Below are positions 1-64,000 of a stretch of DNA of 64,000 nt, in pieces. The position numbers were made by a program, and so were the translations under genes. The stretch comes from Planctomycetota bacterium (GTDB lineage Bacteria > Planctomycetota > UBA1135 > UBA2386). Every line of letters begins with the position of its first letter. Position 1 is the stretch's first letter. The notes below the pieces were generated by a model that was not told the origin of the DNA, did not search any database, and saw only the letters and a program-made list of their open reading frames with translations. The stretch is taken from assembly GCA_965223545.1 (NCBI GenBank), contig OZ245006.1:2656001-2720000 (forward strand), given 5' to 3'.

Positions 1-567
1 CCGCCCCGCCGCAAGCCGGCCGCGCAGCGCACCGAGGGCGCGGCTGACCGCACGGCTGCCGGGCTCGACCCACCACACGCGCTGGCTGCGGTCGGCGAGT
101 TCCAGCAGCAGCGCGACCTCGCGCTCGCCCAGCTCGTCCAAGACATGGCTGACCAGCAGCAGGTCGGGCCGACAGTCACCGAGAACGTGCGCCGCCGCGA
201 CCGGGCGCGCGCGCCCCACCGACCCGTCCACGGCGCGCGCGGCGTACTCGGCCGCGCGCGCCGAGCGGTCGAGCAGGACCGCCTCGCCCACGCTCCACCG
301 CCGCGCGACCTGCCGAGTCGCGACACCGGTGCCGCAGCCGAAGTCGACGACCAGGCCGAAGTGGTCGGCGCCCCCGTTCCGCAGCGCGATCTCATCGAGC
401 ACCGCGTCCCATTTCCAGCCGATCCGCGCGGCAAACACCGCGTCGTAGTGGAGGAGATCGGCATCGTCGCGCCAGTAGTCGGCGACCCGACCCGGCCGCT
501 CACCGGCGAGCAAGAAGCGGTCTCGCAGATGCGCCAGACGGTCGAGCTCGAGCGGGGGCAGCGGCAT
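1..567 (-). CDS. SAM-dependent methyltransferase, Rsm22-like (3' end runs off window)
   Basis: Not in the ORF track; translated manually from ATG at 567: MPLPPLELDRLAHLRDRF...YW...YD...RIGWKWDAVL...VVDFGCGTG...LLVSHVLDEL...WVEPGS. Has SAM motif I and Rsm22-type later motifs. Confidence 0.75.
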   Translation of the reverse strand, partial: MPLPPLELDRLAHLRDRFLLAGERPGRVADYWRDDADLLHYDAVFAARIGWKWDAVLDEIALRNGGADHFGLVVDFGCGTGVATRQVARRWSVGEAVLLDRSARAAEYAARAVDGSVGRARPVAAAHVLGDCRPDLLLVSHVLDELGEREVALLLELADRSQRVWWVEPGSRAVSRALGALRGRLAAGR

Positions 568-582
568 CGTCAGTGGGAAGCA

Positions 583-1479
583 CTACCACGGCGGCGCGAA
601 GCTCGGCGCCGCACCGGCGCGCGGCTCTGGCCGCAGCTCCAGGGTGCGCACGCCGATCGGCTGCAGCGACGTGACCACCAGCCGCCGCAACCGGTAGCTG
701 TCGGGCGCCACATCGATCTCGACCCACGCGACATCGCGACCGCCCACGTCGCCAATCCCGCCGGCGCCAGCCCGCAACACCTCGCCACCGGCGTCGGCGT
801 GCGCACGAAAGTCGAGCGCACGCCTCACCGCGTCGCGGCGCAATGCCGCGAGCAGATCCGGCAGCTCCAAGTCCGCGACGCACAGCGGCACGCCCTCGAC
901 GATCTCGCCGGCGCCGGCCTCGCTCACCGACCGCTCGAACCGCTGTTCGCCGAGAAGGCCCCAGACGCGCCGGCCGTCGTAGCCCATGCGCACCGGTGCG
1001 GCACCGGCGGTCCCCGTCAGCGCAAACCGGCCCTCGGGCTCGACGGCGCCGCGGACCTCGAACGCGGGCGCGGCACGCGGGCTCGCCCACCCTCGCCAAC
1101 CGCGCACGGCATACTCACTCGGCTCGTGCAGGACGCCCTCGACGGCTGCCGCCAAGATCTGGCTCGCGTCCGGCGCCCACAGCGACCGCGCCCACAGCGC
1201 CGTCGCGACCACGGCCGCCAGCAGGCCAACCAGCGCAATCGCCCGCCCCAAGCGCCTCCGCGTTCGCGGGCCGGCGGTGGGCGACGGCATGCCCGGCGCA
1301 CCCAGGGCTGCCAGCACCCGGCCCTCGGCGGACGGCGCGTCCGCGGCGAATGCCGCGCGCAAGAGACCGTGCACGAACCTCTGCTCGGCGATCGAGCGCA
1401 ACACCTCAGGGTCGCGCGGCGCGGGCAGCGGCCCGTCGTGCAGCGTCTCATCGAACAACGCGGCCCGCTCGTCGCTCAT
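583..1479 (-). CDS. Putative anti-sigma factor, single TM plus extracytoplasmic domain
   Basis: ATGA overlap with the upstream ECF sigma stop; one hydrophobic segment (AIALVGLLAAVVATALW) followed by a beta-rich LolA-like region (MGYDGRRVW). Confidence 0.55.
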   Translation of the reverse strand: MSDERAALFDETLHDGPLPAPRDPEVLRSIAEQRFVHGLLRAAFAADAPSAEGRVLAALGAPGMPSPTAGPRTRRRLGRAIALVGLLAAVVATALWARSLWAPDASQILAAAVEGVLHEPSEYAVRGWRGWASPRAAPAFEVRGAVEPEGRFALTGTAGAAPVRMGYDGRRVWGLLGEQRFERSVSEAGAGEIVEGVPLCVADLELPDLLAALRRDAVRRALDFRAHADAGGEVLRAGAGGIGDVGGRDVAWVEIDVAPDSYRLRRLVVTSLQPIGVRTLELRPEPRAGAAPSFAPPW

Positions 1480-2027
1480 CGCCGCACCTCCCGGCGCGCG
1501 GTCGGCACGAGTTGGCGGCGCAGCGCGCGCGCCAACGCGGTCCGTGCCGCTTGCACGACCAGCCGCGCGGCGTCTTCTCCGAGTCCGAGATGGGCGCCGA
1601 TCGTCGCGCAGGACGCACCGCGGTCGTAGTGCATCACCAGCGCGCTCCGCTGCTGCTCGGATAGCGCATCGGTGGCGGCGATGACGCGCGCCATCTGCTG
1701 CCGGCCGTCGGATCCTTCGACCCGGTCCAGTAGCGCGAAGCTCTCCTCGATTCTCGCCAGCATCGGGCGATCACAGTGGTACACCCCGGCGCGGTCGACG
1801 CTGCCGCGCAACCCCAGCAGCCGGCGCGCGGCGAGACCGCGCAGCCAGGGCCCGGCCGGGCTGCGCGGGTCGAGGTGGTCGAGCTCGCGCCGCGCATCGC
1901 CGAAGGTCGCGCGCAGGACGGCTTCGGCGACCCCGGGATCGCGCACGCAGGCGAGCACGAACGCGCGCACGACCTCCAGGTTTGCGCGCACGATGCGCTC
2001 GAACCGATCTTGCCCAGCACCACTCAT
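1476..2027 (-). CDS. ECF RNA polymerase sigma-70 factor
   Basis: Region 2 (VRAFVLACVRDPGVAEAVLRATF...WLRGLA) and region 4 (LSEQQRSALVMHY...ATIGAHLG). Start placed at ATG 2027. Confidence 0.8.
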   Translation of the reverse strand: MSGAGQDRFERIVRANLEVVRAFVLACVRDPGVAEAVLRATFGDARRELDHLDPRSPAGPWLRGLAARRLLGLRGSVDRAGVYHCDRPMLARIEESFALLDRVEGSDGRQQMARVIAATDALSEQQRSALVMHYDRGASCATIGAHLGLGEDAARLVVQAARTALARALRRQLVPTARREVRR

Positions 2028-2105
2028 CGCCTTGCCCCCATGGTGAGCGACGGCGGCGCCGGCCGCCAGAGTCGATCGCACCCGGGGCGACGCTTCTTCA
2101 TGCAA

Positions 2106-3413
2106 TCACGGGAAACAGCGCGCGAACGCGCGCAGCCAGCGCAGTCGGCCACGGATCCGGACCCGGCGCCGCAGCAGCGCCCAGACGAGGCTGCGCTCGC
2201 CGGCGAGATAGCCCAACCACGTCTCGCCGTCCGCCGTGACCGTGCTGTGCGCCCGCCCGTGCAAGCCGTCGCGGACCGACAGCGTGCGGTCGCGAATCGC
2301 CACCGTGGCGTCGCCGGCCTGCGCGCCGGTGAAGCGAAAATGATACACCGCGTCGAGCCCCCCGGCCTGACCGCGCTGGAAGGTGAGCGGCAAACCATCC
2401 AAGAACTCCCGCACGCTGCGCGGCCGCAGCGCGTTGCCGACCAGGCGCAGCTGCTTGTGCGGAAACCGCCGGCGCACGTGCGCGGCCGCGTCCGATCCCG
2501 GCAGCGCGTACACCGGCTCGGACTCGGCCTGCAGCGGCTTGACCACTTGCTGTACGAAGGCAGGCCGATCCGCCGCGAACGGGCCGATCACGTCCTCGCC
2601 CGCCGGGCACACCGCCATGCAGTAGGCGGCCTTGTAGTTGGCGCCGAACGACAGGCTCTGCCACATCGACACCGACTCGGTGTCGCGCACGCGACGCCGG
2701 TAGTCGGTCGCGCTCTTGGCGCCGGCGACCTGCTCGGTCCAATCGGTGAAGCCGCTCATGAACTCGCGGTAGTTGTGCGTGTAGCACGCCGAGAAGTCGA
2801 AGTGTCCGTCGGCCCCGATGGCACCGACCGGGCAAGCGGCGACGCAGAGTTTGCACGACAAACACGGGTTGGCGTCCAAGGGCCGGTCATAGTGATCGAC
2901 CGCGGCATCGATGAGCACCGTGCCCAACAGCACGAAGTTGCCGTGCACGGGGTGGATGAGATTGCGGTGGATCCCCATCACGCCCAAGCCCGCCTCCTGT
3001 GCCACCAGCTTGTGCGAGACGACCCAGATCCTGCCGGGGAACTGCTCCATCTCCATCGGGAACCCCATCGACGGACTCAGCGCGCGCACGCCCCGCTCCT
3101 GCAGCGCGGCGACGATGCGCCGGCCGACCTCGTTGACCGCGTCGCCGGTGTGGTGGAACTCGAGATTGGCCACCGATCGGGCCGGCGAGCGGAGCGGTGT
3201 GCGCGCCATGCGACAGACGAACGCGACCAAGGCGCGCGTTCCCGGCAGCGCACGGATCAGATGGGGCCGCTCGCCGACGAGACCCGGGCGTTCGATCTCG
3301 ACGAAGCCGACATCGTCCGCGCCGGCAGACCGGCACAGAGCGCGCAGCTCTTCGGCTGCCCAGACTGGGGACCCCGCGGCGGGCTGCAGCTGTGATGTGG
3401 AAGACTGTTGCAT
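2106..3413 (-). CDS. QueG/RdhA-like 4Fe-4S protein with C-terminal SCP2 sterol-binding domain
   Basis: AGADDVGFV; SHKLVAQEAGLGVMGIHRNLIHP..GNFVLLGTV; CLSCKLCVAACPVGAI; YCMAVCP; SCP2-like tail (YHFRFTG...VTADGETWL). Start ATG 3413. Confidence 0.8.
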   Translation of the reverse strand: MQQSSTSQLQPAAGSPVWAAEELRALCRSAGADDVGFVEIERPGLVGERPHLIRALPGTRALVAFVCRMARTPLRSPARSVANLEFHHTGDAVNEVGRRIVAALQERGVRALSPSMGFPMEMEQFPGRIWVVSHKLVAQEAGLGVMGIHRNLIHPVHGNFVLLGTVLIDAAVDHYDRPLDANPCLSCKLCVAACPVGAIGADGHFDFSACYTHNYREFMSGFTDWTEQVAGAKSATDYRRRVRDTESVSMWQSLSFGANYKAAYCMAVCPAGEDVIGPFAADRPAFVQQVVKPLQAESEPVYALPGSDAAAHVRRRFPHKQLRLVGNALRPRSVREFLDGLPLTFQRGQAGGLDAVYHFRFTGAQAGDATVAIRDRTLSVRDGLHGRAHSTVTADGETWLGYLAGERSLVWALLRRRVRIRGRLRWLRAFARCFP

Positions 3414-3420
3414 ATACAAC
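3407..3420. promoter_or_regulatory. Palindromic operator GTTGCATATACAAC overlapping the Fe-S/SCP2 start codon
   Basis: AT-rich 14-bp near-perfect palindrome (one mismatched pair) in GC-rich context; candidate MarR site. Confidence 0.6.
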
Positions 3421-3608
3421 CTAGCTCTGCGCTACGAAGCGCTGCGGGGGGCGGTACCGAAACAGGAAACCTTCCGTTGTCCGGGAGTGGCGGCGATCGG
3501 CCCGCTGCCGAATGCGACTCGTCGTTGATCGCGCACGCCCTCGCCGGTACACCCTGCGCGGTCGCCCGCCTGCGCCGGCGACGCCCCAACCCCTTGTGAG
3601 GACGAGCG

Positions 3609-5123
3609 ATGAGCGAAGCGGCCGCGAAAGAACCCGACTTCCAACCCCCGCCGGCCGGAGAGTTCCTGGGCCACCCCACGGCACTTTGGAACTTGTTCGG
3701 CGCCGAGTTCTGGGAGCGCTTCTGCTACTACGGCATGCGCGCCGTGCTCGCCCCGTACGTGGCGATGCAGTTCTTCGCGCACTTCGGCGAACGGGCCGAC
3801 GCCGAGGCCAGCTCGACCTACGGCGGCTACACCGCGATGGTGTACATGACGGGCATCCTCGGCGGCTACGTCGCCGACAAGGTGCTCGGCTACCAGCGCT
3901 CCATCATGCTTGGCGGCGCACTGATGGCGGTCGGCATGTTCATGCTGCTGGCGCCGGACCTGACCACGTTCTTGGTCGGCCTGGCGGTGATCGTCGTCGG
4001 CAACGGCCTGTTCAAGCCCAACATCTCGACGATGGTGGGCAAGCTGTACGCGCCTGGGGACGCGCGCCGCGACTCGGGCTTCACGATCTTCTACATGGGG
4101 ATCAACGCGGGCGCGCTGGTCGCCCCGCTGGTGTGTGGCACCTGGATCGGCGCGAGATGGGGCCTCGAGTACGGCTTCCTCGCCGCCGCCATCGGCATGC
4201 TGGCCGGACTGATGGTGTTCCAGGTCTTCAAGGGCTGGCTCGGCCACGTCGGGCGACCCCTGGAGGACAAGCCCGGACTGGGCCCCATCATTCAGGTCGT
4301 CGCGCTGTGCGCAATCGCGGTGGCGCCGGTCTACCTGTTTCTCAACCGGAGCGAGATCCTGGCGACCGTGCTGGCAGTCATGATGCTCGGCCTCGCCGGC
4401 TGGTTCATCTACAGCGGCATCACCAGCGGCAGCCGCGAGCAGCTGCACCGCTACATCGCGATGCTGATCCTGTTCGTCGCCAACATCTGCTTCTGGACGC
4501 TGTTCGAGCAAGCGGGCTCGTCGTTGAACTTCTTCGCCCGCGACTACTCGACGCCGATGTTCGGCACGATGGACGAATGGGTCGGCGGCGGCTTCACCGC
4601 CTTCCAATCGGTCAACCCGGTCTTCATCCTGCTGCTGGCGCCGGTGTTTGCCGCGCTCTGGCCAAAGCTCGACCAGGTGTCGATGAACCCGTCGATCCCG
4701 CGCAAGTTCAGCTTCGGCTTGCTCGGCGTCGGCCTCGGCTTCTACGCCCTCGTGTTTGCCGCCGGCAACATGCAGGACGAGAGTGGCCGGGTGCCGTGGG
4801 TCATGATCATGCTCTGCTACCTGATCCACACCATGGGCGAGCTCTGCCTGTCACCGATCGGCCTGTCGATGGTGACCAAGCTGGCGCGGCCGAGCGAGAC
4901 CGGTCTGGCGATGGGCGGCTGGTTCCTGTCCATCTCGACGGGCAACTACGTGGCCGGACAGATCGCGAAGATGGCGGCCAGCGGTGGCGGCGATGCCGAA
5001 GCCGGCTCGCTCACCGGCTACGTGCAGGTCTTCGACCAGCTGTTCTGGAGCGGACTGATCGCGGCGGTGGTGTTCTTCATTCTCGCCCCGCTGATCAACA
5101 AGCTGATGCACGGCGTCAAGTGA
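3609..5123 (+). CDS. Proton-dependent oligopeptide transporter (POT/PTR, MFS)
   Basis: GHP..L...EFWERFCYYGMR (ExxERFxYY), GNGLFKPNIS, FYMGINAG, GELCLSPIGLS; many TM helices. Confidence 0.95.
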   Translation: MSEAAAKEPDFQPPPAGEFLGHPTALWNLFGAEFWERFCYYGMRAVLAPYVAMQFFAHFGERADAEASSTYGGYTAMVYMTGILGGYVADKVLGYQRSIMLGGALMAVGMFMLLAPDLTTFLVGLAVIVVGNGLFKPNISTMVGKLYAPGDARRDSGFTIFYMGINAGALVAPLVCGTWIGARWGLEYGFLAAAIGMLAGLMVFQVFKGWLGHVGRPLEDKPGLGPIIQVVALCAIAVAPVYLFLNRSEILATVLAVMMLGLAGWFIYSGITSGSREQLHRYIAMLILFVANICFWTLFEQAGSSLNFFARDYSTPMFGTMDEWVGGGFTAFQSVNPVFILLLAPVFAALWPKLDQVSMNPSIPRKFSFGLLGVGLGFYALVFAAGNMQDESGRVPWVMIMLCYLIHTMGELCLSPIGLSMVTKLARPSETGLAMGGWFLSISTGNYVAGQIAKMAASGGGDAEAGSLTGYVQVFDQLFWSGLIAAVVFFILAPLINKLMHGVK

Positions 5124-5565
5124 CGCCGCCGCGCGCGCTGCGCCCCAAGCGGCGCAGCGCGGCCGCTCCGCCAGCGCCGACCAGTGCCGCCACCTGCTGC
5201 TGCGCCGCGCTCCAGGGCGCGTGCGCCCGCACCAGCAACCGCCGGCCGGCGGCCGTCAGCGCGAGCTCGTGACTGCGGCCGTCGTCTCCGGCGCCGTACT
5301 CGACCCAGCCGCGCTCGTGCAGCCGCTCGAGGGCGCGGCTGAGGCTCGACTTCTCGAGCTCGAGCGCCGCCACCAAGCGCTGCTGCGCGCACGGTCCGAG
5401 AACGCCCAGCGCGGCCAACACGTTGAGCTGGGTGGCGCGCAGCCCCAGCGGCCGCAGCGCGTCGTCGTAGATCCGCGTCACCACCCGGCTGAGCACGCGC
5501 GCGCGCACCGCCAAGCAGTCGCGCGCCATCGCAGCGGCGGCCTCGCGCGCCGACGGCGCACTCAT
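5116..5565 (-). CDS. MarR family transcriptional regulator
   Basis: CLAVRARVLSRVVTRIYDDALRPLGLRATQ...LELEKSSLSRALERL...DGRS..LALT..G winged HTH. Confidence 0.9.
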   Translation of the reverse strand: MSAPSAREAAAAMARDCLAVRARVLSRVVTRIYDDALRPLGLRATQLNVLAALGVLGPCAQQRLVAALELEKSSLSRALERLHERGWVEYGAGDDGRSHELALTAAGRRLLVRAHAPWSAAQQQVAALVGAGGAAALRRLGRSARGGVT

Positions 5566-6449
5566 TGCCGCTGCTCGCGGTGATCGAAACGCCGGTGCGT
5601 GAAGAAGTGCAGCACTTGGTACAGGGCCTGATCCTCGGTCGGCAAGAAGGTGTGACCGACGGGGACGCGGATCGCGTCGGCTTCCCCGGCTAGACGCGCC
5701 TCAGCGGTGCCGACTCGGCCATCGTCATCGCCGGGGATCGAAGCGCTGAATCCCTCACCATCGCCGCGCCCGCCGTACACGTTGCCGAGCGGCATCGGTG
5801 GCGGCCCCAGCGTGGCGATGTAGCCGTTGCTCGGCGCCAGCTGGGCGGCGGCGGCAGAGCCGAGGATCAAGCGGTAGTACCAGGTGTCGTGCAGCTGCTC
5901 GGCCATCACCGCGCCTTGGTTGGGAGTGCCGAGAAACACCGCCGCGCGGAACGGCCGCGCGTCCGCGCGCGCCGCGTAAGTGCGCAGCACCAAGCCCCCC
6001 ATGCTGTGCGCCACCCCGAACAGCTCGACGGGTTGGCCATCGTCCCAGCCGCGGGCGGCGAGCTCGGCCTCGAGCCGCTCCGCCAGCCAGGCGCCGAGCT
6101 CGGGCAGCGTGCGCCCGTGCCCGAAGTAGGTCTCGGCAAACACGGGATACCCGTGCGCCTCGAGCAACCGCTCGATCTTCCACATCGACCAGCAACTGCG
6201 CGCGACGCCGTGCAGCGCGACCGCGAGCCGTCGCCGCCCGTCCGGTGGCGCCACCAGGGCCGGATGGTGCGCATTGGCGCCGAGGTTGATCACGGCGTCG
6301 AACGGCGTGGTCAGCTTGGTCAGCCCGGTGCAGGCCGCCAGGGTGAACACCCCCCCGCCGAGCAGGCCCATGCCGAGCCACCGCCACCGCGACCGGCGCC
6401 GCAACGGCACCGCGCTCTTGTCCCCAGTGGCTGCCGCGGGCTCAGCCAT
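5562..6449 (-). CDS. Alpha/beta hydrolase (lipase/PGAP1-like), N-terminal membrane anchor or lipoprotein signal
   Basis: LHG oxyanion motif, AHSMGG nucleophile elbow, LGTPNQG, DDGRV, GHT; TLAAC possible lipobox. Confidence 0.85.
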   Translation of the reverse strand: MAEPAAATGDKSAVPLRRRSRWRWLGMGLLGGGVFTLAACTGLTKLTTPFDAVINLGANAHHPALVAPPDGRRRLAVALHGVARSCWSMWKIERLLEAHGYPVFAETYFGHGRTLPELGAWLAERLEAELAARGWDDGQPVELFGVAHSMGGLVLRTYAARADARPFRAAVFLGTPNQGAVMAEQLHDTWYYRLILGSAAAAQLAPSNGYIATLGPPPMPLGNVYGGRGDGEGFSASIPGDDDGRVGTAEARLAGEADAIRVPVGHTFLPTEDQALYQVLHFFTHRRFDHREQRQ

Positions 6450-8169
6450 CACCTCCCAGCTCCGCGCGCACGCGCTCGAGCACGGTGCCCGCGTCGATCT
6501 CGCTGCGGTCGCTGCCGCGCCGCACGGTGAACTCGACGACGCGCTCCTCGGCGCGCCGACCGACGACCACCTGCAGGGGGAAACCGAGCAGATCCAGGTC
6601 CTTGAACTTCGCGCCGGGGCTCATCTTGCGATCATCGAGGCAGGCGTCGACTCCATCGGCCAACAGCGTCTGGTAGAGCTCTTCGGCGAGCGCGCGCTGG
6701 GATTCGCGCTTGACGTCGACGATCGCGACCACGACCTCGAACGGCGCGATCGGCGCTGGCCAGACGATGCCCTTGTCATCGTGGCACTGCTCCACCGCCG
6801 CCGCCGCCGTGCGGCTGATGCCGATGCCATAGCACCCCATGACGAACGGGGCCGGCTTGCCGTTCTGCGCCGCGAAGGTCGCCCCCATGGTCTCCGAGTA
6901 CTTGGTGCCGAGCTTGAAGATGTGGCCGACCTCGATGCCGCGGGCCTCGCGCAGCGTGCCCTCGCCGGTCGGGCAGGTCTCACCGGCGCGCGCGGTGCGC
7001 AAGTCGTGAAACTGCGCCGGCCGCGTGTCGCGCCCCAGGTTGACGTCGATGCAGTGGTAGCCGGTCTCATTGCAGCCACACAGCAAGTTGTTCTGCCGCT
7101 TCAACAACACATCGGCCAGCAGCGGGATGTCCTCCGGCAAGCCGACCGGTCCGGCAAACCCCACCTCCGCGCCGGTGCTGCGCGCGACCTCTTGCTCGTC
7201 ACACAACCGCACCGTCAACGCATCGAGCGCGTTCTGCAGCTTGACCTCGTTGAGCTCGCTGTCGCCGCGCATCATCACCGCGACGACCTGCTCGCGCTCG
7301 GCGTAGACCGCGGTGTAGAGCAGCGTCTTGGCCATCCGCTGCGGCGGCAGATCGAAGAAGGACTGCAGCTGCTCGACCGTGCGCACGTCGGGGGTCTCGA
7401 CCCTCTGCATCGGCCGCGGCTCGCCGGCGTCGTCGACCGCCGCGACCCGCGACGTCGCCTTCTCGACGTTGGCCGCGTAGCCGGACTCCTCGCAGAACAG
7501 CACCGCGTCCTCACCGGTGTCGGCGAGCACCATGAACTCCTCGCTGCCACTGCCGCCGATGGCACCGGCGTCGGCCTGCACGACGGTGAAGGTCAGCCCG
7601 CAGCGCGCGAACGCGTTGCGGTAGGCCTGCGCCATCTTGTCGTAGGCCACGTCGAGCCCAGCCGGATCGACGTCGAACGAGTACGCGTCCATCATGATGA
7701 ACTCGCGCCCGCGCATCAGGCCGAACCGCGGCCGGATCTCGTCGCGGAACTTGTCTTGGATCTGGTACAGGTTGACGGGCAGCTGCCGGTAGCTGTTGAT
7801 CAGCGTGTTGGCGAAGTCGGTCACCACCTCTTCGTGCGTGGGCCCCAGACACAGCTCGCCGCCGCGGCGGTCCTTCAGCGTGAACATGATGCCCTCGCCG
7901 ACGTAGCGCTCCCAGCGCTCCGAAGCCTCCCACAGCTCCTTGGGATGCAGGATCGGCATCATCATCTCCTGCGCCCCCTGTGCATCGAGCTCCTCGCGCA
8001 CGATCTGACTGACCTTGCGCAAGGTGCGCCACATCAGCGGCGCGTAGGTGTAGAGCCCGGCAGCGGTCTTGACGATGTAGCCGGCGCGCGCCAGCAGGCG
8101 GTGGCTCGGCACCTCGGCGTCGGCAGGGTCCTCGCGCAGAGTGGTGATCAGCAGCTGGCTCAGTCGCAT
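6442..8169 (-). CDS. proS: Proline--tRNA ligase (bacterial type with editing domain)
   Basis: SHRLLARAGYI, LGPTHEE, FRDEIRPRFGLMRGREF, GIEVGHIFKLGTKYS, MGCYGIG. Confidence 0.98.
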   Translation of the reverse strand: MRLSQLLITTLREDPADAEVPSHRLLARAGYIVKTAAGLYTYAPLMWRTLRKVSQIVREELDAQGAQEMMMPILHPKELWEASERWERYVGEGIMFTLKDRRGGELCLGPTHEEVVTDFANTLINSYRQLPVNLYQIQDKFRDEIRPRFGLMRGREFIMMDAYSFDVDPAGLDVAYDKMAQAYRNAFARCGLTFTVVQADAGAIGGSGSEEFMVLADTGEDAVLFCEESGYAANVEKATSRVAAVDDAGEPRPMQRVETPDVRTVEQLQSFFDLPPQRMAKTLLYTAVYAEREQVVAVMMRGDSELNEVKLQNALDALTVRLCDEQEVARSTGAEVGFAGPVGLPEDIPLLADVLLKRQNNLLCGCNETGYHCIDVNLGRDTRPAQFHDLRTARAGETCPTGEGTLREARGIEVGHIFKLGTKYSETMGATFAAQNGKPAPFVMGCYGIGISRTAAAAVEQCHDDKGIVWPAPIAPFEVVVAIVDVKRESQRALAEELYQTLLADGVDACLDDRKMSPGAKFKDLDLLGFPLQVVVGRRAEERVVEFTVRRGSDRSEIDAGTVLERVRAELGGDG

Positions 8170-8237
8170 CGCGCTGGACAGTAGCGCGCGCGCCGCCGCG
8201 AAGAAACGGGCCCGCCGCGAGACGCTCCGTCGAAGAC

Positions 8238-8272
8238 CCTCAGTCGAGGCCTCTGTCGAGACCTCAGTCGAG
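8238..8272. repeat. 12-bp tandem repeat x3 (CCTCAGTCGAG-N) including the stop codon of the 8264-8842 gene
   Basis: cctcagtcgag-g / cctctgtcgag-a / cctcagtcgag read directly. Confidence 0.85.
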
Positions 8273-8842
8273 CTCGATCACGAACAGGCAGCTGAAGCTG
8301 ATCACGTTCTCGCTGAAGAACCGCGACATGTCGACGGCGCCCTGCAGGCGCACCATTCCCTGGGCGTTGGCGAACCGCCGCGAGCCCCAGAGGATGTTGC
8401 CCTGATCGGGGACGCTGCCGGTGACGTGGGTCTTGCCAGGCGCGCCATCGACGACCGGCTGAATCGTGGTGCGGTTGCGGGACTTGAGCGAGCCCCCGGG
8501 GAGGTGGAAGAACGAGGTGTTGGTGATGGCAAAGCCCTCGCCGAGCATGGGGTTGCCACCGGAGATGGTGTTGACGTCGAGGCAGTCCGACGCGGTGCCG
8601 ATGACTTTGCCCGTGGCGAGGTCGACGAGGTCGATGTCGAAGCAGTTGAGCATCACGCCATCGATCAAGCGCATCTCGCCGGTGGCGGTACCGCGCATCT
8701 CGAGCACCAAACGCTCGCCGGCGTTGGCCGGAAGCTCCATTGCCGGCGACTCCGCGGTGGGAGCAAGCGGCAAAGTCAGCGGAGCGGTGATCGAAACCAG
8801 ACCGAGAACCAAGGCGGCGGGGACGGACTTGAAGGACAGCAT
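8264..8842 (-). CDS. Secreted beta-barrel protein, allene-oxide-cyclase/dirigent-like
   Basis: Signal peptide MLSFKSVPAALVLGLV...; GKVIGTASDC, FHLPGGSL, ILWGSRRFANAQGMVRL resembling AOC/dirigent barrel strands. The ORF-track extension upstream is judged spurious. Confidence 0.6.
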   Translation of the reverse strand: MLSFKSVPAALVLGLVSITAPLTLPLAPTAESPAMELPANAGERLVLEMRGTATGEMRLIDGVMLNCFDIDLVDLATGKVIGTASDCLDVNTISGGNPMLGEGFAITNTSFFHLPGGSLKSRNRTTIQPVVDGAPGKTHVTGSVPDQGNILWGSRRFANAQGMVRLQGAVDMSRFFSENVISFSCLFVIELD

Positions 8843-8954
8843 GGGGTCGGAACCTCGATTGTGAGACGGGATGGAAACGCCCGCGCGCGCGGGCGCCGTC
8901 TCCTCATGCGCAGCCCCGTGGCCCCACCGGCCACATCTTTTCTCTGCAGGCTCG

Positions 8955-11651
8955 TCAGGGGGTGACGTGCGCCATCGCGTTGGTCGCCGCCAGCCCGGCC
9001 GGCGCACCGGCATCGAGAATCCACGCCTGGGCGTAGAAGGTCGCGCCGGTGGCGACGGCGACCGGCACGGGCAACCGCGCCGACGCCGCGCCCGCGGCGT
9101 CGGTGGCGAACGGGACGCCGGCATCCGGACTCGGCACCAACGTCCCGCCGAGGAACGGCAGATTGAGCTGCTGCACCCCGAGCACGAACGCCGCGGGACT
9201 CGCCGGCGCAGCACTGGTGACCGCCAGCGTTACCGTCGACCCGATCTGCACCGCGCCGTGCGCCTCGAGCACCGGCTCGCCGCCAGCCCCCGCCAAGCCG
9301 AAGCCCAGGTCGCGCCAGCTGCCTTGCCGCCACGCGTCGACGCGGAACGCGGCCACGGGAGGGCCGGCGTGGAAGCGGGCGGCGAGGAACAGGTTGCTGC
9401 CCTCACTGCCGACGAGTGCCGGGCCGATCTCGTGCTCCGCGCCCGCGGTGACGACGTAGCCATCGGGATCGAGAAGCGTCCCCGCCGCGCTGACGCGCGC
9501 GGCGTAGATGTCGGTCCGCCAGTCGAAGAACGCGGCTTGGTTGCGCTCGTCTTGCCACGCCACGACGAACTCCCGGTCGTTCCAGGTCGCGGTCGGCGCG
9601 TATTGGTTGGCGGTCGCGCCGCTCAGGCTCACCGACCGCAGCCGCACGCCGCTGGCGTCGTACAACGCCGCGCCGATATCGGTCGGTAGACTCGCATTGT
9701 CGACGTAGGCGACCAGGATCCGATCCTGCGACGCCGCGACGGTCGCCGATGCGCTGCCCCCGGCGGTCGGGCTGCCCGACACCAGCTGCGGCGGCGACGC
9801 GCTGCCGTTGTTGCGGACGATCGCCATCTGCACGGTCGACCGGGGGTTGTCGTGCGAGGCGTGCCGCTGCCAGGCCACAACCCAGTCGTTGCCCATGGCG
9901 GTGGCGTCGACGAACTGGCTGTAGTTCGTACCGATCACCAAGGGGGATGGATCGAGCACCGCGCCCGTGTCATCGACGCGCGCGGCGATCGGGAACTGGA
10001 TCTGCGACGACGAGAACTGACTCGCGGCGACGAGAAACACCCCGCCCGCGGCGGCACACGACGGCAACAACCCGTTCATCACCAGTAACGGCTGTGGGTC
10101 GAGCACGGTGCCATCGGCGGCCATCCGCGCGGCGAGAACGCGATCGTCGGTGCGGCTCGAGCCATTGCGGTCGTGCCAAGCGATCAAGAAGACACTGCCG
10201 TTCCAAGCAACGCTCGGGCTCCCGTAGGTCGCGTTGTTGGCGATCTCCACCGGCTCGGCGTCGAGGCTGCGCCCAAGCCGGTCCAGCCGGCGTGCCATGA
10301 TGCGATTGCCGGCCGCGCTCTCGCTGGTGAAGACCGCGAGAAAGCCCGCTCCACCCGCGGCGATCTCCGGTGCCGCTTGGCGCGGCGCACCGGTCGACAG
10401 CTCCATCGCGGCACCGCTGGCGAGCGCCGAAGACACCGTCATGCCGAAGATGTCCCCGGTGTGCACTGGCACCGTGGTCGGATCGTCCCATACCAAGAGG
10501 ACCGAGCCGGACGCACCACCCGCACCGACCGCCGGGTTGACCGCCGACGCGGTGGCGGGCAACGGCACGCCCTCGGGGTCGAGCACGACCCCCGCGGGTG
10601 AAATGCGGGCCACGCGAAGGCCAGCGTTGCTGCCGAACAAGTCCGCGCGACGAAACCCCGTGACCCAGGTGCTGCCATTGAACGCGACATCGACGTGCTC
10701 CAGTCGCTCGGAGCCCACTCCGGTGGCGACGCGGATCTGGGCGCCGACGACTCGAGTCGGCGAAACGCGCAGCACCGAGATCTCCTCCGGCCCGATCGAT
10801 GGGTCGTACGAGCGCGCGACGAGGAACTCGTTGCCATCGCTCGCTACCCGCGGCCGAAACCCTCGCGAGATGAAGAAGATGCCACCCACCGCGCCACCGG
10901 CGGAGTCGATCAGCAGGCCGCGCACGTCCGTCTGCGACCACACCAACAGATAGCGGCCACCGGCAAACGCCAGGTCGTAGTTGAACTGCAGCCCCGACTG
11001 GTCCGGCAGCGGCGTGCCGCCTGGATTGAGCACCTGCCCACCCGCGCCGATGACGAACGAAAGCGGCGTGTCCTCACCGCCCGACGTGCCCGCCGACACC
11101 ACCAAGAACCCGTTGCCGTCGCTGCCGAGAGCGAACTCCGCGTCGATGGAGAACGGATAGCGGTAGACCGAGATCGGCGTCGGATCGAGCACGACACCGC
11201 TCGACGAGACCCGCACCGCCATGATCTCGGCGCGGTAGAAGAACTGGTTGGGCGTGCGCTGCTGCCACACGACCAGCCAGTCGGTGCCGTTCCACGCGAC
11301 CTTCGGCTCGTCCTTTTCGCCGAACAGATCGGTGATCGGAAACGGAACCGCATCCAACGGACCGGACTCGGCGACGCGCATCGCGTACAGCCCGCGCGCC
11401 GGCTCCGCGTTGAGGAGAGACGAGAAGCGCTCCCGGTGATCGGGCCAGACGACCAGCCACGAGTCCTGCCCGCGCGCCACGGCCGGCTCGTGTTGCTCAC
11501 CGCCGGCCGGGCCGACGGCGGCATCCCCCGGCCACGCCGGCAACTCCGACACCGGGGCGGGCGCCTGGGCCGTGGCAACGATGCCAAGCCAAGCGATCGC
11601 CAGCAGCGCAATCGAGAAGGGGAGACAGAACGCAACGGACCGGGAGTTCAT
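8955..11651 (-). CDS. Large secreted repeat (beta-propeller-like) protein with shared C-terminal domain
   Basis: Signal peptide ending VATA|Q; recurrent P.VA.NG...LV.W and RV...G.VLDP.P motifs; CTD ending FYAQAWILD...ATNAMAHVTP. Confidence 0.8.
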   Translation of the reverse strand: MNSRSVAFCLPFSIALLAIAWLGIVATAQAPAPVSELPAWPGDAAVGPAGGEQHEPAVARGQDSWLVVWPDHRERFSSLLNAEPARGLYAMRVAESGPLDAVPFPITDLFGEKDEPKVAWNGTDWLVVWQQRTPNQFFYRAEIMAVRVSSSGVVLDPTPISVYRYPFSIDAEFALGSDGNGFLVVSAGTSGGEDTPLSFVIGAGGQVLNPGGTPLPDQSGLQFNYDLAFAGGRYLLVWSQTDVRGLLIDSAGGAVGGIFFISRGFRPRVASDGNEFLVARSYDPSIGPEEISVLRVSPTRVVGAQIRVATGVGSERLEHVDVAFNGSTWVTGFRRADLFGSNAGLRVARISPAGVVLDPEGVPLPATASAVNPAVGAGGASGSVLLVWDDPTTVPVHTGDIFGMTVSSALASGAAMELSTGAPRQAAPEIAAGGAGFLAVFTSESAAGNRIMARRLDRLGRSLDAEPVEIANNATYGSPSVAWNGSVFLIAWHDRNGSSRTDDRVLAARMAADGTVLDPQPLLVMNGLLPSCAAAGGVFLVAASQFSSSQIQFPIAARVDDTGAVLDPSPLVIGTNYSQFVDATAMGNDWVVAWQRHASHDNPRSTVQMAIVRNNGSASPPQLVSGSPTAGGSASATVAASQDRILVAYVDNASLPTDIGAALYDASGVRLRSVSLSGATANQYAPTATWNDREFVVAWQDERNQAAFFDWRTDIYAARVSAAGTLLDPDGYVVTAGAEHEIGPALVGSEGSNLFLAARFHAGPPVAAFRVDAWRQGSWRDLGFGLAGAGGEPVLEAHGAVQIGSTVTLAVTSAAPASPAAFVLGVQQLNLPFLGGTLVPSPDAGVPFATDAAGAASARLPVPVAVATGATFYAQAWILDAGAPAGLAATNAMAHVTP

Positions 11652-11776
11652 GGGCGGTTCCACTGGAGACAAGAGTAGGCCACGAGCGCGGAGGGCAACT
11701 GTCGTGCCGCGACCGGCGTTGCGACGGCCTGTCCGGAATCGCGACGCAGTCGAGCCGAGGGCGACCCGATGCCCTC

Positions 11777-12535
11777 TCAGAACGCCGCGAGCAGGTCCAA
11801 GGCGCGGCCCAGGCCCGGACCCGAGCGGGCTCCGTGCCAGCAGAAGTCCTTGCCGCTGACCAGCGATACCGGACACCCGGCGCCGAACAGTTGGTCGCGC
11901 ACCGCGGCGTCGCGGTGCTCGACGCCGAACTCGTAGGGCTCGTCGGGCAGCAGCACCAACTCCGCACCGAGCTGACGCAACGCGCTCGCGTCGAACGACG
12001 GGTAGCGATCGTCGTGCTCGGCGGCGACGTTGAGTGCGCCGGCGCGGGTCAACACATCGTGGATGTAGGTGTCGCGGTTGACGCTCATCCACGGCTTGGG
12101 CCAGATCACATAGAAGACGCGCACGGTGCCGCGCGTCAGCCGCTCGACTTCACCGCGCGTGATCTGTGCATCCAGCTCGAGCAGCATCGCGCGCGACTCT
12201 TCGTCGGCGTCGAGGTGCTGGCCGAGATCTCGAATCACGGTGCCAGCCTCCGGCACGGTGCGCGGCATCGCCTCGTACACCGGGAAGCGCTGGCGCAGCC
12301 AAGCGACGTCGTCCGCGCGGTTCTCCTCGCTGTTGACCAAGACGAGATCGGGATCGAACGCGGCCAGCGCTTCGAGGTCGGGGTTCTTGGTGCCACCGAT
12401 CCGTGGCACGCCGCCGAGGTCGGCAGCGGGCTCGACGCAGTAGCGGGTGCAGGCGACCAGGCGTTTGCCGGCACCGAGCGCACACACGGTCTCGGTCCAC
12501 GACGGCACCAGCGACACCACCCGCTCCGCAGTCAC
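11777..12535 (-). CDS. Helical-backbone metal receptor (BtuF/cobalamin-binding-like), no signal peptide
   Basis: RVVSLVPSWTETV, CTRYC, IGGTKNP, PDLVL.N.EEN, LPDEPY.F, WHG.R; GTG start overlaps the upstream stop. Confidence 0.85.
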   Translation of the reverse strand: MTAERVVSLVPSWTETVCALGAGKRLVACTRYCVEPAADLGGVPRIGGTKNPDLEALAAFDPDLVLVNSEENRADDVAWLRQRFPVYEAMPRTVPEAGTVIRDLGQHLDADEESRAMLLELDAQITRGEVERLTRGTVRVFYVIWPKPWMSVNRDTYIHDVLTRAGALNVAAEHDDRYPSFDASALRQLGAELVLLPDEPYEFGVEHRDAAVRDQLFGAGCPVSLVSGKDFCWHGARSGPGLGRALDLLAAF

Positions 12536-13938
12536 TCGCCCGCTCCGCTCAGCATCGTCTCCACCGACACCGGCTTGATCGGCACCTGCACGACCGGACA
12601 TGGAGGCGGTCCGTCGGTCAGCCGCAGCCGATCGACGAGCAAGTCGTGCAACAAGGGCTGGCAGATCCGCCCCTGACACGGGCCCATGCCGGCGCGGCAG
12701 CCCATCTTCACCGCCCGCAGATCGCTGCCGTAGAGCTCCGCCGCCTCGCGCACCGCGGCCAGCGACACGTCTTCACAGCGGCACACGATGGTGTCGTCGG
12801 TGGCCAGCTCGGCCAAGCCCGGCGGCAGCGCGAAGGCGGCCAGCATGGCGTCCGAGGCGCGGCGCTCGCGGACGCGCCGCGCGCCCGCCCGCCGCAGCGC
12901 GTCGTTCCGCGCGGCATCGGGCAACGCCATTTCCGCGGCGATCGCGAGCCCCGCCAGCGCGCCCTCGGCGATCGCCACATCGGCACCGCCGATGCCGGCG
13001 ATCTCACCGGCGACGTAGACCCCGGAGACGCTGGTCTTCATCTGGGGATCGTGCACCGGCAGCCACCCACCGCGCACCGCGTGATAGCGCATCTCGCACC
13101 CCAACAGCCGGGCGACTTCGATCTGCGGCAACAAGCCGTAGCCGACGCAGATCAAGTCGACGTCCACTTCGATTGCGGTCTCGCGGCGCGGCCGCCCCTG
13201 ACCATCGACCTTGCCGATGACCGCCGCCGAGACGGCCTCGTCGCCACGCGCCTCGAACAACGCCCAGCCCGGCCGGTAGTCGACACGGCGGCCGAGCATC
13301 AGCCGCGCGTAGTGCCAGGCCTCGCGGCGACGCATCGAGCTGCCGAGCACGCCACCCACAGCGCGCAGGGCGCGGCGCCGCGTGCAGACCTCGAGCGCAG
13401 CCACCACCTCGACCTCGGCGGCGAGCAGCGCCGCGACCGTCGGCAGCAAGAGTGGTCCAGTCCCCGCCACCAGCGCGCGCCGGCCGGGCTCGATCGCGAA
13501 GCCGCGGACCAAGACCTGCGCCGCCCCGGCGGTGATCACTCCGGGCAACGTCCAACCGGGAAAGGCCAGCGAACGGTCGTAGGCGCCGGTCGCCAGCACG
13601 GCGTACTCCCACTCGAGCCGCTGCCGCGCGCCGTCGACCTCGAGTTCGAACCAACCGGGACCGGCATCCCAGACCAGCGCTCCGGTCAGCACTTCGATCT
13701 CGAGCTCGCCGACTTCGGTGAGCAGCGCGTGCCCGCGCTCGTGGTTGGGCGATGCGAGCTCCACGCACGCACCGACCTCGTAGCCACGGGGCGGCTGGCG
13801 GAAGATCTGTCCGCCGGCCCGCGCGGCCTCGTCGATGACCACGACGCGACCGCCGACCTTGGCCAGCTCGGTCGCCGCCGCCATCCCCGCGGGCCCAGCG
13901 CCGAGTACGGCGACCTGAGTGCGGCGCGCTTCGGTCAT
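12532..13938 (-). CDS. FAD/NAD(P)-dependent oxidoreductase with C-terminal BFD-like [2Fe-2S] domain (HcnB/OoxA-like)
   Basis: VLGAGPAG, GGQIFRQ, LATGAYDR..FPGWTLPGV, CRCEDV, GMGPCQGRIC. Confidence 0.9.
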   Translation of the reverse strand: MTEARRTQVAVLGAGPAGMAAATELAKVGGRVVVIDEAARAGGQIFRQPPRGYEVGACVELASPNHERGHALLTEVGELEIEVLTGALVWDAGPGWFELEVDGARQRLEWEYAVLATGAYDRSLAFPGWTLPGVITAGAAQVLVRGFAIEPGRRALVAGTGPLLLPTVAALLAAEVEVVAALEVCTRRRALRAVGGVLGSSMRRREAWHYARLMLGRRVDYRPGWALFEARGDEAVSAAVIGKVDGQGRPRRETAIEVDVDLICVGYGLLPQIEVARLLGCEMRYHAVRGGWLPVHDPQMKTSVSGVYVAGEIAGIGGADVAIAEGALAGLAIAAEMALPDAARNDALRRAGARRVRERRASDAMLAAFALPPGLAELATDDTIVCRCEDVSLAAVREAAELYGSDLRAVKMGCRAGMGPCQGRICQPLLHDLLVDRLRLTDGPPPCPVVQVPIKPVSVETMLSGAGE

Positions 13939-14213
13939 GCGGGCTCCACCGTCGCGCCGTCACGCACGGCCGCCATGCAGGCGCGCACCTCGCGACCTTC
14001 GATCCGCACCAAGCACTCGTAGCAGACGCCCATGTTGCAGTACACGCCGCGCGGCGCGCCGATCACGGTCGAGCGGCGGGTGGCGCGAACGCCGGCCGCC
14101 CACAGCGCGGCGGCGATCGACTCGCCCTCGTACGCCACCACCTCGCGGCCCGCGAAGGTGAAGCGCACCGGCGCGCCAGGCCGCTTGGCTCGGCTCCACC
14201 GGCCGGTGGTCAT
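13935..14213 (-). CDS. [2Fe-2S]-binding subunit (HcnA-like, Fer2_4)
   Basis: GESIAAAL, RGVYCNMGVCYECLV, RAC; ATGA overlaps on both sides. Confidence 0.9.
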   Translation of the reverse strand: MTTGRWSRAKRPGAPVRFTFAGREVVAYEGESIAAALWAAGVRATRRSTVIGAPRGVYCNMGVCYECLVRIEGREVRACMAAVRDGATVEPA

Positions 14214-15403
14214 GCGGGCTCCCCGCTGCCGGCCGACAGCCGCGTCGGATGGAACGCGTGCATCAGCGGGTCGACCTGACCACCGATGGCGTCGGCGATC
14301 AAGGCTCCCGTGATCGGCGCGAGCGAGATCCCCAGCCCCTCGTGACCGGTGGCCAACCACAGACCCGGCACCTCACCGACCGGTCCGATCAACGGCAACT
14401 TGTCGAGGGTGTACGGCCGCAGCCCCGCCCAGGTGCGGGTGACGCGGGCACCGCGCAAGCCGGGCACGAAGCGCGCGGCGGTGCGCAACGAGTCGCGCAG
14501 CAGCGCGCGCTGGACCGCGCGGTCGGGGGCGAACTGTCGCGTCGAACCGATCAGGCAGGTGCCGTTGGATTGGGGTTGGACGTTGAGCGCGTGGGCACCG
14601 GGGTCGGCGGCGGAATCTCTCGGGTCGACGGCCGCCGTCGTCGTCGTGCGCAGGTAGCCCACCTCGAGCAGCTGGTGGCGCACCGGCGTCTCCCGCGGCA
14701 TGGTGATCGCCAGGTCGCCGCGCCGGGCGTAGACCGGCAACTCGGGCACACCGGCCGACGCGGCGATCTCGGCCGACCAGACGCCAGCGGCCAACACGAC
14801 GTGAGGCGCGGCGATGGCGCCGCGCGGCGTGATCACACCGGTGACCGCGCCGTCGTTGGATCGGAGAACACGCGTCACCGGCGCGTTCCGCCACACCACA
14901 GCGCCGGCCTCCATCGCCGCCCGCAACAGCGCGCCCGCCGCCAGCATCGGCATCAGCACACCGTCCTCCGCAAACCAGTACGCGCCCGGCAAGTCCGGGG
15001 CAACGCCCGGCTCCCGCGCGCGCAGCGCCGCGGCATCGAGGCGCTCGCCGGCACAGCCCTCCGCCGCGAACACGCGCTCGAGCTCGTCCAGGAGCTCGAG
15101 ATCGGCGGCGCACTCTGCCAACCACAGCGCACCGGTGGCGTTGAGCTCGAAGGTGCCGAGCTCGGCGCGCAGCGCGTGCCACAACCGCACGCTGGCCAGG
15201 GTCAGCGCGCGCATCGGATCGGGACTCGGCACGACCATGAGATGCCCCATGCAGCAGCCACTCGTGCCGGTGGCGATGCCGTCGCGTTCGACCAGGACCG
15301 TGGCCAAGCCGGCGCGGGTCGCGTAGTACGCGACCGCGCAGCCGACGATGCCGCCGCCGACTACGACGACGTCCGCGGTCTGTGTGCTTGTCGTGCCGCC
15401 CAT
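14210..15403 (-). CDS. FAD-dependent amino-acid oxidoreductase (DAO family, HcnC/OoxB-like)
   Basis: VVVVGGGIVG, WAGLRPYT.D.LPLIG, ATGHEGLGISLAP.TG. Confidence 0.9.
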   Translation of the reverse strand: MGGTTSTQTADVVVVGGGIVGCAVAYYATRAGLATVLVERDGIATGTSGCCMGHLMVVPSPDPMRALTLASVRLWHALRAELGTFELNATGALWLAECAADLELLDELERVFAAEGCAGERLDAAALRAREPGVAPDLPGAYWFAEDGVLMPMLAAGALLRAAMEAGAVVWRNAPVTRVLRSNDGAVTGVITPRGAIAAPHVVLAAGVWSAEIAASAGVPELPVYARRGDLAITMPRETPVRHQLLEVGYLRTTTTAAVDPRDSAADPGAHALNVQPQSNGTCLIGSTRQFAPDRAVQRALLRDSLRTAARFVPGLRGARVTRTWAGLRPYTLDKLPLIGPVGEVPGLWLATGHEGLGISLAPITGALIADAIGGQVDPLMHAFHPTRLSAGSGEPA

Positions 15404-15551
15404 GGCCGACAGCAGGAATAGCCGATGAGATTCGCGCGTGCCTCCCCGACGACGCGAAATGCATCGCCGCCCCCGATGCTCCGCGGCGGTGATCGGGGCA
15501 ATCTGCCGGCGCCCATTCCACCTAGCGCGCAGGTGCTCGATGATCCGAGTC

Positions 15552-16199
15552 ATGATCACTCTGACGACCTTCTTGCTTCCCCTGCTGCCGGCGGTCGTGG
15601 CGCTCGGCACACCGGCGGTCTTGCATCCGCATCACCCCAAGGCGATCCGCATCGGCGGAGCGGCGGGGTCGGTGAACATCACGTACTTCACGGTTCCGTA
15701 CAACGAGACGCATCTCGCCAATCTGCAGCCGGGGTTTTCCTGGCATCTCGGGTTCTCCACTTGGAAGACCGACGTGCAGCTCCAGTGTGGTGAGGTGACG
15801 ATCCCGGCGGGCGAGTACAAGCTCGACGCGGTCCACGCCGAGGACGGCTGGCACTTCGAGCTGAGCAACCTCGAGCTGGCGATGGCGAAGATGCGGGCGC
15901 GGTTCACCCGCGGCGAACGCGCCGAGGCAGCGCAGCAGCGGCTGGCCGAGCTGGTCACCGAGCTGGCGGACAGCGGCGGGACCGAGACCTACCGGCTACA
16001 CGCCGACAGCTTCAAAGCGGACGACGAGGAGCACCTCGCGATGTACGCGATCCACCGCGGCTACAACACCACGCAGCGCATGAGCGAGACCCCGGCGAGC
16101 GGCGCCGAGTTCTCGCTGCGGATCAGCTTCGGCGACCTGCACCGCGAGGTGTCGGTGACCGAGGTGTTCGTGCCTCCGGCCGACGAGGGCGGCCGCTGA
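15552..16199 (+). CDS. Secreted protein, DUF2911-like
   Basis: N-terminal signal peptide; ITY..P, W.LG, IPAGEYKL, W pattern. Confidence 0.55.
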   Translation: MITLTTFLLPLLPAVVALGTPAVLHPHHPKAIRIGGAAGSVNITYFTVPYNETHLANLQPGFSWHLGFSTWKTDVQLQCGEVTIPAGEYKLDAVHAEDGWHFELSNLELAMAKMRARFTRGERAEAAQQRLAELVTELADSGGTETYRLHADSFKADDEEHLAMYAIHRGYNTTQRMSETPASGAEFSLRISFGDLHREVSVTEVFVPPADEGGR

Positions 16200-16217
16200 G
16201 ACGGCCGGCGATCGCCC

Positions 16218-18299
16218 TCAACGAGCCGCCACCGCGCGGTCGCCGCTCTCCAGGTCGATGACCAGCAGCGCGCGGCGCACCGTGTCGACGGTGTAGAGCA
16301 CGTTGCGCACCGGGTCGATCGAGATGCCGTGCGCCGACAGGATCGGTGGCCCAGCGCCCCGCAGGCCGCCGGCCTCGACTCCACTGACCAGACGGCGGCC
16401 GCCCAGCGCGTCGACTGCCAAGACCCGCGTCTGCTCGACCACGATCAGCTCTTGGCCCGGCCAACGGTCCATGGCGACCGGTGCCGAGAACGACGGGCCA
16501 GCGCCCGTGACTTCGTTGGTCACGCCGCTCGGGTCGACGCGCACGAGTCGCACGTCGCCGGGCGCCACCAGTTCGAACGTCATCACCCGGCCGGACTCGT
16601 CGAACGCGATCGGCCCGAACCTGCGGTCCGGCAGGGAAATCGACGCGCCGGCCGGGGGCGACACGACGAGCTCGTCGCCACCACCGGCGGCGGTCTCCGC
16701 CACCGCGGCGACGACGCCGAAGGCCTCGCGCGCGATCGCCAGGGCGACGACCGGTTGCTGCATGGTGAACAGCGCCTCCTCCCTGCCGGTCGCCAGGTCG
16801 AGTCTGAGCACGTCTTGGCCGCGGCGCGCCAGCGCGCTGGCAGGAGGTCCCGCTACCGACGGCAGCGTCGCCAACGCCACCGGTGGAACGCTGGCGCGAT
16901 CGACGACCCATTCATCGTAGCCGCCAACGACTCCACCGAAGACCTGAGTGCAATACGCCGTCGTCAGCGGCATCACGTGCGGGTCACCGTCCAAGAGAGT
17001 CCACGCCAGCAACTCCTCGCCGCTCCCCAGCGGCAAGCCGGTCGCCGTCTCGACGCCGATCCCGCCGACGCCTTCGTCCCAGGAACAGCCGCCGCCGAGC
17101 ACTGGTCCGGAGTCCTGACTCGGGGTCATCGCGGTCAGATCCAGAGCGGCGACGGCGCCCGCCACGCCGGGGACGCCGATCGACGCGCGCGCGGCGGCCT
17201 GGTCCACGACCATTCCCGGCAGTGCACTGCCGTCGCCCGGATCGAGGGCGGCGACCGCGGCGCGATCTCCGCTGGAGATGGCGACCGCAATCCACTCGCC
17301 GGTACCTCGATCTGCCGCCAGCAGCAGATCCGGGGCGACCACCCCGAGCGCGCCGAGGGCACCGAAGGCCGTGCCAGTGCCGCGCCCGGCGCCGGAGAGC
17401 TCGGCCCGCGCACCACTGGTGGGATCCAGCGCCAGCACTGCGTCGGCCAGGGCGACGTAGGCGGCGCCCGCAGCATCGAACGCCAGGTCGACCGCGCCAG
17501 TGAGCGCGGGGCCAGTGCCGACCGAGGCGCTGGCGACCAGCGCGCGGGCTCCGCTGACCACGTCGACGACGTAGATCTCGCCGGCGGGGGCATTCAACAC
17601 GAGCAGGAAGTCGCCGCTCGGCGCCAGCGCCACGCGAGAGTGATGCGCGATCGTCGGGCCCGCATGCGCCGACCCGCTGAAGACCCCGCGGTCGCCGGTG
17701 TCGAGGTCGACCAACAGCAGCGCGTCACCGTCCCCGACGTAGGCGAAGCGCGGGTTCGCGCTGAGCGCAATCCCGGCGGGGGCGTTCCAAAGTGGCCCCA
17801 GCCCCAACGCCTCCCGCGAAACAACGCGGCGGTTGCCGGCCATATCGATCGCCACCACCCCGGGCGGCTCGACCGATGCCGCCAGCATCTCGCCCCCGGC
17901 GCCGGCAGCGACGGAGGCCAACACGCCGGTCCAGGTCACCGGCTCGAGCGTCAGCGGCAGCGCGACGTCGAGCCACCGGCCCGCGACTTCGACTTCGGCG
18001 TCGATCAGGCGAGGCCCGCTCCAGGAGAGGGGCAGCGAGGCACGCCAAGTGGCGTAGTCATCGTCGGTTTGCGCAACCTGCCCCTCGATGCGCAGCCCTG
18101 TGATGCGATTGCCATCGACGGTCACGGCTGCCCCGCGCACCTCGACGGCATCGCCGTCGACCAACGCAACTGGCCCGGGAAAGGACACTTGGAACAACGG
18201 TGTCTCCGGCCCGCTGTCGCTGTGACAGCCGATCACCGCGAGCGAAGACAGCAGTGCCGCGCCGGCGAGACTGCTCCGGGACCCCTGGGGCTCGACCAT
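16218..18299 (-). CDS. Lipoprotein with Ig-like N-domain and beta-propeller repeats
   Basis: Lipobox LAVIG|C; repeated D..SG.R..VS....G.GP motifs. Confidence 0.7.
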   Translation of the reverse strand: MVEPQGSRSSLAGAALLSSLAVIGCHSDSGPETPLFQVSFPGPVALVDGDAVEVRGAAVTVDGNRITGLRIEGQVAQTDDDYATWRASLPLSWSGPRLIDAEVEVAGRWLDVALPLTLEPVTWTGVLASVAAGAGGEMLAASVEPPGVVAIDMAGNRRVVSREALGLGPLWNAPAGIALSANPRFAYVGDGDALLLVDLDTGDRGVFSGSAHAGPTIAHHSRVALAPSGDFLLVLNAPAGEIYVVDVVSGARALVASASVGTGPALTGAVDLAFDAAGAAYVALADAVLALDPTSGARAELSGAGRGTGTAFGALGALGVVAPDLLLAADRGTGEWIAVAISSGDRAAVAALDPGDGSALPGMVVDQAAARASIGVPGVAGAVAALDLTAMTPSQDSGPVLGGGCSWDEGVGGIGVETATGLPLGSGEELLAWTLLDGDPHVMPLTTAYCTQVFGGVVGGYDEWVVDRASVPPVALATLPSVAGPPASALARRGQDVLRLDLATGREEALFTMQQPVVALAIAREAFGVVAAVAETAAGGGDELVVSPPAGASISLPDRRFGPIAFDESGRVMTFELVAPGDVRLVRVDPSGVTNEVTGAGPSFSAPVAMDRWPGQELIVVEQTRVLAVDALGGRRLVSGVEAGGLRGAGPPILSAHGISIDPVRNVLYTVDTVRRALLVIDLESGDRAVAAR

Positions 18300-18364
18300 G
18301 ACACCCCGTAGCCACGCGATCCTGCGTGGCAACAGGTCGGCGGGCGGGCGGCGCGAAGCGAGAA

Positions 18365-18387
18365 AATCGAGCCGGACTCCGTACTTA
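18365..18387 (-). repeat. Degenerate GTAC-REP-like copy directly after the UbiB-family stop codon
   Basis: Minus strand TAAGTACGGAGTCCGGCTCGATT, similar to the copies at 24.9 kb and 40.3 kb. Confidence 0.6.
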
Positions 18388-20055
18388 GCGTCGGGTGGAG
18401 CGCCAAATCGAGAGCAGCAGCCAAACACCCGCGACAATGGAGCTCCAAAAGCCGGCGAGGGCGAACACGGACAGCTCGCCGATGCGCGGACCGCCCGCCG
18501 CATTCAGCGCGATCGCCGTACCGATGATCAGCGCGGCGGTGATCATGCCGACGGCGAGGCGGTTGGCGCTGAGCTCGAGCCGTTCGGCGAGACGATCGAG
18601 GCGTCGCAGGTCTACCTCGAGGCGCAACGAACCGCTGCGGAGCTGCGTCAAGAGACGGTCGATGTGGCGCGGCAGCGACGCTGCCAGCGCCGCGCCATGC
18701 CGCCAACCGCGCCGCATGCGCCGCAGGGCCGCACGCGGGCCGATCGCCCGCCGCGCCACCGGTTCCAGGTGAGCGGCGAGTCGAAACGACGGATCGAGCT
18801 GTCGACCGAGGGCCTCCAGCGTGAGGAACACTTTGATCAGGAGGGCGACGTCGGCGGGCAACACCAGATCGTGATCGCGCAGCAGACGGCACACGTCGGT
18901 CAGCAGCGCGCTCGCATCGAGCTGTGCGAGCGGTAGGTCGCGATACCGTTGGATCAGACCGGCGACATCGACAGCCAACAGCTCGCCGTCGGTGTCATCG
19001 CCCGCGGACCACTCCAGCAGAACCTCGACCGCCGGCGCTTCGCGGCCCAGCGCGACGGCGCTCAGCAAGTCCATCAGTTGCTCGCGCCGGCTGGAGGTCA
19101 ACTGCCCAACCATGCCGAAGTCGAGCAACGCGAGCCGACCATCCGGGCAGAGGATCACGTTGCCGGCGTGCGGGTCGGCGTGGAACAGACCGGCTTCGAA
19201 GATCATTCCCAGCACTGCGTCGGCTCCGGACCGAGCCATCGCCGCGCGGTCGAGTCCGGCGGGCAGACCCGCGTGCAGCGCCCGCCGGAGCCCGTCTCCG
19301 ACGACATGGTCCATGACACAGAGTGACGCCTTGCTGTAGGCGTCGTGCACTCGCGGCACGACGATGCCCGCGTACCCCTGTAGGAAGCGTCGCATGCGCG
19401 CCGTGGTCTGTGCTTCGCGGCGCAGGTCGAGCTCATCCCGCAGGGATCGCGCGAACTGCCGCAACAACGCCTTCGGGCGAAACCGCCGCAGGTCGGGAAT
19501 CTCGTGCTCGGCCAACGCCGCCAAACGCGCCAACAAGCGGAGATCGGTCTCGACGACCGCCTCGATGCCCGGGCGACGCACTTTGAGCACGACGTCGGTA
19601 CCGTCCACCAGCCGGGCGCGGTGCACCTGCGCAATCGAGCCGGCGGCCAACGGACGAGCCTCGAACTCGGAGAAGACCTCGTGCGGGAGTGCTCCGAGGT
19701 CGACCTCGAGCTGCCGCAGCACCTCGGCGCACGGCGCCGGAGCCACCGAGTCCTGCAGCGCAGCCAGCTCTTCCGTCCACGCGTGCGGCAACAGGTCGCC
19801 GCGACCGGCAAGCACCTGCCCCAGTTTGACGAACACCGGGCCGAGTTCCTCGAGCGCGCACCGCATCCGTTCCGGCGCGGAACGCTCAACCGGCGGCGCG
19901 CGACGGTTGAGGCGCAGAGCCCGCCCGGCTCGCGCCAGCGCGCGGGCGATCCCGAACCGCCGCACCAAGTCGCCAAGGCCGTAGTGAATCAGGACGCGGG
20001 CGATCTCCTGCGTACGGCCCAAGTCGCGCGCGGTATGCAGTGCCTCGATCAACAT
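18385..20055 (-). CDS. AarF/ABC1/UbiB family kinase
   Basis: LGPVFVKLGQ, LAAGSIAQVHRA, VVLKV, FHADPHAGN, LDFGMVG; two C-terminal TM helices. Confidence 0.95.
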   Translation of the reverse strand: MLIEALHTARDLGRTQEIARVLIHYGLGDLVRRFGIARALARAGRALRLNRRAPPVERSAPERMRCALEELGPVFVKLGQVLAGRGDLLPHAWTEELAALQDSVAPAPCAEVLRQLEVDLGALPHEVFSEFEARPLAAGSIAQVHRARLVDGTDVVLKVRRPGIEAVVETDLRLLARLAALAEHEIPDLRRFRPKALLRQFARSLRDELDLRREAQTTARMRRFLQGYAGIVVPRVHDAYSKASLCVMDHVVGDGLRRALHAGLPAGLDRAAMARSGADAVLGMIFEAGLFHADPHAGNVILCPDGRLALLDFGMVGQLTSSRREQLMDLLSAVALGREAPAVEVLLEWSAGDDTDGELLAVDVAGLIQRYRDLPLAQLDASALLTDVCRLLRDHDLVLPADVALLIKVFLTLEALGRQLDPSFRLAAHLEPVARRAIGPRAALRRMRRGWRHGAALAASLPRHIDRLLTQLRSGSLRLEVDLRRLDRLAERLELSANRLAVGMITAALIIGTAIALNAAGGPRIGELSVFALAGFWSSIVAGVWLLLSIWRSTRR

Positions 20056-20179
20056 CGTCGTGCCGGCTTCGAGATTGCAGTCCGCATGATCCGCATCGGG
20101 TTCGCGCACGCCCGGTGATGCCGAAAGCGCTGGACGGTCAGGACGCGATTCCTATCGTACCGGGCGCGGCTCTCGGCCT

Positions 20180-21295
20180 ATGCCACTAACCCGCACGACG
20201 AGGGGCAGAATTTCGGCCAACGTGACCAGAACCGACGCAGCTCACCACCCACGACTTCGTCGCCGGTGGCCACGCCGACTGGCAGCTCTGGGGTTGGCCA
20301 CCGCGCTGTCCTTGGCAACTGCCGAAGTCACGGTTCGCGCGACGGGCATCGCGCCCGTGGTCGAGACGCAGATGGGATGGCTGACGACCGATCCACATCT
20401 GCCCTACCGACCGGTCGCGGGCTCGCATATCCGCGGCCGCTCGAAGACCGACGAGTACGACTACGACCACCGCCACAACAGCCACGGGTTCCGCGACGTC
20501 GAGCGCGCGCTCGACAAGCCGGCGGGCGTGTTTCGCATCCTCGGCCTGGGGGACAGCTTTACCGCCGGCTGGGGTGCCGCCTTCGAGGAGACCTATCTGC
20601 GGCGGGCCGAGCACGCGCTCAACGCGCGCGCCGATGACCACCCGGCGGTGGAGATCGTCAAGGCCGGCATCAACGGCTATTACGCGGAGCCACAGCGGTT
20701 GCTGCTCGAGCACTACGGTCTGCGCTTCGACCCGGACCTGGTGTTGGTCGGCTTCGTCGCCAACGACGTGCTCGATACCCACCGCGGACTCGGCGCGCTG
20801 CGCGTGTCCAAGGAGGGCTACCTGACTTCGGAAGAGGCCGCCCGGCTGGGCGAGACCGGCGTCCGCCTGTACCGCAACAGCCACGTCGCGCGGATCGTGC
20901 TGCGCGCCTGGGTCGAGCGCGCGCATCGCGCGCGGCCGGCGGACTGGTGGATGCGGATCTACCAACCCGACGCCGCGTTCGAGCAGGCCTGGCGAGAGCT
21001 GGAGGGAGAGTACGACCGCATGCTCGCGCTGACCACCGCGCACGGTGCCCGACTCGTCGTGCTGTACGTGCCGAGCGAGGTGCCCGATCGCGAGTTCCAC
21101 TCCTACCCGCCGGAACGGATGGGCCGCTGGTGCGCGTCGCGAGGCGTCCCGTTCATCGATCCGTCAGCGCGCGTGCGCGCGGCGGCGGACGCGATGCTGT
21201 ACTGGCCGCGCGACCGACACTGCACGCCCGCGGGCTACGGTGTCATCGCCGAGGCGCTGGTCGAGGGCTTGCTGGAAAACGGCTTGGTTCCGTGA
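20180..21295 (+). CDS. SGNH/GDSL hydrolase family protein, N-terminal TM
   Basis: NSHGFRD, ILGLGDSFT.G, GINGY, ND, DRHCTPAG; exact start uncertain. Confidence 0.85.
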   Translation: MPLTRTTRGRISANVTRTDAAHHPRLRRRWPRRLAALGLATALSLATAEVTVRATGIAPVVETQMGWLTTDPHLPYRPVAGSHIRGRSKTDEYDYDHRHNSHGFRDVERALDKPAGVFRILGLGDSFTAGWGAAFEETYLRRAEHALNARADDHPAVEIVKAGINGYYAEPQRLLLEHYGLRFDPDLVLVGFVANDVLDTHRGLGALRVSKEGYLTSEEAARLGETGVRLYRNSHVARIVLRAWVERAHRARPADWWMRIYQPDAAFEQAWRELEGEYDRMLALTTAHGARLVVLYVPSEVPDREFHSYPPERMGRWCASRGVPFIDPSARVRAAADAMLYWPRDRHCTPAGYGVIAEALVEGLLENGLVP

Positions 21296-21299
21296 GGCG

Positions 21300-21683
21300 T
21301 CAGGCGCGCACCGGCGCCTCGTAGGTCGTCCAGGCGACCGGGCTCTCGCGCAGGATCACCTTGAGGTCGCCATCGAAGACCGCGGCCACGGCGGCACTGA
21401 CTTGTTGGTGCAGGTACTGGCACAACCACTCGGTGGTCGTGTTGACACCGTTCAGCTCCGGCACTTCGTCCAAGTTCTTGAAGTTCAGCCGCGCGAGGAT
21501 GTTCTGCAGCGCCTCCTGCGCGGACGCGAAGTCGACGATCAAGCCGTGCTCGTCGAGGCGCGGCGTGGTGTAGACCACTTCCACCTCGTAGGTGATCACG
21601 TGCATCAGCTGTGCAGGACCGAAGATGTCACCCTTCAGCGAGTGCGCACACTTGAGATAGTCGCGGATCGTCAGCGAGAACAT
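21300..21683 (-). CDS. 6-pyruvoyl-tetrahydropterin synthase / QueD-like (T-fold) protein
   Basis: MFSLTIRD...AHSL.G..FGPAQLMH..TY.V; VDF; NLDE; NTTTE; LRES..AW..Y. This is the 3' end of the long antisense ORF 21300..24575. Confidence 0.85.
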   Translation of the reverse strand: MFSLTIRDYLKCAHSLKGDIFGPAQLMHVITYEVEVVYTTPRLDEHGLIVDFASAQEALQNILARLNFKNLDEVPELNGVNTTTEWLCQYLHQQVSAAVAAVFDGDLKVILRESPVAWTTYEAPVRA

Positions 21684-21800
21684 CACCCGACTGTAAAGGG
21701 GCGGAGCCCGATTCCGGTTTTGCCAAAAGGGTGGGACGTGCCAGGCGGGGCGGCAAAGACTCGGGCAGCCTCGCGCCTCAGCACTTGCGCAATACCGAAC

Positions 21801-24800
21801 ATGCTTCGACTCCACCGTCTCGTCTGGTTCTCGCTCGCCGCGGTCTGCTCCTGCGTCCCAGCTCTGTGGGCGCAAGGCCCGAGGCTCCTGCTCGACGTCA
21901 ACTCGACAAAGCCCCCGGAAGGGAGCTCGATGCCCCGTGACGCAGTGGTGCTGGGCAGCTGGATCTACTACACGGCCACCACCCCCACCACCGGCCGGGA
22001 GCTGTTCCGCACCGACGGCGCGGCGATCGAGCTGGTCGTCGACCTCGCCCCGGGCAACAGCAGCGCCAACATCGCCAACCTGACCGCGACGGGAACGGCG
22101 CTGTTCTTCACCCACACGGACTCGAGGGGCAACGAGCTCTGGACCTCCGACGGCACGGCCGCGGGCACGCGGATCGTCAAGGACATCCGTGAGGGCGGCT
22201 CCAGCTCGTTCCCACAACTGCTGACCGCTTCGGCTGGCAAGGTCTACTTCGCGGCCACCGACAGCGCCGGGCAGGAGCCGTGGGTCAGCGACGGGACCGA
22301 CGCGGGAACCGTGCGCCTCGGCGACCTGAACCCCGGTGGGGCCAACGCGTCGCCGCGAAACTTCACCGCCTTTCGCGGTGGCGTGGCGTTCTCCGCGTGG
22401 TCGACGCTGGGGCACGAGCCCTACTACTCGGACGGCACGCCAGCCGGCACCGTTCGCCTGGCCGACATCTACCCGTTCGGCTCGAGCTCTTCGCCGACGA
22501 GTTTCGCCGTCCTCGGCAACAACGTGTTCTTCGTCGCGACGAGCCCGACAGCGGGCACGGAGATCTGGGTTTCCGATGGGACACCGGCCCGCACGGTACT
22601 CTTCATCGACCTGCGCCCGGGGGTTTCGTCGAGCCAGCCGGAAGATCTGACCGTGTCGGGATCCTCGCTGTACTTCGGCGCGCACGACGGCATCAACGGC
22701 CTGGAGCTGTGGGTGTCCGACGGCACGCCGGCCGGCACGCGCCTCGCCGACGACATTCAACCCGGGCCGGGCTCGGGCTACCGCGGCGAGATGGCCTCCT
22801 TGCAGGACGGCCGCGTCCTGCTCGCGGGACTCGACGGAGTCTCCGGCGTCGAGCCGTGGGTGTCCGACGGCACGCCGGCCGGCACGTTCTTGCTCGCCGA
22901 TACCAATCCTGGGATCGGCAGCGCGCTGATGGCGAGCCTGACATCGGCCTCGGGCCGTGTGTTCTTCACCAACCAGCTGGGTCCGACCGGGCGCGAGCCG
23001 TGGGTGTCCGACGGCACCGTCGGCGGCACGGTGCTCTTGCGCGACATCATCCCCGGCACTTTCAGCTCGTCCCCGGTGTTCCAAGTGGTCGACCCCAGCA
23101 CCAACAAGCTGATCTTCTCGGCGCCCGATCTGATCGCCGGCGATGAGCTGTGGGAGAGCGATGGCACGCCGGCGGGAACCGTCCTGCTCGCCAACACGCT
23201 CGCACCGCCTGCCGGCGCCACCAACTCCTCCAACGCGAAGAGCTATGTCCACGCCTTTGGCACGACGTATTTCTCCGCCAACGGCGGCCCCGGCTTCCAC
23301 GAGCTGTGGAAGACCGACGGCACCGCGGCTGGCACCAAGCTGGTCCGGTCGGTCACCCTCGCCGCCACCAGCACCGCATCCTTGGCCGTGGCTGGCGACA
23401 AGGTCTACTTCCGCGCCACCGACGTGGCGACCGGCGACGAGCTGTGGGTCAGCGACGGCACCAGCGGCGGCACGCAGATGCTGCGCGACATTCGGCCGGG
23501 CTTCTCCAGCTCGAACGCGAGCTTCCTGACGGCGGTCGGCGACCGCCTGTTCTTCACCGCGAACGACGGGGCGACCGGACAGGAACTCTGGATCACCAAC
23601 GGCACACCGGCCGGCACCACCCAGGTCAAGGACATCGAGCAGGGCTTCTCGAGCTCGGCACCGAGCGACTTGACCCGCCTGCACGGTGTGTTGCTGTTCG
23701 CCGCCGACGGCGGCTTCGAGACCGGTCGGGAGCTGTGGATCAGCGACGGCACGCGGCCGGGCACGCAGCTCGTCTTCGACGTGTTCCCCGGCTCGGTCGG
23801 CTCCAGCCCGGCAGAGCTCACGCGCGCCGACGGCCTGGTGTTCTTCCGCGCCAACGACGGCACTAGCGGAGTCGAGCTGTGGGTCACCGACGGCACCGCC
23901 GGGGGCACCCGCCGCGTCGCCGACATCTTCCCCGGCCTCGGCAGCAGCAACCCCACCGGCCTCACCGCGGTCGGCGGCACCGTGTTCTTCTCCGCCACCG
24001 ACGGCAACTCGGGGACCGAGCTGTGGAAGTCGGACGGCACCGCCGGCGGGACCGTGCGCGTCGCCGACCTCGAACCGGGCATCTTCGGCGCCTCGCCGAC
24101 CCAGCTCACCCGCCTCGGCGACGGCATCGTGTTCTCCGCGCTCACCGCGGCGAGCGGCCGCGAGCCCTGGATCTCGGACGGCACCGCCGCTGGCACGCGC
24201 CTCATCGCCGACCTCGTCACCGGCACCAACGGCTCGCAGCCGGCGGACTTCACCCCGGCCGGCTCGCGCTTCGTCTTCTTCACCGCGGCGTCCGGCGGCA
24301 GCGATCGCGAGCTGTGGCGCAGCGACGGCACCGCCGCCGGCACCGTGCGGATCACCTCGGGCTTGCTGGAGGGCACCTCTCCCTCCGACCTGACCCTGGC
24401 CAGCGGACAGCTCTTGTTCAGCGCCGCCGACAAGCTGCGCGGCCGCGAACCGTTCGTCCTCGACCTCGACGCGGCAAACCAAGCCGTCGGCTTCGCCTGC
24501 GGAGCCGGCCGCCGCCCCGAGCTGGAGTGCACCGACCCCGTGCTCGGCGCCGTTTCGCGCATCCTCGGCCGACAAGCTCCACCGGCAACGCCCGGCTTCC
24601 TTCTGCTCGGCCTGCCCAGCACACCGCTCACCCTGGCGGCCCAGCCCGGCAACACCTGCGCGCTGTTCGTCGCAGCGCCGGTCCTGCTGGCGACGCTGAC
24701 CGTGCCCGCCGCCTCGACCACCTGGCAGCTCCCGCTACCGATCCCCAACGCCACAGCCCTCGCCGGCTTCGACGTCTCGATCCAGGCCATCTTCGCGCCC

Positions 24801-24860
24801 ACCGCCAGCCCCGCCGGCGGCGACACCACCAACGCCATCGTCCTCACCCTCGGGCAGTAA
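21801..24860 (+). CDS. Secreted ELWxxDGT repeat protein with shared C-terminal domain
   Basis: Signal peptide ...ALWA|Q; about 18 E[LP]WxxDGT repeats; CTD ending SIQAIF...TTNAIVLTLGQ. Confidence 0.92.
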   Translation: MLRLHRLVWFSLAAVCSCVPALWAQGPRLLLDVNSTKPPEGSSMPRDAVVLGSWIYYTATTPTTGRELFRTDGAAIELVVDLAPGNSSANIANLTATGTALFFTHTDSRGNELWTSDGTAAGTRIVKDIREGGSSSFPQLLTASAGKVYFAATDSAGQEPWVSDGTDAGTVRLGDLNPGGANASPRNFTAFRGGVAFSAWSTLGHEPYYSDGTPAGTVRLADIYPFGSSSSPTSFAVLGNNVFFVATSPTAGTEIWVSDGTPARTVLFIDLRPGVSSSQPEDLTVSGSSLYFGAHDGINGLELWVSDGTPAGTRLADDIQPGPGSGYRGEMASLQDGRVLLAGLDGVSGVEPWVSDGTPAGTFLLADTNPGIGSALMASLTSASGRVFFTNQLGPTGREPWVSDGTVGGTVLLRDIIPGTFSSSPVFQVVDPSTNKLIFSAPDLIAGDELWESDGTPAGTVLLANTLAPPAGATNSSNAKSYVHAFGTTYFSANGGPGFHELWKTDGTAAGTKLVRSVTLAATSTASLAVAGDKVYFRATDVATGDELWVSDGTSGGTQMLRDIRPGFSSSNASFLTAVGDRLFFTANDGATGQELWITNGTPAGTTQVKDIEQGFSSSAPSDLTRLHGVLLFAADGGFETGRELWISDGTRPGTQLVFDVFPGSVGSSPAELTRADGLVFFRANDGTSGVELWVTDGTAGGTRRVADIFPGLGSSNPTGLTAVGGTVFFSATDGNSGTELWKSDGTAGGTVRVADLEPGIFGASPTQLTRLGDGIVFSALTAASGREPWISDGTAAGTRLIADLVTGTNGSQPADFTPAGSRFVFFTAASGGSDRELWRSDGTAAGTVRITSGLLEGTSPSDLTLASGQLLFSAADKLRGREPFVLDLDAANQAVGFACGAGRRPELECTDPVLGAVSRILGRQAPPATPGFLLLGLPSTPLTLAAQPGNTCALFVAAPVLLATLTVPAASTTWQLPLPIPNATALAGFDVSIQAIFAPTASPAGGDTTNAIVLTLGQ

Positions 24861-24879
24861 GTACGGAAGTACGGAGTCT

Positions 24880-24984
24880 TGAAGGTACGGAGGTCAGGCT
24901 CCCGTTCATCACTTGGCCAGGCCAGCCGCCAAGGAGGAGGTTGTTGAGCCAAGTGATGAACGGGAGCCTGGCTCCGTACCTTCA
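24880..24984. repeat. REPIN/MITE-like inverted repeat (about 37-bp arms, 30-bp spacer) between convergent genes
   Basis: TGAAGGTACGGAGGTCAGGCTCCCGTTCATCACTTGGC ... GCCAAGTGATGAACGGGAGCCTGGCTCCGTACCTTCA; the arms differ by one substitution and one indel. Confidence 0.9.
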
Positions 24985-24993
24985 TGGCGCGAG

Positions 24994-27012
24994 TCAGACT
25001 CCGAAGCGGCGGGGGGGCGAGACCGCGTCGATGCCGCTTGGGCCGAGGATGACGAAGGCGGCGTGGACCGTGTGGCCACGCCAAGCGGTCCCCGTGGGCA
25101 CGATGATCTCGGCCGTGATGACCCCCGAGGCGTCGACCACACCGCGCGCGCCGGTGACGCATGCCGGTAGCGCATCGGTCGCGGTCGCCTGCAAGAGTGC
25201 GTCGGCGTCGAGTGGTAGCTGCACGCCGCGCCATGTCGTCGGACCGCTGCCGTTCGACAACAGGAGCCGATAGCTGCGCCCGGTCCATTGCGGCGCATTC
25301 CACGACAGCCGCACCCGGACACCGTCGATCTCAACCCCCTCGGAGCGGGCGACGAGGTTCAGAGGCGGCCGCCTCTCGAGCTGCAAGTGGCCGAAGGCCC
25401 GCTGCACCCACTCCGCGTCCGGCGACTCGAACGGCATCCACAGTCCGTCCCCGACGCGCACCGCGTACTCGGCCCGCTCGAGAGCCTGCGCTTGTGTGCT
25501 CGCCGCCGGCCGTGGCTCGAAGTTGACACCGCGCTCCGCCAAGTAGCCGGGCGGCGGGCGCCGATCGTGCGCGATCTTGCGGCCCGCATTGGGCGTCGAG
25601 ACCGGTGTGTGTGCGATCACTGCATCGCACAACCCCAGTCGGTCGACCACCGTGAGGTCCGGCAAGTAGAACGGCATCACGCCCACGGCGTACGCCGCTG
25701 CCACCGCGTCGCTTGGCAATGATCCGCGCGGCATCCGCTCGTATGGCGACCAATCGCGCACGCGCGCACGGCCGAACACGGCGTGCTCGCGCACGGTCTG
25801 CCCCACCAAGTGAGGCAGGTTCGCCCGCCGTGCGCGGTTGGAGATCGAAGCGGCGCGCGAGACCCCGGGCAACCACCGCAGCCACGGGCTGCGCTCCGGA
25901 TCGTGCTCGACGAACAGGTACGACGTCTCCGCCCGCGACTGCAAGTCGCGCACGCGCCACACCGCAGTGTCCTGCAGCACGGCGACGTAGCCGACGAGCA
26001 CCACTCCCAAGCCGATCGCCGGCAGCGGACGCCCCCTGCTGATCGCGATCACTCCGTCCGCAGCCGCCACCGCCAACAAGGGCCAGTAGAAGTCGAAGAA
26101 CCGGTACTCGAAGTAGTCACCGCCGATCCACACGACGTACGCGGCATGCGCAGCGACGCTCGCCAGCCCCATTCGGTGCAAGACTCCGCGGCGCTCACCG
26201 CGGCGCGCGACCGCGCCGACCAGCGCGAGCGGCAGCTGCAGGTACAGCGCGGTCTCACAGATCGCGGCGAGCAAGAACGGCCCCCCCGCCTCCGGCCACG
26301 GCCGCACGTGCTTGGCGTAGTACGTGTTGGGCAACCACTCGCCGTAGTACAGCCAGCGAAACGCGAGCTGCGCGCCCGCCAGCGCCAACCACGGTCCCAT
26401 CACGACCAGCCAGCCGCGCATCGAGACCGTGCGCGGGCCCAACGCCCAGCGCACCCCCAGCGCGACGCCGCCGATCAGCGCGGCCTCCGGCCGGGTCAGC
26501 GTCGCCGCCCCCAACAAGCCGCCCACCGCCAACCGCGCCCGCCAACCGGAGGCGTCGCTCAGCAACCAGAGCGCGGCGAACACCAGCAGCGAGAACTGCC
26601 GGGTCTCGAGCCCACCCGTCGACCACGCCGCGAACGACGCGCTGACGCAGAGCACTCCCGTCGCGATCCACGGCGCCACTCGACCGCCGGCGCGCGCCAC
26701 TCGCCACACCAACACCAGAGTGAGCAGGGTGCAGCCGACCGACATCACCGGCGCCGCCAGCTCGGGCCGCATCCCCAGCCACGCCCACGCCGCCGCCAGC
26801 TGCAACACCCACAAGAGCTGGGTGTAGCCCTCGACGCGCTCGCCGGCGTTGAAGCACAGCCCCTCGCCCTCGATCAAATTGCGCGCGTAGCGAAAACAGA
26901 TGAACGCGTCGTCGCAGAGAAACCACGTCTCGACCACCAACAGCGCGAGCACCGCCGCCCATGGCGCGTAGGCCAAGAGCGCGGCGGCTGGCCGCCACCG
27001 ATCAGTGGTCAC
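24994..27012 (-). CDS. Polytopic GT-C-type glycosyltransferase (AftB-like) with C-terminal domain
   Basis: DDAFI.FRYARN...[40 protein letters not shown]. Confidence 0.8.
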
Positions 27013-28399
27013 GCCAACGCCCGGAGAACTCCGGCGCGAACCAGTCGCGCGGATAGCGCAACACCTCGAACAAGCTGGCCACCAGCTCGCCCTGCGCGCC
27101 GGCGCGATGGGGATTGTGGTACTCCCACACGATGTCGCCCAGCATCGTCACCTCGAACGCCCGCCCCGTCACCGACTCGGTGATCAGCGTGTTGCCGTTG
27201 GCCAGCCGCTGGCAGGCACCGAGGATCGCCGAATAGAACGGCGCCAGCTCATCCCCCGAGTACTGCCACCGCACCGCGTAGCTGTGTGGATCGATTTCGA
27301 TCACCCTCGACTGCGGTCCCTGGCCCCGGTTCTCGCCCTGGTTGTCGAACACCAGAACTCCACCCCCCGCCACCAACCGCGGGTGGTGCTGATAGCGCCA
27401 CGGCCCCGCCATCGCCCACTCGACGACCGCTCGCTCCAGGTCGACCACCGCGATCGCGTGGATGGTCGGCACCGAGACCAGGACGTTGCCGCGCGCAAAC
27501 GCCGGATGGTCGCCCTCCATGCTTCCGTCCAGCCACTCCACCGAGTTGGAGTGGAAGATGTCGCCAAACTTGGGCACGCGCAGCAGCCAGTCGGCATAGC
27601 GCGAGTTCGCGAAGCACTCGAGCAGCGAGACCGACCGGAGGAGCTCGCCGTCCGGCGACAGGACGCTGACCGAGTCCTCGAGGTAGCTGGACAGCAGATG
27701 CGCGGGTGGCCCCGCGCGCGCTTCGTCGAGCAACCGCACATCGCGAGTCAACGTGTAGATGCGCCCTTCGTCGTCGAGCACGAGATCGTGGTGCGGCCGG
27801 CACCGCGGATCGCGGAACGCCCACACCAAGCGCGAGTCCGCGTCGACCTTGATCATGCCGATGCCTTCGAAGATGGCCAGCAGGTCACCGTTGGGGTACG
27901 GCAGCACGCGGCGCCAAAACGTCTGGTGCACCGGCGGCTCCAGCAGCGCGTGCTCGTCGCCGGGCCAAACCTCGGCGCAGCCGAGCGCCCACCGGTGCAG
28001 CACGGTGCCGCGCAGATCCTGCAGCTCGGCCGCCGGCTCGTGCCCCGACAGCACGAGGTTGACGCCGGCCTGCGCCGCGTCGGCATCGAGGTGCGTCACC
28101 CAAGCCGCGCCGGTGCCCGCCGAGTGTCCCTGCAAGTAGGGCAGGTTGGCGAGCTCCTCCACCGACGGCGCACCGTCCCCCGGCCCGGCTGCAGCCCGGT
28201 GCCAGAAGCCGCGCTCGGGCTTGGCCCGAGCGGCGCCCGTCCTCGCCGGAGCCGGCGAGATCGCCGCATCGCCGCCGGGCTCGGCCTCCGCGCCGAGCCC
28301 GGCCGCTCCCTGTGCGGGCCACCAGCCGCCGACGGCGCCCGCCCAACCCGCCAGCAGTCCGCCGCCGAACGCAAGGGCGAGGAGAACGCAGAGGCGCAT
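27002..28399 (-). CDS. Arylsulfotransferase (ASST) family protein
   Basis: [38 protein letters not shown]...G.IVWEY; N-terminal signal. Confidence 0.85.
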
Positions 28400-28456
28400 G
28401 ATGGCAGAGGATACGTCACCGCGGCGCCGGGGCGATCACCACGCGCGCCGAGCGGG

Positions 28457-28499
28457 TTGCAGTTTTTAATCGATCGATTCAAAATGAATCGATCGGTTC
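28457..28499 (+). promoter_or_regulatory. sigma70-type promoter with twin palindromic BlaI-family operators
   Basis: TTGCAG-N17-CAAAAT overlapped by AATCGATCGATT (28468-79) and GAATCGATCGGTTC (28486-99). Confidence 0.7.
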
Positions 28500-28524
28500 G
28501 TCGATCTGACACCCAGAGACCCTG

Positions 28525-28950
28525 ATGGCCACTGCCCGACCCGCACTGTCCCCCGCCGAATGGAAGGTGATGCAGATCGTCTGGCGCCTCTCCAGCGGCG
28601 CCGCGCGCGACATCTACCAGGTCGCCGAGGACGAGCACGGCATGGCGCCGAGCTCGGTCAAGACCCTGCTGCGCCGGCTGGCTGACAAGGGGCACCTGAA
28701 GACCAAACGGGTGGGCAACTGCTTCGTCTACCGGCCAACGCGATCTCGGCTCAGCATGCTGTGCGCCGCCGCCGACCGCTTGCTCGAGCACGCGCGCGGT
28801 GAGGGTGCCGGCCGCGTGCTCGCCCACATGATCGAGAACAGTCGGATGTCGTCGGACGAGCTCACCGAGCTGCGCGCGCTGCTCGATCGGCACGCGCCCG
28901 CGGAGACGGACGACGACGACCGCGGCGACGGAGACGGAGACCAGCGATGA
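28525..28950 (+). CDS. BlaI/MecI/CopY family repressor
   Basis: LSPAEWKVMQIVW, SVKTLLRRLADKG, FVYRP, ELTELRALLD. Confidence 0.92.
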   Translation: MATARPALSPAEWKVMQIVWRLSSGAARDIYQVAEDEHGMAPSSVKTLLRRLADKGHLKTKRVGNCFVYRPTRSRLSMLCAAADRLLEHARGEGAGRVLAHMIENSRMSSDELTELRALLDRHAPAETDDDDRGDGDGDQR

Positions 28951-30641
28951 CCCCGGCATGGGAAGCGTGCGCCGCCGACTGGCTGCGCTGGGCCGGCAGC
29001 AGCCTGTTCGAGGGCTCGGTGATCGCCACCGGGATGTTGCTGGCGTGGTGGTTGGTGCGCGGCCGCGCGCCCGCCCGACTGACACACGCGCTGTTCGTCC
29101 TGCTGCTCCTGCGCATCGCGGCCCCGATCTCGCTGCCGATGCCGGCGTGGCTGGTCAGCCTGAACCCGACGCAGTGGGCGGCGGCCTGGCTCGCCGGCAC
29201 GCCGAACGCGGCGTCGGCGGCGGCCGCGCCCGCGTTGCGGAGTGCGTCGACCGCGCTCCTCGACGGGCCCGCGCTCGCGACTCCCTGGTGGCACCCATGG
29301 CTGTTCGGCACGTGGCTCTGCACGGCCGCTCTACTCGCGGTGTGGCGGCTCCGCGCGCGCCTGCACGTGGCCCGCCTGATTCGCCGCGCACGTCCGCTGC
29401 CACCGGCACCGGGGCTCGACCTGGAACCGCTACGCGCCACCATGCGCGTGCGTCGCGCCGTGCGCCTCCTGGTTTCCGACGAGCTGGACACGCCGGCGGC
29501 GGGCGGTCTGCGCCGACCCTACGTAGTGTTGCCGCGCGGCCTGGCCGAATCGCTCACACCCTCGTCGCTGCGCTGGGTCCTGCTGCACGAGCTCGCGCAC
29601 ATCCGCCGCGGTGATCTGTGGACGGCCGCGCTGCAGGACGTGATCGGAACCCTCTTGTTCTTCCATCCCGGCGTCTGGCTCGCCAACCGTTTGATCGACG
29701 AGCAGCGCGAGTTCGCCGCCGACGAAGCCGCTCGGGTGGCGAGCGGTCTGTCGCGGCGCGCCTGCGGGTCCGGGTTCTTGTCCGTCGTCGAGTGGGCCCG
29801 CGCGCACCAGAAGGACGCGCGCCCGGTGCTCGCCATGTTCCGCCACCAACGCGTCATCAGGAGAAGACTCATGCGACTGCTACAAGACCGCCCACCGAAG
29901 ACCAGATCGACCCTCGCCGGCTTCGTGTTCGCCGGACTCGGCGCCCTGCTGTTGATGCCGAGCGCGCACGCCGGCCAGCAGGACCCCGAGGGCAACCGAC
30001 TCGAGCAGCTCGAGGCCAAGATCCGCCAGCTCGAGGCCGAGCAGCGCGAGCTGCGCAGTCAGCTGCGCGCGCTGAAACAGGAAGCGCCGCCGTCGGTGAA
30101 GAGCATTGAGCGGCGCAGAACGAGCGCACCGACCCCCAGGGTGTTGCGCACGGCCGAGATCGTCGGCACCGAGCTGCCGGTCGAAGAGGAGTTCCCCGTC
30201 GAGGTGATCGAGATCGGCCCGGAGTCCTTCGAAGTCTTCGAGACCGAGCCGATTGTCGTCGAAGAGGCTTTCGAGGTTGTCGAGATCGAGCCCATCGCCA
30301 TCGAGGAGGCGTTCGAGGTCTTCGAGGTCGAGCCCATTGCCACCGAAGAGGCGTTCGAGGTCTTCGAGGTCGAGCCCATCGTCGTCGAAGAGGCGCTCGA
30401 GGCCTTCGAGGTCGAGCCCATTGCCATCGAGGAGGCGTTCGAGGTCTTCGAAGTCGAGCCCATCGTCGTCGAAGAGGCCTGGGAGATCGGCGGGGTCGAA
30501 GCAGTCGAAGTGGTCGAACCGGAGATCGAGGTGATCGAGGTCGAACCCGTGGAAACCGAGGCGAGCGGAGTGGAGGTCATCGAGACCGAGCGCGCCGGTC
30601 CGGAGCGCCGGCGTACGCCGGCCAAGCGCCGCCGCCAGTAG
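28947..30641 (+). CDS. M56 (BlaR1/MecR1-like) metallopeptidase with acidic repeat tail
   Basis: LLHELAHIRRGD, FFHP.VW, REFAADE; ATGA-coupled to BlaI; coiled coil then Glu-rich repeats. Confidence 0.9.
   Translation: MTPAWEACAADWLRWAGSSLFEGSVIATGMLLAWWLVRGRAPARLTHALFVLLLLRIAAPISLPMPAWLVSLNPTQWAAAWLAGTPNAASAAAAPALRSASTALLDGPALATPWWHPWLFGTWLCTAALLAVWRLRARLHVARLIRRARPLPPAPGLDLEPLRATMRVRRAVRLLVSDELDTPAAGGLRRPYVVLPRGLAESLTPSSLRWVLLHELAHIRRGDLWTAALQDVIGTLLFFHPGVWLANRLIDEQREFAADEAARVASGLSRRACGSGFLSVVEWARAHQKDARPVLAMFRHQRVIRRRLMRLLQDRPPKTRSTLAGFVFAGLGALLLMPSAHAGQQDPEGNRLEQLEAKIRQLEAEQRELRSQLRALKQEAPPSVKSIERRRTSAPTPRVLRTAEIVGTELPVEEEFPVEVIEIGPESFEVFETEPIVVEEAFEVVEIEPIAIEEAFEVFEVEPIATEEAFEVFEVEPIVVEEALEAFEVEPIAIEEAFEVFEVEPIVVEEAWEIGGVEAVEVVEPEIEVIEVEPVETEASGVEVIETERAGPERRRTPAKRRRQ
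30219..30482 (+). repeat. 42-bp in-frame tandem repeat x6 (EEAFEVFEVEPIxx)
   Basis: Units start at 30219, 30261, 30303, 30345, 30387 and 30429, with a partial unit at 30471. Confidence 0.92.
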
Positions 30642-30693
30642 CCGGTTCGGCTCGGCTTGGCGCAGAGAACCGCGCGGATAGCATGCAGGCCCC

Positions 30694-31233
30694 ATGGCCG
30701 TCCGCACCATCCTGCTTCTCGGCGACCCGCGCTTGTACGAGCGTTCCCGACCGGTCGAGCGGCACGAGCTCGATACCCTCGCGCCGATTGCACGCGACTT
30801 GCACGACACCATGCGTGCCTTTCAGCAGGAGCACGGTTGGGGTCGCGCGATCGCCGCGCCGCAGATCGGTGTCGCCTTGCGGATCGTCGCGATGAACGAC
30901 GGCCGCCGACAGCTGACGTTCTTCAACCCCGAGCTCGACCAATACAGCGATGAGCAGCTCGAGCACTGGGAGGACTGCATGAGCTTCCCCGAGCTGTTGG
31001 TGCGCCTGCGCAATCCGCGTCGCTGCCGGCTGCGCTATCGCGATGCGCAGTGGCAACCGCAGACCGTCCACCTCACCGACGACTACGCCGAGCTGTTGCA
31101 GCACGAGGTCGACCACCTCGACGGCGTGCTCTCCGTCCAACGCGCCGTGGACGACCGCTCCATCGCGCTGCGCCGCGCCCGACCGGCCAAGCCGGGCGCG
31201 CTCCGCGGTGAGTTCCGGCCGGCCACGCACTGA
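30694..31233 (+). CDS. def: Peptide deformylase (variant motifs)
   Basis: GRAIAAPQIG, EDCMSFP, QHEVDHLDG. Confidence 0.9.
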   Translation: MAVRTILLLGDPRLYERSRPVERHELDTLAPIARDLHDTMRAFQQEHGWGRAIAAPQIGVALRIVAMNDGRRQLTFFNPELDQYSDEQLEHWEDCMSFPELLVRLRNPRRCRLRYRDAQWQPQTVHLTDDYAELLQHEVDHLDGVLSVQRAVDDRSIALRRARPAKPGALRGEFRPATH

Positions 31234-31250
31234 CGCCTGCGGCGTGCCGC

Positions 31251-31814
31251 TCACACGGGCGCAGCCGCCCGAGCCCGCCACGCCTCGAGCGACAGCGTGT
31301 CCTCGACCTCCCAATCGTAGTACCAAGCTCGCCGCGCACCGTGCACGTCGGTGGCTGCATTGTCGCGCACGTACTCGAGGAACTCGACGAGGCAGCGGCT
31401 CTGCTCCCGCGAGTAGTTGGCGAAGTGGCGCGCGCCGTGCCACCACGGCGCCGCGGAGTCGGACGGCGCGAGGCCCGGCAAGTGCTCGCGCATCCGCCAC
31501 AGAATCGAATCGAGGATCTCGTGCTCCGCATCGTGCACGAGTCCGGCGTGCAGGAACGCCGGCACGTAGTAGTTGAACAGGTGCGGAGGTGTCTGCAGGG
31601 AGAAGCCGATCGCGGCGCAGATGTCGAAGCGCATGCCGCCGAGGTCGTGCGGCTCGACCTCCGTCCACGGGCGATCGGCGAAGCCGGCGTACTCATCCAC
31701 GCCCGACGGGTCGAGGCCGAAGCCAGGCGGGTACGGCGGCACGGGGTCGATCGGAAAGCAGGCGCGCAGTCGGGCGCGCACCGCTTCGCTTCGGGGGGCT
31801 CCGTCAGGGTCCAT
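31251..31814 (-). CDS. Hypothetical protein (DUF6714-like)
   Basis: Protein-like composition; FNYYVPAFL and later Q...L.EFL pattern; start ATG 31814. Confidence 0.5.
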   Translation of the reverse strand: MDPDGAPRSEAVRARLRACFPIDPVPPYPPGFGLDPSGVDEYAGFADRPWTEVEPHDLGGMRFDICAAIGFSLQTPPHLFNYYVPAFLHAGLVHDAEHEILDSILWRMREHLPGLAPSDSAAPWWHGARHFANYSREQSRCLVEFLEYVRDNAATDVHGARRAWYYDWEVEDTLSLEAWRARAAAPV

Positions 31815-31956
31815 GGCTGCTCCGCACATACGGATTCTTACCTGAATCACGCCGGCCGCGCAGAAAGCGCGAGTCGGATGCACCCTGGTGCGGCCTGCGC
31901 GCAGTACCCAAGCAGCCCCAGGTTCCGAACCCGCCCGCTTCTGCGGGCGACGTCTC

Positions 31957-32961
31957 ATGCACGCACGCCATTTCACCGCGGTCCTCGCCGCGCTGGTGCC
32001 CGCCGTTGCGGCGCAGCACATCTCCTACCCGCAAGAGACTCTCCAGTACCGCCTCGGCAACCTCCTGCCGTTGGGCTCCGGCGGAGGAGGCGCCGGCAGC
32101 CAGGTCGAGGAAGGCCGCTGGCACCAGCTGATCCCCGCCGACCACTTGCCGACCCGGCCCGGGCCGATCCGCGGCCTGTCGGTCGTCATCGGCGGCCTGT
32201 TCGGTGCCGAGCACGCGATCCCGTACGCCTCCTTGCGGATCAGTCTGGCACACACCAACCGGACGACGCTGAGCACCGCGTTCGCGCAGAACCTCAACAG
32301 CCCGGTCACGGTCGTCGATCGGACCGACACGGTCCTGACCTGGATCGAGCAACGCTGGAACCACCTGCCGTTCGACACCCCGTTCGACTACGACGGCAAG
32401 AGCGGCCTGCTGATCGAGTTCCGCAAGGAGGTCGACGCCCGCTTCCGCGGCTCTTCGTCGGCCGCGAACCAGCCGGGCAACCCCGGCAGGCCGGATCTGC
32501 CCGCCGCGGTCTACTCGTTCGGCCCCGCCGGCTCGGGCGCGGCCGGCGCAGCCAATGCCGCGGTGATCGGCGCTCCGCTGCAGCTTCGCCTGCACGTCGA
32601 GTCGCCGACCCTCGTGCTGCTGAGCGATCCGGTGCCGGCGTTGTTCGGCCACGTGTTCGCGTTGGCACAGAGCTTCGACGCCACGGTCACCGCCGCCGCC
32701 GGCAGCCGCTACTGCACCTGGGTGGGCGCCGGTTTCGGCCCGCGTTTCTCATGGCCGGGCGCCAGCGGCGAGGGCGTCGTCCAACCCCTCGCGGTCATCT
32801 CGGTCGGCGCGATCGGCGGCGAGGGCAGCGCGACGGCCAGCGTGCCGATCCCCGCCGATCCCAACCTCGTCGGCGGTCTCCTCGCCGTGCAGGCCGGCGT
32901 GCTCGGTACCAACGGACAGCTCTCGTTCACCAACGCGGCCGACTTCGTCATCAACAGCTGA
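31957..32961 (+). CDS. Secreted hypothetical protein with shared C-terminal domain
   Basis: Signal ...VPAVAA|Q; FDTPFDYDG..GLLIE motif; CTD VPIPADPNLVG...VQAGVL...FTNAADFVINS. Confidence 0.8.
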   Translation: MHARHFTAVLAALVPAVAAQHISYPQETLQYRLGNLLPLGSGGGGAGSQVEEGRWHQLIPADHLPTRPGPIRGLSVVIGGLFGAEHAIPYASLRISLAHTNRTTLSTAFAQNLNSPVTVVDRTDTVLTWIEQRWNHLPFDTPFDYDGKSGLLIEFRKEVDARFRGSSSAANQPGNPGRPDLPAAVYSFGPAGSGAAGAANAAVIGAPLQLRLHVESPTLVLLSDPVPALFGHVFALAQSFDATVTAAAGSRYCTWVGAGFGPRFSWPGASGEGVVQPLAVISVGAIGGEGSATASVPIPADPNLVGGLLAVQAGVLGTNGQLSFTNAADFVINS

Positions 32962-33021
32962 CTGGACCGGTCGCGGGCGCACCGCTCGGTCTCTTCGATC
33001 CTGCTAAGATCGACCGCCGCG

Positions 33022-36000
33022 ATGCCGCTGTCCGACTTCCACCCCGCTGTCCGCCGCTGGTTCTCCGAGCAGCTCGGCACGCCGACCGAACCGCAGGCGC
33101 GCGGCTGGAGTGCGATCCGCGCCGGTGACCACACGCTGATCGCCGCACCGACCGGCTCGGGTAAGACGCTCGCGGCGTTTCTGTGCGCGATCGACGGCCT
33201 CGTCCGGCAGGGCACGGCGCTGCCGGATGCAACGCAGGTGCTGTACGTGTCGCCGCTCAAAGCGCTCGGCAACGACGTGCAGAAGAACCTGACGACACCG
33301 CTCGAGCAGATCGCCGCGCTCGACCCAGCGGTCCCCGACATCCGCGTCACCGTGCGCAGCGGCGACACGCCACAGGCGGATCGCGCGCGCATGCTGCGCC
33401 GCCCCCCAAACATCTTGGTGACGACGCCCGAGTCGCTGTACATCCTGCTCACCAGCGATGGTGGCCGCGCGATGCTGTCGTCGGTGCGCACGGTGATCGT
33501 CGACGAGATCCACGCCGTGCTCGGCGACAAGCGGGGCGCGCACCTCGCGTTGTCGCTCGAGCGATTGGCGGCGTTGTGCGGCGACGTGCAGCGCATCGGC
33601 CTGTCCGCGACGCAGAAGCCCCTCAGCGAGGTCGGCCAGTTTCTCGTCGGCACCGGGCGCCAGTGCAACACGGTCGACGCCGGCCACCTGCGCACGCTCG
33701 ACCTCGCGGTCGAAGTGCCGGGCTCCGAGCTGTCGGCGGTTTGCTCGCACGAGGTCTGGGACGAGATCTACGACCGCGTCGTCGAGCTGGTGGAAGCGCA
33801 CCGCACGACGCTGGTGTTCGTCAACACGCGCAAGCTCGCCGAGCGCGTCGCCGCCCGGCTCACCGACCGGCTCGGCGCCGAAGCCGTCACCAGCCACCAC
33901 GGCAGCTTGGCGCGCGACCGTCGGCTGCTGGCCGAGCAACGCCTGAAGAACGGCGAACTCAAGGCACTGGTGGCGACCGCCTCTCTCGAGCTGGGCATCG
34001 ACATCGGCGACGTCGACCTGGTGGTGCAGATCGGCGTGACCCCGTCGATCGCGGCTTTCCTGCAGCGCGTGGGCCGGGCCGGCCACGGCGTCGGCCGCGT
34101 GCCGATCGGCCGCATCTTTCCGTTGACGATGGACGAGCTGGTCTGTGCGACCGCCGTGCTGCGCAGCGTGCGCCGCGGCGAGCTCGACCGCACGCCCCAA
34201 CCGGCAGCGCCGCTCGACATCCTGGCGCAACAAGTCGTCGCCGCCTGCGTGGCCGAGACCTGGGAGGCCGACGCGCTGTTCGAGCGGATGCGGCGCGCAT
34301 GGCCGTATCGAGAGCTCGAGCGGAGCGACTTCGACGCGGTGATCGCACTGCACGCCGATGGTCGGCAGTCGCTGCTGCACGTCGACGGAGTCGGGGGGCG
34401 ACTGCGCGCGACAAGGAGAGCGCGGATTCCGGCGATGACGGCCGGCGGTGCCATCCCGGACACCGCCGACTACCAAGTGGTACTGCAGCCCGAGGGGCAG
34501 GTGGTCGGCACGCTGCACGAAGACTTCGCCATCGAGTCCAACGTCGGTGACATCTTCCAGCTCGGCAACACGTCGTGGCGCATCCTGCGGGTCGAGCCCG
34601 GCACCGTGCGCGTCGCCAACGCCGAGGGCCTGCCGCCAACCCTGCCGTTTTGGATCGCCGAGGGCCCGGCGCGCACGCGCGAGCTGTCGGCGTCGGTGGC
34701 CACTGTGCGCGAAGATCCGGCGGGGTCCGCCGCAGCCGCGGAACTCGGCACGGCCGCCGCCGACCAGTTGCAGCACTACATCGACGCCGGCCGCGCGGCG
34801 CTGGGCACGGTGCCGACGCAGCAGCGCATCGTGCTCGAGCGCTTCTTCGACGAAGCCGACGGCATGCAGATCGTCGTGCATGCGCCGTTTGGTGGGCGCA
34901 TCAATCGCGCCTTCGGCCTGGCGCTGCGCAAACGGTTCTGCCGCCACTTCGGTTTCGAGCTGCAGGCGGCGGCCAACGAGGAGGCGTTTCTTCTGTCGCT
35001 GGGTCCCCAGCAGAGCTTCCCGCTGGCGGAGATCGTCACCTATCTTCACCCCGACACCGCGCGCGCCGTGCTCAGCCAGGCGCTGCTGGCGGCGCCGATG
35101 TTCCAGACGCGGTGGCGCTGGAACGTGACGCGCTCGCTGTTGGTCAGCCGCACGCGCGGCGGCAAGCGCGTGCCGGCCCCGCTGCTTCGCTTCCGCGCCG
35201 ACGACGCGCTGGCGGCGGCCTTCCCGCAAGCGACTGCTTGTCCGGAAAACCTGCCCCCCGGCGACACGCCGATCCCGCTCGACAACCCCATCGTGCGGCA
35301 GACCGTCGAAGACTGTCTGCACGAGGCGATGGACGTCGACGGGCTGCTGCAGGTCCTGCAAGGCCTGCGCAGCGGAGCGATCGAGGTCGTCGCCATCGAC
35401 CGCCCGGAGCCGTCACCGTTCGCCGAGGGTATCCTCAACGCGCAGCCCTACGCGTTCCTCGACGACGCGCCCCTCGAGGAGCGGCGCAGCCAAGCCGTGC
35501 TCAACCGGCGCGCGTTCGTGCCGGAGAAGGTGCAGAAGAGCGGGCCGTTGGATCCCGAGGTCGTGCGGCGCGTGCGCGAGGAGGCCTGGCCGGCGCCGCG
35601 CGACGCCGAGGAGCTGCACGAGGCACTGCTGTGGATGGGATACGCCCGCGACGACGAGTGCGCCGACTGGCGGGTGTGGCTCACGGCGCTGGCGGCGGCC
35701 GGCCGGGTCGTGCGCGACGGCGACCGCTGGTTCGCGGCGGAGGTCGATCGCGGCGACGCGCTCGGTCTGCTGCGCGGTCGACTCGAAGCGCTCGGGCCGA
35801 TCCACTCCGACGACCCGCTCCTGCTCACCCTGGAGGCCGAAGGCGTCGCGGTGCGCTGCGCGGTCGACGGCGCGCCGGCTTGGTGCAACCGGCGGCTGCT
35901 GGCGCGCATCCACCGCTACACCGTCGAGCGGCTGCGCCAGGAGATCGCGCCGGTGGCGCCCGCTCAGCTGCTGCGCTTTCTCGCATGCTGGCAGCACGCC

Positions 36001-36873
36001 GACCCAGAGCACCGGCTCGAGGGTCCGGCCGGCGTCGAGCAGGTGCTCCGCCAGCTGGCGGGTCTCGACGCACCCGCGTGGGCATGGGAGCCCATGGTGC
36101 TGAAGGCCCGCGTGCGCGACTACAAGAAGGAATGGCTGGACGAGCTGACGCTGTCCGGCCAGTTCGCCTGGGGCAGGCTGTGGGGCAACGGCGCGTGCGC
36201 GGTACGCAGCGCGCCGCTCAGCGTCGTGCCGCGCGAGGATCTCGGGGCATGGCTCGCACTCGCGCGCGGCGAGCGACCGGAGCTCGGCGCCGACGCGGCC
36301 ATCGTGCACGAGACTCTCGCGGCGCGCGGTGCGATGTTCACCCTCGAGCTGCAGATGGCGACGCAGCTGCTGCCGAGTCGACTCGACGACGCGCTGGGCG
36401 AGCTGGTCGCGCGCGGCTGTGCCACCAGCGACGCGTTCTCCGCCCTGCGACAGCTCACCGTCCCGGCAAGTCGGCGCCGGCGCCGCGTGACGGCGTCGGG
36501 ACGGTGGAGCTTGCTCGACCCGACCGCGCACGATCCGCCGGACGTGGACTTCATCGCCGACCGGTTGCTCGCGCGCTACGGGGTGTTGTTCCGGGCTCTG
36601 CTCCAACGGGAGCGCATCCCCGTGCCATGGCGCACGCTCCTGCGTGAGCTACGGCACCGAGAACTCGCCGGCCGCATCCGCGGCGGCCGGTTCGTCACCG
36701 GTTTCGACGGCGAGCAGTTCGCGCTGCCGGAGGCAGTGCGGCTGTTGCGCGCACAGCGCAAGCGGTCGGCGCCGCCGTTGCAGGTGGCGGCCGCCGACCC
36801 GCTCAACTTGAGTGGCATCGTGACGCCAGAAGAACGGGTGTCTCCGCTGACCCACCGCACGGTCGCGGTGTAG
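33022..36873 (+). CDS. lhr: Lhr-family DEAD/DEAH-box helicase, long form with C-terminal domain
   Basis: APTGSGKT, YVSPLKAL, TTPESL, DEIH, GLSAT, HHGSL, ATASLELGIDIG, QRVGRAGH, GGAIPD; C-terminal RGGRFV.GF.GEQFA. Confidence 0.9.
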   Translation: MPLSDFHPAVRRWFSEQLGTPTEPQARGWSAIRAGDHTLIAAPTGSGKTLAAFLCAIDGLVRQGTALPDATQVLYVSPLKALGNDVQKNLTTPLEQIAALDPAVPDIRVTVRSGDTPQADRARMLRRPPNILVTTPESLYILLTSDGGRAMLSSVRTVIVDEIHAVLGDKRGAHLALSLERLAALCGDVQRIGLSATQKPLSEVGQFLVGTGRQCNTVDAGHLRTLDLAVEVPGSELSAVCSHEVWDEIYDRVVELVEAHRTTLVFVNTRKLAERVAARLTDRLGAEAVTSHHGSLARDRRLLAEQRLKNGELKALVATASLELGIDIGDVDLVVQIGVTPSIAAFLQRVGRAGHGVGRVPIGRIFPLTMDELVCATAVLRSVRRGELDRTPQPAAPLDILAQQVVAACVAETWEADALFERMRRAWPYRELERSDFDAVIALHADGRQSLLHVDGVGGRLRATRRARIPAMTAGGAIPDTADYQVVLQPEGQVVGTLHEDFAIESNVGDIFQLGNTSWRILRVEPGTVRVANAEGLPPTLPFWIAEGPARTRELSASVATVREDPAGSAAAAELGTAAADQLQHYIDAGRAALGTVPTQQRIVLERFFDEADGMQIVVHAPFGGRINRAFGLALRKRFCRHFGFELQAAANEEAFLLSLGPQQSFPLAEIVTYLHPDTARAVLSQALLAAPMFQTRWRWNVTRSLLVSRTRGGKRVPAPLLRFRADDALAAAFPQATACPENLPPGDTPIPLDNPIVRQTVEDCLHEAMDVDGLLQVLQGLRSGAIEVVAIDRPEPSPFAEGILNAQPYAFLDDAPLEERRSQAVLNRRAFVPEKVQKSGPLDPEVVRRVREEAWPAPRDAEELHEALLWMGYARDDECADWRVWLTALAAAGRVVRDGDRWFAAEVDRGDALGLLRGRLEALGPIHSDDPLLLTLEAEGVAVRCAVDGAPAWCNRRLLARIHRYTVERLRQEIAPVAPAQLLRFLACWQHADPEHRLEGPAGVEQVLRQLAGLDAPAWAWEPMVLKARVRDYKKEWLDELTLSGQFAWGRLWGNGACAVRSAPLSVVPREDLGAWLALARGERPELGADAAIVHETLAARGAMFTLELQMATQLLPSRLDDALGELVARGCATSDAFSALRQLTVPASRRRRRVTASGRWSLLDPTAHDPPDVDFIADRLLARYGVLFRALLQRERIPVPWRTLLRELRHRELAGRIRGGRFVTGFDGEQFALPEAVRLLRAQRKRSAPPLQVAAADPLNLSGIVTPEERVSPLTHRTVAV

Positions 36874-36971
36874 CCGTGGGCCAGGACGGCCACGGCACTT
36901 TTCCCAGATCAAGACCACGAGGCTCCCCAAGGGCAAGATCGAGGAGAACGCACCACGAAACGGAGAACACG

Positions 36972-38627
36972 ATGCGGCCGCGCGCACCTGCGTTGAAACC
37001 CCTGGCGATCTTGACCCTCGGCACCGCGCTCACCGCGCAGGGCTACCCCCTGTGGACGAGCACGTCGCCCGCGTTGCCCGTCCATCCCAGCGCGGGCACC
37101 GGCGACATCGACGGCGATGGAGTCCGCGATCTGCTCCGCGGCCCGGTGCCATTGAGCGGCGGCCCGATCGAAGTCGTCTCCGGCCGCGACGGCATCGTGC
37201 TCCGGACCCTCGCGGCTCCCGCGGGGAGCGCCGCGTTCGGTTACGCGCTTGCCCCGTTTCCCGACGCCGACGGAGACGGGGTAGCGGACATTCTGGCCGG
37301 TGATCTTCGCGCGACCGTTCCCGGGACCGGGTTGGGCAGCGTGCTCGTCGTCTCCTCGGCGACGGGCATGGTGCTCGAGCGCGTCTCTGCACCGGCCGGC
37401 GCGCAGGAATTCGGCATCGTCGTCGCTGCCGTGAGCGACCTCGACGCGGACGGGACGGCCGACATCCTGGCCGCGGCGACGACTCCGTCACAGGTCGTCA
37501 TCGCCTCCGGGCGCACCGGCCTGCCGCTGCGCACGCTCGCCGGTACCGGCCCGTTCGATGGCTATGGCGCGAGCGTGCTCGACGCCGGAGACGTCGACGG
37601 CGACGGTGTCGCGGAGATCGCGATCGGAGTCACCGAGCCCGGCAACTCGCTCGACCCACCGTTCGTGCCGACCGGCACCGGCTACGTCGAGCTCCGCTCC
37701 GGCGCCACGGGAGGCCTGCTGTGGGTCAGCCGCGGTGCCGCGGTGCGCGACGCGTTCGGCAGCGCGCTCGCGCGCGTGCACGACGTCGACGGCGATGGGC
37801 TGCCCGACTTGCTCGCCGGCGCCCCGCAACGCTACCCCTGCTCCGACATGACCTGCTACTCCGGCGCCGGCTATGCCTCGGTTCTGTCGGCGCGGACGGG
37901 CGCGGTACTGCTCACGGTGAACGGCACCGGCACCGCCGCGCAGTTCGGCGCATCGGTCACCGCGATGCCCGACGTGGATGGCGACGATGTCGATGATTTC
38001 GCGGTCGGCGCACCGGGCGACGACAACTATTTCTACGTTCCGTTTCCCGGTGTAGTGCACGTGTTCTCCGGCGCAGACGGAACCGGAATCGCGAATGCCG
38101 GCACGGCGCCCGATCTGTTCGCCGGCAGGGACGTGATCGCGCTCGGCGATGCCGACGGCGACGGCGTGCCGGATGTCGCCAGCGGTCCGCGGCTCGATGC
38201 GCGTTCGCTGGTGGGCATCGCGAACGGCGATCTGCGCGTGGGCACCGCGTGTGCGGGCGCGGGTGGACGCGCGCCCACGCTCGCGACCTACGGTGGGACC
38301 ATCGATGCGAGCGGCAACGCGCGCTTTGGCTTCGCGGTCTCGCAGGGCCGCGCCAATGCCCCCACGGCGCTGCTGCTCGGCACCGCGACCAACCCCGCCG
38401 GAGTGTCGTTCGGCGGCTGCAGGGTGCACGCCGGCGGCACCATCGTCGCCGCCGTGCCCGCGGCGACCCTGAGCAGCAACGGCCATCGGTTCCTGCCCAC
38501 GCCGGTTCCGGTGCTGCCGCCGGCGACGGCGGGATCGACGCTCACGTGGCAGGGCTTGGTGCTGGATGCGGCCAGCCCGAACGGACTCTTCAGCGTGACC
38601 GAGGCGGTGGTGACGACCGTGCGCTGA
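36972..38627 (+). CDS. Secreted FG-GAP/VCBS (integrin-alpha-like) repeat protein with shared C-terminal domain
   Basis: GGAGA RBS; signal ...ALTA|Q; seven DxDGDGxxD-type motifs; CTD ending WQGLVLD...SVTEAVVTTVR. Confidence 0.9.
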   Translation: MRPRAPALKPLAILTLGTALTAQGYPLWTSTSPALPVHPSAGTGDIDGDGVRDLLRGPVPLSGGPIEVVSGRDGIVLRTLAAPAGSAAFGYALAPFPDADGDGVADILAGDLRATVPGTGLGSVLVVSSATGMVLERVSAPAGAQEFGIVVAAVSDLDADGTADILAAATTPSQVVIASGRTGLPLRTLAGTGPFDGYGASVLDAGDVDGDGVAEIAIGVTEPGNSLDPPFVPTGTGYVELRSGATGGLLWVSRGAAVRDAFGSALARVHDVDGDGLPDLLAGAPQRYPCSDMTCYSGAGYASVLSARTGAVLLTVNGTGTAAQFGASVTAMPDVDGDDVDDFAVGAPGDDNYFYVPFPGVVHVFSGADGTGIANAGTAPDLFAGRDVIALGDADGDGVPDVASGPRLDARSLVGIANGDLRVGTACAGAGGRAPTLATYGGTIDASGNARFGFAVSQGRANAPTALLLGTATNPAGVSFGGCRVHAGGTIVAAVPAATLSSNGHRFLPTPVPVLPPATAGSTLTWQGLVLDAASPNGLFSVTEAVVTTVR

Positions 38628-38655
38628 GAGGCCGTGCGCTGAGAGGCCGTGAGCT
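38617..38655 (+). repeat. 15-bp tandem repeat x2.5 spanning the FG-GAP gene stop codon
   Basis: ccgtgcgctgagagg ccgtgcgctgagagg ccgtgagct. Confidence 0.85.
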
Positions 38656-38796
38656 CTGGCGCCGGCCTGCCGGGTTGACCTGCCTCCGCGGTCGCCGAGG
38701 ATCTGGGTCATGGTTCACCGCGCGCTCTGGATGATCATCGCTGTCGCGTGCGGGTGTGCGCAGTATTCCAAGCTCGAACACTCGACGAGCACGCCC

Positions 38797-39180
38797 ATGA
38801 CCCCGCACCTGTTTCGTGTCATCGTCCCGGTCGGCGACATCCAGCGCGCCGAGCACTTCTACGCTCGGGTTCTCGGCCTCGCCGGTGAACGCGTGTCGCC
38901 CGGACGCCACTACTTCGACTGCGGCGGGACGCTGCTGGCGTGCTTCGACCCCCGCGCCGACGGCGACGACTTCGACGCGACGCCGAACCCGGACCACATC
39001 TACTTCGCCGTCGACGACCTGGACGCGACATACGAGCGTTGTCGTCAGGCCGAGCCGCGGCGGCTCGATGCGGAGATCGCGGTGCAACCGTGGGGTGAGC
39101 GCAGCTTCTACGTGACCGACCCGTTCGGCAATCGACTGTGCTTCGTTGCCCGGGAGACCGTGTTCAGCGGAAAGAAGTAG
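38797..39180 (+). CDS. VOC/glyoxalase family protein
   Basis: V.DI.RA..FY..VLG, HIYFAVDDLD, QPWGERSFY..DPFGN. Confidence 0.9.
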   Translation: MTPHLFRVIVPVGDIQRAEHFYARVLGLAGERVSPGRHYFDCGGTLLACFDPRADGDDFDATPNPDHIYFAVDDLDATYERCRQAEPRRLDAEIAVQPWGERSFYVTDPFGNRLCFVARETVFSGKK

Positions 39181-39181
39181 C

Positions 39182-40288
39182 GTGCGGAGGGCCGCTGCGA
39201 GGCCTGGGTCTCGACGCTGTGCCGAGGCGGCGGCGCTCATCGGCTGCGCGTTCGGCAGCGCTTGCGCGACCCGCGGTCCGGATCTCGACGCGGTCGCGCA
39301 GCGGACCCGCGCGTTCGTCGGCGCGCCCGCGTTGGGCGTCTTGGCGGGGCGCTCTGGTGCCCCGCCCGAAATCGCGGTGACCGGCGTCCGTGTGCAGGGT
39401 GCCGATGCTCTCGCGCAAGCAGACGACGCCTGGCACTGGGGATCGATCACCAAGTCGGTCACCGCCACCCTCGCGGCGCGCCTCGTCGATCAAGGGCTCG
39501 TGACGTGGGACGACAGCGTGGAGCGACACTTGGGTTCCTCGATTCCCGACATGCGGCCCGAGTTCCGGCCGGTCACGCTGCGTCATCTCCTCGCCAACGC
39601 CGGCGGCCTGCCGAACAATCTGCCGCTCCACCGCTTCGCCGAGTTCGCGACGAACCCGGACGACCCCATCGCCGATCGACGGCGTTGGGTCCGCCTGGCC
39701 CTGCGACAACCCCCGGTGGCCCGCCCCGGCGAACGCTTCGACTACTCCAACAACGGCTTCATCGTCGCCGCTGCGATGCTCGAGGCGGTGACGGGAGCCT
39801 CTTGGGAGGAGCTCGTGCAGCGCGAGGTCTTCGAACCGTTGCAGATGACCGGCGCGGGCTTCGGCGCGCCGCCGGGGGCCGCGATTCGCGGGCACGTGCG
39901 CACCGACGAAACGCCGGTGCCCGCGCCGCCGCTACGCGACAATCCCCCGGCGCTCGGCCCGGCAGGGCGCATCCACATGCCGTTGGGCGCCATGGCGCGC
40001 TATCTCGCGGCCCACGCTGACGAGCGCGCCGACTACCTTTCCGCCGACAGCTGGTCCGCCCTGCACACCGCGCACTTCGCGGCGCAGTACGGGCTCCGCT
40101 GGTTCACGACCGGAGAGACCACCCGGTGGCACCACGGCTCGAACACGATGTGGTACGCCGAGGTGGCCATCGACGTGCGCAGCGGCACTTTCGGTGCCGT
40201 GGTGGTCAACGACGGCGGGGTCGCGCGGACTCCCGATCGGTTGCGGGAGCTCCTGGACACGCTCGTGGAGGGCGGTCCGCCGAGGTAG
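39182..40288 (+). CDS. Serine hydrolase (beta-lactamase/AmpC-like), possible lipoprotein
   Basis: GSITKS (SxxK), YSN, HHGS; start uncertain. Confidence 0.88.
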   Translation: MRRAAARPGSRRCAEAAALIGCAFGSACATRGPDLDAVAQRTRAFVGAPALGVLAGRSGAPPEIAVTGVRVQGADALAQADDAWHWGSITKSVTATLAARLVDQGLVTWDDSVERHLGSSIPDMRPEFRPVTLRHLLANAGGLPNNLPLHRFAEFATNPDDPIADRRRWVRLALRQPPVARPGERFDYSNNGFIVAAAMLEAVTGASWEELVQREVFEPLQMTGAGFGAPPGAAIRGHVRTDETPVPAPPLRDNPPALGPAGRIHMPLGAMARYLAAHADERADYLSADSWSALHTAHFAAQYGLRWFTTGETTRWHHGSNTMWYAEVAIDVRSGTFGAVVVNDGGVARTPDRLRELLDTLVEGGPPR

Positions 40289-40328
40289 CGCCGGGGCGGG
40301 GCGGGCGGTTGGCTGGGTGGGGTGCGAG

Positions 40329-40360
40329 GTGATGAATCGGAGCCTGGCTCCGTACTTTCA
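40329..40360 (-). repeat. Single GTAC-REP-like copy abutting the FadL-like stop codon
   Basis: GTGATGAATCGGAGCCTGGCTCCGTACTTTCA, 29/32 identical to 24953-24984. Confidence 0.88.
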
Positions 40361-41683
40361 GAAGCGTGATTCGATGCCGAAGACGAGGCTTTGGGTGGAG
40401 AGGGTGTTGCGGACGGAGGTGTTGGGGATCGCGCCGCCGATCGACTGGTAGGGGCCGTCGATCTCGTTCTCGAAGCCGTGGGTGTAGGTGAGGCTCGCCG
40501 AGCAGTGGTCGCTGAGCGCCGCGCTCAGGCCGACGCCGAGGTGGTGCTGGATGATCGCCGGCGCGGTGACGTTGATCGCCGAGATCGCGTCGGGCACGGG
40601 GTTTTGGTTGAACGAGTAGCCGCAGCGCAGGGTCAGGGTGTCGGTGGCGCGATACTGCACACCGAGGGCCAGGACCCAGATGCTGTCCCAGCCGAAGCCG
40701 CGCACCGTGCCGGTGTTGTCGAAGCCGCTCTCGCGAAAGCCGTCGGTGTTCTCGTAGTCGATGTAGCGGACATCCAGGGCGAGCTCGAGGTCGTCGAGGC
40801 CGGAGTAACCGAGGCCGAGCGAGGCGATCATCGGGAAGTCGAGGTTGAAACCGAACGCGCGCGGCGCGCCGAGCTCGTTGGTGGTGTTGAACTCGAACTT
40901 CTCGAACCACTGCGGAGTCTTGAGCGACGCGCCGAACTGCCAATCGCCGCCGTCGTAGAAGGCACCCGCTTGGGCGCCGATGCCGAACGCCGACGTCGCG
41001 GAGGTCGAGGGGTAGGTGCCGAAGCCGTCGCCGTTGGCGTCGTCCGGCGCGGTTGCGGCGAACGGCCCCATCTCGAGCGAGGCCCAGTTGATCACCGGCG
41101 CGAAGCCGACCGACCAGCCTTCCGACACCGCGTAGGCCAGCGTCGGAGCGATCTGCATCAGCTGGTACTGCGAGTAGATCCGGCCGTAGCCGAGGCCGTT
41201 CGGCGCCTGCGGCGAGGCGATCGGGTTGGTGCCGGAGACGGCGTAGTCGACGCCAAAGCCGGCGATGCCGTAGGCGCCGAGGCCACAGGTCCAGCGCGAG
41301 CCCTCCTCGCGCAGCACGAAACCGATGCCGGGAATCGGCGAGGCACCGCGCTGGCTGCTCGAGCTGCCGGCGAGCGTGGTCGACGGGAAGCCCGGCGCGA
41401 ACGCACCGCCGTCGACCCGCGACGACAGCGACGTGTCGGCATCGAACAGCTCGAGACCGAACCCGAACTCGCTGCGGCCCAGGTGCCCGATCGCGGCCGG
41501 GTTCCAGTAGAGCGCACCCAGCGAGTCGACCGGATTGCCAGTGGCCGCGCCGGCCATTGCCCGGTTGGCTGGCCCCACGCCGTTGAGCACGTGACCGGTC
41601 TGCGCCACCGCCCCGCCCGGGATCAGCGCCACCACGGCACCGAGAACCACCACCGCCAACCCGCTGCCGTCGATCAGCCGCAC
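40358..41683 (-). CDS. OmpP1/FadL/TodX family outer-membrane transporter
   Basis: Signal ...AVA|Q; GPANRAMAGA, YWNPA, alternating beta strands, C-terminal Phe. Confidence 0.9.
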   Translation of the reverse strand: MRLIDGSGLAVVVLGAVVALIPGGAVAQTGHVLNGVGPANRAMAGAATGNPVDSLGALYWNPAAIGHLGRSEFGFGLELFDADTSLSSRVDGGAFAPGFPSTTLAGSSSSQRGASPIPGIGFVLREEGSRWTCGLGAYGIAGFGVDYAVSGTNPIASPQAPNGLGYGRIYSQYQLMQIAPTLAYAVSEGWSVGFAPVINWASLEMGPFAATAPDDANGDGFGTYPSTSATSAFGIGAQAGAFYDGGDWQFGASLKTPQWFEKFEFNTTNELGAPRAFGFNLDFPMIASLGLGYSGLDDLELALDVRYIDYENTDGFRESGFDNTGTVRGFGWDSIWVLALGVQYRATDTLTLRCGYSFNQNPVPDAISAINVTAPAIIQHHLGVGLSAALSDHCSASLTYTHGFENEIDGPYQSIGGAIPNTSVRNTLSTQSLVFGIESRF

Positions 41684-41834
41684 TCGTGCTCCCCCGGAAT
41701 CGGACCGCCCACCGGACCGCGCTCCCGACAACCCTCCGATCGACTGGTAAGCCGGCAAGCTTGAGCGCCGAACCGCCGGCGGCAGCGCACCGATCCGAGA
41801 CCGAATTCACCGGCGCGGTGGCTATTCTCGAGAC

Positions 41835-42560
41835 GTGCTGATCGACCTCGCGCGGGGCGCGGGCTTCATGGTCCGCGGGTTCGCGATGCTCCGGCGGCCG
41901 CGCATCCGCCGGCTCGCCGCGGCACCGTTCGCCGCTGCCATCGCCGCCCTCGGCGCCGCGGTCTGGGCCGGCGCCGCCCTGTTCTCGCGTCTCCTGGACT
42001 GGCTGCTCGGCACGATTCCCACCTGGCTGCAGTGGCTCGAGCCCGTGCTCTGGGTGCTGTTCGCGGTCGGCGCGGCGGCCGCGTTCGTCGTTCTGTTCGG
42101 GGCGATCGCGAGCTTGGCCTCGTCTCCGTTCAACGGACCGCTCGCCGCCGCGGTCGAAGAGCTCGCCACCGGCCGAGCCCCTCCATCGGCGTCGTGGGGC
42201 GAGACCGTCCGCGGCGCACCGCGCATGCTGCTCGGCGAAGCCGCCAAGGTCGTCTACACCCTGGGGTGGACCGGCGGCGCGCTGGTGCTGTTCCTGATCC
42301 CCGGCATCAACGTGGCCGCCCCGGCGCTGTGGCTGCTGTGCGCCGCCTGGGTCACCGCGTTCTCCTTCTCCGACTACGGACTCGCCAACCACGGCGTCGG
42401 CCTGCGGCGCGCCCGCCAGCTGCTGCGCCGCCGGTGGGGCGCCGCGATCGGCTTCGGCGGCGCGGCACTGCTATGCTTCGCGGTCCCGCTGCTCAACCTG
42501 CTCGCAGTGCCCGCGGCGGTTTGCGGAGGAACCCTGCTCGCCGTGCACGTGCGGCGCTGA
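41835..42560 (+). CDS. CysZ/EI24 domain membrane protein
   Basis: G...L.RP.IR, ASSPFNGPLA..VE, FLIPGIN, FSDY, VPLLNL..VPAAVCGGT. Confidence 0.8.
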   Translation: MLIDLARGAGFMVRGFAMLRRPRIRRLAAAPFAAAIAALGAAVWAGAALFSRLLDWLLGTIPTWLQWLEPVLWVLFAVGAAAAFVVLFGAIASLASSPFNGPLAAAVEELATGRAPPSASWGETVRGAPRMLLGEAAKVVYTLGWTGGALVLFLIPGINVAAPALWLLCAAWVTAFSFSDYGLANHGVGLRRARQLLRRRWGAAIGFGGAALLCFAVPLLNLLAVPAAVCGGTLLAVHVRR

Positions 42561-42592
42561 ACCACCACCCCCCGCACGCTCGTTGGACCGAC

Positions 42593-43462
42593 ATGCCCAG
42601 CCTCGCTGCCCTCTGCTGTGCCGCGCTGCTCACGAGCCAGGCAGACCTGCCCACAGCCACGGGCGATGGGTCGTTGCGCGCGACTTGCGTGGCCCTGATC
42701 GCGCACCTGGCCCTCGGCGAACCAGAGCTTCCGCCGCTGAAGAGCGAACAGGGCGCGGCGACCGCCGCGCTGCTGCGCCGCGCCGCGCAAGCCGCCGGCG
42801 GGCCGCTGGCCGACACCCGTGCCCCCGACTGGAGGTCGGACCACGCGCTGGCGACGCTCGCGCTCGGTCTCTTGGCCGAGCCGCCCCCGGAGCCCGAGCT
42901 GCGCAGTGCGTTCGCCGCCGCGGTGCAGGTGCTCGAGCACCACTGCCTGCTCGACGACCCGGCCCTCGAGCCCCAGACGCGCGTCTTCGCGGTGTGGGCG
43001 CTGAGCCTCGCCGGCCCTCTCGGCCTGCGCGTGCAGGAGTCCACGTGGCAGCGGCTGGATCATTGGTTGGAAGGCCGCAAGTCGGCACCGAAACCGCGAC
43101 GTGCCGGCGCGGCAGCGCGCCGGCAGGCGATCGCGGCACTGACGGTGCGGACGCTGCGCACCCCTGTCCGCGAGTTCGCGGACCTGAACGCGCCCTGCCT
43201 GGAGCTGCTGCACACCGCCGGACCGGGCGCGGCTGACCTCGAGCCGGTCGACTGGTTCTTCCTCGCCTTCTCGGCGTACCACCTGGGCGGCAAGCCGTTT
43301 CGCGAGTTCCAACGGCGGCAGCGACTGCCGGGAGCCGCGCGGCCGCTAGGGGACTGGCAGGGCGCGTGGGACCGCGCCGCCGGCCCGGAGACGTCGCTCG
43401 CCCTCCAGCTGACGGCGCTGGCGGTCTACTACCGCTACGCGCGGCTGTCTCGCGACTGGTAG
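42593..43462 (+). CDS. Hypothetical alpha-helical protein (prenyltransferase/squalene-cyclase-like repeats possible)
   Basis: Signal-like N-terminus; HALATLAL, W..L..WL, YHLGG, VYYRY. Confidence 0.5.
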   Translation: MPSLAALCCAALLTSQADLPTATGDGSLRATCVALIAHLALGEPELPPLKSEQGAATAALLRRAAQAAGGPLADTRAPDWRSDHALATLALGLLAEPPPEPELRSAFAAAVQVLEHHCLLDDPALEPQTRVFAVWALSLAGPLGLRVQESTWQRLDHWLEGRKSAPKPRRAGAAARRQAIAALTVRTLRTPVREFADLNAPCLELLHTAGPGAADLEPVDWFFLAFSAYHLGGKPFREFQRRQRLPGAARPLGDWQGAWDRAAGPETSLALQLTALAVYYRYARLSRDW

Positions 43463-43488
43463 CGGCACCGGCGATGTGACGCAGCCGC

Positions 43489-43548
43489 TTGACAATTATA
43501 AGACGGCACGTCTTAACGTTGGCGCTCGATTAAGACGACTCGTCTTAA
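43489..43548 (+). promoter_or_regulatory. Promoter (-35 TTGACA) with two TAAGACG-N3-CGTCTTA operators
   Basis: TAAGACG-gca-CGTCTTA (43499-43515) and TTAAGACG-act-CGTCTTAA (43530-43548), centres 32 bp apart. Confidence 0.85.
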
Positions 43549-43561
43549 GAAGGCACGCCGC

Positions 43562-43960
43562 ATGCCCAAACCCGACGTCACGCCGGCCGAGCTCGCCGTC
43601 CTCCAGGTCCTCTGGCAGACCGGGGCGCGCTCCGTGCGCCAGATCACCGACACGCTGTATCCCGACGGCGGCACTCCCGAGTACGGCACGGTGCAGAAGC
43701 TGTTGCAGCGGCTCGCGGCCAAGGGGCACGTGGGCTGCGACCGCGACGCCAGCCCACACCGCTGGCAGGCGCAGACCCCTCGAGAGACCCTTGTCGACAC
43801 GCGGCTGCAAGACCTGGTCGATCAGGTCTGCGCGGGCTCGATCCTCCCCATCGTCTCCCACCTGGCGCGGCGGCGGCTCGACGCCGACGAACGCGCGGAG
43901 CTGCGCCGCTTCGTCGAGCAGCTCGACGGAGCGCCCGCCAAACGGAGGCGCCGGCGATGA
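43562..43960 (+). CDS. BlaI/MecI/CopY family repressor
   Basis: VTPAELAVLQVLW, YGTVQKLLQRL..KG, ERAELRRFVE. Confidence 0.92.
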   Translation: MPKPDVTPAELAVLQVLWQTGARSVRQITDTLYPDGGTPEYGTVQKLLQRLAAKGHVGCDRDASPHRWQAQTPRETLVDTRLQDLVDQVCAGSILPIVSHLARRRLDADERAELRRFVEQLDGAPAKRRRRR

Positions 43961-45570
43961 CCGACGCTTTCGTCATGATCCTGGCCAATACGCCGATCGC
44001 CGCGGCGATCGGCACGGCGGCGTGGGCGTGCGCGCGGGCCGGCCGGCCCGGCACTGCCCACGCCATCTACTTGCTGGCGCTACTCGAGCTCGTCACCCCT
44101 ACCTGGCTCGCGGTCGGCGCGTGGTCACCGGCACCGCAACCGCCCGAAGTACGGCGCGTGGACGGGGCGCTTTCGACAAGCCCAGCGACCGTCTCCCAGC
44201 CGGCATCCGCGACCGCCAAGCCCGCTACATCCCAGTCCAGCGCGACGCCTCCGGCTCCGCATGCCGGCGCGGCGCCCGCCTCGTCTGCGCCAACGCGCAC
44301 GCTTTCGGCGGCGAGCTTGCTGGCACCGACCTGGGCGTTGGGCGCGTTGCTCCTGGCCTCGTGCATGCTGCATCGCGGCCACCGCTTCCGCACCGCGGTG
44401 CGCGGCGCCCGACCGGCACCGACCTCATGGCAAGAAGAGGCGCGCGCGCTGCTGCCCGAGGTCGGCCTGCGCCGGTTGCCAGCGCTGTTCGCGGTGCGCG
44501 CCGACATCTCGCCGCTGGTGTACCCCACGCTGCGCGGCCCGCAGATCCTGCTGCCGGAGCCCCTGCTGGCGGGCATGCCCGCTGCGCAGCGCCAGGCCCT
44601 GCTCCTGCACGAGCTCGCCCACGTCCGCCGCCGCGACCCGTGGCTGCGCCCGCTCGAGGTCGCCCTGCTGCTCGGCCTCTGGTGGCACCCGTTGGCGTGG
44701 TGTCTGCGCGCCGGCCTGCGCGAGGCCGAGGAAGCCGCCTGCGATGCGTGGGTCACCGCCGCGCGCCCCGACGCCCGGCGCGCGTACGCGCAGGCCTTGC
44801 TCGCCGCCGCCGACGCGATCGCCGCCCCGAAACCACCTTCATTTGCCTGTGGCGCACTGCGCCTCGACCACTGGAAGCAACGCATGAACGCGATCCTGAC
44901 CCGTCCTTCTCGGCCGCGCAGCGGCCCGTTCGGCCGCGCCGCCGTCGCTGGCGTCGCCGCTCTCCTGCCGCTCGGCCTACTGCCCGCGCAGCCGGAGACC
45001 ACGCCTGCGACAACCACCACGGCGGCCGACGACGCCGAGGAGGCGACTCCGGTGGATGGCGCGCAGGTCTACGGCGCAATCCAACGCCCTGGATGGCATC
45101 AGCTCGGTGCCGAGACGACCGTGCTGGAAGTCGTGCAGGGGGCGGAGCCGACCAACGGCGCGGACCTCGCCAGACTCCTGCTGATCCGCGACACGACGCT
45201 GTTGCGGATCGATGTGCGCGCGATGGTCCTCGATGGCACCACCACGAACAACGTGATCGTGCGCGACGGCGACGTGCTGATCGTGCCGCTGGGCCCGGCG
45301 CGCGGCGAAGCCACGCCGGCACCGCGGCCACTGGCGATCGGCGATTCCATCGACTTCCTGATCGACCCGGTCATCATCGAGCAGGGCGCTGCCCTTCTCG
45401 CCGAGCTGCGCAAACCACAGGGCATCGACGAGTCGGGCCGCATTCTGATTCCCTACGTCGGGCGCGTGCTCGCCGCTGGACTGACCATCGACGAACTCGA
45501 AGCCGTGGTGCGCACCAAGCTCCGCGCGTTGTTCGCCACTGACTTCGTCCTGCACGCCCGTCGCTGGTGA
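43957..45570 (+). CDS. M56 metallopeptidase fused to SLBB-like and Poly_export (Wza-like) domains
   Basis: LLHELAHVRRRD, WWHP, EEAACD; C-term IDVRAMVLDG...NVIVRDGDVLIVP then IDESGRILIPYVGRV.AAGLTIDELE. Confidence 0.85.
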   Translation: MTDAFVMILANTPIAAAIGTAAWACARAGRPGTAHAIYLLALLELVTPTWLAVGAWSPAPQPPEVRRVDGALSTSPATVSQPASATAKPATSQSSATPPAPHAGAAPASSAPTRTLSAASLLAPTWALGALLLASCMLHRGHRFRTAVRGARPAPTSWQEEARALLPEVGLRRLPALFAVRADISPLVYPTLRGPQILLPEPLLAGMPAAQRQALLLHELAHVRRRDPWLRPLEVALLLGLWWHPLAWCLRAGLREAEEAACDAWVTAARPDARRAYAQALLAAADAIAAPKPPSFACGALRLDHWKQRMNAILTRPSRPRSGPFGRAAVAGVAALLPLGLLPAQPETTPATTTTAADDAEEATPVDGAQVYGAIQRPGWHQLGAETTVLEVVQGAEPTNGADLARLLLIRDTTLLRIDVRAMVLDGTTTNNVIVRDGDVLIVPLGPARGEATPAPRPLAIGDSIDFLIDPVIIEQGAALLAELRKPQGIDESGRILIPYVGRVLAAGLTIDELEAVVRTKLRALFATDFVLHARRW

Positions 45571-45601
45571 CCACGGCCGCCGCGCTCGTTATTCTCGGCG
45601 C

Positions 45602-46483
45602 GTGCAAGTCCACCTCGTCGACGGGACCTACGAGCTGTTCCGCGCGTTCTACGGCGCGCCGCCGGCCACCGACGCCGATGGCCGACAGATCGGTGCCACC
45701 CGCGGGATGCTGCGTACGCTCGCCGCGCTGCTGGCGCAGCCCGAGGTCAGCCACGTGGCGTGTGCCTTCGACACGGTCATCGAGTCGTTCCGCAACGAGC
45801 TCTTCGATGGCTACAAGACCGGAGAGGGCATCGATCCGGAGCTGCACGCGCAGTTTCCACTGGCCGAACGCGCCGCCGCGGCGCTCGGCATCGAGGTCTG
45901 GTCGATGCACGACTTCGAGGCCGACGATGCGCTCTGCGCGGGCGCGGCGCGCTACGCCGCCGACCCGCGCGTCGAGCGCGTAGTGCTGTGCTCGCCCGAC
46001 AAGGACCTGGCGCAGTGCGTGCGCGGCACGCGCGTGGTGATGCTCGACCGCCGCCGCGGTACGGTGCTCGACGAGGACGGAGTCGTAGCGAAGTTCGGCG
46101 TCGAGCCCGCCTCGATCCCCGACTGGCTGGCGTTGGTCGGCGACAACGCCGACGGCATCCCGGGAATCCCGCGCTGGGGCGCGCTGTCCGCCGCGAAGGT
46201 GCTGGCGCACTACGGCCACATCGAAGCGATTCCCGAGGAAGCCGACGCGTGGCAGGTCGCGGTGCGCGGCAAGGCCGCGTTGGCGAAGAACCTGAACGAC
46301 GCGCGGGCCGACGCGGAGCTGTACCGGACGCTCGCCACGCTGCGCCCGGACGCGCCCATCAGCGACCTGGACGCCTTGGCCTGGGGCGGCGTCGACACCG
46401 ACGCCCTCGCCGCGCTGTGCGCCGAGATCGACGACCCGACGTTTCCCGACCGCGCGGCGTGGAGCCGCGACGCCAAACGCTGA
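45602..46483 (+). CDS. Stand-alone 5'-3' exonuclease / flap endonuclease
   Basis: LVDGTYELFRAFY, FD, FRN.LF.GYK, EADD, SPDKD, LVGD.ADGIPGI..WG (H3TH). Confidence 0.92.
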   Translation: MQVHLVDGTYELFRAFYGAPPATDADGRQIGATRGMLRTLAALLAQPEVSHVACAFDTVIESFRNELFDGYKTGEGIDPELHAQFPLAERAAAALGIEVWSMHDFEADDALCAGAARYAADPRVERVVLCSPDKDLAQCVRGTRVVMLDRRRGTVLDEDGVVAKFGVEPASIPDWLALVGDNADGIPGIPRWGALSAAKVLAHYGHIEAIPEEADAWQVAVRGKAALAKNLNDARADAELYRTLATLRPDAPISDLDALAWGGVDTDALAALCAEIDDPTFPDRAAWSRDAKR

Positions 46484-46545
46484 GACGGCCTGCGAACGGC
46501 TCGAGCGCTACACTGAGCATCTCCGCCCACGGAGTCGATCACACC

Positions 46546-47892
46546 ATGAACTCATCCGCCGCCACGCGCTGGTTCGCCTTCTGCCTTATCACCATCGCCG
46601 GTGCGCCGCTGTTCGCCCAGGACGGCACGTGGCCGCAGTTCCGCGGACCGCAAGCCCGCGGCGTCGCCGACGACGTCGCCGCGCCGGTGGAGTGGAACGT
46701 CGAGACCGGCGACAACGTGCGCTGGAAGACGCCGATCCCAGGCTTGGCGCACTCGTCACCGATCGTCTGGGGCGAGCGCATCTACCTCACTACCGCCACC
46801 AAGGAGGGCGAAGCCGAGCTCAAGGTCGGGCTCTACGGATCGGTGGAACCGGTCGCCGACGAGGGCGAGCACCAGTTCGAAGTCCTGAGCCTGGACCGCG
46901 CCTCGGGCGAGGTGGTCTGGCGGGTCACGGCTTGGCAAGGCGTGCCGGCCATCGCGCGCCACCCCAAGGGCAGCCACGCGGCATCGACTCCGGCCACCGA
47001 CGGCGAGCACGTGGTCGCGTTCTTCGGCACCGAGGGTCTCTACTGCTTCGACCGCGACGGTGAGCTGAAATGGAAGCGGGACTTCGGCGTGCTGGACTCC
47101 GGCTTCTTCATGATGCCGTCGGCGCAGTGGGGCTTCGCCAGCTCGCCGGTCTTGCACGACGGCCGCGTCTACATCCAGTGCGACGTGCAAGGCGAGGACT
47201 TCGTCGCCGCGCTGGACGTCGCCACCGGCGAGGACATCTGGCGCACCGCGCGCGACGACGTGCCGACCTGGGGCACTCCGACCGTCGACGTCGACGGCGA
47301 CCGCCGGCAACTGATCGTCAACGGCTACCGCCAGATGGCCGGCTACGACCTCGACAGCGGCGCGTTGCTGTGGACGCTGGCCAACGGCGGCGACATCCCG
47401 GTGCCGACGCCGATCGTCGCCCACGACCTCGTCTTCCTCACCAGCGCGCACGGTCCCGCCTCGCCGATCGCGGCGATCGAAGCCGGCGCGCGCGGCGAGC
47501 TCGGCCTCGATGCGGAGGCCCACGAGGCGGTCGCATGGAGCGTGATGCGCGGCGGCAACTACATGCAGACCCCGCTGATCTACGGCGACCTGCTGTACAC
47601 CTGCCGCGACATGGGCGTGCTGTCGTGCTTCGACGCCCGCACCGGCGAGCGCCACTACCGAGAGCGCATCGAGGCCGGGGTCGGCTTCACCGCGTCGCCG
47701 GTCGCCGCCGCGGGGATGCTCTACTACGCCAGCGAGGTCGGCACCGTGCACGTGGTCCGCGCCGGGCCCGAGTACGAGCTCGTCGCCAGCAACGAAATGG
47801 GCGAGACCTGCATGGCGACGCCGGCGGTGTCCGGCGGCACGCTCTACGTGCGCGGCCGCCACCACCTGTTCGCGATCGCCAATCCCGAGTGA
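46546..47892 (+). CDS. PQQ-binding-like beta-propeller protein
   Basis: Signal ...LFA|Q; WPQFRGP, WKT.IPG.AHSSPIVWG, ASTPATDG, ATPAVSGG.LYVRG..HLFAI. Confidence 0.9.
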   Translation: MNSSAATRWFAFCLITIAGAPLFAQDGTWPQFRGPQARGVADDVAAPVEWNVETGDNVRWKTPIPGLAHSSPIVWGERIYLTTATKEGEAELKVGLYGSVEPVADEGEHQFEVLSLDRASGEVVWRVTAWQGVPAIARHPKGSHAASTPATDGEHVVAFFGTEGLYCFDRDGELKWKRDFGVLDSGFFMMPSAQWGFASSPVLHDGRVYIQCDVQGEDFVAALDVATGEDIWRTARDDVPTWGTPTVDVDGDRRQLIVNGYRQMAGYDLDSGALLWTLANGGDIPVPTPIVAHDLVFLTSAHGPASPIAAIEAGARGELGLDAEAHEAVAWSVMRGGNYMQTPLIYGDLLYTCRDMGVLSCFDARTGERHYRERIEAGVGFTASPVAAAGMLYYASEVGTVHVVRAGPEYELVASNEMGETCMATPAVSGGTLYVRGRHHLFAIANPE

Positions 47893-47960
47893 CAACCGAG
47901 CATGCTGTTGGCGCTCGCGCACGCCGGCGTTTGCTTGGGCGCCGACGCCAGTATTGCCTC

Positions 47961-48830
47961 TCAGAGCTCGCGCACGTCGGGCTCGATCGCCTCGCGCACG
48001 CGCCCCTCGGGATCGACCCAGATCTCCTGTAGACGCAGCAGCTCGCCGTCGGCCCACTGCATGCGGACGTAGTACGCCACGGTCGCGCCATCGCCGAACG
48101 AGCGGATCCTCGGCACCACTGCGGGATTGACGTAGACCGTGCCGCCACGCCGGACGAATCGGCACCGCTCGGCGCCGCGCGGGTGCATCAGCCGATCGTG
48201 CATATGGCCGGCGATGACGCAGGGCACACGCCAGCCGCTGCGCACGATCCGGTCGATGGCCTCTTGCAGGTCGGCGTCGCCCCAGTCGCCGCCGATGTCG
48301 TGGCCGAAGTCCTTGCCGTAGATGTCTTGTGGTTCGCGCGACAACCCGGTCGGGCCGTTGTGCGCCAGCACCACCAAGTCTCGGTGTTGGGCGCGCCGGG
48401 CCGCGTCGTAGATGCGCGCCGCCGACGCGTCCCGGTCGCGTACCTGGTAGAGCTCGTCGTAGACCTCGGGGCTGCGCAGGCTGGGACCGCCCCAGGAGAA
48501 CGGCCGGGCGCCGATCACCGAAACGCCGGCGCGCGGGGCCTCGCGCACGTCGTAGGCCAGATGATCCTCACCGAGTGCGGCCAAGCTCTCGCGGAGACGG
48601 CTCGTCGGACGCCGTCTAGAGAAGCTCTGCCAAGCATCGTGGTTGCCGAGCAGGACCACCTTCTCGGCGCGGATGTCGGCGATCTGCTGCACCATGTCGA
48701 CGTCCTCGTCGCCGAGGTCGCCGACGAACAGCGCCAAGTCACTGTCGGCGCGCTCGAGGAACTCGCGATCCGCGCTCCGCCAGTGGCGATGCAGATCGCC
48801 AACAACGTGGAAGGTGGCGGGGCCTGGCAC
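47961..48830 (-). CDS. Metallophosphoesterase, TIGR04168-like
   Basis: VGDLH, FVGDLG, LGNHDAW, GARPFSWGG, AHNGP.GL, DWGD.DL, GHMH. Confidence 0.85.
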   Translation of the reverse strand: MPGPATFHVVGDLHRHWRSADREFLERADSDLALFVGDLGDEDVDMVQQIADIRAEKVVLLGNHDAWQSFSRRRPTSRLRESLAALGEDHLAYDVREAPRAGVSVIGARPFSWGGPSLRSPEVYDELYQVRDRDASAARIYDAARRAQHRDLVVLAHNGPTGLSREPQDIYGKDFGHDIGGDWGDADLQEAIDRIVRSGWRVPCVIAGHMHDRLMHPRGAERCRFVRRGGTVYVNPAVVPRIRSFGDGATVAYYVRMQWADGELLRLQEIWVDPEGRVREAIEPDVREL

Positions 48831-48911
48831 ACGGGGATCCTAGTGGGCCATCGCAAAAGTTCGCATAGAAAGTCCGCGCCCCTGAACGCCGCCCCTCGCC
48901 GACGACGCGAC

Positions 48912-50789
48912 TCACTCGTCGTCGTCTTTGCCCGACGCAAGCAGGCCGTTCTTGACCAGCTTCTCGCGGTAGGTCGTCCGCGGCACGCCGAACAGCTCCG
49001 CCGCCTTGGTGAGGTTGCCACCGGCTCGCTCGAACGTCTCCTTGAGCGCGGCCTTCTCCTGCAGCTCGAGGCGCTCCTTCCACGTCGATGCGCTGGCGAG
49101 GGCCTCGCCGCCCGGGATCTCATCGCGCGCCGCCGCGGGCACCGAGCCGAGATCGAGGTGCTGCACCAAGATCGGTCCACCGGTGGCGCGCAGCGCCGCC
49201 CCCTTGATCACGTGACGCAGCTCGCGAATGTTGCCGCGCCAAGCGTGGCGGTGCATGAAGTCCAGCGTCTCGGTGGCCAGCTCGGGTGGCTGGTCGTAGC
49301 CCAGCTCGCCGGCCGCCTCGGCCAAGAACCGATTGCAGAGCATCAACAGATCCTCGCGCCGCTCTCGCAGGGCGGGCAGCTCGATCTCCAGCTCGCGCAG
49401 TCGGAAGTACAGGTCCTCCCTGAAACGCCCGTCCTTGACCATCGACTCCAGGTCCTGGTGCGTCGCGGCGAGAACGCGCACGTCGACCTTCACTTGGCGC
49501 CGTGAGCCGACCGGAGTGACGACCCGATCCTGCAGCACACGCAGCATCTTGGCCTGCAGGTCGTGCGCCATGTCGCCGATCTCGTCGAGGAAGATCGTGC
49601 CCTGGTCGGCTTCCTCGAAGTGCCCGCGGCTCGACTGGGTGGCGCCGGTGAAGGCCCCCTTCTCGTGCCCGAACAGCACGCTCTCCATCAGCGCCTCGGG
49701 GATCGCCGCGCAGTTGACCGGCACGAACGGTCCCTTGCTGCGCCGCGACAGCTCGTGCATCGCCCGCGCGATCACCTCCTTGCCGGTCCCGGTCTCGCCG
49801 CGGATCAGCACGGTGTAGTCGGTGGGCGCGTACAGCTTGACGCGCTCCACCATCTCGCCACACGCGGGACTCGACGTCTGCAGCGCGACGTGGCCGTTGC
49901 CCTCGCCGCTCGGCACGTGCTTGACCAGGCTCGAGACCAGCGTGCGGTTGCCCAGCGAGCCGGCCAGCAGGCGGCCGATGAAGGTGGCGCGCTGCAGATC
50001 CTCTCCGGTCAGGACGGTGCCGTCGCGCACGCAATCGGCGTACAGCACCCCCATGGTCTTGCCGAGCGCGCGCACCGGAATCGCGATGCTGGAGCTGATG
50101 CCCTCGCGCCGCACGCTGAGCAGCTGCGAGGCGACCGGGTCGGCGCTGGCGATCGGCACGTGCACCACGCGCCCGCCGGCGCGCACCTGATCCATCAACG
50201 ACCGCGACACGCCGAACTCGGTGCGCTCGCTCTTGTGGTTGAGATAGAACGCGGCGGTGCCGTCGACGGCGTGCTCCGGGGCCAACTCCAACAGCACCCG
50301 GTCGGCGCCGGTCGAACTCAGCACCGCTTCCATCGCGGCGGCGATCATCCGCGCGGGTTCGTGCAGCCCCTCGAGGCTGTCGGCGACCTCCATGAAGGTG
50401 TCGTACCAGGCCCCCACCGGCGATCCGGCCGCGTGGTCGTGCAGCGCGGCCGGATCGATCTCCTGCCCGCGCGCCTCACCCGCGGTCGGCAGGGCGCGAA
50501 GCCGCACCATGGCTGCCCCCACGTTGAGGGTGTCGCCATCCAGCAGCCGCTCGAACCGGCGGCCGACGTTGCCGGTCACGCTGCGCACGGGAAACGGCAG
50601 GCCCGCCTCCGCCCGCACGCTGAGGCCGCTGCTCGGATCGTCCCGGACCTCGACCGCGCGACCGACCACACCGGGCAACTCGACCTCGACCTCACAGCCC
50701 GAGCGGAGCGAGCCGACCCAGAACCCCGCGTCCTCCACCACGAGCTCGCGAAACCCTCCGCTGTCAGTGATTTCGACGTGGACGGACAT
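48912..50789 (-). CDS. Sigma54-dependent activator (FHA-like + GAF + AAA+ + Fis HTH)
   Basis: GETGTGKE, ESVLFGHEKGAFTGA, LDEIG, FREDLYFRL, WRGNIREL, GNLTKAAELFG; GAF region ends GVLYAD; N-terminal LLDGDTLNVG. Confidence 0.93.
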   Translation of the reverse strand: MSVHVEITDSGGFRELVVEDAGFWVGSLRSGCEVEVELPGVVGRAVEVRDDPSSGLSVRAEAGLPFPVRSVTGNVGRRFERLLDGDTLNVGAAMVRLRALPTAGEARGQEIDPAALHDHAAGSPVGAWYDTFMEVADSLEGLHEPARMIAAAMEAVLSSTGADRVLLELAPEHAVDGTAAFYLNHKSERTEFGVSRSLMDQVRAGGRVVHVPIASADPVASQLLSVRREGISSSIAIPVRALGKTMGVLYADCVRDGTVLTGEDLQRATFIGRLLAGSLGNRTLVSSLVKHVPSGEGNGHVALQTSSPACGEMVERVKLYAPTDYTVLIRGETGTGKEVIARAMHELSRRSKGPFVPVNCAAIPEALMESVLFGHEKGAFTGATQSSRGHFEEADQGTIFLDEIGDMAHDLQAKMLRVLQDRVVTPVGSRRQVKVDVRVLAATHQDLESMVKDGRFREDLYFRLRELEIELPALRERREDLLMLCNRFLAEAAGELGYDQPPELATETLDFMHRHAWRGNIRELRHVIKGAALRATGGPILVQHLDLGSVPAAARDEIPGGEALASASTWKERLELQEKAALKETFERAGGNLTKAAELFGVPRTTYREKLVKNGLLASGKDDDE

Positions 50790-50792
50790 GCC

Positions 50793-50883
50793 GTCGGATT
50801 TTCGGCAACAATCCGGCCACCCGTCCAGCACTCACCGTCGAATATCCGCCAATTCCGACCAGATCGGATGGCACTGGAGCCGC
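50793..50883 (+). promoter_or_regulatory. Candidate activator UAS palindromes and sigma54-like -24/-12 element
   Basis: GTCGGATTTTCGGC (50793), GTCGAATATCCGCC (50837), GCCAATTCCGAC (50848); TGGCACTGGAGCCGC at 50869-83 (GG-N10-GC). Confidence 0.4.
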
Positions 50884-50937
50884 CCGCGCCTTGTCGACAG
50901 AATGCCGCCCGTGCGCCCTTGGCGCACCCACCTCTCC

Positions 50938-53604
50938 ATGCCCGACCCCTCGCCTCACGAGCCCCAACTGGTGGCCTACTCGCGCGACCGCACCCTCTGG
51001 GCGCGCGCCGGCGCCGAAGGGCCGGAGGTGATCAAAGTCTACGAGCAGGGCAGCGCCGCCGACGCCCATGCCGAGGCCGAGCGCGGCAAGCGCCTGGCCG
51101 CAATTCCGGGCCTCGTCCGCCACCTGGGCTCCGGCCAGGATCCCGAGACCCACAAGCCCTTCGTCCGGCTGGAGCATCACCGCGGAACGGACTTGTCGCG
51201 ATGGCTGGCCGCGCGCGGGCCGCTGCCAGCGCGGAGCGCGGCGGCTGTCGCAGCGGCCATCGCCGAGACCGCGGCGGCCATGCACGCGCACCGCGACGCC
51301 GCGTTCCCGCAGGGCATCGTCCACCGCGACCTCAAGCCGAGCAACGCGCTGTTGTGCGGCGGCGACCCGCTCGACCCGGCGGTTGCCGACGTCGTCGTGC
51401 TCGACCTCGAGCACGCCACCGGAATCGGCGGAACCCAGACTCCCGGCTTCAGCGGCGGCACGCACGGCTTTGCGCCGCCCGAAGCCTACGCCGGCGCCCC
51501 GCCCACCGCGGCGTTCGACAGTTTTGGCGTCGGCGCCACCTTGCACGCCCTGCTCACCGGCAGACCGCCATTCGAGGCGAGCGGCCACCACCCCGACGAC
51601 TGGGCCGCGGCGGTGCGCGACGGTTGCCGGCGGCGGCCCGCCACCGACGGCCTGCCGGCCGCCCTGCGCGCGCTGCTCGACCGCTGCCTGGACCCCGATC
51701 CCGAGCGGCGCCCACCGTGCGGCGCCTTGGCGGAGCAGCTGCGACAGCTGGCCGGCGAGCACAGTCCGCTCGACAGAGTGCACGCCGCGATCTTGCGCGG
51801 CGACCTCGCCGAGGCCGAACGCGCGGCGGCCGCCGCCAGCGGCGATGGCGATGAGACCGAACGCAACATCGAGCTCAACACCATGGTGCGCCGGCGACAA
51901 CGCCTGCTGGCCGCGGTCGACACGCCGGACACGGACACTCCACCGGAGGGCATCGCCGAGCGGCTCGGCTGGGTCTTGAGCACGCATGCCCGCGTCGACG
52001 CGTGGCTGCGGCGGATGCCCGGCTCGCCCCGCCTCCTGCAACAGCGCGCGCGCGTCGAGGACGAGCTCGAAGAGCTGCTGGGGCGCATTCCCGAGCAAGT
52101 GGCGCGCCACAAGTACGCCGCCGAATTCGACACCGCCGAGGCGCTGCTCTTGGCGACCGGTCAAGCCGCGTTGAGGGTGCAAGCCCCCCGCGCGCCACGC
52201 GCCGGCACCGCGCAGCCGCCGGGGCCGATGCAGCGCGACCCGCTGCGCTATTTGGACGCCGCGCAGCGCGATGTGCAGGACGCGGCGCGCACGCACGGCG
52301 TCCTGCTCGAGCGACTGCGCGGCGCCGAGGCGGCGTTCGATCTCGGCGAGGCCGCCTCGGTACTCGACTCGGCGGCGTCGCTGTACAGCGGCGCCAACGA
52401 AGTCGTCGCCGGCCTGAAGGACCGCATCCACCAACTGGGCTTCTACCTCGAGCGCATCGCCGCCGGCGAAGCGGCACTGCCGCGCCTCGAGGAGCACCTC
52501 GCGCTGGCCGGCATCGACGTCGACCTGCAGCCGCTGCGCGCCCTGCAGGAGCGCTGCCAGCGCGCCAGCGCGACCCCCGACGAGGATCGCTTGGTGCCCG
52601 CCCACAAGGCGCCGACCCTGCGCAGCCTGCGCAGTGCCGTGCACGATTTGCTGGCGCAGTTCCCGCACATCGGCGAGAGCGCGGCGTCCGCTCTGGCGAC
52701 GTTGGACCACGCCTTTGCCGCACTGACCGACTGGTGCTGGGATCAGCTCGCCGACGGCCAGCGCAAGCTCGATCTGGTACCGATTCCGATCCGACCGCTC
52801 AGCGGCATCATCAACCGCGTCGATACGCTTCGCCTGGCCGAGGTGCTCGTCGACCGGCCGGACCGATCCCGCACCCAGCTGCTCGACGAGCACGAGCTGT
52901 TGCGGCTCAAGGTCGACCAGGCCCGCACCACACGGGACCGGCTGGCGCGCGGCGCCGAGGAAGCCTTCGAGCGCGGCCACCTGACCACAGCGCTCTACGA
53001 GATGGAGCGCGCCGTCGATCAGTATGGCGGCGAGACCGGAGAGCTCGAACGCGATGGTCAGCGGCTGGCCGAGCAACTGGCCGCCGCGCGCGAGCGCAAG
53101 CAAGCCATCGAGGAAGCCGCCGCGCGCAGCATGCAGCTGGCGGCGAAAGTGGCGGCGCTCGACGACGCCGACGCGAGCCCGCGCGAACGGCTGGAGGTGC
53201 TCGCCGAACGCCGACAAGTGCTCGTCTTCTTGACCCAGAACCTGCAGCGCGAGCGGGTCGCTCCGTACGAAGCGGACCTGCACCAGGTCGATGCGCAGAT
53301 CTTGGCCGCGCGGGCCGCCGAAGCCGAGGAGCGGTGGCCGGCGTGCACCGACGCTCGCGCCCGCCAGGCCTTGGCCCGGGAGAGCGTGGCGGCCTTCGAC
53401 CACCAACGCCGGTCGGTCGAGCTGCCGGAGAGCTTGCAGCGCGATCTCCACCGATGGGAGCAACGCCTGCGCGAAGCCAGCGCCGAGCTCGGCGACGAGG
53501 AACGTGCGGCAGAACGATCGATCCGGCGCCGCCGGTTGGTCTGGGTCGCCATCGCGATCGTGGTTCTCGGGGTGGTGGTCGCGGTCGTGTTGGCTGCCCA
53601 GTAG
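50938..53604 (+). CDS. Ser/Thr protein kinase with long helical region and C-terminal TM anchor
   Basis: VIKVY, HRDLKPSN, DLE (for DFG), GTHGFAPPE, D.FGVG, DPDPERRP; terminal hydrophobic helix. Confidence 0.88.
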   Translation: MPDPSPHEPQLVAYSRDRTLWARAGAEGPEVIKVYEQGSAADAHAEAERGKRLAAIPGLVRHLGSGQDPETHKPFVRLEHHRGTDLSRWLAARGPLPARSAAAVAAAIAETAAAMHAHRDAAFPQGIVHRDLKPSNALLCGGDPLDPAVADVVVLDLEHATGIGGTQTPGFSGGTHGFAPPEAYAGAPPTAAFDSFGVGATLHALLTGRPPFEASGHHPDDWAAAVRDGCRRRPATDGLPAALRALLDRCLDPDPERRPPCGALAEQLRQLAGEHSPLDRVHAAILRGDLAEAERAAAAASGDGDETERNIELNTMVRRRQRLLAAVDTPDTDTPPEGIAERLGWVLSTHARVDAWLRRMPGSPRLLQQRARVEDELEELLGRIPEQVARHKYAAEFDTAEALLLATGQAALRVQAPRAPRAGTAQPPGPMQRDPLRYLDAAQRDVQDAARTHGVLLERLRGAEAAFDLGEAASVLDSAASLYSGANEVVAGLKDRIHQLGFYLERIAAGEAALPRLEEHLALAGIDVDLQPLRALQERCQRASATPDEDRLVPAHKAPTLRSLRSAVHDLLAQFPHIGESAASALATLDHAFAALTDWCWDQLADGQRKLDLVPIPIRPLSGIINRVDTLRLAEVLVDRPDRSRTQLLDEHELLRLKVDQARTTRDRLARGAEEAFERGHLTTALYEMERAVDQYGGETGELERDGQRLAEQLAAARERKQAIEEAAARSMQLAAKVAALDDADASPRERLEVLAERRQVLVFLTQNLQRERVAPYEADLHQVDAQILAARAAEAEERWPACTDARARQALARESVAAFDHQRRSVELPESLQRDLHRWEQRLREASAELGDEERAAERSIRRRRLVWVAIAIVVLGVVVAVVLAAQ

Positions 53605-53688
53605 CCGAGTAGCGGCCAACCGCTCGGCGGAGGAGTAATATTGGGTCCGGCCAACAACCCAATGGTTTCCCTGTAACGGGGCGACCCG

Positions 53689-55281
53689 TTGATCGACCAA
53701 TCAGGGCCCCACGGCAGAAGCCCAACCGACGACGAGAGCGCTCGGACCCGGCTTCCCGCATATCGCCAAACCGAAATCACCCTGTCCGCGCCCCACCCCA
53801 AGCCGCCCCCCAGCCCGCGGCCCGGGCCGTCGCCCGGCGCCCTTGGCCTGCTCGCGCTCTCGATCAGTGGGTTCTGGCTGCTGGTGTTCTACCCCGGAGC
53901 CATGTCGGTCGACGGCATGATGCAGTGGGAGCAAGCCAGGGACGACATCTACTACAACTGGCACCCGCCGTTCCTGGCGCTGTTGATGCGCGCCAGCCAG
54001 ACCCTCGCGGATGGTCCTTGGCTGCTCGGACTGATCCAGGGCACCGCCTTCTGGTTCGCCGCGTTCTACCTGTTGGCCCAGCTGTTCGCGACCAGGGTCG
54101 CCTTCTGGAGCACCGTGGCCGCGACCGCCCTGCTGCCGCCGCTGTGGCTCTACTCGAACGCGCTGATCTCCAACACCTGGGCGAGTCTGTGCGTCTTGTT
54201 GGCGCTCGCCTTCTTGCTCCGCGCCCAACGAGTCCCTGCCGCCGGCGGCAAGTGGGGAGCACTCATGGTGCTGAGCCTGGCCATGGCCGTGGCCTTTCGG
54301 CGCGAGTCGATCCTGGTCGCCGCCGCGTTGATCCTGCTGTATCTGTCCACTGCCCACCGCGGGCGTTGGGGTCCGCGCAAGCTCGCCTTGGGATTGGCGC
54401 TCGGCGTCGCCACTCTGATTCCCCAGCGCTTGGTCGAGCTGCACCCCGACATCCGCACGCTCGATCACCCGGCCGCCCACGGCGTCTTCAATCAGTACGT
54501 CGGGACCATGGTCAACGCGCGGCACTCCATGGAAGCGCGCGCGGTAGACGCCGAGCGAACAGCGGTCGACGCGGAGTTCGGCGAGGGCACGTTCGACACC
54601 TTGCTGGAGGCGTACCGTTGCTACTCGGGTGACTACATCCTGGTCCACCGTCACGTTCCGGCGGTGATCGGCCGCAACCGCCTCAGCTTGGAGTTCGCCG
54701 CGAGCAAAACGGTCTCGGCCGCGTTGCACCACCCGATCGCTTGGCTCAAGCACGTTCGCTGCTACCTCTGGCGCTTGGCGCAAGGGCCGCAACTCACCTA
54801 TCAGGGTTGGGGCGTCGTCGACGACGACCCCGGGGTCGTCGCGCTGCGCAACCGCAACGGCCTGCAATGGGACTCGCGCCTGCCAGCGGTTCGGGCGGCC
54901 TACGCCAGCCTGATGGGTCGGCTGCTCGAAGACCCGGTGCTGTCCGTGCTCTTCAAGCACTGGGTGTTTCTGCTGATCCTGCTGGCCGGGTTCGCGGTGG
55001 GCGTCGCGACTCGTGACGCGCCGCTGTTCGCGGTCGGCCTCGCCGGCCTGAGCTACCCCATCGGCTATCTGGTCGCCGGGCCATCCACCCTGTGGCGTTA
55101 CCTGATGCCGTCGTACCTCTGCGGATGGATCACCCTGTTCTTGCTGGTCGGCTGGATCATTGACCGGCGAACACGCCGCGGGTCCGCACTGCCAACGGGG
55201 ACGGTGCGAACCCTGCCCGTCCCACGTCCCTCGGATCAGGGCCGGCGGCCCATTGCCGCGGCGGACAGCCACCGCGGATGA
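53689..55281 (+). CDS. Polytopic membrane protein, DUF6020/GT-C-like
   Basis: FYPGAMSVDGMMQWEQA...NWHPP, many TM helices, C-terminal RYL; start uncertain (TTG). Confidence 0.65.
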   Translation: MIDQSGPHGRSPTDDESARTRLPAYRQTEITLSAPHPKPPPSPRPGPSPGALGLLALSISGFWLLVFYPGAMSVDGMMQWEQARDDIYYNWHPPFLALLMRASQTLADGPWLLGLIQGTAFWFAAFYLLAQLFATRVAFWSTVAATALLPPLWLYSNALISNTWASLCVLLALAFLLRAQRVPAAGGKWGALMVLSLAMAVAFRRESILVAAALILLYLSTAHRGRWGPRKLALGLALGVATLIPQRLVELHPDIRTLDHPAAHGVFNQYVGTMVNARHSMEARAVDAERTAVDAEFGEGTFDTLLEAYRCYSGDYILVHRHVPAVIGRNRLSLEFAASKTVSAALHHPIAWLKHVRCYLWRLAQGPQLTYQGWGVVDDDPGVVALRNRNGLQWDSRLPAVRAAYASLMGRLLEDPVLSVLFKHWVFLLILLAGFAVGVATRDAPLFAVGLAGLSYPIGYLVAGPSTLWRYLMPSYLCGWITLFLLVGWIIDRRTRRGSALPTGTVRTLPVPRPSDQGRRPIAAADSHRG

Positions 55282-55290
55282 CCCGCCCGC

Positions 55291-56133
55291 TCAGTCCCCG
55301 CGGGCCTTCGTGCCCGCCGGCCGGAACGGCGAGGTCTCACTCTTCTCCGGCTGCGGCCACGACGCGGACTTGTGGTCGTTCCACCAACTCTGCCAGGCGA
55401 CGCCGGTCGCATGCTCGACGCCGGTCAGCCGGGTGAGGGTCGCGAGCCAGGGCTTCTTGATCGCGTCGAGGCGGCGCTGGGCCATGTCGGCGGTGAGGTT
55501 GACCGGTTCGCCAGGCCGCCCCATGACGGTTTGGCCCTCGGCGCCGGCGAGCTCGAGCACCAGGCGCTTGACGATGTCTTTGCGCACGGCCTCGGCCGCG
55601 CCGGCAAACTCGGCGAGCGCCTCCCCCGCCGCGGCCTGCAGCGCGGGCTCGATCGCCCGCGACGCGGCCTTGAGCAGGACGTCGACCGCAGCCGGCTGCC
55701 GGGTCCGGCCGATCGCGCGCAACAGCGCGCAGCGCACTTCGACGGCCTCGCCGCGGGTCGGGAGGCGCTTGCCGTCGTAGGCGCGGCGCAGCTGGGCGAG
55801 TCCGTCCTTGCCCAGCTGTGCCAAGACCTCCGCGACTCCCTCGTACAGCGGGTAGCGCTCGGGCGGGAGTGGCCGCCCGCGGTTGAGCAGCGCGCCCGCT
55901 GTGCGCGCCAGCTTCTTCGCTTCCGCGCCCGACGGTGGAGGCGCCGCTTCGAGAGCGGCCGCTGCCCCGCGCAGCGACGCCAACGCGTCGGCGTCGCGCT
56001 CGCCCCCGGCGGCGATCGCGGTCTTGGTGATCTCGAGCAGATCGGCCGAACTCTCCGCCGCGTCGGGCGGAGACTGCGCGACCGCTGCACCGACGGCCAG
56101 CAGGCCCGTCGCCATGATCAAGGCGCACCGCAT
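55291..56133 (-). CDS. Secreted HEAT-repeat-like protein
   Basis: Signal ...AAVA|Q; ALLRAIGRT, AAAGEALAEF, L.RLTG.E....W..WW. Confidence 0.65.
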   Translation of the reverse strand: MRCALIMATGLLAVGAAVAQSPPDAAESSADLLEITKTAIAAGGERDADALASLRGAAAALEAAPPPSGAEAKKLARTAGALLNRGRPLPPERYPLYEGVAEVLAQLGKDGLAQLRRAYDGKRLPTRGEAVEVRCALLRAIGRTRQPAAVDVLLKAASRAIEPALQAAAGEALAEFAGAAEAVRKDIVKRLVLELAGAEGQTVMGRPGEPVNLTADMAQRRLDAIKKPWLATLTRLTGVEHATGVAWQSWWNDHKSASWPQPEKSETSPFRPAGTKARGD

Positions 56134-56297
56134 GGTCCCGCTATCCTCCGGCCAAGCCGCCGGCGTGGCAAGCGCCCGAGGTCGAACACGCTGCGCCGCG
56201 TACATGAGAAGCCTCGTCGGCCCCGACCGTCACGGGCTCGCCCCGGGCAGCGAGAACGCCTCATCACGCAGAACGAGTCTGGCACGATAGTTCGGTT

Positions 56298-57790
56298 GTG
56301 GACGAGCAACAGAACAATTCGAGCACCGGGCAGGTCGACGACGCCGAGGACATCAAGTGCCTGGTTGCCGCCGGCACGGCGCTGCAGCGCTTGTTCTACC
56401 TCCAGCTCCTCGTCGCGCTGGTGGTTCTGTATTTGCTGGTCGAAGCCTTGGGGTTCAGTGTGTTCGCCACCGACGAGGGAAACCGCGTGCGCCAAGCCGT
56501 GGATGGGCAGTTGGTGACGCTGGAGCCGCTCCTGGTGCTTAATGACGCGCTGTATCAAGACCCACGGACGGCAGCCGACTACCAGCAGTTCCTCGCGCCC
56601 TTCGCGGCGATCGAGTCGACGGCCGTGACCGCAATCGTCGGCGCGGACGTGTCTTCGGCCGAGTGGAAGAAACTCGACCCGCGCGACCTGGATCGAGCCG
56701 GGACACGAACCACTCGCTCACTGGCTTAGGGGTGCAGCTGGACCTCTACAGCAATGACGACTACCGCGAGCTGCCGGTCTTCAACCTGATCGACTTCGCC
56801 CGGCTGTTCGTACACCCCGAGCCACTGGACCATGCCACGCTCGTACAAAACCTGCGTGCCGGCTTGCGCGTCGCAGAAGGTCTGGATCATGCGGTGCCAG
56901 CGCCGCCGGAGCCGTGGCCGAACTCGTTCGCCTTCCCGCACTACGCGCGCGAAGTCCGCGGCGACGACGAGCTGGTGCGCTTGATCGAGGCGTGTCCGAG
57001 CATGGAGGAGATCCGCGCCGCGGTCGCTGCGGTCCAGCACTTCGCGGCGCAGAACGACCTCACCAACCCGAACGACACACCACGCGGGATTCGCGGTCTC
57101 TTGACCGCCGAGAAGCAGAACCTCGAGTCGCTGGAGGGTGGCGACAAGGTCGACATTTCGTTCCTCCCAACCGGCGTCGAGCGCATGCTGCTACTGATCG
57201 CGTCGCCGCTCGCACTGACGTTCCTGGGCCACCTCTTCCTCGGGCAGTACCGGCGTCGCCGCGCCATCCTGGCTCAGCTCGTGCGCACGAGACCGCGGTC
57301 CGATCTGGCTCTGCGGGAGTATCCGTGGCTGCTCAGCAACCTCGACCTCGAGGGATCGGTGGCGGCCAACGGCTCGGTGCTACGCGCCCTGCTGGTGGTT
57401 GGGCTCGGCGCGCCGCTCGCGTGCCAAGGCTCGATCGCGGCCTTCGCGTGGACGAACCTGCAGGCCGACACCGGGCGCTGGCTGGTGCTCGTTCTGACAT
57501 CGGTCTGTCTGGTGCTGTCGTCGTGGGCGACGTGGCACGTGGTACGCGACCGGATGCGCTGGACGCACGCCACACCGAGACGAGACTCGGACGGTGAGGG
57601 CTCTCTCGAGCCCCCCGCTACGGACCAGACCGAAGGCGACCGCGCAGGGTCCTATGTCGGCACGCTCCAGGGGCGCTGCTTCCATCTGCCGACGTGTGCC
57701 CGCGTCGATGGTCTCGACGGCCTGATCGCCTGGAGCAGCCGGGAGTTGGCGTCGCGAGACCGCCGCGCCTGCAGGGTCTGTAGCCCGTGA
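56298..57790 (+). pseudogene. Split or frameshifted membrane protein with C-terminal Ada-like Zn-binding domain
   Basis: ORF 56298..56729 (one TM) overlaps ORF 56663..57790 in another frame; tail YVG....FHLPTC...RRACRVCSP. Confidence 0.55.
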
Positions 57791-57850
57791 GGCATTGGCG
57801 GCCGTGCTCGACGACCTGGGGTAGCCGGGAACTCAGCGCTGCCAGCGTAT

Positions 57851-59203
57851 TCAGCGGCTTCCCACCCGCGCTTCGAGCGTGTGCTCCTCCTCGCCCCGTT
57901 GCACGACGACCTGCACTGGCGCGCCGACGGTCAGCGAAGACAGCACCTGCATGTAGCTCTCCATGTCGAGCACCGCGCGCCCGTCGAGCTCGACGATCAC
58001 GTCGCCCGCGCGGATGCCCGCCGCCGCCGCGGCACCGCCTCCGGTCACCATCTCGACCTGCACCCCATCGACATCGGCCTCGTAGGCCGGCATGAAGCCG
58101 AGCGCCGGCCGGCCGCCGGCCGGGCGACCAGCCGGTGCCGGGGCCGCCGACGCGGCGGCCTCCGGCGCGGAGGGCTGCGAGGTCGGAGCCTCCTCGGGCG
58201 CGGCCGGGGCGGTCTCTTCGGCCACAGCGACGGTCTCGTCTGCCGGCCGTACCGCGCCGGCGCCGGCTGCGCTCGAGGCGCGGGCGACCGGCGCCCGCAT
58301 CGTCACCGGCGGCACCGCCAAGACGAAGTCGGCCGGCGGATCCTCCAGGCCGACAGCCTCGGCGCGGGGGTCGGGCATCGCCTGCATGCTCATGCTGGCG
58401 ATGCGCAGCCCGGCGTCGCGCTGACGCACCCGCGCCAGGGTTCCGAGCCCGTGGTCGGAGTGGAACTTGCCACACAGGTGGACGACCAGCGGCCGCTCGC
58501 CGCCGTGCGCGTGGATCGCGCGCACGATGGACTCGGCCATCGTGTCGTCCTTCATGCACTGCGATTGGTAGTAGCGGTACAGCTTGGCCTCCGCTTCGGC
58601 CTGGGCGTCGGCATCGTTCTCGTCGACATCATCGTCGACTCCCATGTGCCCGCGCATCGCCTCGGCGAAGCGCTCGAAGTACGCATCGCGCGGCGCGGCA
58701 CTCTCGCGCGCCACGTGCGGGCTGCCGAGCACGCCGTCGGGCCCCTCCTTCGCCACCTGCGCCGCCATCTTCCGCGGCATGTTGGCCGCCACCACCGGCA
58801 GGCCGTGGGCGCGCGCGTACTCGACCACGCCGCGATAGTGATCGCGGTATCGCGGCCACGGCCGGCTGTCGGCCAAGAACTGCTCCTCGTCGATCTCCCC
58901 CGCGAGATAGGCGTCGAGGACCGGCTGGACATCCCGTTCGAACATCTCCATCGACACGATCAGCGCGGGCCGCCGGGCGTGCAGCAGCCGCACCAGCTCG
59001 AGCTGCGCCGCGTGCCCGGCATCGCTGGCGTGGTTCTCGCCGAGAAACACGACGTCGGCGGCGGCGAGCGCCTCGGCGGCGCGCGCGGTCTCGACCGCGG
59101 CGCCGGTCGAGGTGTCCACCATCACCGCGGTGCTGGCGCAGCTGCCCAGCCCGAACAACATCACGACGGCGCAGAGCCGGGCCCACGGGCGAGAGTCGCT
59201 CAT
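57851..59203 (-). CDS. ChaN family lipoprotein with C-terminal PDZ domain
   Basis: Lipobox GLGS|C; VVFLGENH, SMEMFERD.Q, Q..KDDTMAESI, GKFH; PDZ ALGFMP...AAAAGIRAGDVIV. Confidence 0.88.
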   Translation of the reverse strand: MSDSRPWARLCAVVMLFGLGSCASTAVMVDTSTGAAVETARAAEALAAADVVFLGENHASDAGHAAQLELVRLLHARRPALIVSMEMFERDVQPVLDAYLAGEIDEEQFLADSRPWPRYRDHYRGVVEYARAHGLPVVAANMPRKMAAQVAKEGPDGVLGSPHVARESAAPRDAYFERFAEAMRGHMGVDDDVDENDADAQAEAEAKLYRYYQSQCMKDDTMAESIVRAIHAHGGERPLVVHLCGKFHSDHGLGTLARVRQRDAGLRIASMSMQAMPDPRAEAVGLEDPPADFVLAVPPVTMRAPVARASSAAGAGAVRPADETVAVAEETAPAAPEEAPTSQPSAPEAAASAAPAPAGRPAGGRPALGFMPAYEADVDGVQVEMVTGGGAAAAAGIRAGDVIVELDGRAVLDMESYMQVLSSLTVGAPVQVVVQRGEEEHTLEARVGSR

Positions 59204-59305
59204 CGGGCCCACACAACCCCACAGCGGCCGGAAATGCAAGCCGGGGGCCGGCCGCCGCGCGTCTGACTGGATCCGGGCCGGGCTCCGGCCAGAATGGACC
59301 CGGCC

Positions 59306-60085
59306 ATGAAGATCGCGACCTGGAACGTCAACTCGGTGCGCGCGCGCATGCGCCTGCTCGTCGACTGGCTGCGCGAGCACGAGCCCGACGTGCTGCTGCT
59401 GCAGGAGACCAAGGTCGAGGACGCCGAGTTCCCGCACGAGTTGCTTGAGGACGAGGGCTACAACATCGAGATCTTCGGCGAGAAGACCTACAACGGCGTC
59501 GCGGTCCTGGCGCAGTGGGAGATCGAGGACGTCGTGCGCGGGCTGCCCGGCGACCCGCCCGACGGCGACCGGCGCGTGCTCGGCTGCCGCGTCCGCGACT
59601 TCTCCCTGCTCAATCTGTACGTGCCCAACGGGCACTCGCTCGACAGCGACAAGTACACCTACAAGCTGGACTGGCTGGCGCGCTTGGCGGCGATGGTCGG
59701 CGAGCGCTACTCGATGGACGACAGGGTCGTCCTCGCCGGCGACTTCAACATCACCTTCGACGATCGCGACGTGTGGGACCCCGCCGGCATGCACGAGGCG
59801 ATCCACTGCTCGACGCCGGAACGGCGCGCCCTGGCCGACGTCATGGCGGTTGGCCTGACCGACGGTCTGCGGCGATTCCACGAGGAACCGGGAATCTATA
59901 CGTGGTGGCATCACCGCGGCGCTGGCCTACAGCGCAACCACGGGATGCGCATCGATCACGTGTTGTTGAGCCCGAAAGCCCTCGAGGGGTGCACCGGCAT
60001 CGAGGTCGACGTCGACGCCCGCCGCGCCCCCAACCCGAGCGATCACGCGCCGGTGATCGCCACCTTCGAGGAACCCGGCTCGTGA
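59306..60085 (+). CDS. xth: Exodeoxyribonuclease III
   Basis: MKIATWNVNS, LQETK, YNGVA, YVPNG, GDFN, YTWW, RIDH, SDHAPV. Confidence 0.96.
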   Translation: MKIATWNVNSVRARMRLLVDWLREHEPDVLLLQETKVEDAEFPHELLEDEGYNIEIFGEKTYNGVAVLAQWEIEDVVRGLPGDPPDGDRRVLGCRVRDFSLLNLYVPNGHSLDSDKYTYKLDWLARLAAMVGERYSMDDRVVLAGDFNITFDDRDVWDPAGMHEAIHCSTPERRALADVMAVGLTDGLRRFHEEPGIYTWWHHRGAGLQRNHGMRIDHVLLSPKALEGCTGIEVDVDARRAPNPSDHAPVIATFEEPGS

Positions 60086-61377
60086 ACACCGCCCGACACC
60101 TTCCGCGGCCCGCGCTGCGCGGGCTCGCCTGCATCCTGTGCTGCTGTCTGACCGCGGTCGCGCAGAAGGATCTGCGCGACCGAGTCCTCACCACCAACGG
60201 GGGAGAGGTCCGCGGCCGCGTCCTGCAGCGCTACGCAGCGGACGAGGTCGTCGTCGTGCAGGGGGGCAAGCGAGTGCGCGTGCCCAAGAAGCACGTCACC
60301 GAGATGCGCACGGTGCTGGACAGCCTGCGCGAGTTCTTCGGCCACCGGCATCGCACCACCGGCAACATCGATCGCGAGTGGATGCTGGCGGAGTGGGCGC
60401 AGGCCAACCAGCTGCCGGCGATGGCGCGGCTGCAGGCCATGCACGTCCTCTTGCTCGAGCCCGAGCACGAAGCCGCACACCGGCTGCTCGACCACCGCAA
60501 GCGCGGCAAGCACTGGATGTGGAAGCGGAACTCGAGCTGGATGACCTTGCTCGCCTACGAGGCGAAGACCAGCAGCTTCGGCACGCCGAAGATCCTCGAC
60601 AGCGAGCACTTCGTGGTGCGCACCAACACCGATCTGCGGCGCGCCATCGACGCGCTGTTCGACCTCGAGCGGTTCTACGTCGACTGGTACGACACGTTTG
60701 GCGAGGCGCTGCACCCGCGCGAGATCCTCGAGCCGCTGGAGTTCCACCTGCACGCTTCGGCGGCGTCGTTTCCGGCGTTCACCGTGCTCGGCTTCCCTTA
60801 CTACTTCCCGCACCCCAACGGCAACGTCGCCTACACCTTCTTCGCCGGCGAAGCGCGCCGGCCCGATCTCCTGTTCCAGCTCGCGAGTGAGCAGCTGCTC
60901 TACAACGCGCTCGCCGACGGCATGAGCATCGGCCGCACCAATCCGCGCGACCGACTCGCGGCGTGGGTCGAGATCGGCATGGGCCAGTGGTGCGAGCGCC
61001 GGATGCAGGGCCCGGCAGGCTACGCCGAGCCGGCTCCGGCGGCAGCCGACCGGCAGCACGCCCGCACCGCGCTGCATCGCGAGACCCTGCTGACCAATCT
61101 GCTCGGCCGGCGCTACGGCCAGTTTCACGAGCCCGCCTCCCGCACGCTCGAGCATTGGGCGCTGGCCTCGTCGTTCGTGTCGTTCTTGTTGGACGCGGGC
61201 GCCGGCGCGGAGCGGCGCAAGAAGTTCTTGACCTTCGTGCGCGACGCCTACGCCGGCGGCAAGGGCAGCAGCACGTCACTGCTCGACCGCGCCCTCGGCG
61301 AGAAGCTCGAGGCGATCGAACCGCAGTGGCAGAGCTGGTTGCAAGGCGTCGCGGCCACGCGATCCGACGGCGGCTGA
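60082..61377 (+). CDS. Secreted hypothetical protein, DUF1570/peptidase MA-like but without a clear HExxH
   Basis: GTGA overlap with xth; signal ...TAVA|Q; SEHFVVRTN, AWVEIGMG.WCE, HWALA.SFV.FLL. Confidence 0.6.
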   Translation: MNTARHLPRPALRGLACILCCCLTAVAQKDLRDRVLTTNGGEVRGRVLQRYAADEVVVVQGGKRVRVPKKHVTEMRTVLDSLREFFGHRHRTTGNIDREWMLAEWAQANQLPAMARLQAMHVLLLEPEHEAAHRLLDHRKRGKHWMWKRNSSWMTLLAYEAKTSSFGTPKILDSEHFVVRTNTDLRRAIDALFDLERFYVDWYDTFGEALHPREILEPLEFHLHASAASFPAFTVLGFPYYFPHPNGNVAYTFFAGEARRPDLLFQLASEQLLYNALADGMSIGRTNPRDRLAAWVEIGMGQWCERRMQGPAGYAEPAPAAADRQHARTALHRETLLTNLLGRRYGQFHEPASRTLEHWALASSFVSFLLDAGAGAERRKKFLTFVRDAYAGGKGSSTSLLDRALGEKLEAIEPQWQSWLQGVAATRSDGG

Positions 61378-61444
61378 GAGGGGTGGACCGTCGCGCACCG
61401 AACGCGGTGCAGACGCGGCCGGCGCCAGCTGCCAAGATGGGCGC

Positions 61445-62455
61445 ATGAGCCACTCCGTCACTTTGATCCCCGGCGACGGCATCGGTCCCGAAGTCACCCG
61501 CGCGGCCCGGCGCGTGGTCGACGCCACCGGAGTTTCGATCGACTGGGACGAGCACGAGGCCGGCGGTGACGTCGTCGCCCGCTACGGCACGCCGCTGCCG
61601 CAGCAGACCGTCGACGCGATCACGCGCAGCGGCACGGCTCTCAAGGGACCGATCACGACGCCGGTCGGCTCGGGCTTTCGCTCGGTCAACGTGGCACTGC
61701 GCAAGACCCTCGACCTGTTCGCCAACTTCCGGCCGGCGCGCTCGATCCCGGGCGTCCCGTCGCGCTACGAGGACATCGATCTGATCGTCGTGCGCGAGAA
61801 CACCGAAGGGCTGTACAGCGGCTTGGAGCACATCGTCATCCCGGGCGTCGTCGAGAGCTTGCGCGTCATCACCGAGCGCGGCTCGGAGCGAATCCTGCGG
61901 TTCGCCTTCGACACCGCCCGCCAGCAGGGGCGGCGCAAGGTCACCGCGGTGCACAAAGCGAACATCCTCAAGATGAGCGATGGCTTGTTTCTCGAAGTCG
62001 CCCGCCGGATCGCGCGCGAGTATCCGGACATCGAGTACGAGGAGGCGATCGTCGACGCGACCGCCATGCGGCTCGTGCTGCAACCGGAGAAGTTCGACGT
62101 GCTGGTGATGGAGAACCTGTTCGGCGACATCGTCTCCGATCTGACCAGCGGGCTGGTCGGCGGCCTGGGCATGGCGCCGAGCGCCAACCTCGGCGAGAAG
62201 TACGCCGTGTTCGAAGCCGTGCACGGCTCGGCCCCCGACATCGCCGGCCGCGGCATCGCCAACCCGACCGCGCTGATCCTGACCGCCGCGCTGATGCTGC
62301 GCCACCTCGGCGAGGAGGCCGCCGCCAGCAACATCGAGACCGCGGTGCGTGGGGTGATCACGGCGCGCGAGACCGTGACGGGCGACCTCGGCGGCAGCGC
62401 GAACACACAGCAGTTTGCCGACGCCGTCATCACCGCGGTGGAGCGCGCTTCGTGA
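61445..62455 (+). CDS. Isocitrate/isopropylmalate dehydrogenase family (probably NAD-dependent IDH)
   Basis: IPGDGIGPEV, LKGP.TTP, SVNVALRK, RENTEGLY, HKANI.K..DG.F, NLFGDIVSD, EAVHGSAPDIAG. Confidence 0.92.
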   Translation: MSHSVTLIPGDGIGPEVTRAARRVVDATGVSIDWDEHEAGGDVVARYGTPLPQQTVDAITRSGTALKGPITTPVGSGFRSVNVALRKTLDLFANFRPARSIPGVPSRYEDIDLIVVRENTEGLYSGLEHIVIPGVVESLRVITERGSERILRFAFDTARQQGRRKVTAVHKANILKMSDGLFLEVARRIAREYPDIEYEEAIVDATAMRLVLQPEKFDVLVMENLFGDIVSDLTSGLVGGLGMAPSANLGEKYAVFEAVHGSAPDIAGRGIANPTALILTAALMLRHLGEEAAASNIETAVRGVITARETVTGDLGGSANTQQFADAVITAVERAS

Positions 62456-63003
62456 GCGGCGAACGCAGGGTGGCCAGCGTCGCGCGCATCACCTGTGTCC
62501 GTGGTGACCTGACGGCCGAGTCGACGGACGCCATCGTCAACGCGGCCAACGAGACGTTGCGCGGCGGGGGCGGCGTCGACGGCGCGATCCACGAGGCCGC
62601 CGGACCGGAGCTGCTGGCCGAGTGCGTCCGCCGCTATCCCGACGGCTGCCCCACCGGTGAGGCGCGGATCACGGCGGGCCACCGGCTCGCCGCGGCTTGG
62701 GTGATCCACACGGTCGGCCCGATCTACCGCGACGGCGCGCACGGCGAACCGGAGCTGCTCGCCGCCTGCCACCACAACAGCATCGCGCTCGCCGCCAACC
62801 ACGGGCTGCGCAGCGTGGCGTTTCCCGCGATCTCCGCCGGGGCCTTCGGCTACCCCTGGGCCGATGCGGCGGCGGTGAGTCTGCGCGCCTTGGCCACCGC
62901 GCTCGACGCGCATCCCGGCGTGGCGCAGGTGCGCGTCGTGCTGTTCAACGACGAGCTCCGGTCGATCTACGACGAGGCGCTGGCGCACCTCGCGCGCGGC
63001 TGA
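62452..63003 (+). CDS. Macrodomain protein (O-acetyl-ADP-ribose deacetylase, YmdB-like)
   Basis: GDLT, AIVNAAN..L.GGGGVDGAIH, IHTVGP, AFPAISAGAFGYP. Confidence 0.95.
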   Translation: MSGERRVASVARITCVRGDLTAESTDAIVNAANETLRGGGGVDGAIHEAAGPELLAECVRRYPDGCPTGEARITAGHRLAAAWVIHTVGPIYRDGAHGEPELLAACHHNSIALAANHGLRSVAFPAISAGAFGYPWADAAAVSLRALATALDAHPGVAQVRVVLFNDELRSIYDEALAHLARG

Positions 63004-63019
63004 GCGTGCCAGCCGCGCG

Positions 63020-64000
63020 TCACTGCGCGAGGGTCACGCGCACCGGGTTGCTGGCAAACACCGCCATCGACCCCGACAGCACGACGTAGGCGTGGTCGAT
63101 GTTCAAGCCGACGAGCGCCGGGATGGCGAGGGGCGGCAACGAGAACGCCGCTGAGGCCAGGCCGATCGCGTCGAGGTTGCCGAACGACGCCGTCAACGGC
63201 GGCGTGTTCGGCGCGCTGACCGTTTGGGAAGTGTAGCCGTCGGGGTTGAGCGGCACCGTCACCGCGCCGACGGTGAAGCCGGGAGACGTGCCACTGATCG
63301 AGCCGGCGACGACGTACACCGCGCCGCCATGCGTCGTCCCCGCCGACAGCCTCAGCCCCTGCGTGCCGCCGGTGGCGAGCGAGATGCTGTCGGTGTCACT
63401 CGAGAACGGCACGTCGTCCGCGACGAGCGTGCCGTTGAGCGTGAGCGATCCGCTGCTGCCGGTGGCCGGGTCGGCGAACGAGAACGTGGTCGCGACCGGC
63501 ACCGACAGCCGGATGCCACCGGGCGTCGGCACGAACGTCCCGTTGACCGGCTGCGGCGCGCTCTGCTGGCCGCCGAGCGAGACGGTCTGGACCGAGCCCA
63601 GGGCGTTGATGTTGGCCGTTCCCGCCAACATGGTGGCGACCATCGACGTGCTGAAGGCGCCACCCGCACCGATCGCGAAGGACGCCGGCGCGAGGGTGGC
63701 GGGATCGACCGAGGCGAAGGCCACGCGCGCGCCGCTCACCGTGATCGTCGCCAGCGGCGGCAGGAACGGAAACGGGTTGGGCACGCTGGCCGACAGCGTC
63801 GGCACCACGACCTCCGAGCCGCCGTCGACGAGCTGACCCGTGGTCAGCGCCCCCGCCGCCGCGGTCAGCACCGCGTCGGCTTCGCCCGAGACGTTGAAGG
63901 TCGAGGGGTTGCCGACCAGCGGTCCGGACACGCCTTGATAGGTGACCGATCCCGAGAACGAGAACGAGGACTGCGCCTGGTCGACGACGAACAGGTGCTG
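63020..64000 (-). CDS. Probable exported protein with shared C-terminal domain (5' end outside window)
   Basis: Open to the window edge (QHLFVVDQAQSSFSFSG...); CTD SISLATGGTQGLRLSAG...PLNPDGY...GNLDAIG...HAYVVL...ASNPVRVTLAQ. Confidence 0.8.
   Translation of the reverse strand, partial: QHLFVVDQAQSSFSFSGSVTYQGVSGPLVGNPSTFNVSGEADAVLTAAAGALTTGQLVDGGSEVVVPTLSASVPNPFPFLPPLATITVSGARVAFASVDPATLAPASFAIGAGGAFSTSMVATMLAGTANINALGSVQTVSLGGQQSAPQPVNGTFVPTPGGIRLSVPVATTFSFADPATGSSGSLTLNGTLVADDVPFSSDTDSISLATGGTQGLRLSAGTTHGGAVYVVAGSISGTSPGFTVGAVTVPLNPDGYTSQTVSAPNTPPLTASFGNLDAIGLASAAFSLPPLAIPALVGLNIDHAYVVLSGSMAVFASNPVRVTLAQ

Follow-up and report, generated by a model that had tools for sequence, protein, structure and literature searches.

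PEP-CTERM/exosortase, GlyGly-CTERM/rhombosortase and LPXTG/sortase are many-to-one, lineage-restricted systems in which exported proteins are tagged by a short motif. The S-layer homology (SLH) element (PF00395), a triplicated helical motif, is a non-covalent envelope anchor. The dockerin (PF00404; GC-type NF041540) is a single terminal module carried by many unrelated exported proteins, and a non-cellulosomal dockerin "planctosome" has been proposed for the Phycisphaerae (PMC6461901). Proteins of the type IX secretion system (T9SS) combine a Sec signal peptide and diverse cargo with a type A C-terminal domain (CTD; TIGR04183, PF18962; FlgD_ig-like PF13860), which PMC11285876 describes as an Ig-like antiparallel β-sandwich. 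The domain described here, termed the tail domain, is the C-terminal domain shared by six proteins in the window (the whole 64-kb stretch of DNA analyzed), and a protein bearing it is termed a carrier. The genome holding the window, G000, has 5,731 called genes. The six carriers are as follows.

8955..11651, reverse strand: repeat protein of 898 aa with a signal peptide and without a Pfam or NCBIfam match; type 1 domain at ~8955-9335.
21801..24860, forward strand: ELWxxDGT repeat protein (TIGR04534, 17 stretches) with a signal peptide; type 1 domain at ~24471-24860.
24994..27012, reverse strand: polytopic GT-C-type glycosyltransferase (NF041481 match weak, far below cut-off); type 2 domain at ~24994-25360.
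31957..32961, forward strand: signal-peptide protein of 334 aa; divergent domain at ~32600-32961 (E 3.7e-8; E 2e-15 with a genome-built profile).
36972..38627, forward strand: FG-GAP repeat protein with a signal peptide; type 1 domain at ~38229-38627.
63020..64000, reverse strand: signal-peptide protein of 355 aa with its start past the window edge at ~64087; type 2 domain at ~63020-63409.

All six C-termini quoted in the first-pass annotation are present in the sequence where it placed them, and the four signal peptides it reported in the window are recognizable by eye (starts 11651, 21801, 31957, and 36972); a fifth belongs to the gene ending at 63020, just outside the window. The tails are members of one family of ~120–130 aa that splits in two: 8955, 24860 and 38627, with 32961 as a more distant member, form type 1, and 24994 and 63020 form type 2. 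This kinship, first proposed from alignment by eye, holds with genome-built profiles, which match all six tails at E 2e-15 to 5e-40 and a reversed protein set not at all; in pairwise BLAST, only the pairs 8955-24860 and 8955-38627 are significant. Profile-profile comparison relates type 1 to type 2 over the last 49 columns (probability 89.8, E 1.8e-6). Mean pairwise identity is 28%, with a variable insertion; aromatic residues are few (W 1.3%, Y 1.3%), and many type 1 members contain a Cys pair. AlphaFold models of one tail per subfamily (pLDDT 92.5 for 24860, type 1, and 97.2 for 63020, type 2) predict an Ig-like β-sandwich ending in a C-terminal β-strand. The domain has no membrane helix, as had been noted, and the earlier statement that it is unlike T9SS CTD, PEP-CTERM and LPXTG tails agrees both with the lack of any profile match to these and with its being a folded domain rather than a short motif.

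Fold searches return generic Ig-like matches only (best Z 8.7 and 8.6). PorU matches the type 1 model (Z 7.7, rmsd 3.0, 97 aligned) at rank 9, tied with generic Ig folds, and is not among the matches listed for the type 2 model. Pfam and NCBIfam contain no match for the domain in the six window proteins or 43 aligned tails, the SLH motif included; a PDB sequence search gives nothing under E 0.25, and a cluster look-up yields no useful names. ESM Atlas neighbors are unnamed planctomycete clusters, the named ones (CHRD, on the cargo side) scoring 0.78–0.82. A likeness to GM2-activator (Foldseek E 7e-4) was rejected as a lipid-binding clue because the superposition is too poor (TM 0.34, rmsd 9.5), and a candidate homolog from Gammaproteobacteria was rejected for want of a match to the tail domain profiles. 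No description was found in a literature search, outside the scope of which lie subscription journals and supplements that may hold one. The evidence, which comes from sequence comparison, supports the tail domain as a tag of exported proteins that is apparently uncatalogued, occurs throughout the genome and is restricted to certain lineages.

The expectation that six carriers in the window imply many more genome-wide is borne out by profile search, which finds ~408 carriers in G000 (~7% of proteins), mostly signal-peptide proteins. The window is nevertheless no special cluster, since bins hold 3.2 carriers on average and 19 of 128 hold at least six. A signal peptide is assigned to 338 of the 408 carriers by a home-made heuristic (as are membrane helices and gene calls) that also scores 42% of non-carriers as signal-peptide-like. 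Carrier signal peptides show a bias to Gln behind the hydrophobic stretch, which recalls the Bacteroidota Q-rule (PMC5837995); glutaminyl cyclase PF05096 was not found in a search whose control responded, and one of four M28 proteins tested from the small carrier genome G187 resembles aminopeptidases. A lipobox occurs in 3/408 carriers versus 270/5,323 other proteins and, among FG-GAP proteins, in 1/55 carriers versus 7/19 non-carriers, a pattern that fits the tail domain as a substitute for lipid anchoring. Carrier cargo is biased to surface-type propellers: the tail domain is present on 29/29 ELWxxDG, 28/28 kelch-like and 55/74 FG-GAP proteins and on 6/97 CxxCH proteins.

The domain had been described as always lying at the extreme C-terminus. 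This is correct for the six window carriers but not genome-wide, where 369 of 408 domains (90%) end within 5 aa of the C-terminus, 24 are followed by a β-rich extension of 16–45 aa, and 15 lie further inside the protein. The predominance of the extreme C-terminus, where secretion signals also lie, speaks against a retained anchor. There is one copy per protein, never a tandem. By eye, nine of 11 listed proteins consist of a signal peptide and the tail domain alone, and in eight of 15 the domain directly follows the signal peptide. Sequence reading further suggests a split form, whose first motif opens the mature protein and which has cargo inserted (two in G000, 10 of 150 representatives), and nesting of tail domain and cargo domain both ways. 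Finally, the domain is fused to the inner-membrane GT-C glycosyltransferase, the sole carrier among the 408 with at least three predicted membrane helices; the fusion is kept in the seven closest of 120 homologs listed, and the other homologs listed end in unrelated β-domains. The tail domain is thus probably not a simple cleavable tail, and the domain-only, N-terminal, nested and inner-membrane-fused forms are easier to reconcile with an attachment module that stays on the protein than with a T9SS-like signal that is cleaved off.

Of 251 genomes sampled across the phylum, 55 encode the tail domain, almost all of them (51) many times over, and it was found in 31,395 protein clusters. A list of 119 homologs of the 8955 protein contains 24 with the tail domain and 70 with tails labelled PKD (39), FlgD_ig (20), SLH (7, from Chloroflexota) or dockerin (4); none of these 70 also has the tail domain. 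Two of the FlgD_ig tails exceed the T9SS type A cut-off, and the library that detects TIGR04183 in P0160 and P0256 finds TIGR04183, PF18962 and PF13860 in none of the six window proteins and none of the 43 aligned tails. True T9SS tails occupy the same slot on homologous bodies in other phyla, an observation that also speaks against a retained anchor. The sole same-order genome without the tail domain, G021 (no matches with two models), has 39 dockerin matches versus none in G000, where the control responded, or in G023, G187 and G039, and dockerin-like repeats close all four FG-GAP proteins that were examined in it; this evidence comes from a single, fragmented G021 assembly of 240 contigs, 91% complete with 4% contamination. 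All 21 genomes with at least five dockerin matches fall outside the 55 that encode the tail domain, and dockerin matches never exceed two in any of the 51 multi-copy genomes, in a phylum sample in which related genomes are not independent. TIGR04534 was matched in none of five tail-domain-negative genomes, with a silent control. At the level of sequence, the tail domain and known anchor tails are shown to replace one another on a single kind of body, and the tail domain likely fills the slot in which relatives use dockerin, SLH or T9SS tails. The first-pass annotation had proposed an uncharacterized outer-membrane secretion or surface-attachment tag. Its surface-attachment half is supported by the exchange of the tail domain for tails of the SLH, dockerin or T9SS kind; the secretion half is weakened by the unusual architectures described above and by the failure to find a dedicated translocon.

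On these comparisons the best explanation, in which our confidence is about evenly balanced, is that the tail domain stays part of the mature protein and, like dockerin and SLH, docks without a covalent link on one common partner in the envelope or at the surface. Carriers would be exported by Sec, cleaved by signal peptidase I, and folded in the periplasm, in line with the Cys pair of many type 1 members. Extracellular cargo would then cross by a general route, most plausibly the conserved type II secretion system (T2SS), and docking may involve two conserved elements, the final pair of strands and the P-x-L-x-G...Q turn. The putative partner would be either a glycan of the envelope or an abundant protein, for which the domain-only proteins are candidates. 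Against this reading, no scaffoldin-like tandem-repeat protein was found among 327 candidates in G187 and 708 in G000. Cohesin PF00963 has no matches in five genomes, including dockerin-rich G021, in a search whose control responded, so that the dockerins used for comparison are also without a shown partner. A fuller version of this docking reading, which we advance tentatively and would not expect to hold in every part, is a universal, previously undescribed system that would coat the surface of one planctomycete branch with hundreds of distinct proteins, and in which an Ig-like module exported by T2SS binds one envelope receptor or itself and can be exchanged wholesale for dockerins in a sister lineage.

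It is unlikely, if still a serious alternative, that the tail domain serves, in the manner of the T9SS CTD, as a folded signal for secretion, possibly uncleaved and read by T2SS or an unrecognized channel. Its extreme C-terminal position in 369 carriers, its predicted Ig-like fold and the slot shared with TIGR04183 tails are consistent with such a signal, as is the statement, in PMC11285876, that T9SS tails on PorU and PorZ are not cleaved. A full-length ortholog of the T2SS secretin GspD is present in 25 of 25 positive genomes tested. However, GspD is also present in all 48 genomes of a mixed panel, including G021 and other negatives, and T2SS was rejected as domain-specific machinery for this reason; a double-secretin/TPR/ExbB/ExbD locus (G000 C1:7078860-7090901, syntenic in G187) was rejected as specific because it occurs in 242 of 251 genomes. 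SprA, C25 peptidase and TIGR04183 were not found in G000, a weak result for a genome 91% complete and with silent controls, and PorV reaches a sub-threshold 24 bits against a cut-off of 90, with a control that responded. G000 and G187 share no large barrel beyond BamA, one TonB-dependent receptor and porins. A Pfam scan of 76 of their 109 common exported proteins suggests no dedicated translocon, and 152 further common membrane or signal-bearing proteins are listed outside that scan. The domain-only, N-terminal, nested and GT-C-fused forms also argue against a secretion signal.

Self-assembly of the tail domain into a protein coat, an S-layer-like lattice or fiber displaying cargo within it, is improbable: exported domain-only proteins, the single copy per protein, the very high gene number and the failure to find a separate receptor would suit it, but 28% mean identity and a variable insertion are hard to square with one lattice, and the fold searches gave no standout S-layer match. 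Binding of an external ligand (a polysaccharide of biofilms, the surface of a particle or of prey, or a lipid) in the manner of a carbohydrate-binding module with no sorting role is about as improbable, given few aromatics, no tandem copies and all-or-none distribution among genomes, despite an Ig-like fold common among enzyme accessory domains, the GT-C fusion with its homologs ending in other β-domains, and the occurrence of PKD in the same slot.

If the retained-anchor reading is correct, one unnamed domain would account for the fate of 2–7% of the proteome in many abundant, mostly uncultured planctomycetes, would provide a means of annotating over 31,000 hypothetical protein clusters, and would add a new way of displaying proteins on the surface of Gram-negative bacteria. 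The dockerin-swapped G021 provides a natural contrast in the search for the receptor and for the binding targets of cohesin-less planctomycete dockerins, and the Gln bias after the signal peptide, here outside Bacteroidota, is a side lead.

Compared with known systems, the tail domain shares many-to-one, lineage-restricted tagging of exported proteins with PEP-CTERM, GlyGly-CTERM and LPXTG, but is folded and has neither a terminal membrane helix nor a basic tail. SLH ends the same body in Chloroflexota, and differs as a helical element from a single β-sandwich. The tail domain has in common with the T9SS type A CTD the Sec signal peptide, diverse cargo and the slot on homologous bodies, and a C-terminal Ig-like sandwich is predicted for it, with a likeness to PorU that is tied with generic Ig folds; it differs in its length of 120–130 aa, which includes a long inserted hairpin or helix, and in being found also by itself, at the N-terminus, in nested forms and joined to an inner-membrane enzyme. 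T9SS parts were not found, in searches whose controls were in part silent. New here are the tail swaps on one body, the within-order dockerin replacement, and the domain-only, N-terminal, nested and inner-membrane forms. Like the dockerin, the tail domain sits once, at a terminus, on a wide variety of exported proteins, and it differs in being an all-β sandwich rather than paired Ca-binding loop-helix repeats; the two occupy the same slot on the same bodies, and their expansions are mutually exclusive among genomes.

The six C-termini quoted in the first-pass annotation are all present in the window sequence as given. Pairwise similarity among them is weak, and its proposal that they form one family stands, as all six are matched by profiles grown on the genome with E values of 2e-15 to 5e-40 and none of the reversed set is matched. 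Mean identity within the family is 28%, and hhalign relates its two subfamilies at 89.8% (E 1.8e-6) over the final 49 columns. A profile search of the genome under study, G000 (8.1-Mb, 70% GC, two contigs; 5,731 genes from a home-made gene caller), identified 408 genes with the domain, bearing out the expectation of more carriers genome-wide; because more divergent tails are visible by eye, the data suggest that this figure is a floor. The window covers G000:C1:2656001-2720000, and both the nearest ESM Atlas clusters and the homologs with names indicate Planctomycetota. The claim that the domain always occupies the extreme C-terminus holds for 369 of 408 carriers (90%), which end within 5 aa of it, and fails for the remainder, 24 having a 16–45 aa extension and 15 having the domain further inside the protein. 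Two copies in one protein were not seen among 346 proteins or among 150 representatives. The domain is matched in 30 of 31 relatives, many with >100 matches, and in 55 of 251 genomes of an even phylum sample (51 with 6–17 of 17 scored candidates, four with one). In G187, a small genome of another order, 42 of 1,802 called genes and one more carry it. The type 1 profile yields 31,395 clusters at 50% identity, and the domain lies no more than 5 aa from the C-terminus in 147 of the best 150. The family is real, very large, and uncatalogued.

Pfam, NCBIfam, and PDB sequences contain no match, in keeping with the earlier view that the tails do not resemble those of T9SS, PEP-CTERM, or LPXTG proteins. 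In the literature searched no description of the domain was found, and the terms searched for in 10.1101/817700 gave no mention of one. AlphaFold models of two tails are confident beta-sandwiches (pLDDT 97.2 for type 2 and 92.5 for type 1), with an insertion that is helical in type 2 and a long hairpin in type 1. The fold searches with these models found Ig-like domains of a generic kind (top Z values 8.7 and 8.6), with PorU (Z 7.7) among tied matches.

Different tails are found on the body of the 8955 protein, the window's repeat protein. Among the best 120 of 539 homologs listed (119 after removal of the 8955 protein itself), 24 end in this domain, 39 in PKD, 20 in FlgD_ig, 7 in SLH, and 4 in dockerin, and 25 are unlabelled; none of the 70 labelled PKD, FlgD_ig, SLH, or dockerin also has the domain. 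Two of the FlgD_ig tails score above the cut-off for T9SS type A, and a match to GC-type dockerin, below cut-off, is seen in three of the unlabelled tails. Homologs P0201, P0202, P0207, P0209, and P0235, from other organisms, carry another unnamed C-terminal domain, Tyr/Gly-rich with a terminal Cys; the two of these tails scanned against NCBIfam gave no match.

Genome content presents a similar picture. G021, the one same-order genome without the domain (two models), has 39 dockerin matches versus none in four carrier genomes, with matches at loci L214, L219, L221, and L222, and its four FG-GAP proteins examined all end in dockerin-like repeats. In the phylum sample, none of the 21 genomes with at least five dockerin matches has the domain and the 51 multi-copy domain genomes have at most two dockerin matches each, a contrast lying mostly between distant groups of genomes that are not independent. 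The informative case for dockerin replacement is G021, a single fragmented genome. No cohesin match was found, dockerin-rich G021 included. Within the proposed "secretion or surface-attachment tag", the exchange of tails favors attachment, and the most likely reading, to which we give an even chance, is that the domain would act as a dockerin- or SLH-like anchor; the secretion part is weakened by the arrangements that follow.

Nine G000 proteins consist of a signal peptide and the domain and nothing else, and in eight the domain immediately follows the signal peptide. In 24 carriers a short beta-rich extension follows the domain and probably completes the cargo fold. A split form (two in G000, 10 of 150 representatives) has the first FGxGC motif at the mature N-terminus and the cargo inserted ahead of the domain remainder; P0109, by eye, apparently has the same kind of cargo in inverse nesting. 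Fusion of the domain to the window's polytopic glycosyltransferase (GT-C) is kept in the seven closest among the 120 homologs listed, and such a polytopic enzyme of the inner membrane cannot be a secreted product. The GT-C homologs P0285 and P0287 terminate in another unnamed beta-domain, one that contains a Cys pair and may be the tag of another lineage. Because domain-only, N-terminal, extended, split, and GT-C-fused forms exist, the sequences suggest that the domain stays on the protein rather than being cleaved off. On the other side, 90% of domains are strictly terminal, and T9SS has uncleaved tails as well (PMC11285876). A folded secretion signal is less likely than the anchor. A self-assembling coat subunit is improbable beside an anchor, and a module binding an outside ligand slightly more so.

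Signal peptides are called in 338 of 408 carriers versus 2,210 of 5,323 others by a permissive rule, one that many non-carriers satisfy too, and lipoboxes are rarer in carriers (3/408 versus 270/5,323). The domain is on 29/29 ELWxxDG, 28/28 kelch-like, and 55/74 FG-GAP proteins of G000 and on only 6/97 CxxCH proteins, suggesting a mark of surface-type cargo without a lipid anchor. Gln occupies the first polar position past the hydrophobic stretch in 178/214 carriers and in 384/1,026 non-carriers when the count is limited to proteins whose starts are fixed. It is the commonest such residue after signal-peptide hydrophobic stretches in G000 overall, non-carriers included, and in G187. Despite this bias, PF05096 glutaminyl cyclase was not found in G000.

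In G000, searches for SprA, C25 peptidase, and TIGR04183 came up empty (controls silent), and PorV matched only far below cut-off. Distinct from that match, a signal-peptide protein at window 40358-41683 (minus strand) has, by eye, what we take to be a FadL/PorV-like N-terminal motif. G000 encodes six secretins together with three Omp85 proteins. The genome comparison recovered general loci common to G000 and G187 (T2SS, type IV pilus, double-secretin/ExbBD) and neither a dedicated translocon nor a dedicated large barrel; a repeat scaffold was not found.

Loci from the machinery search.
G000:C1:4672357-4684333; G187 L122:7461-18913: TonB-receptor locus with carrier, common to two orders
G000:C1:7076990-7090901 (L191); G187 L066:8528-19999: double-secretin locus, conserved
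G000:C1:7076990-7078063: MamK-like actin, MreB_Mbl and Salactin matches
G000:C1:1171737-1174692: two short tandem secretins adjoining an OmpH-like gene

In the TonB-receptor locus a carrier with a 67% identical body heads lipoprotein, TonB-dependent receptor, ExbB, ExbD, TonB, and TPR genes. The double-secretin locus, in which two TPR-bearing secretins flank TPR proteins, ExbB, and two ExbD, is a phylum-wide, possibly proton-driven channel; its secretin family, present in 242 of the 251 Planctomycetota genomes, was rejected as a specific partner. A GspD ortholog is present in 25 of 25 tested positive genomes but in G021 and other negatives as well, which makes T2SS a possible export route for carriers rather than a domain-specific partner.

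The dockerin comparison draws on PMC6461901 and the T9SS comparison on PMC11285876. The Gln bias resembles the Bacteroidota Q-rule (PMC5837995), and the MamK-like actin is reminiscent of saltatorellin in 10.1101/817700. By the membership tests here, the domain itself lies outside the T9SS, dockerin, SLH, and sortase-tail families.
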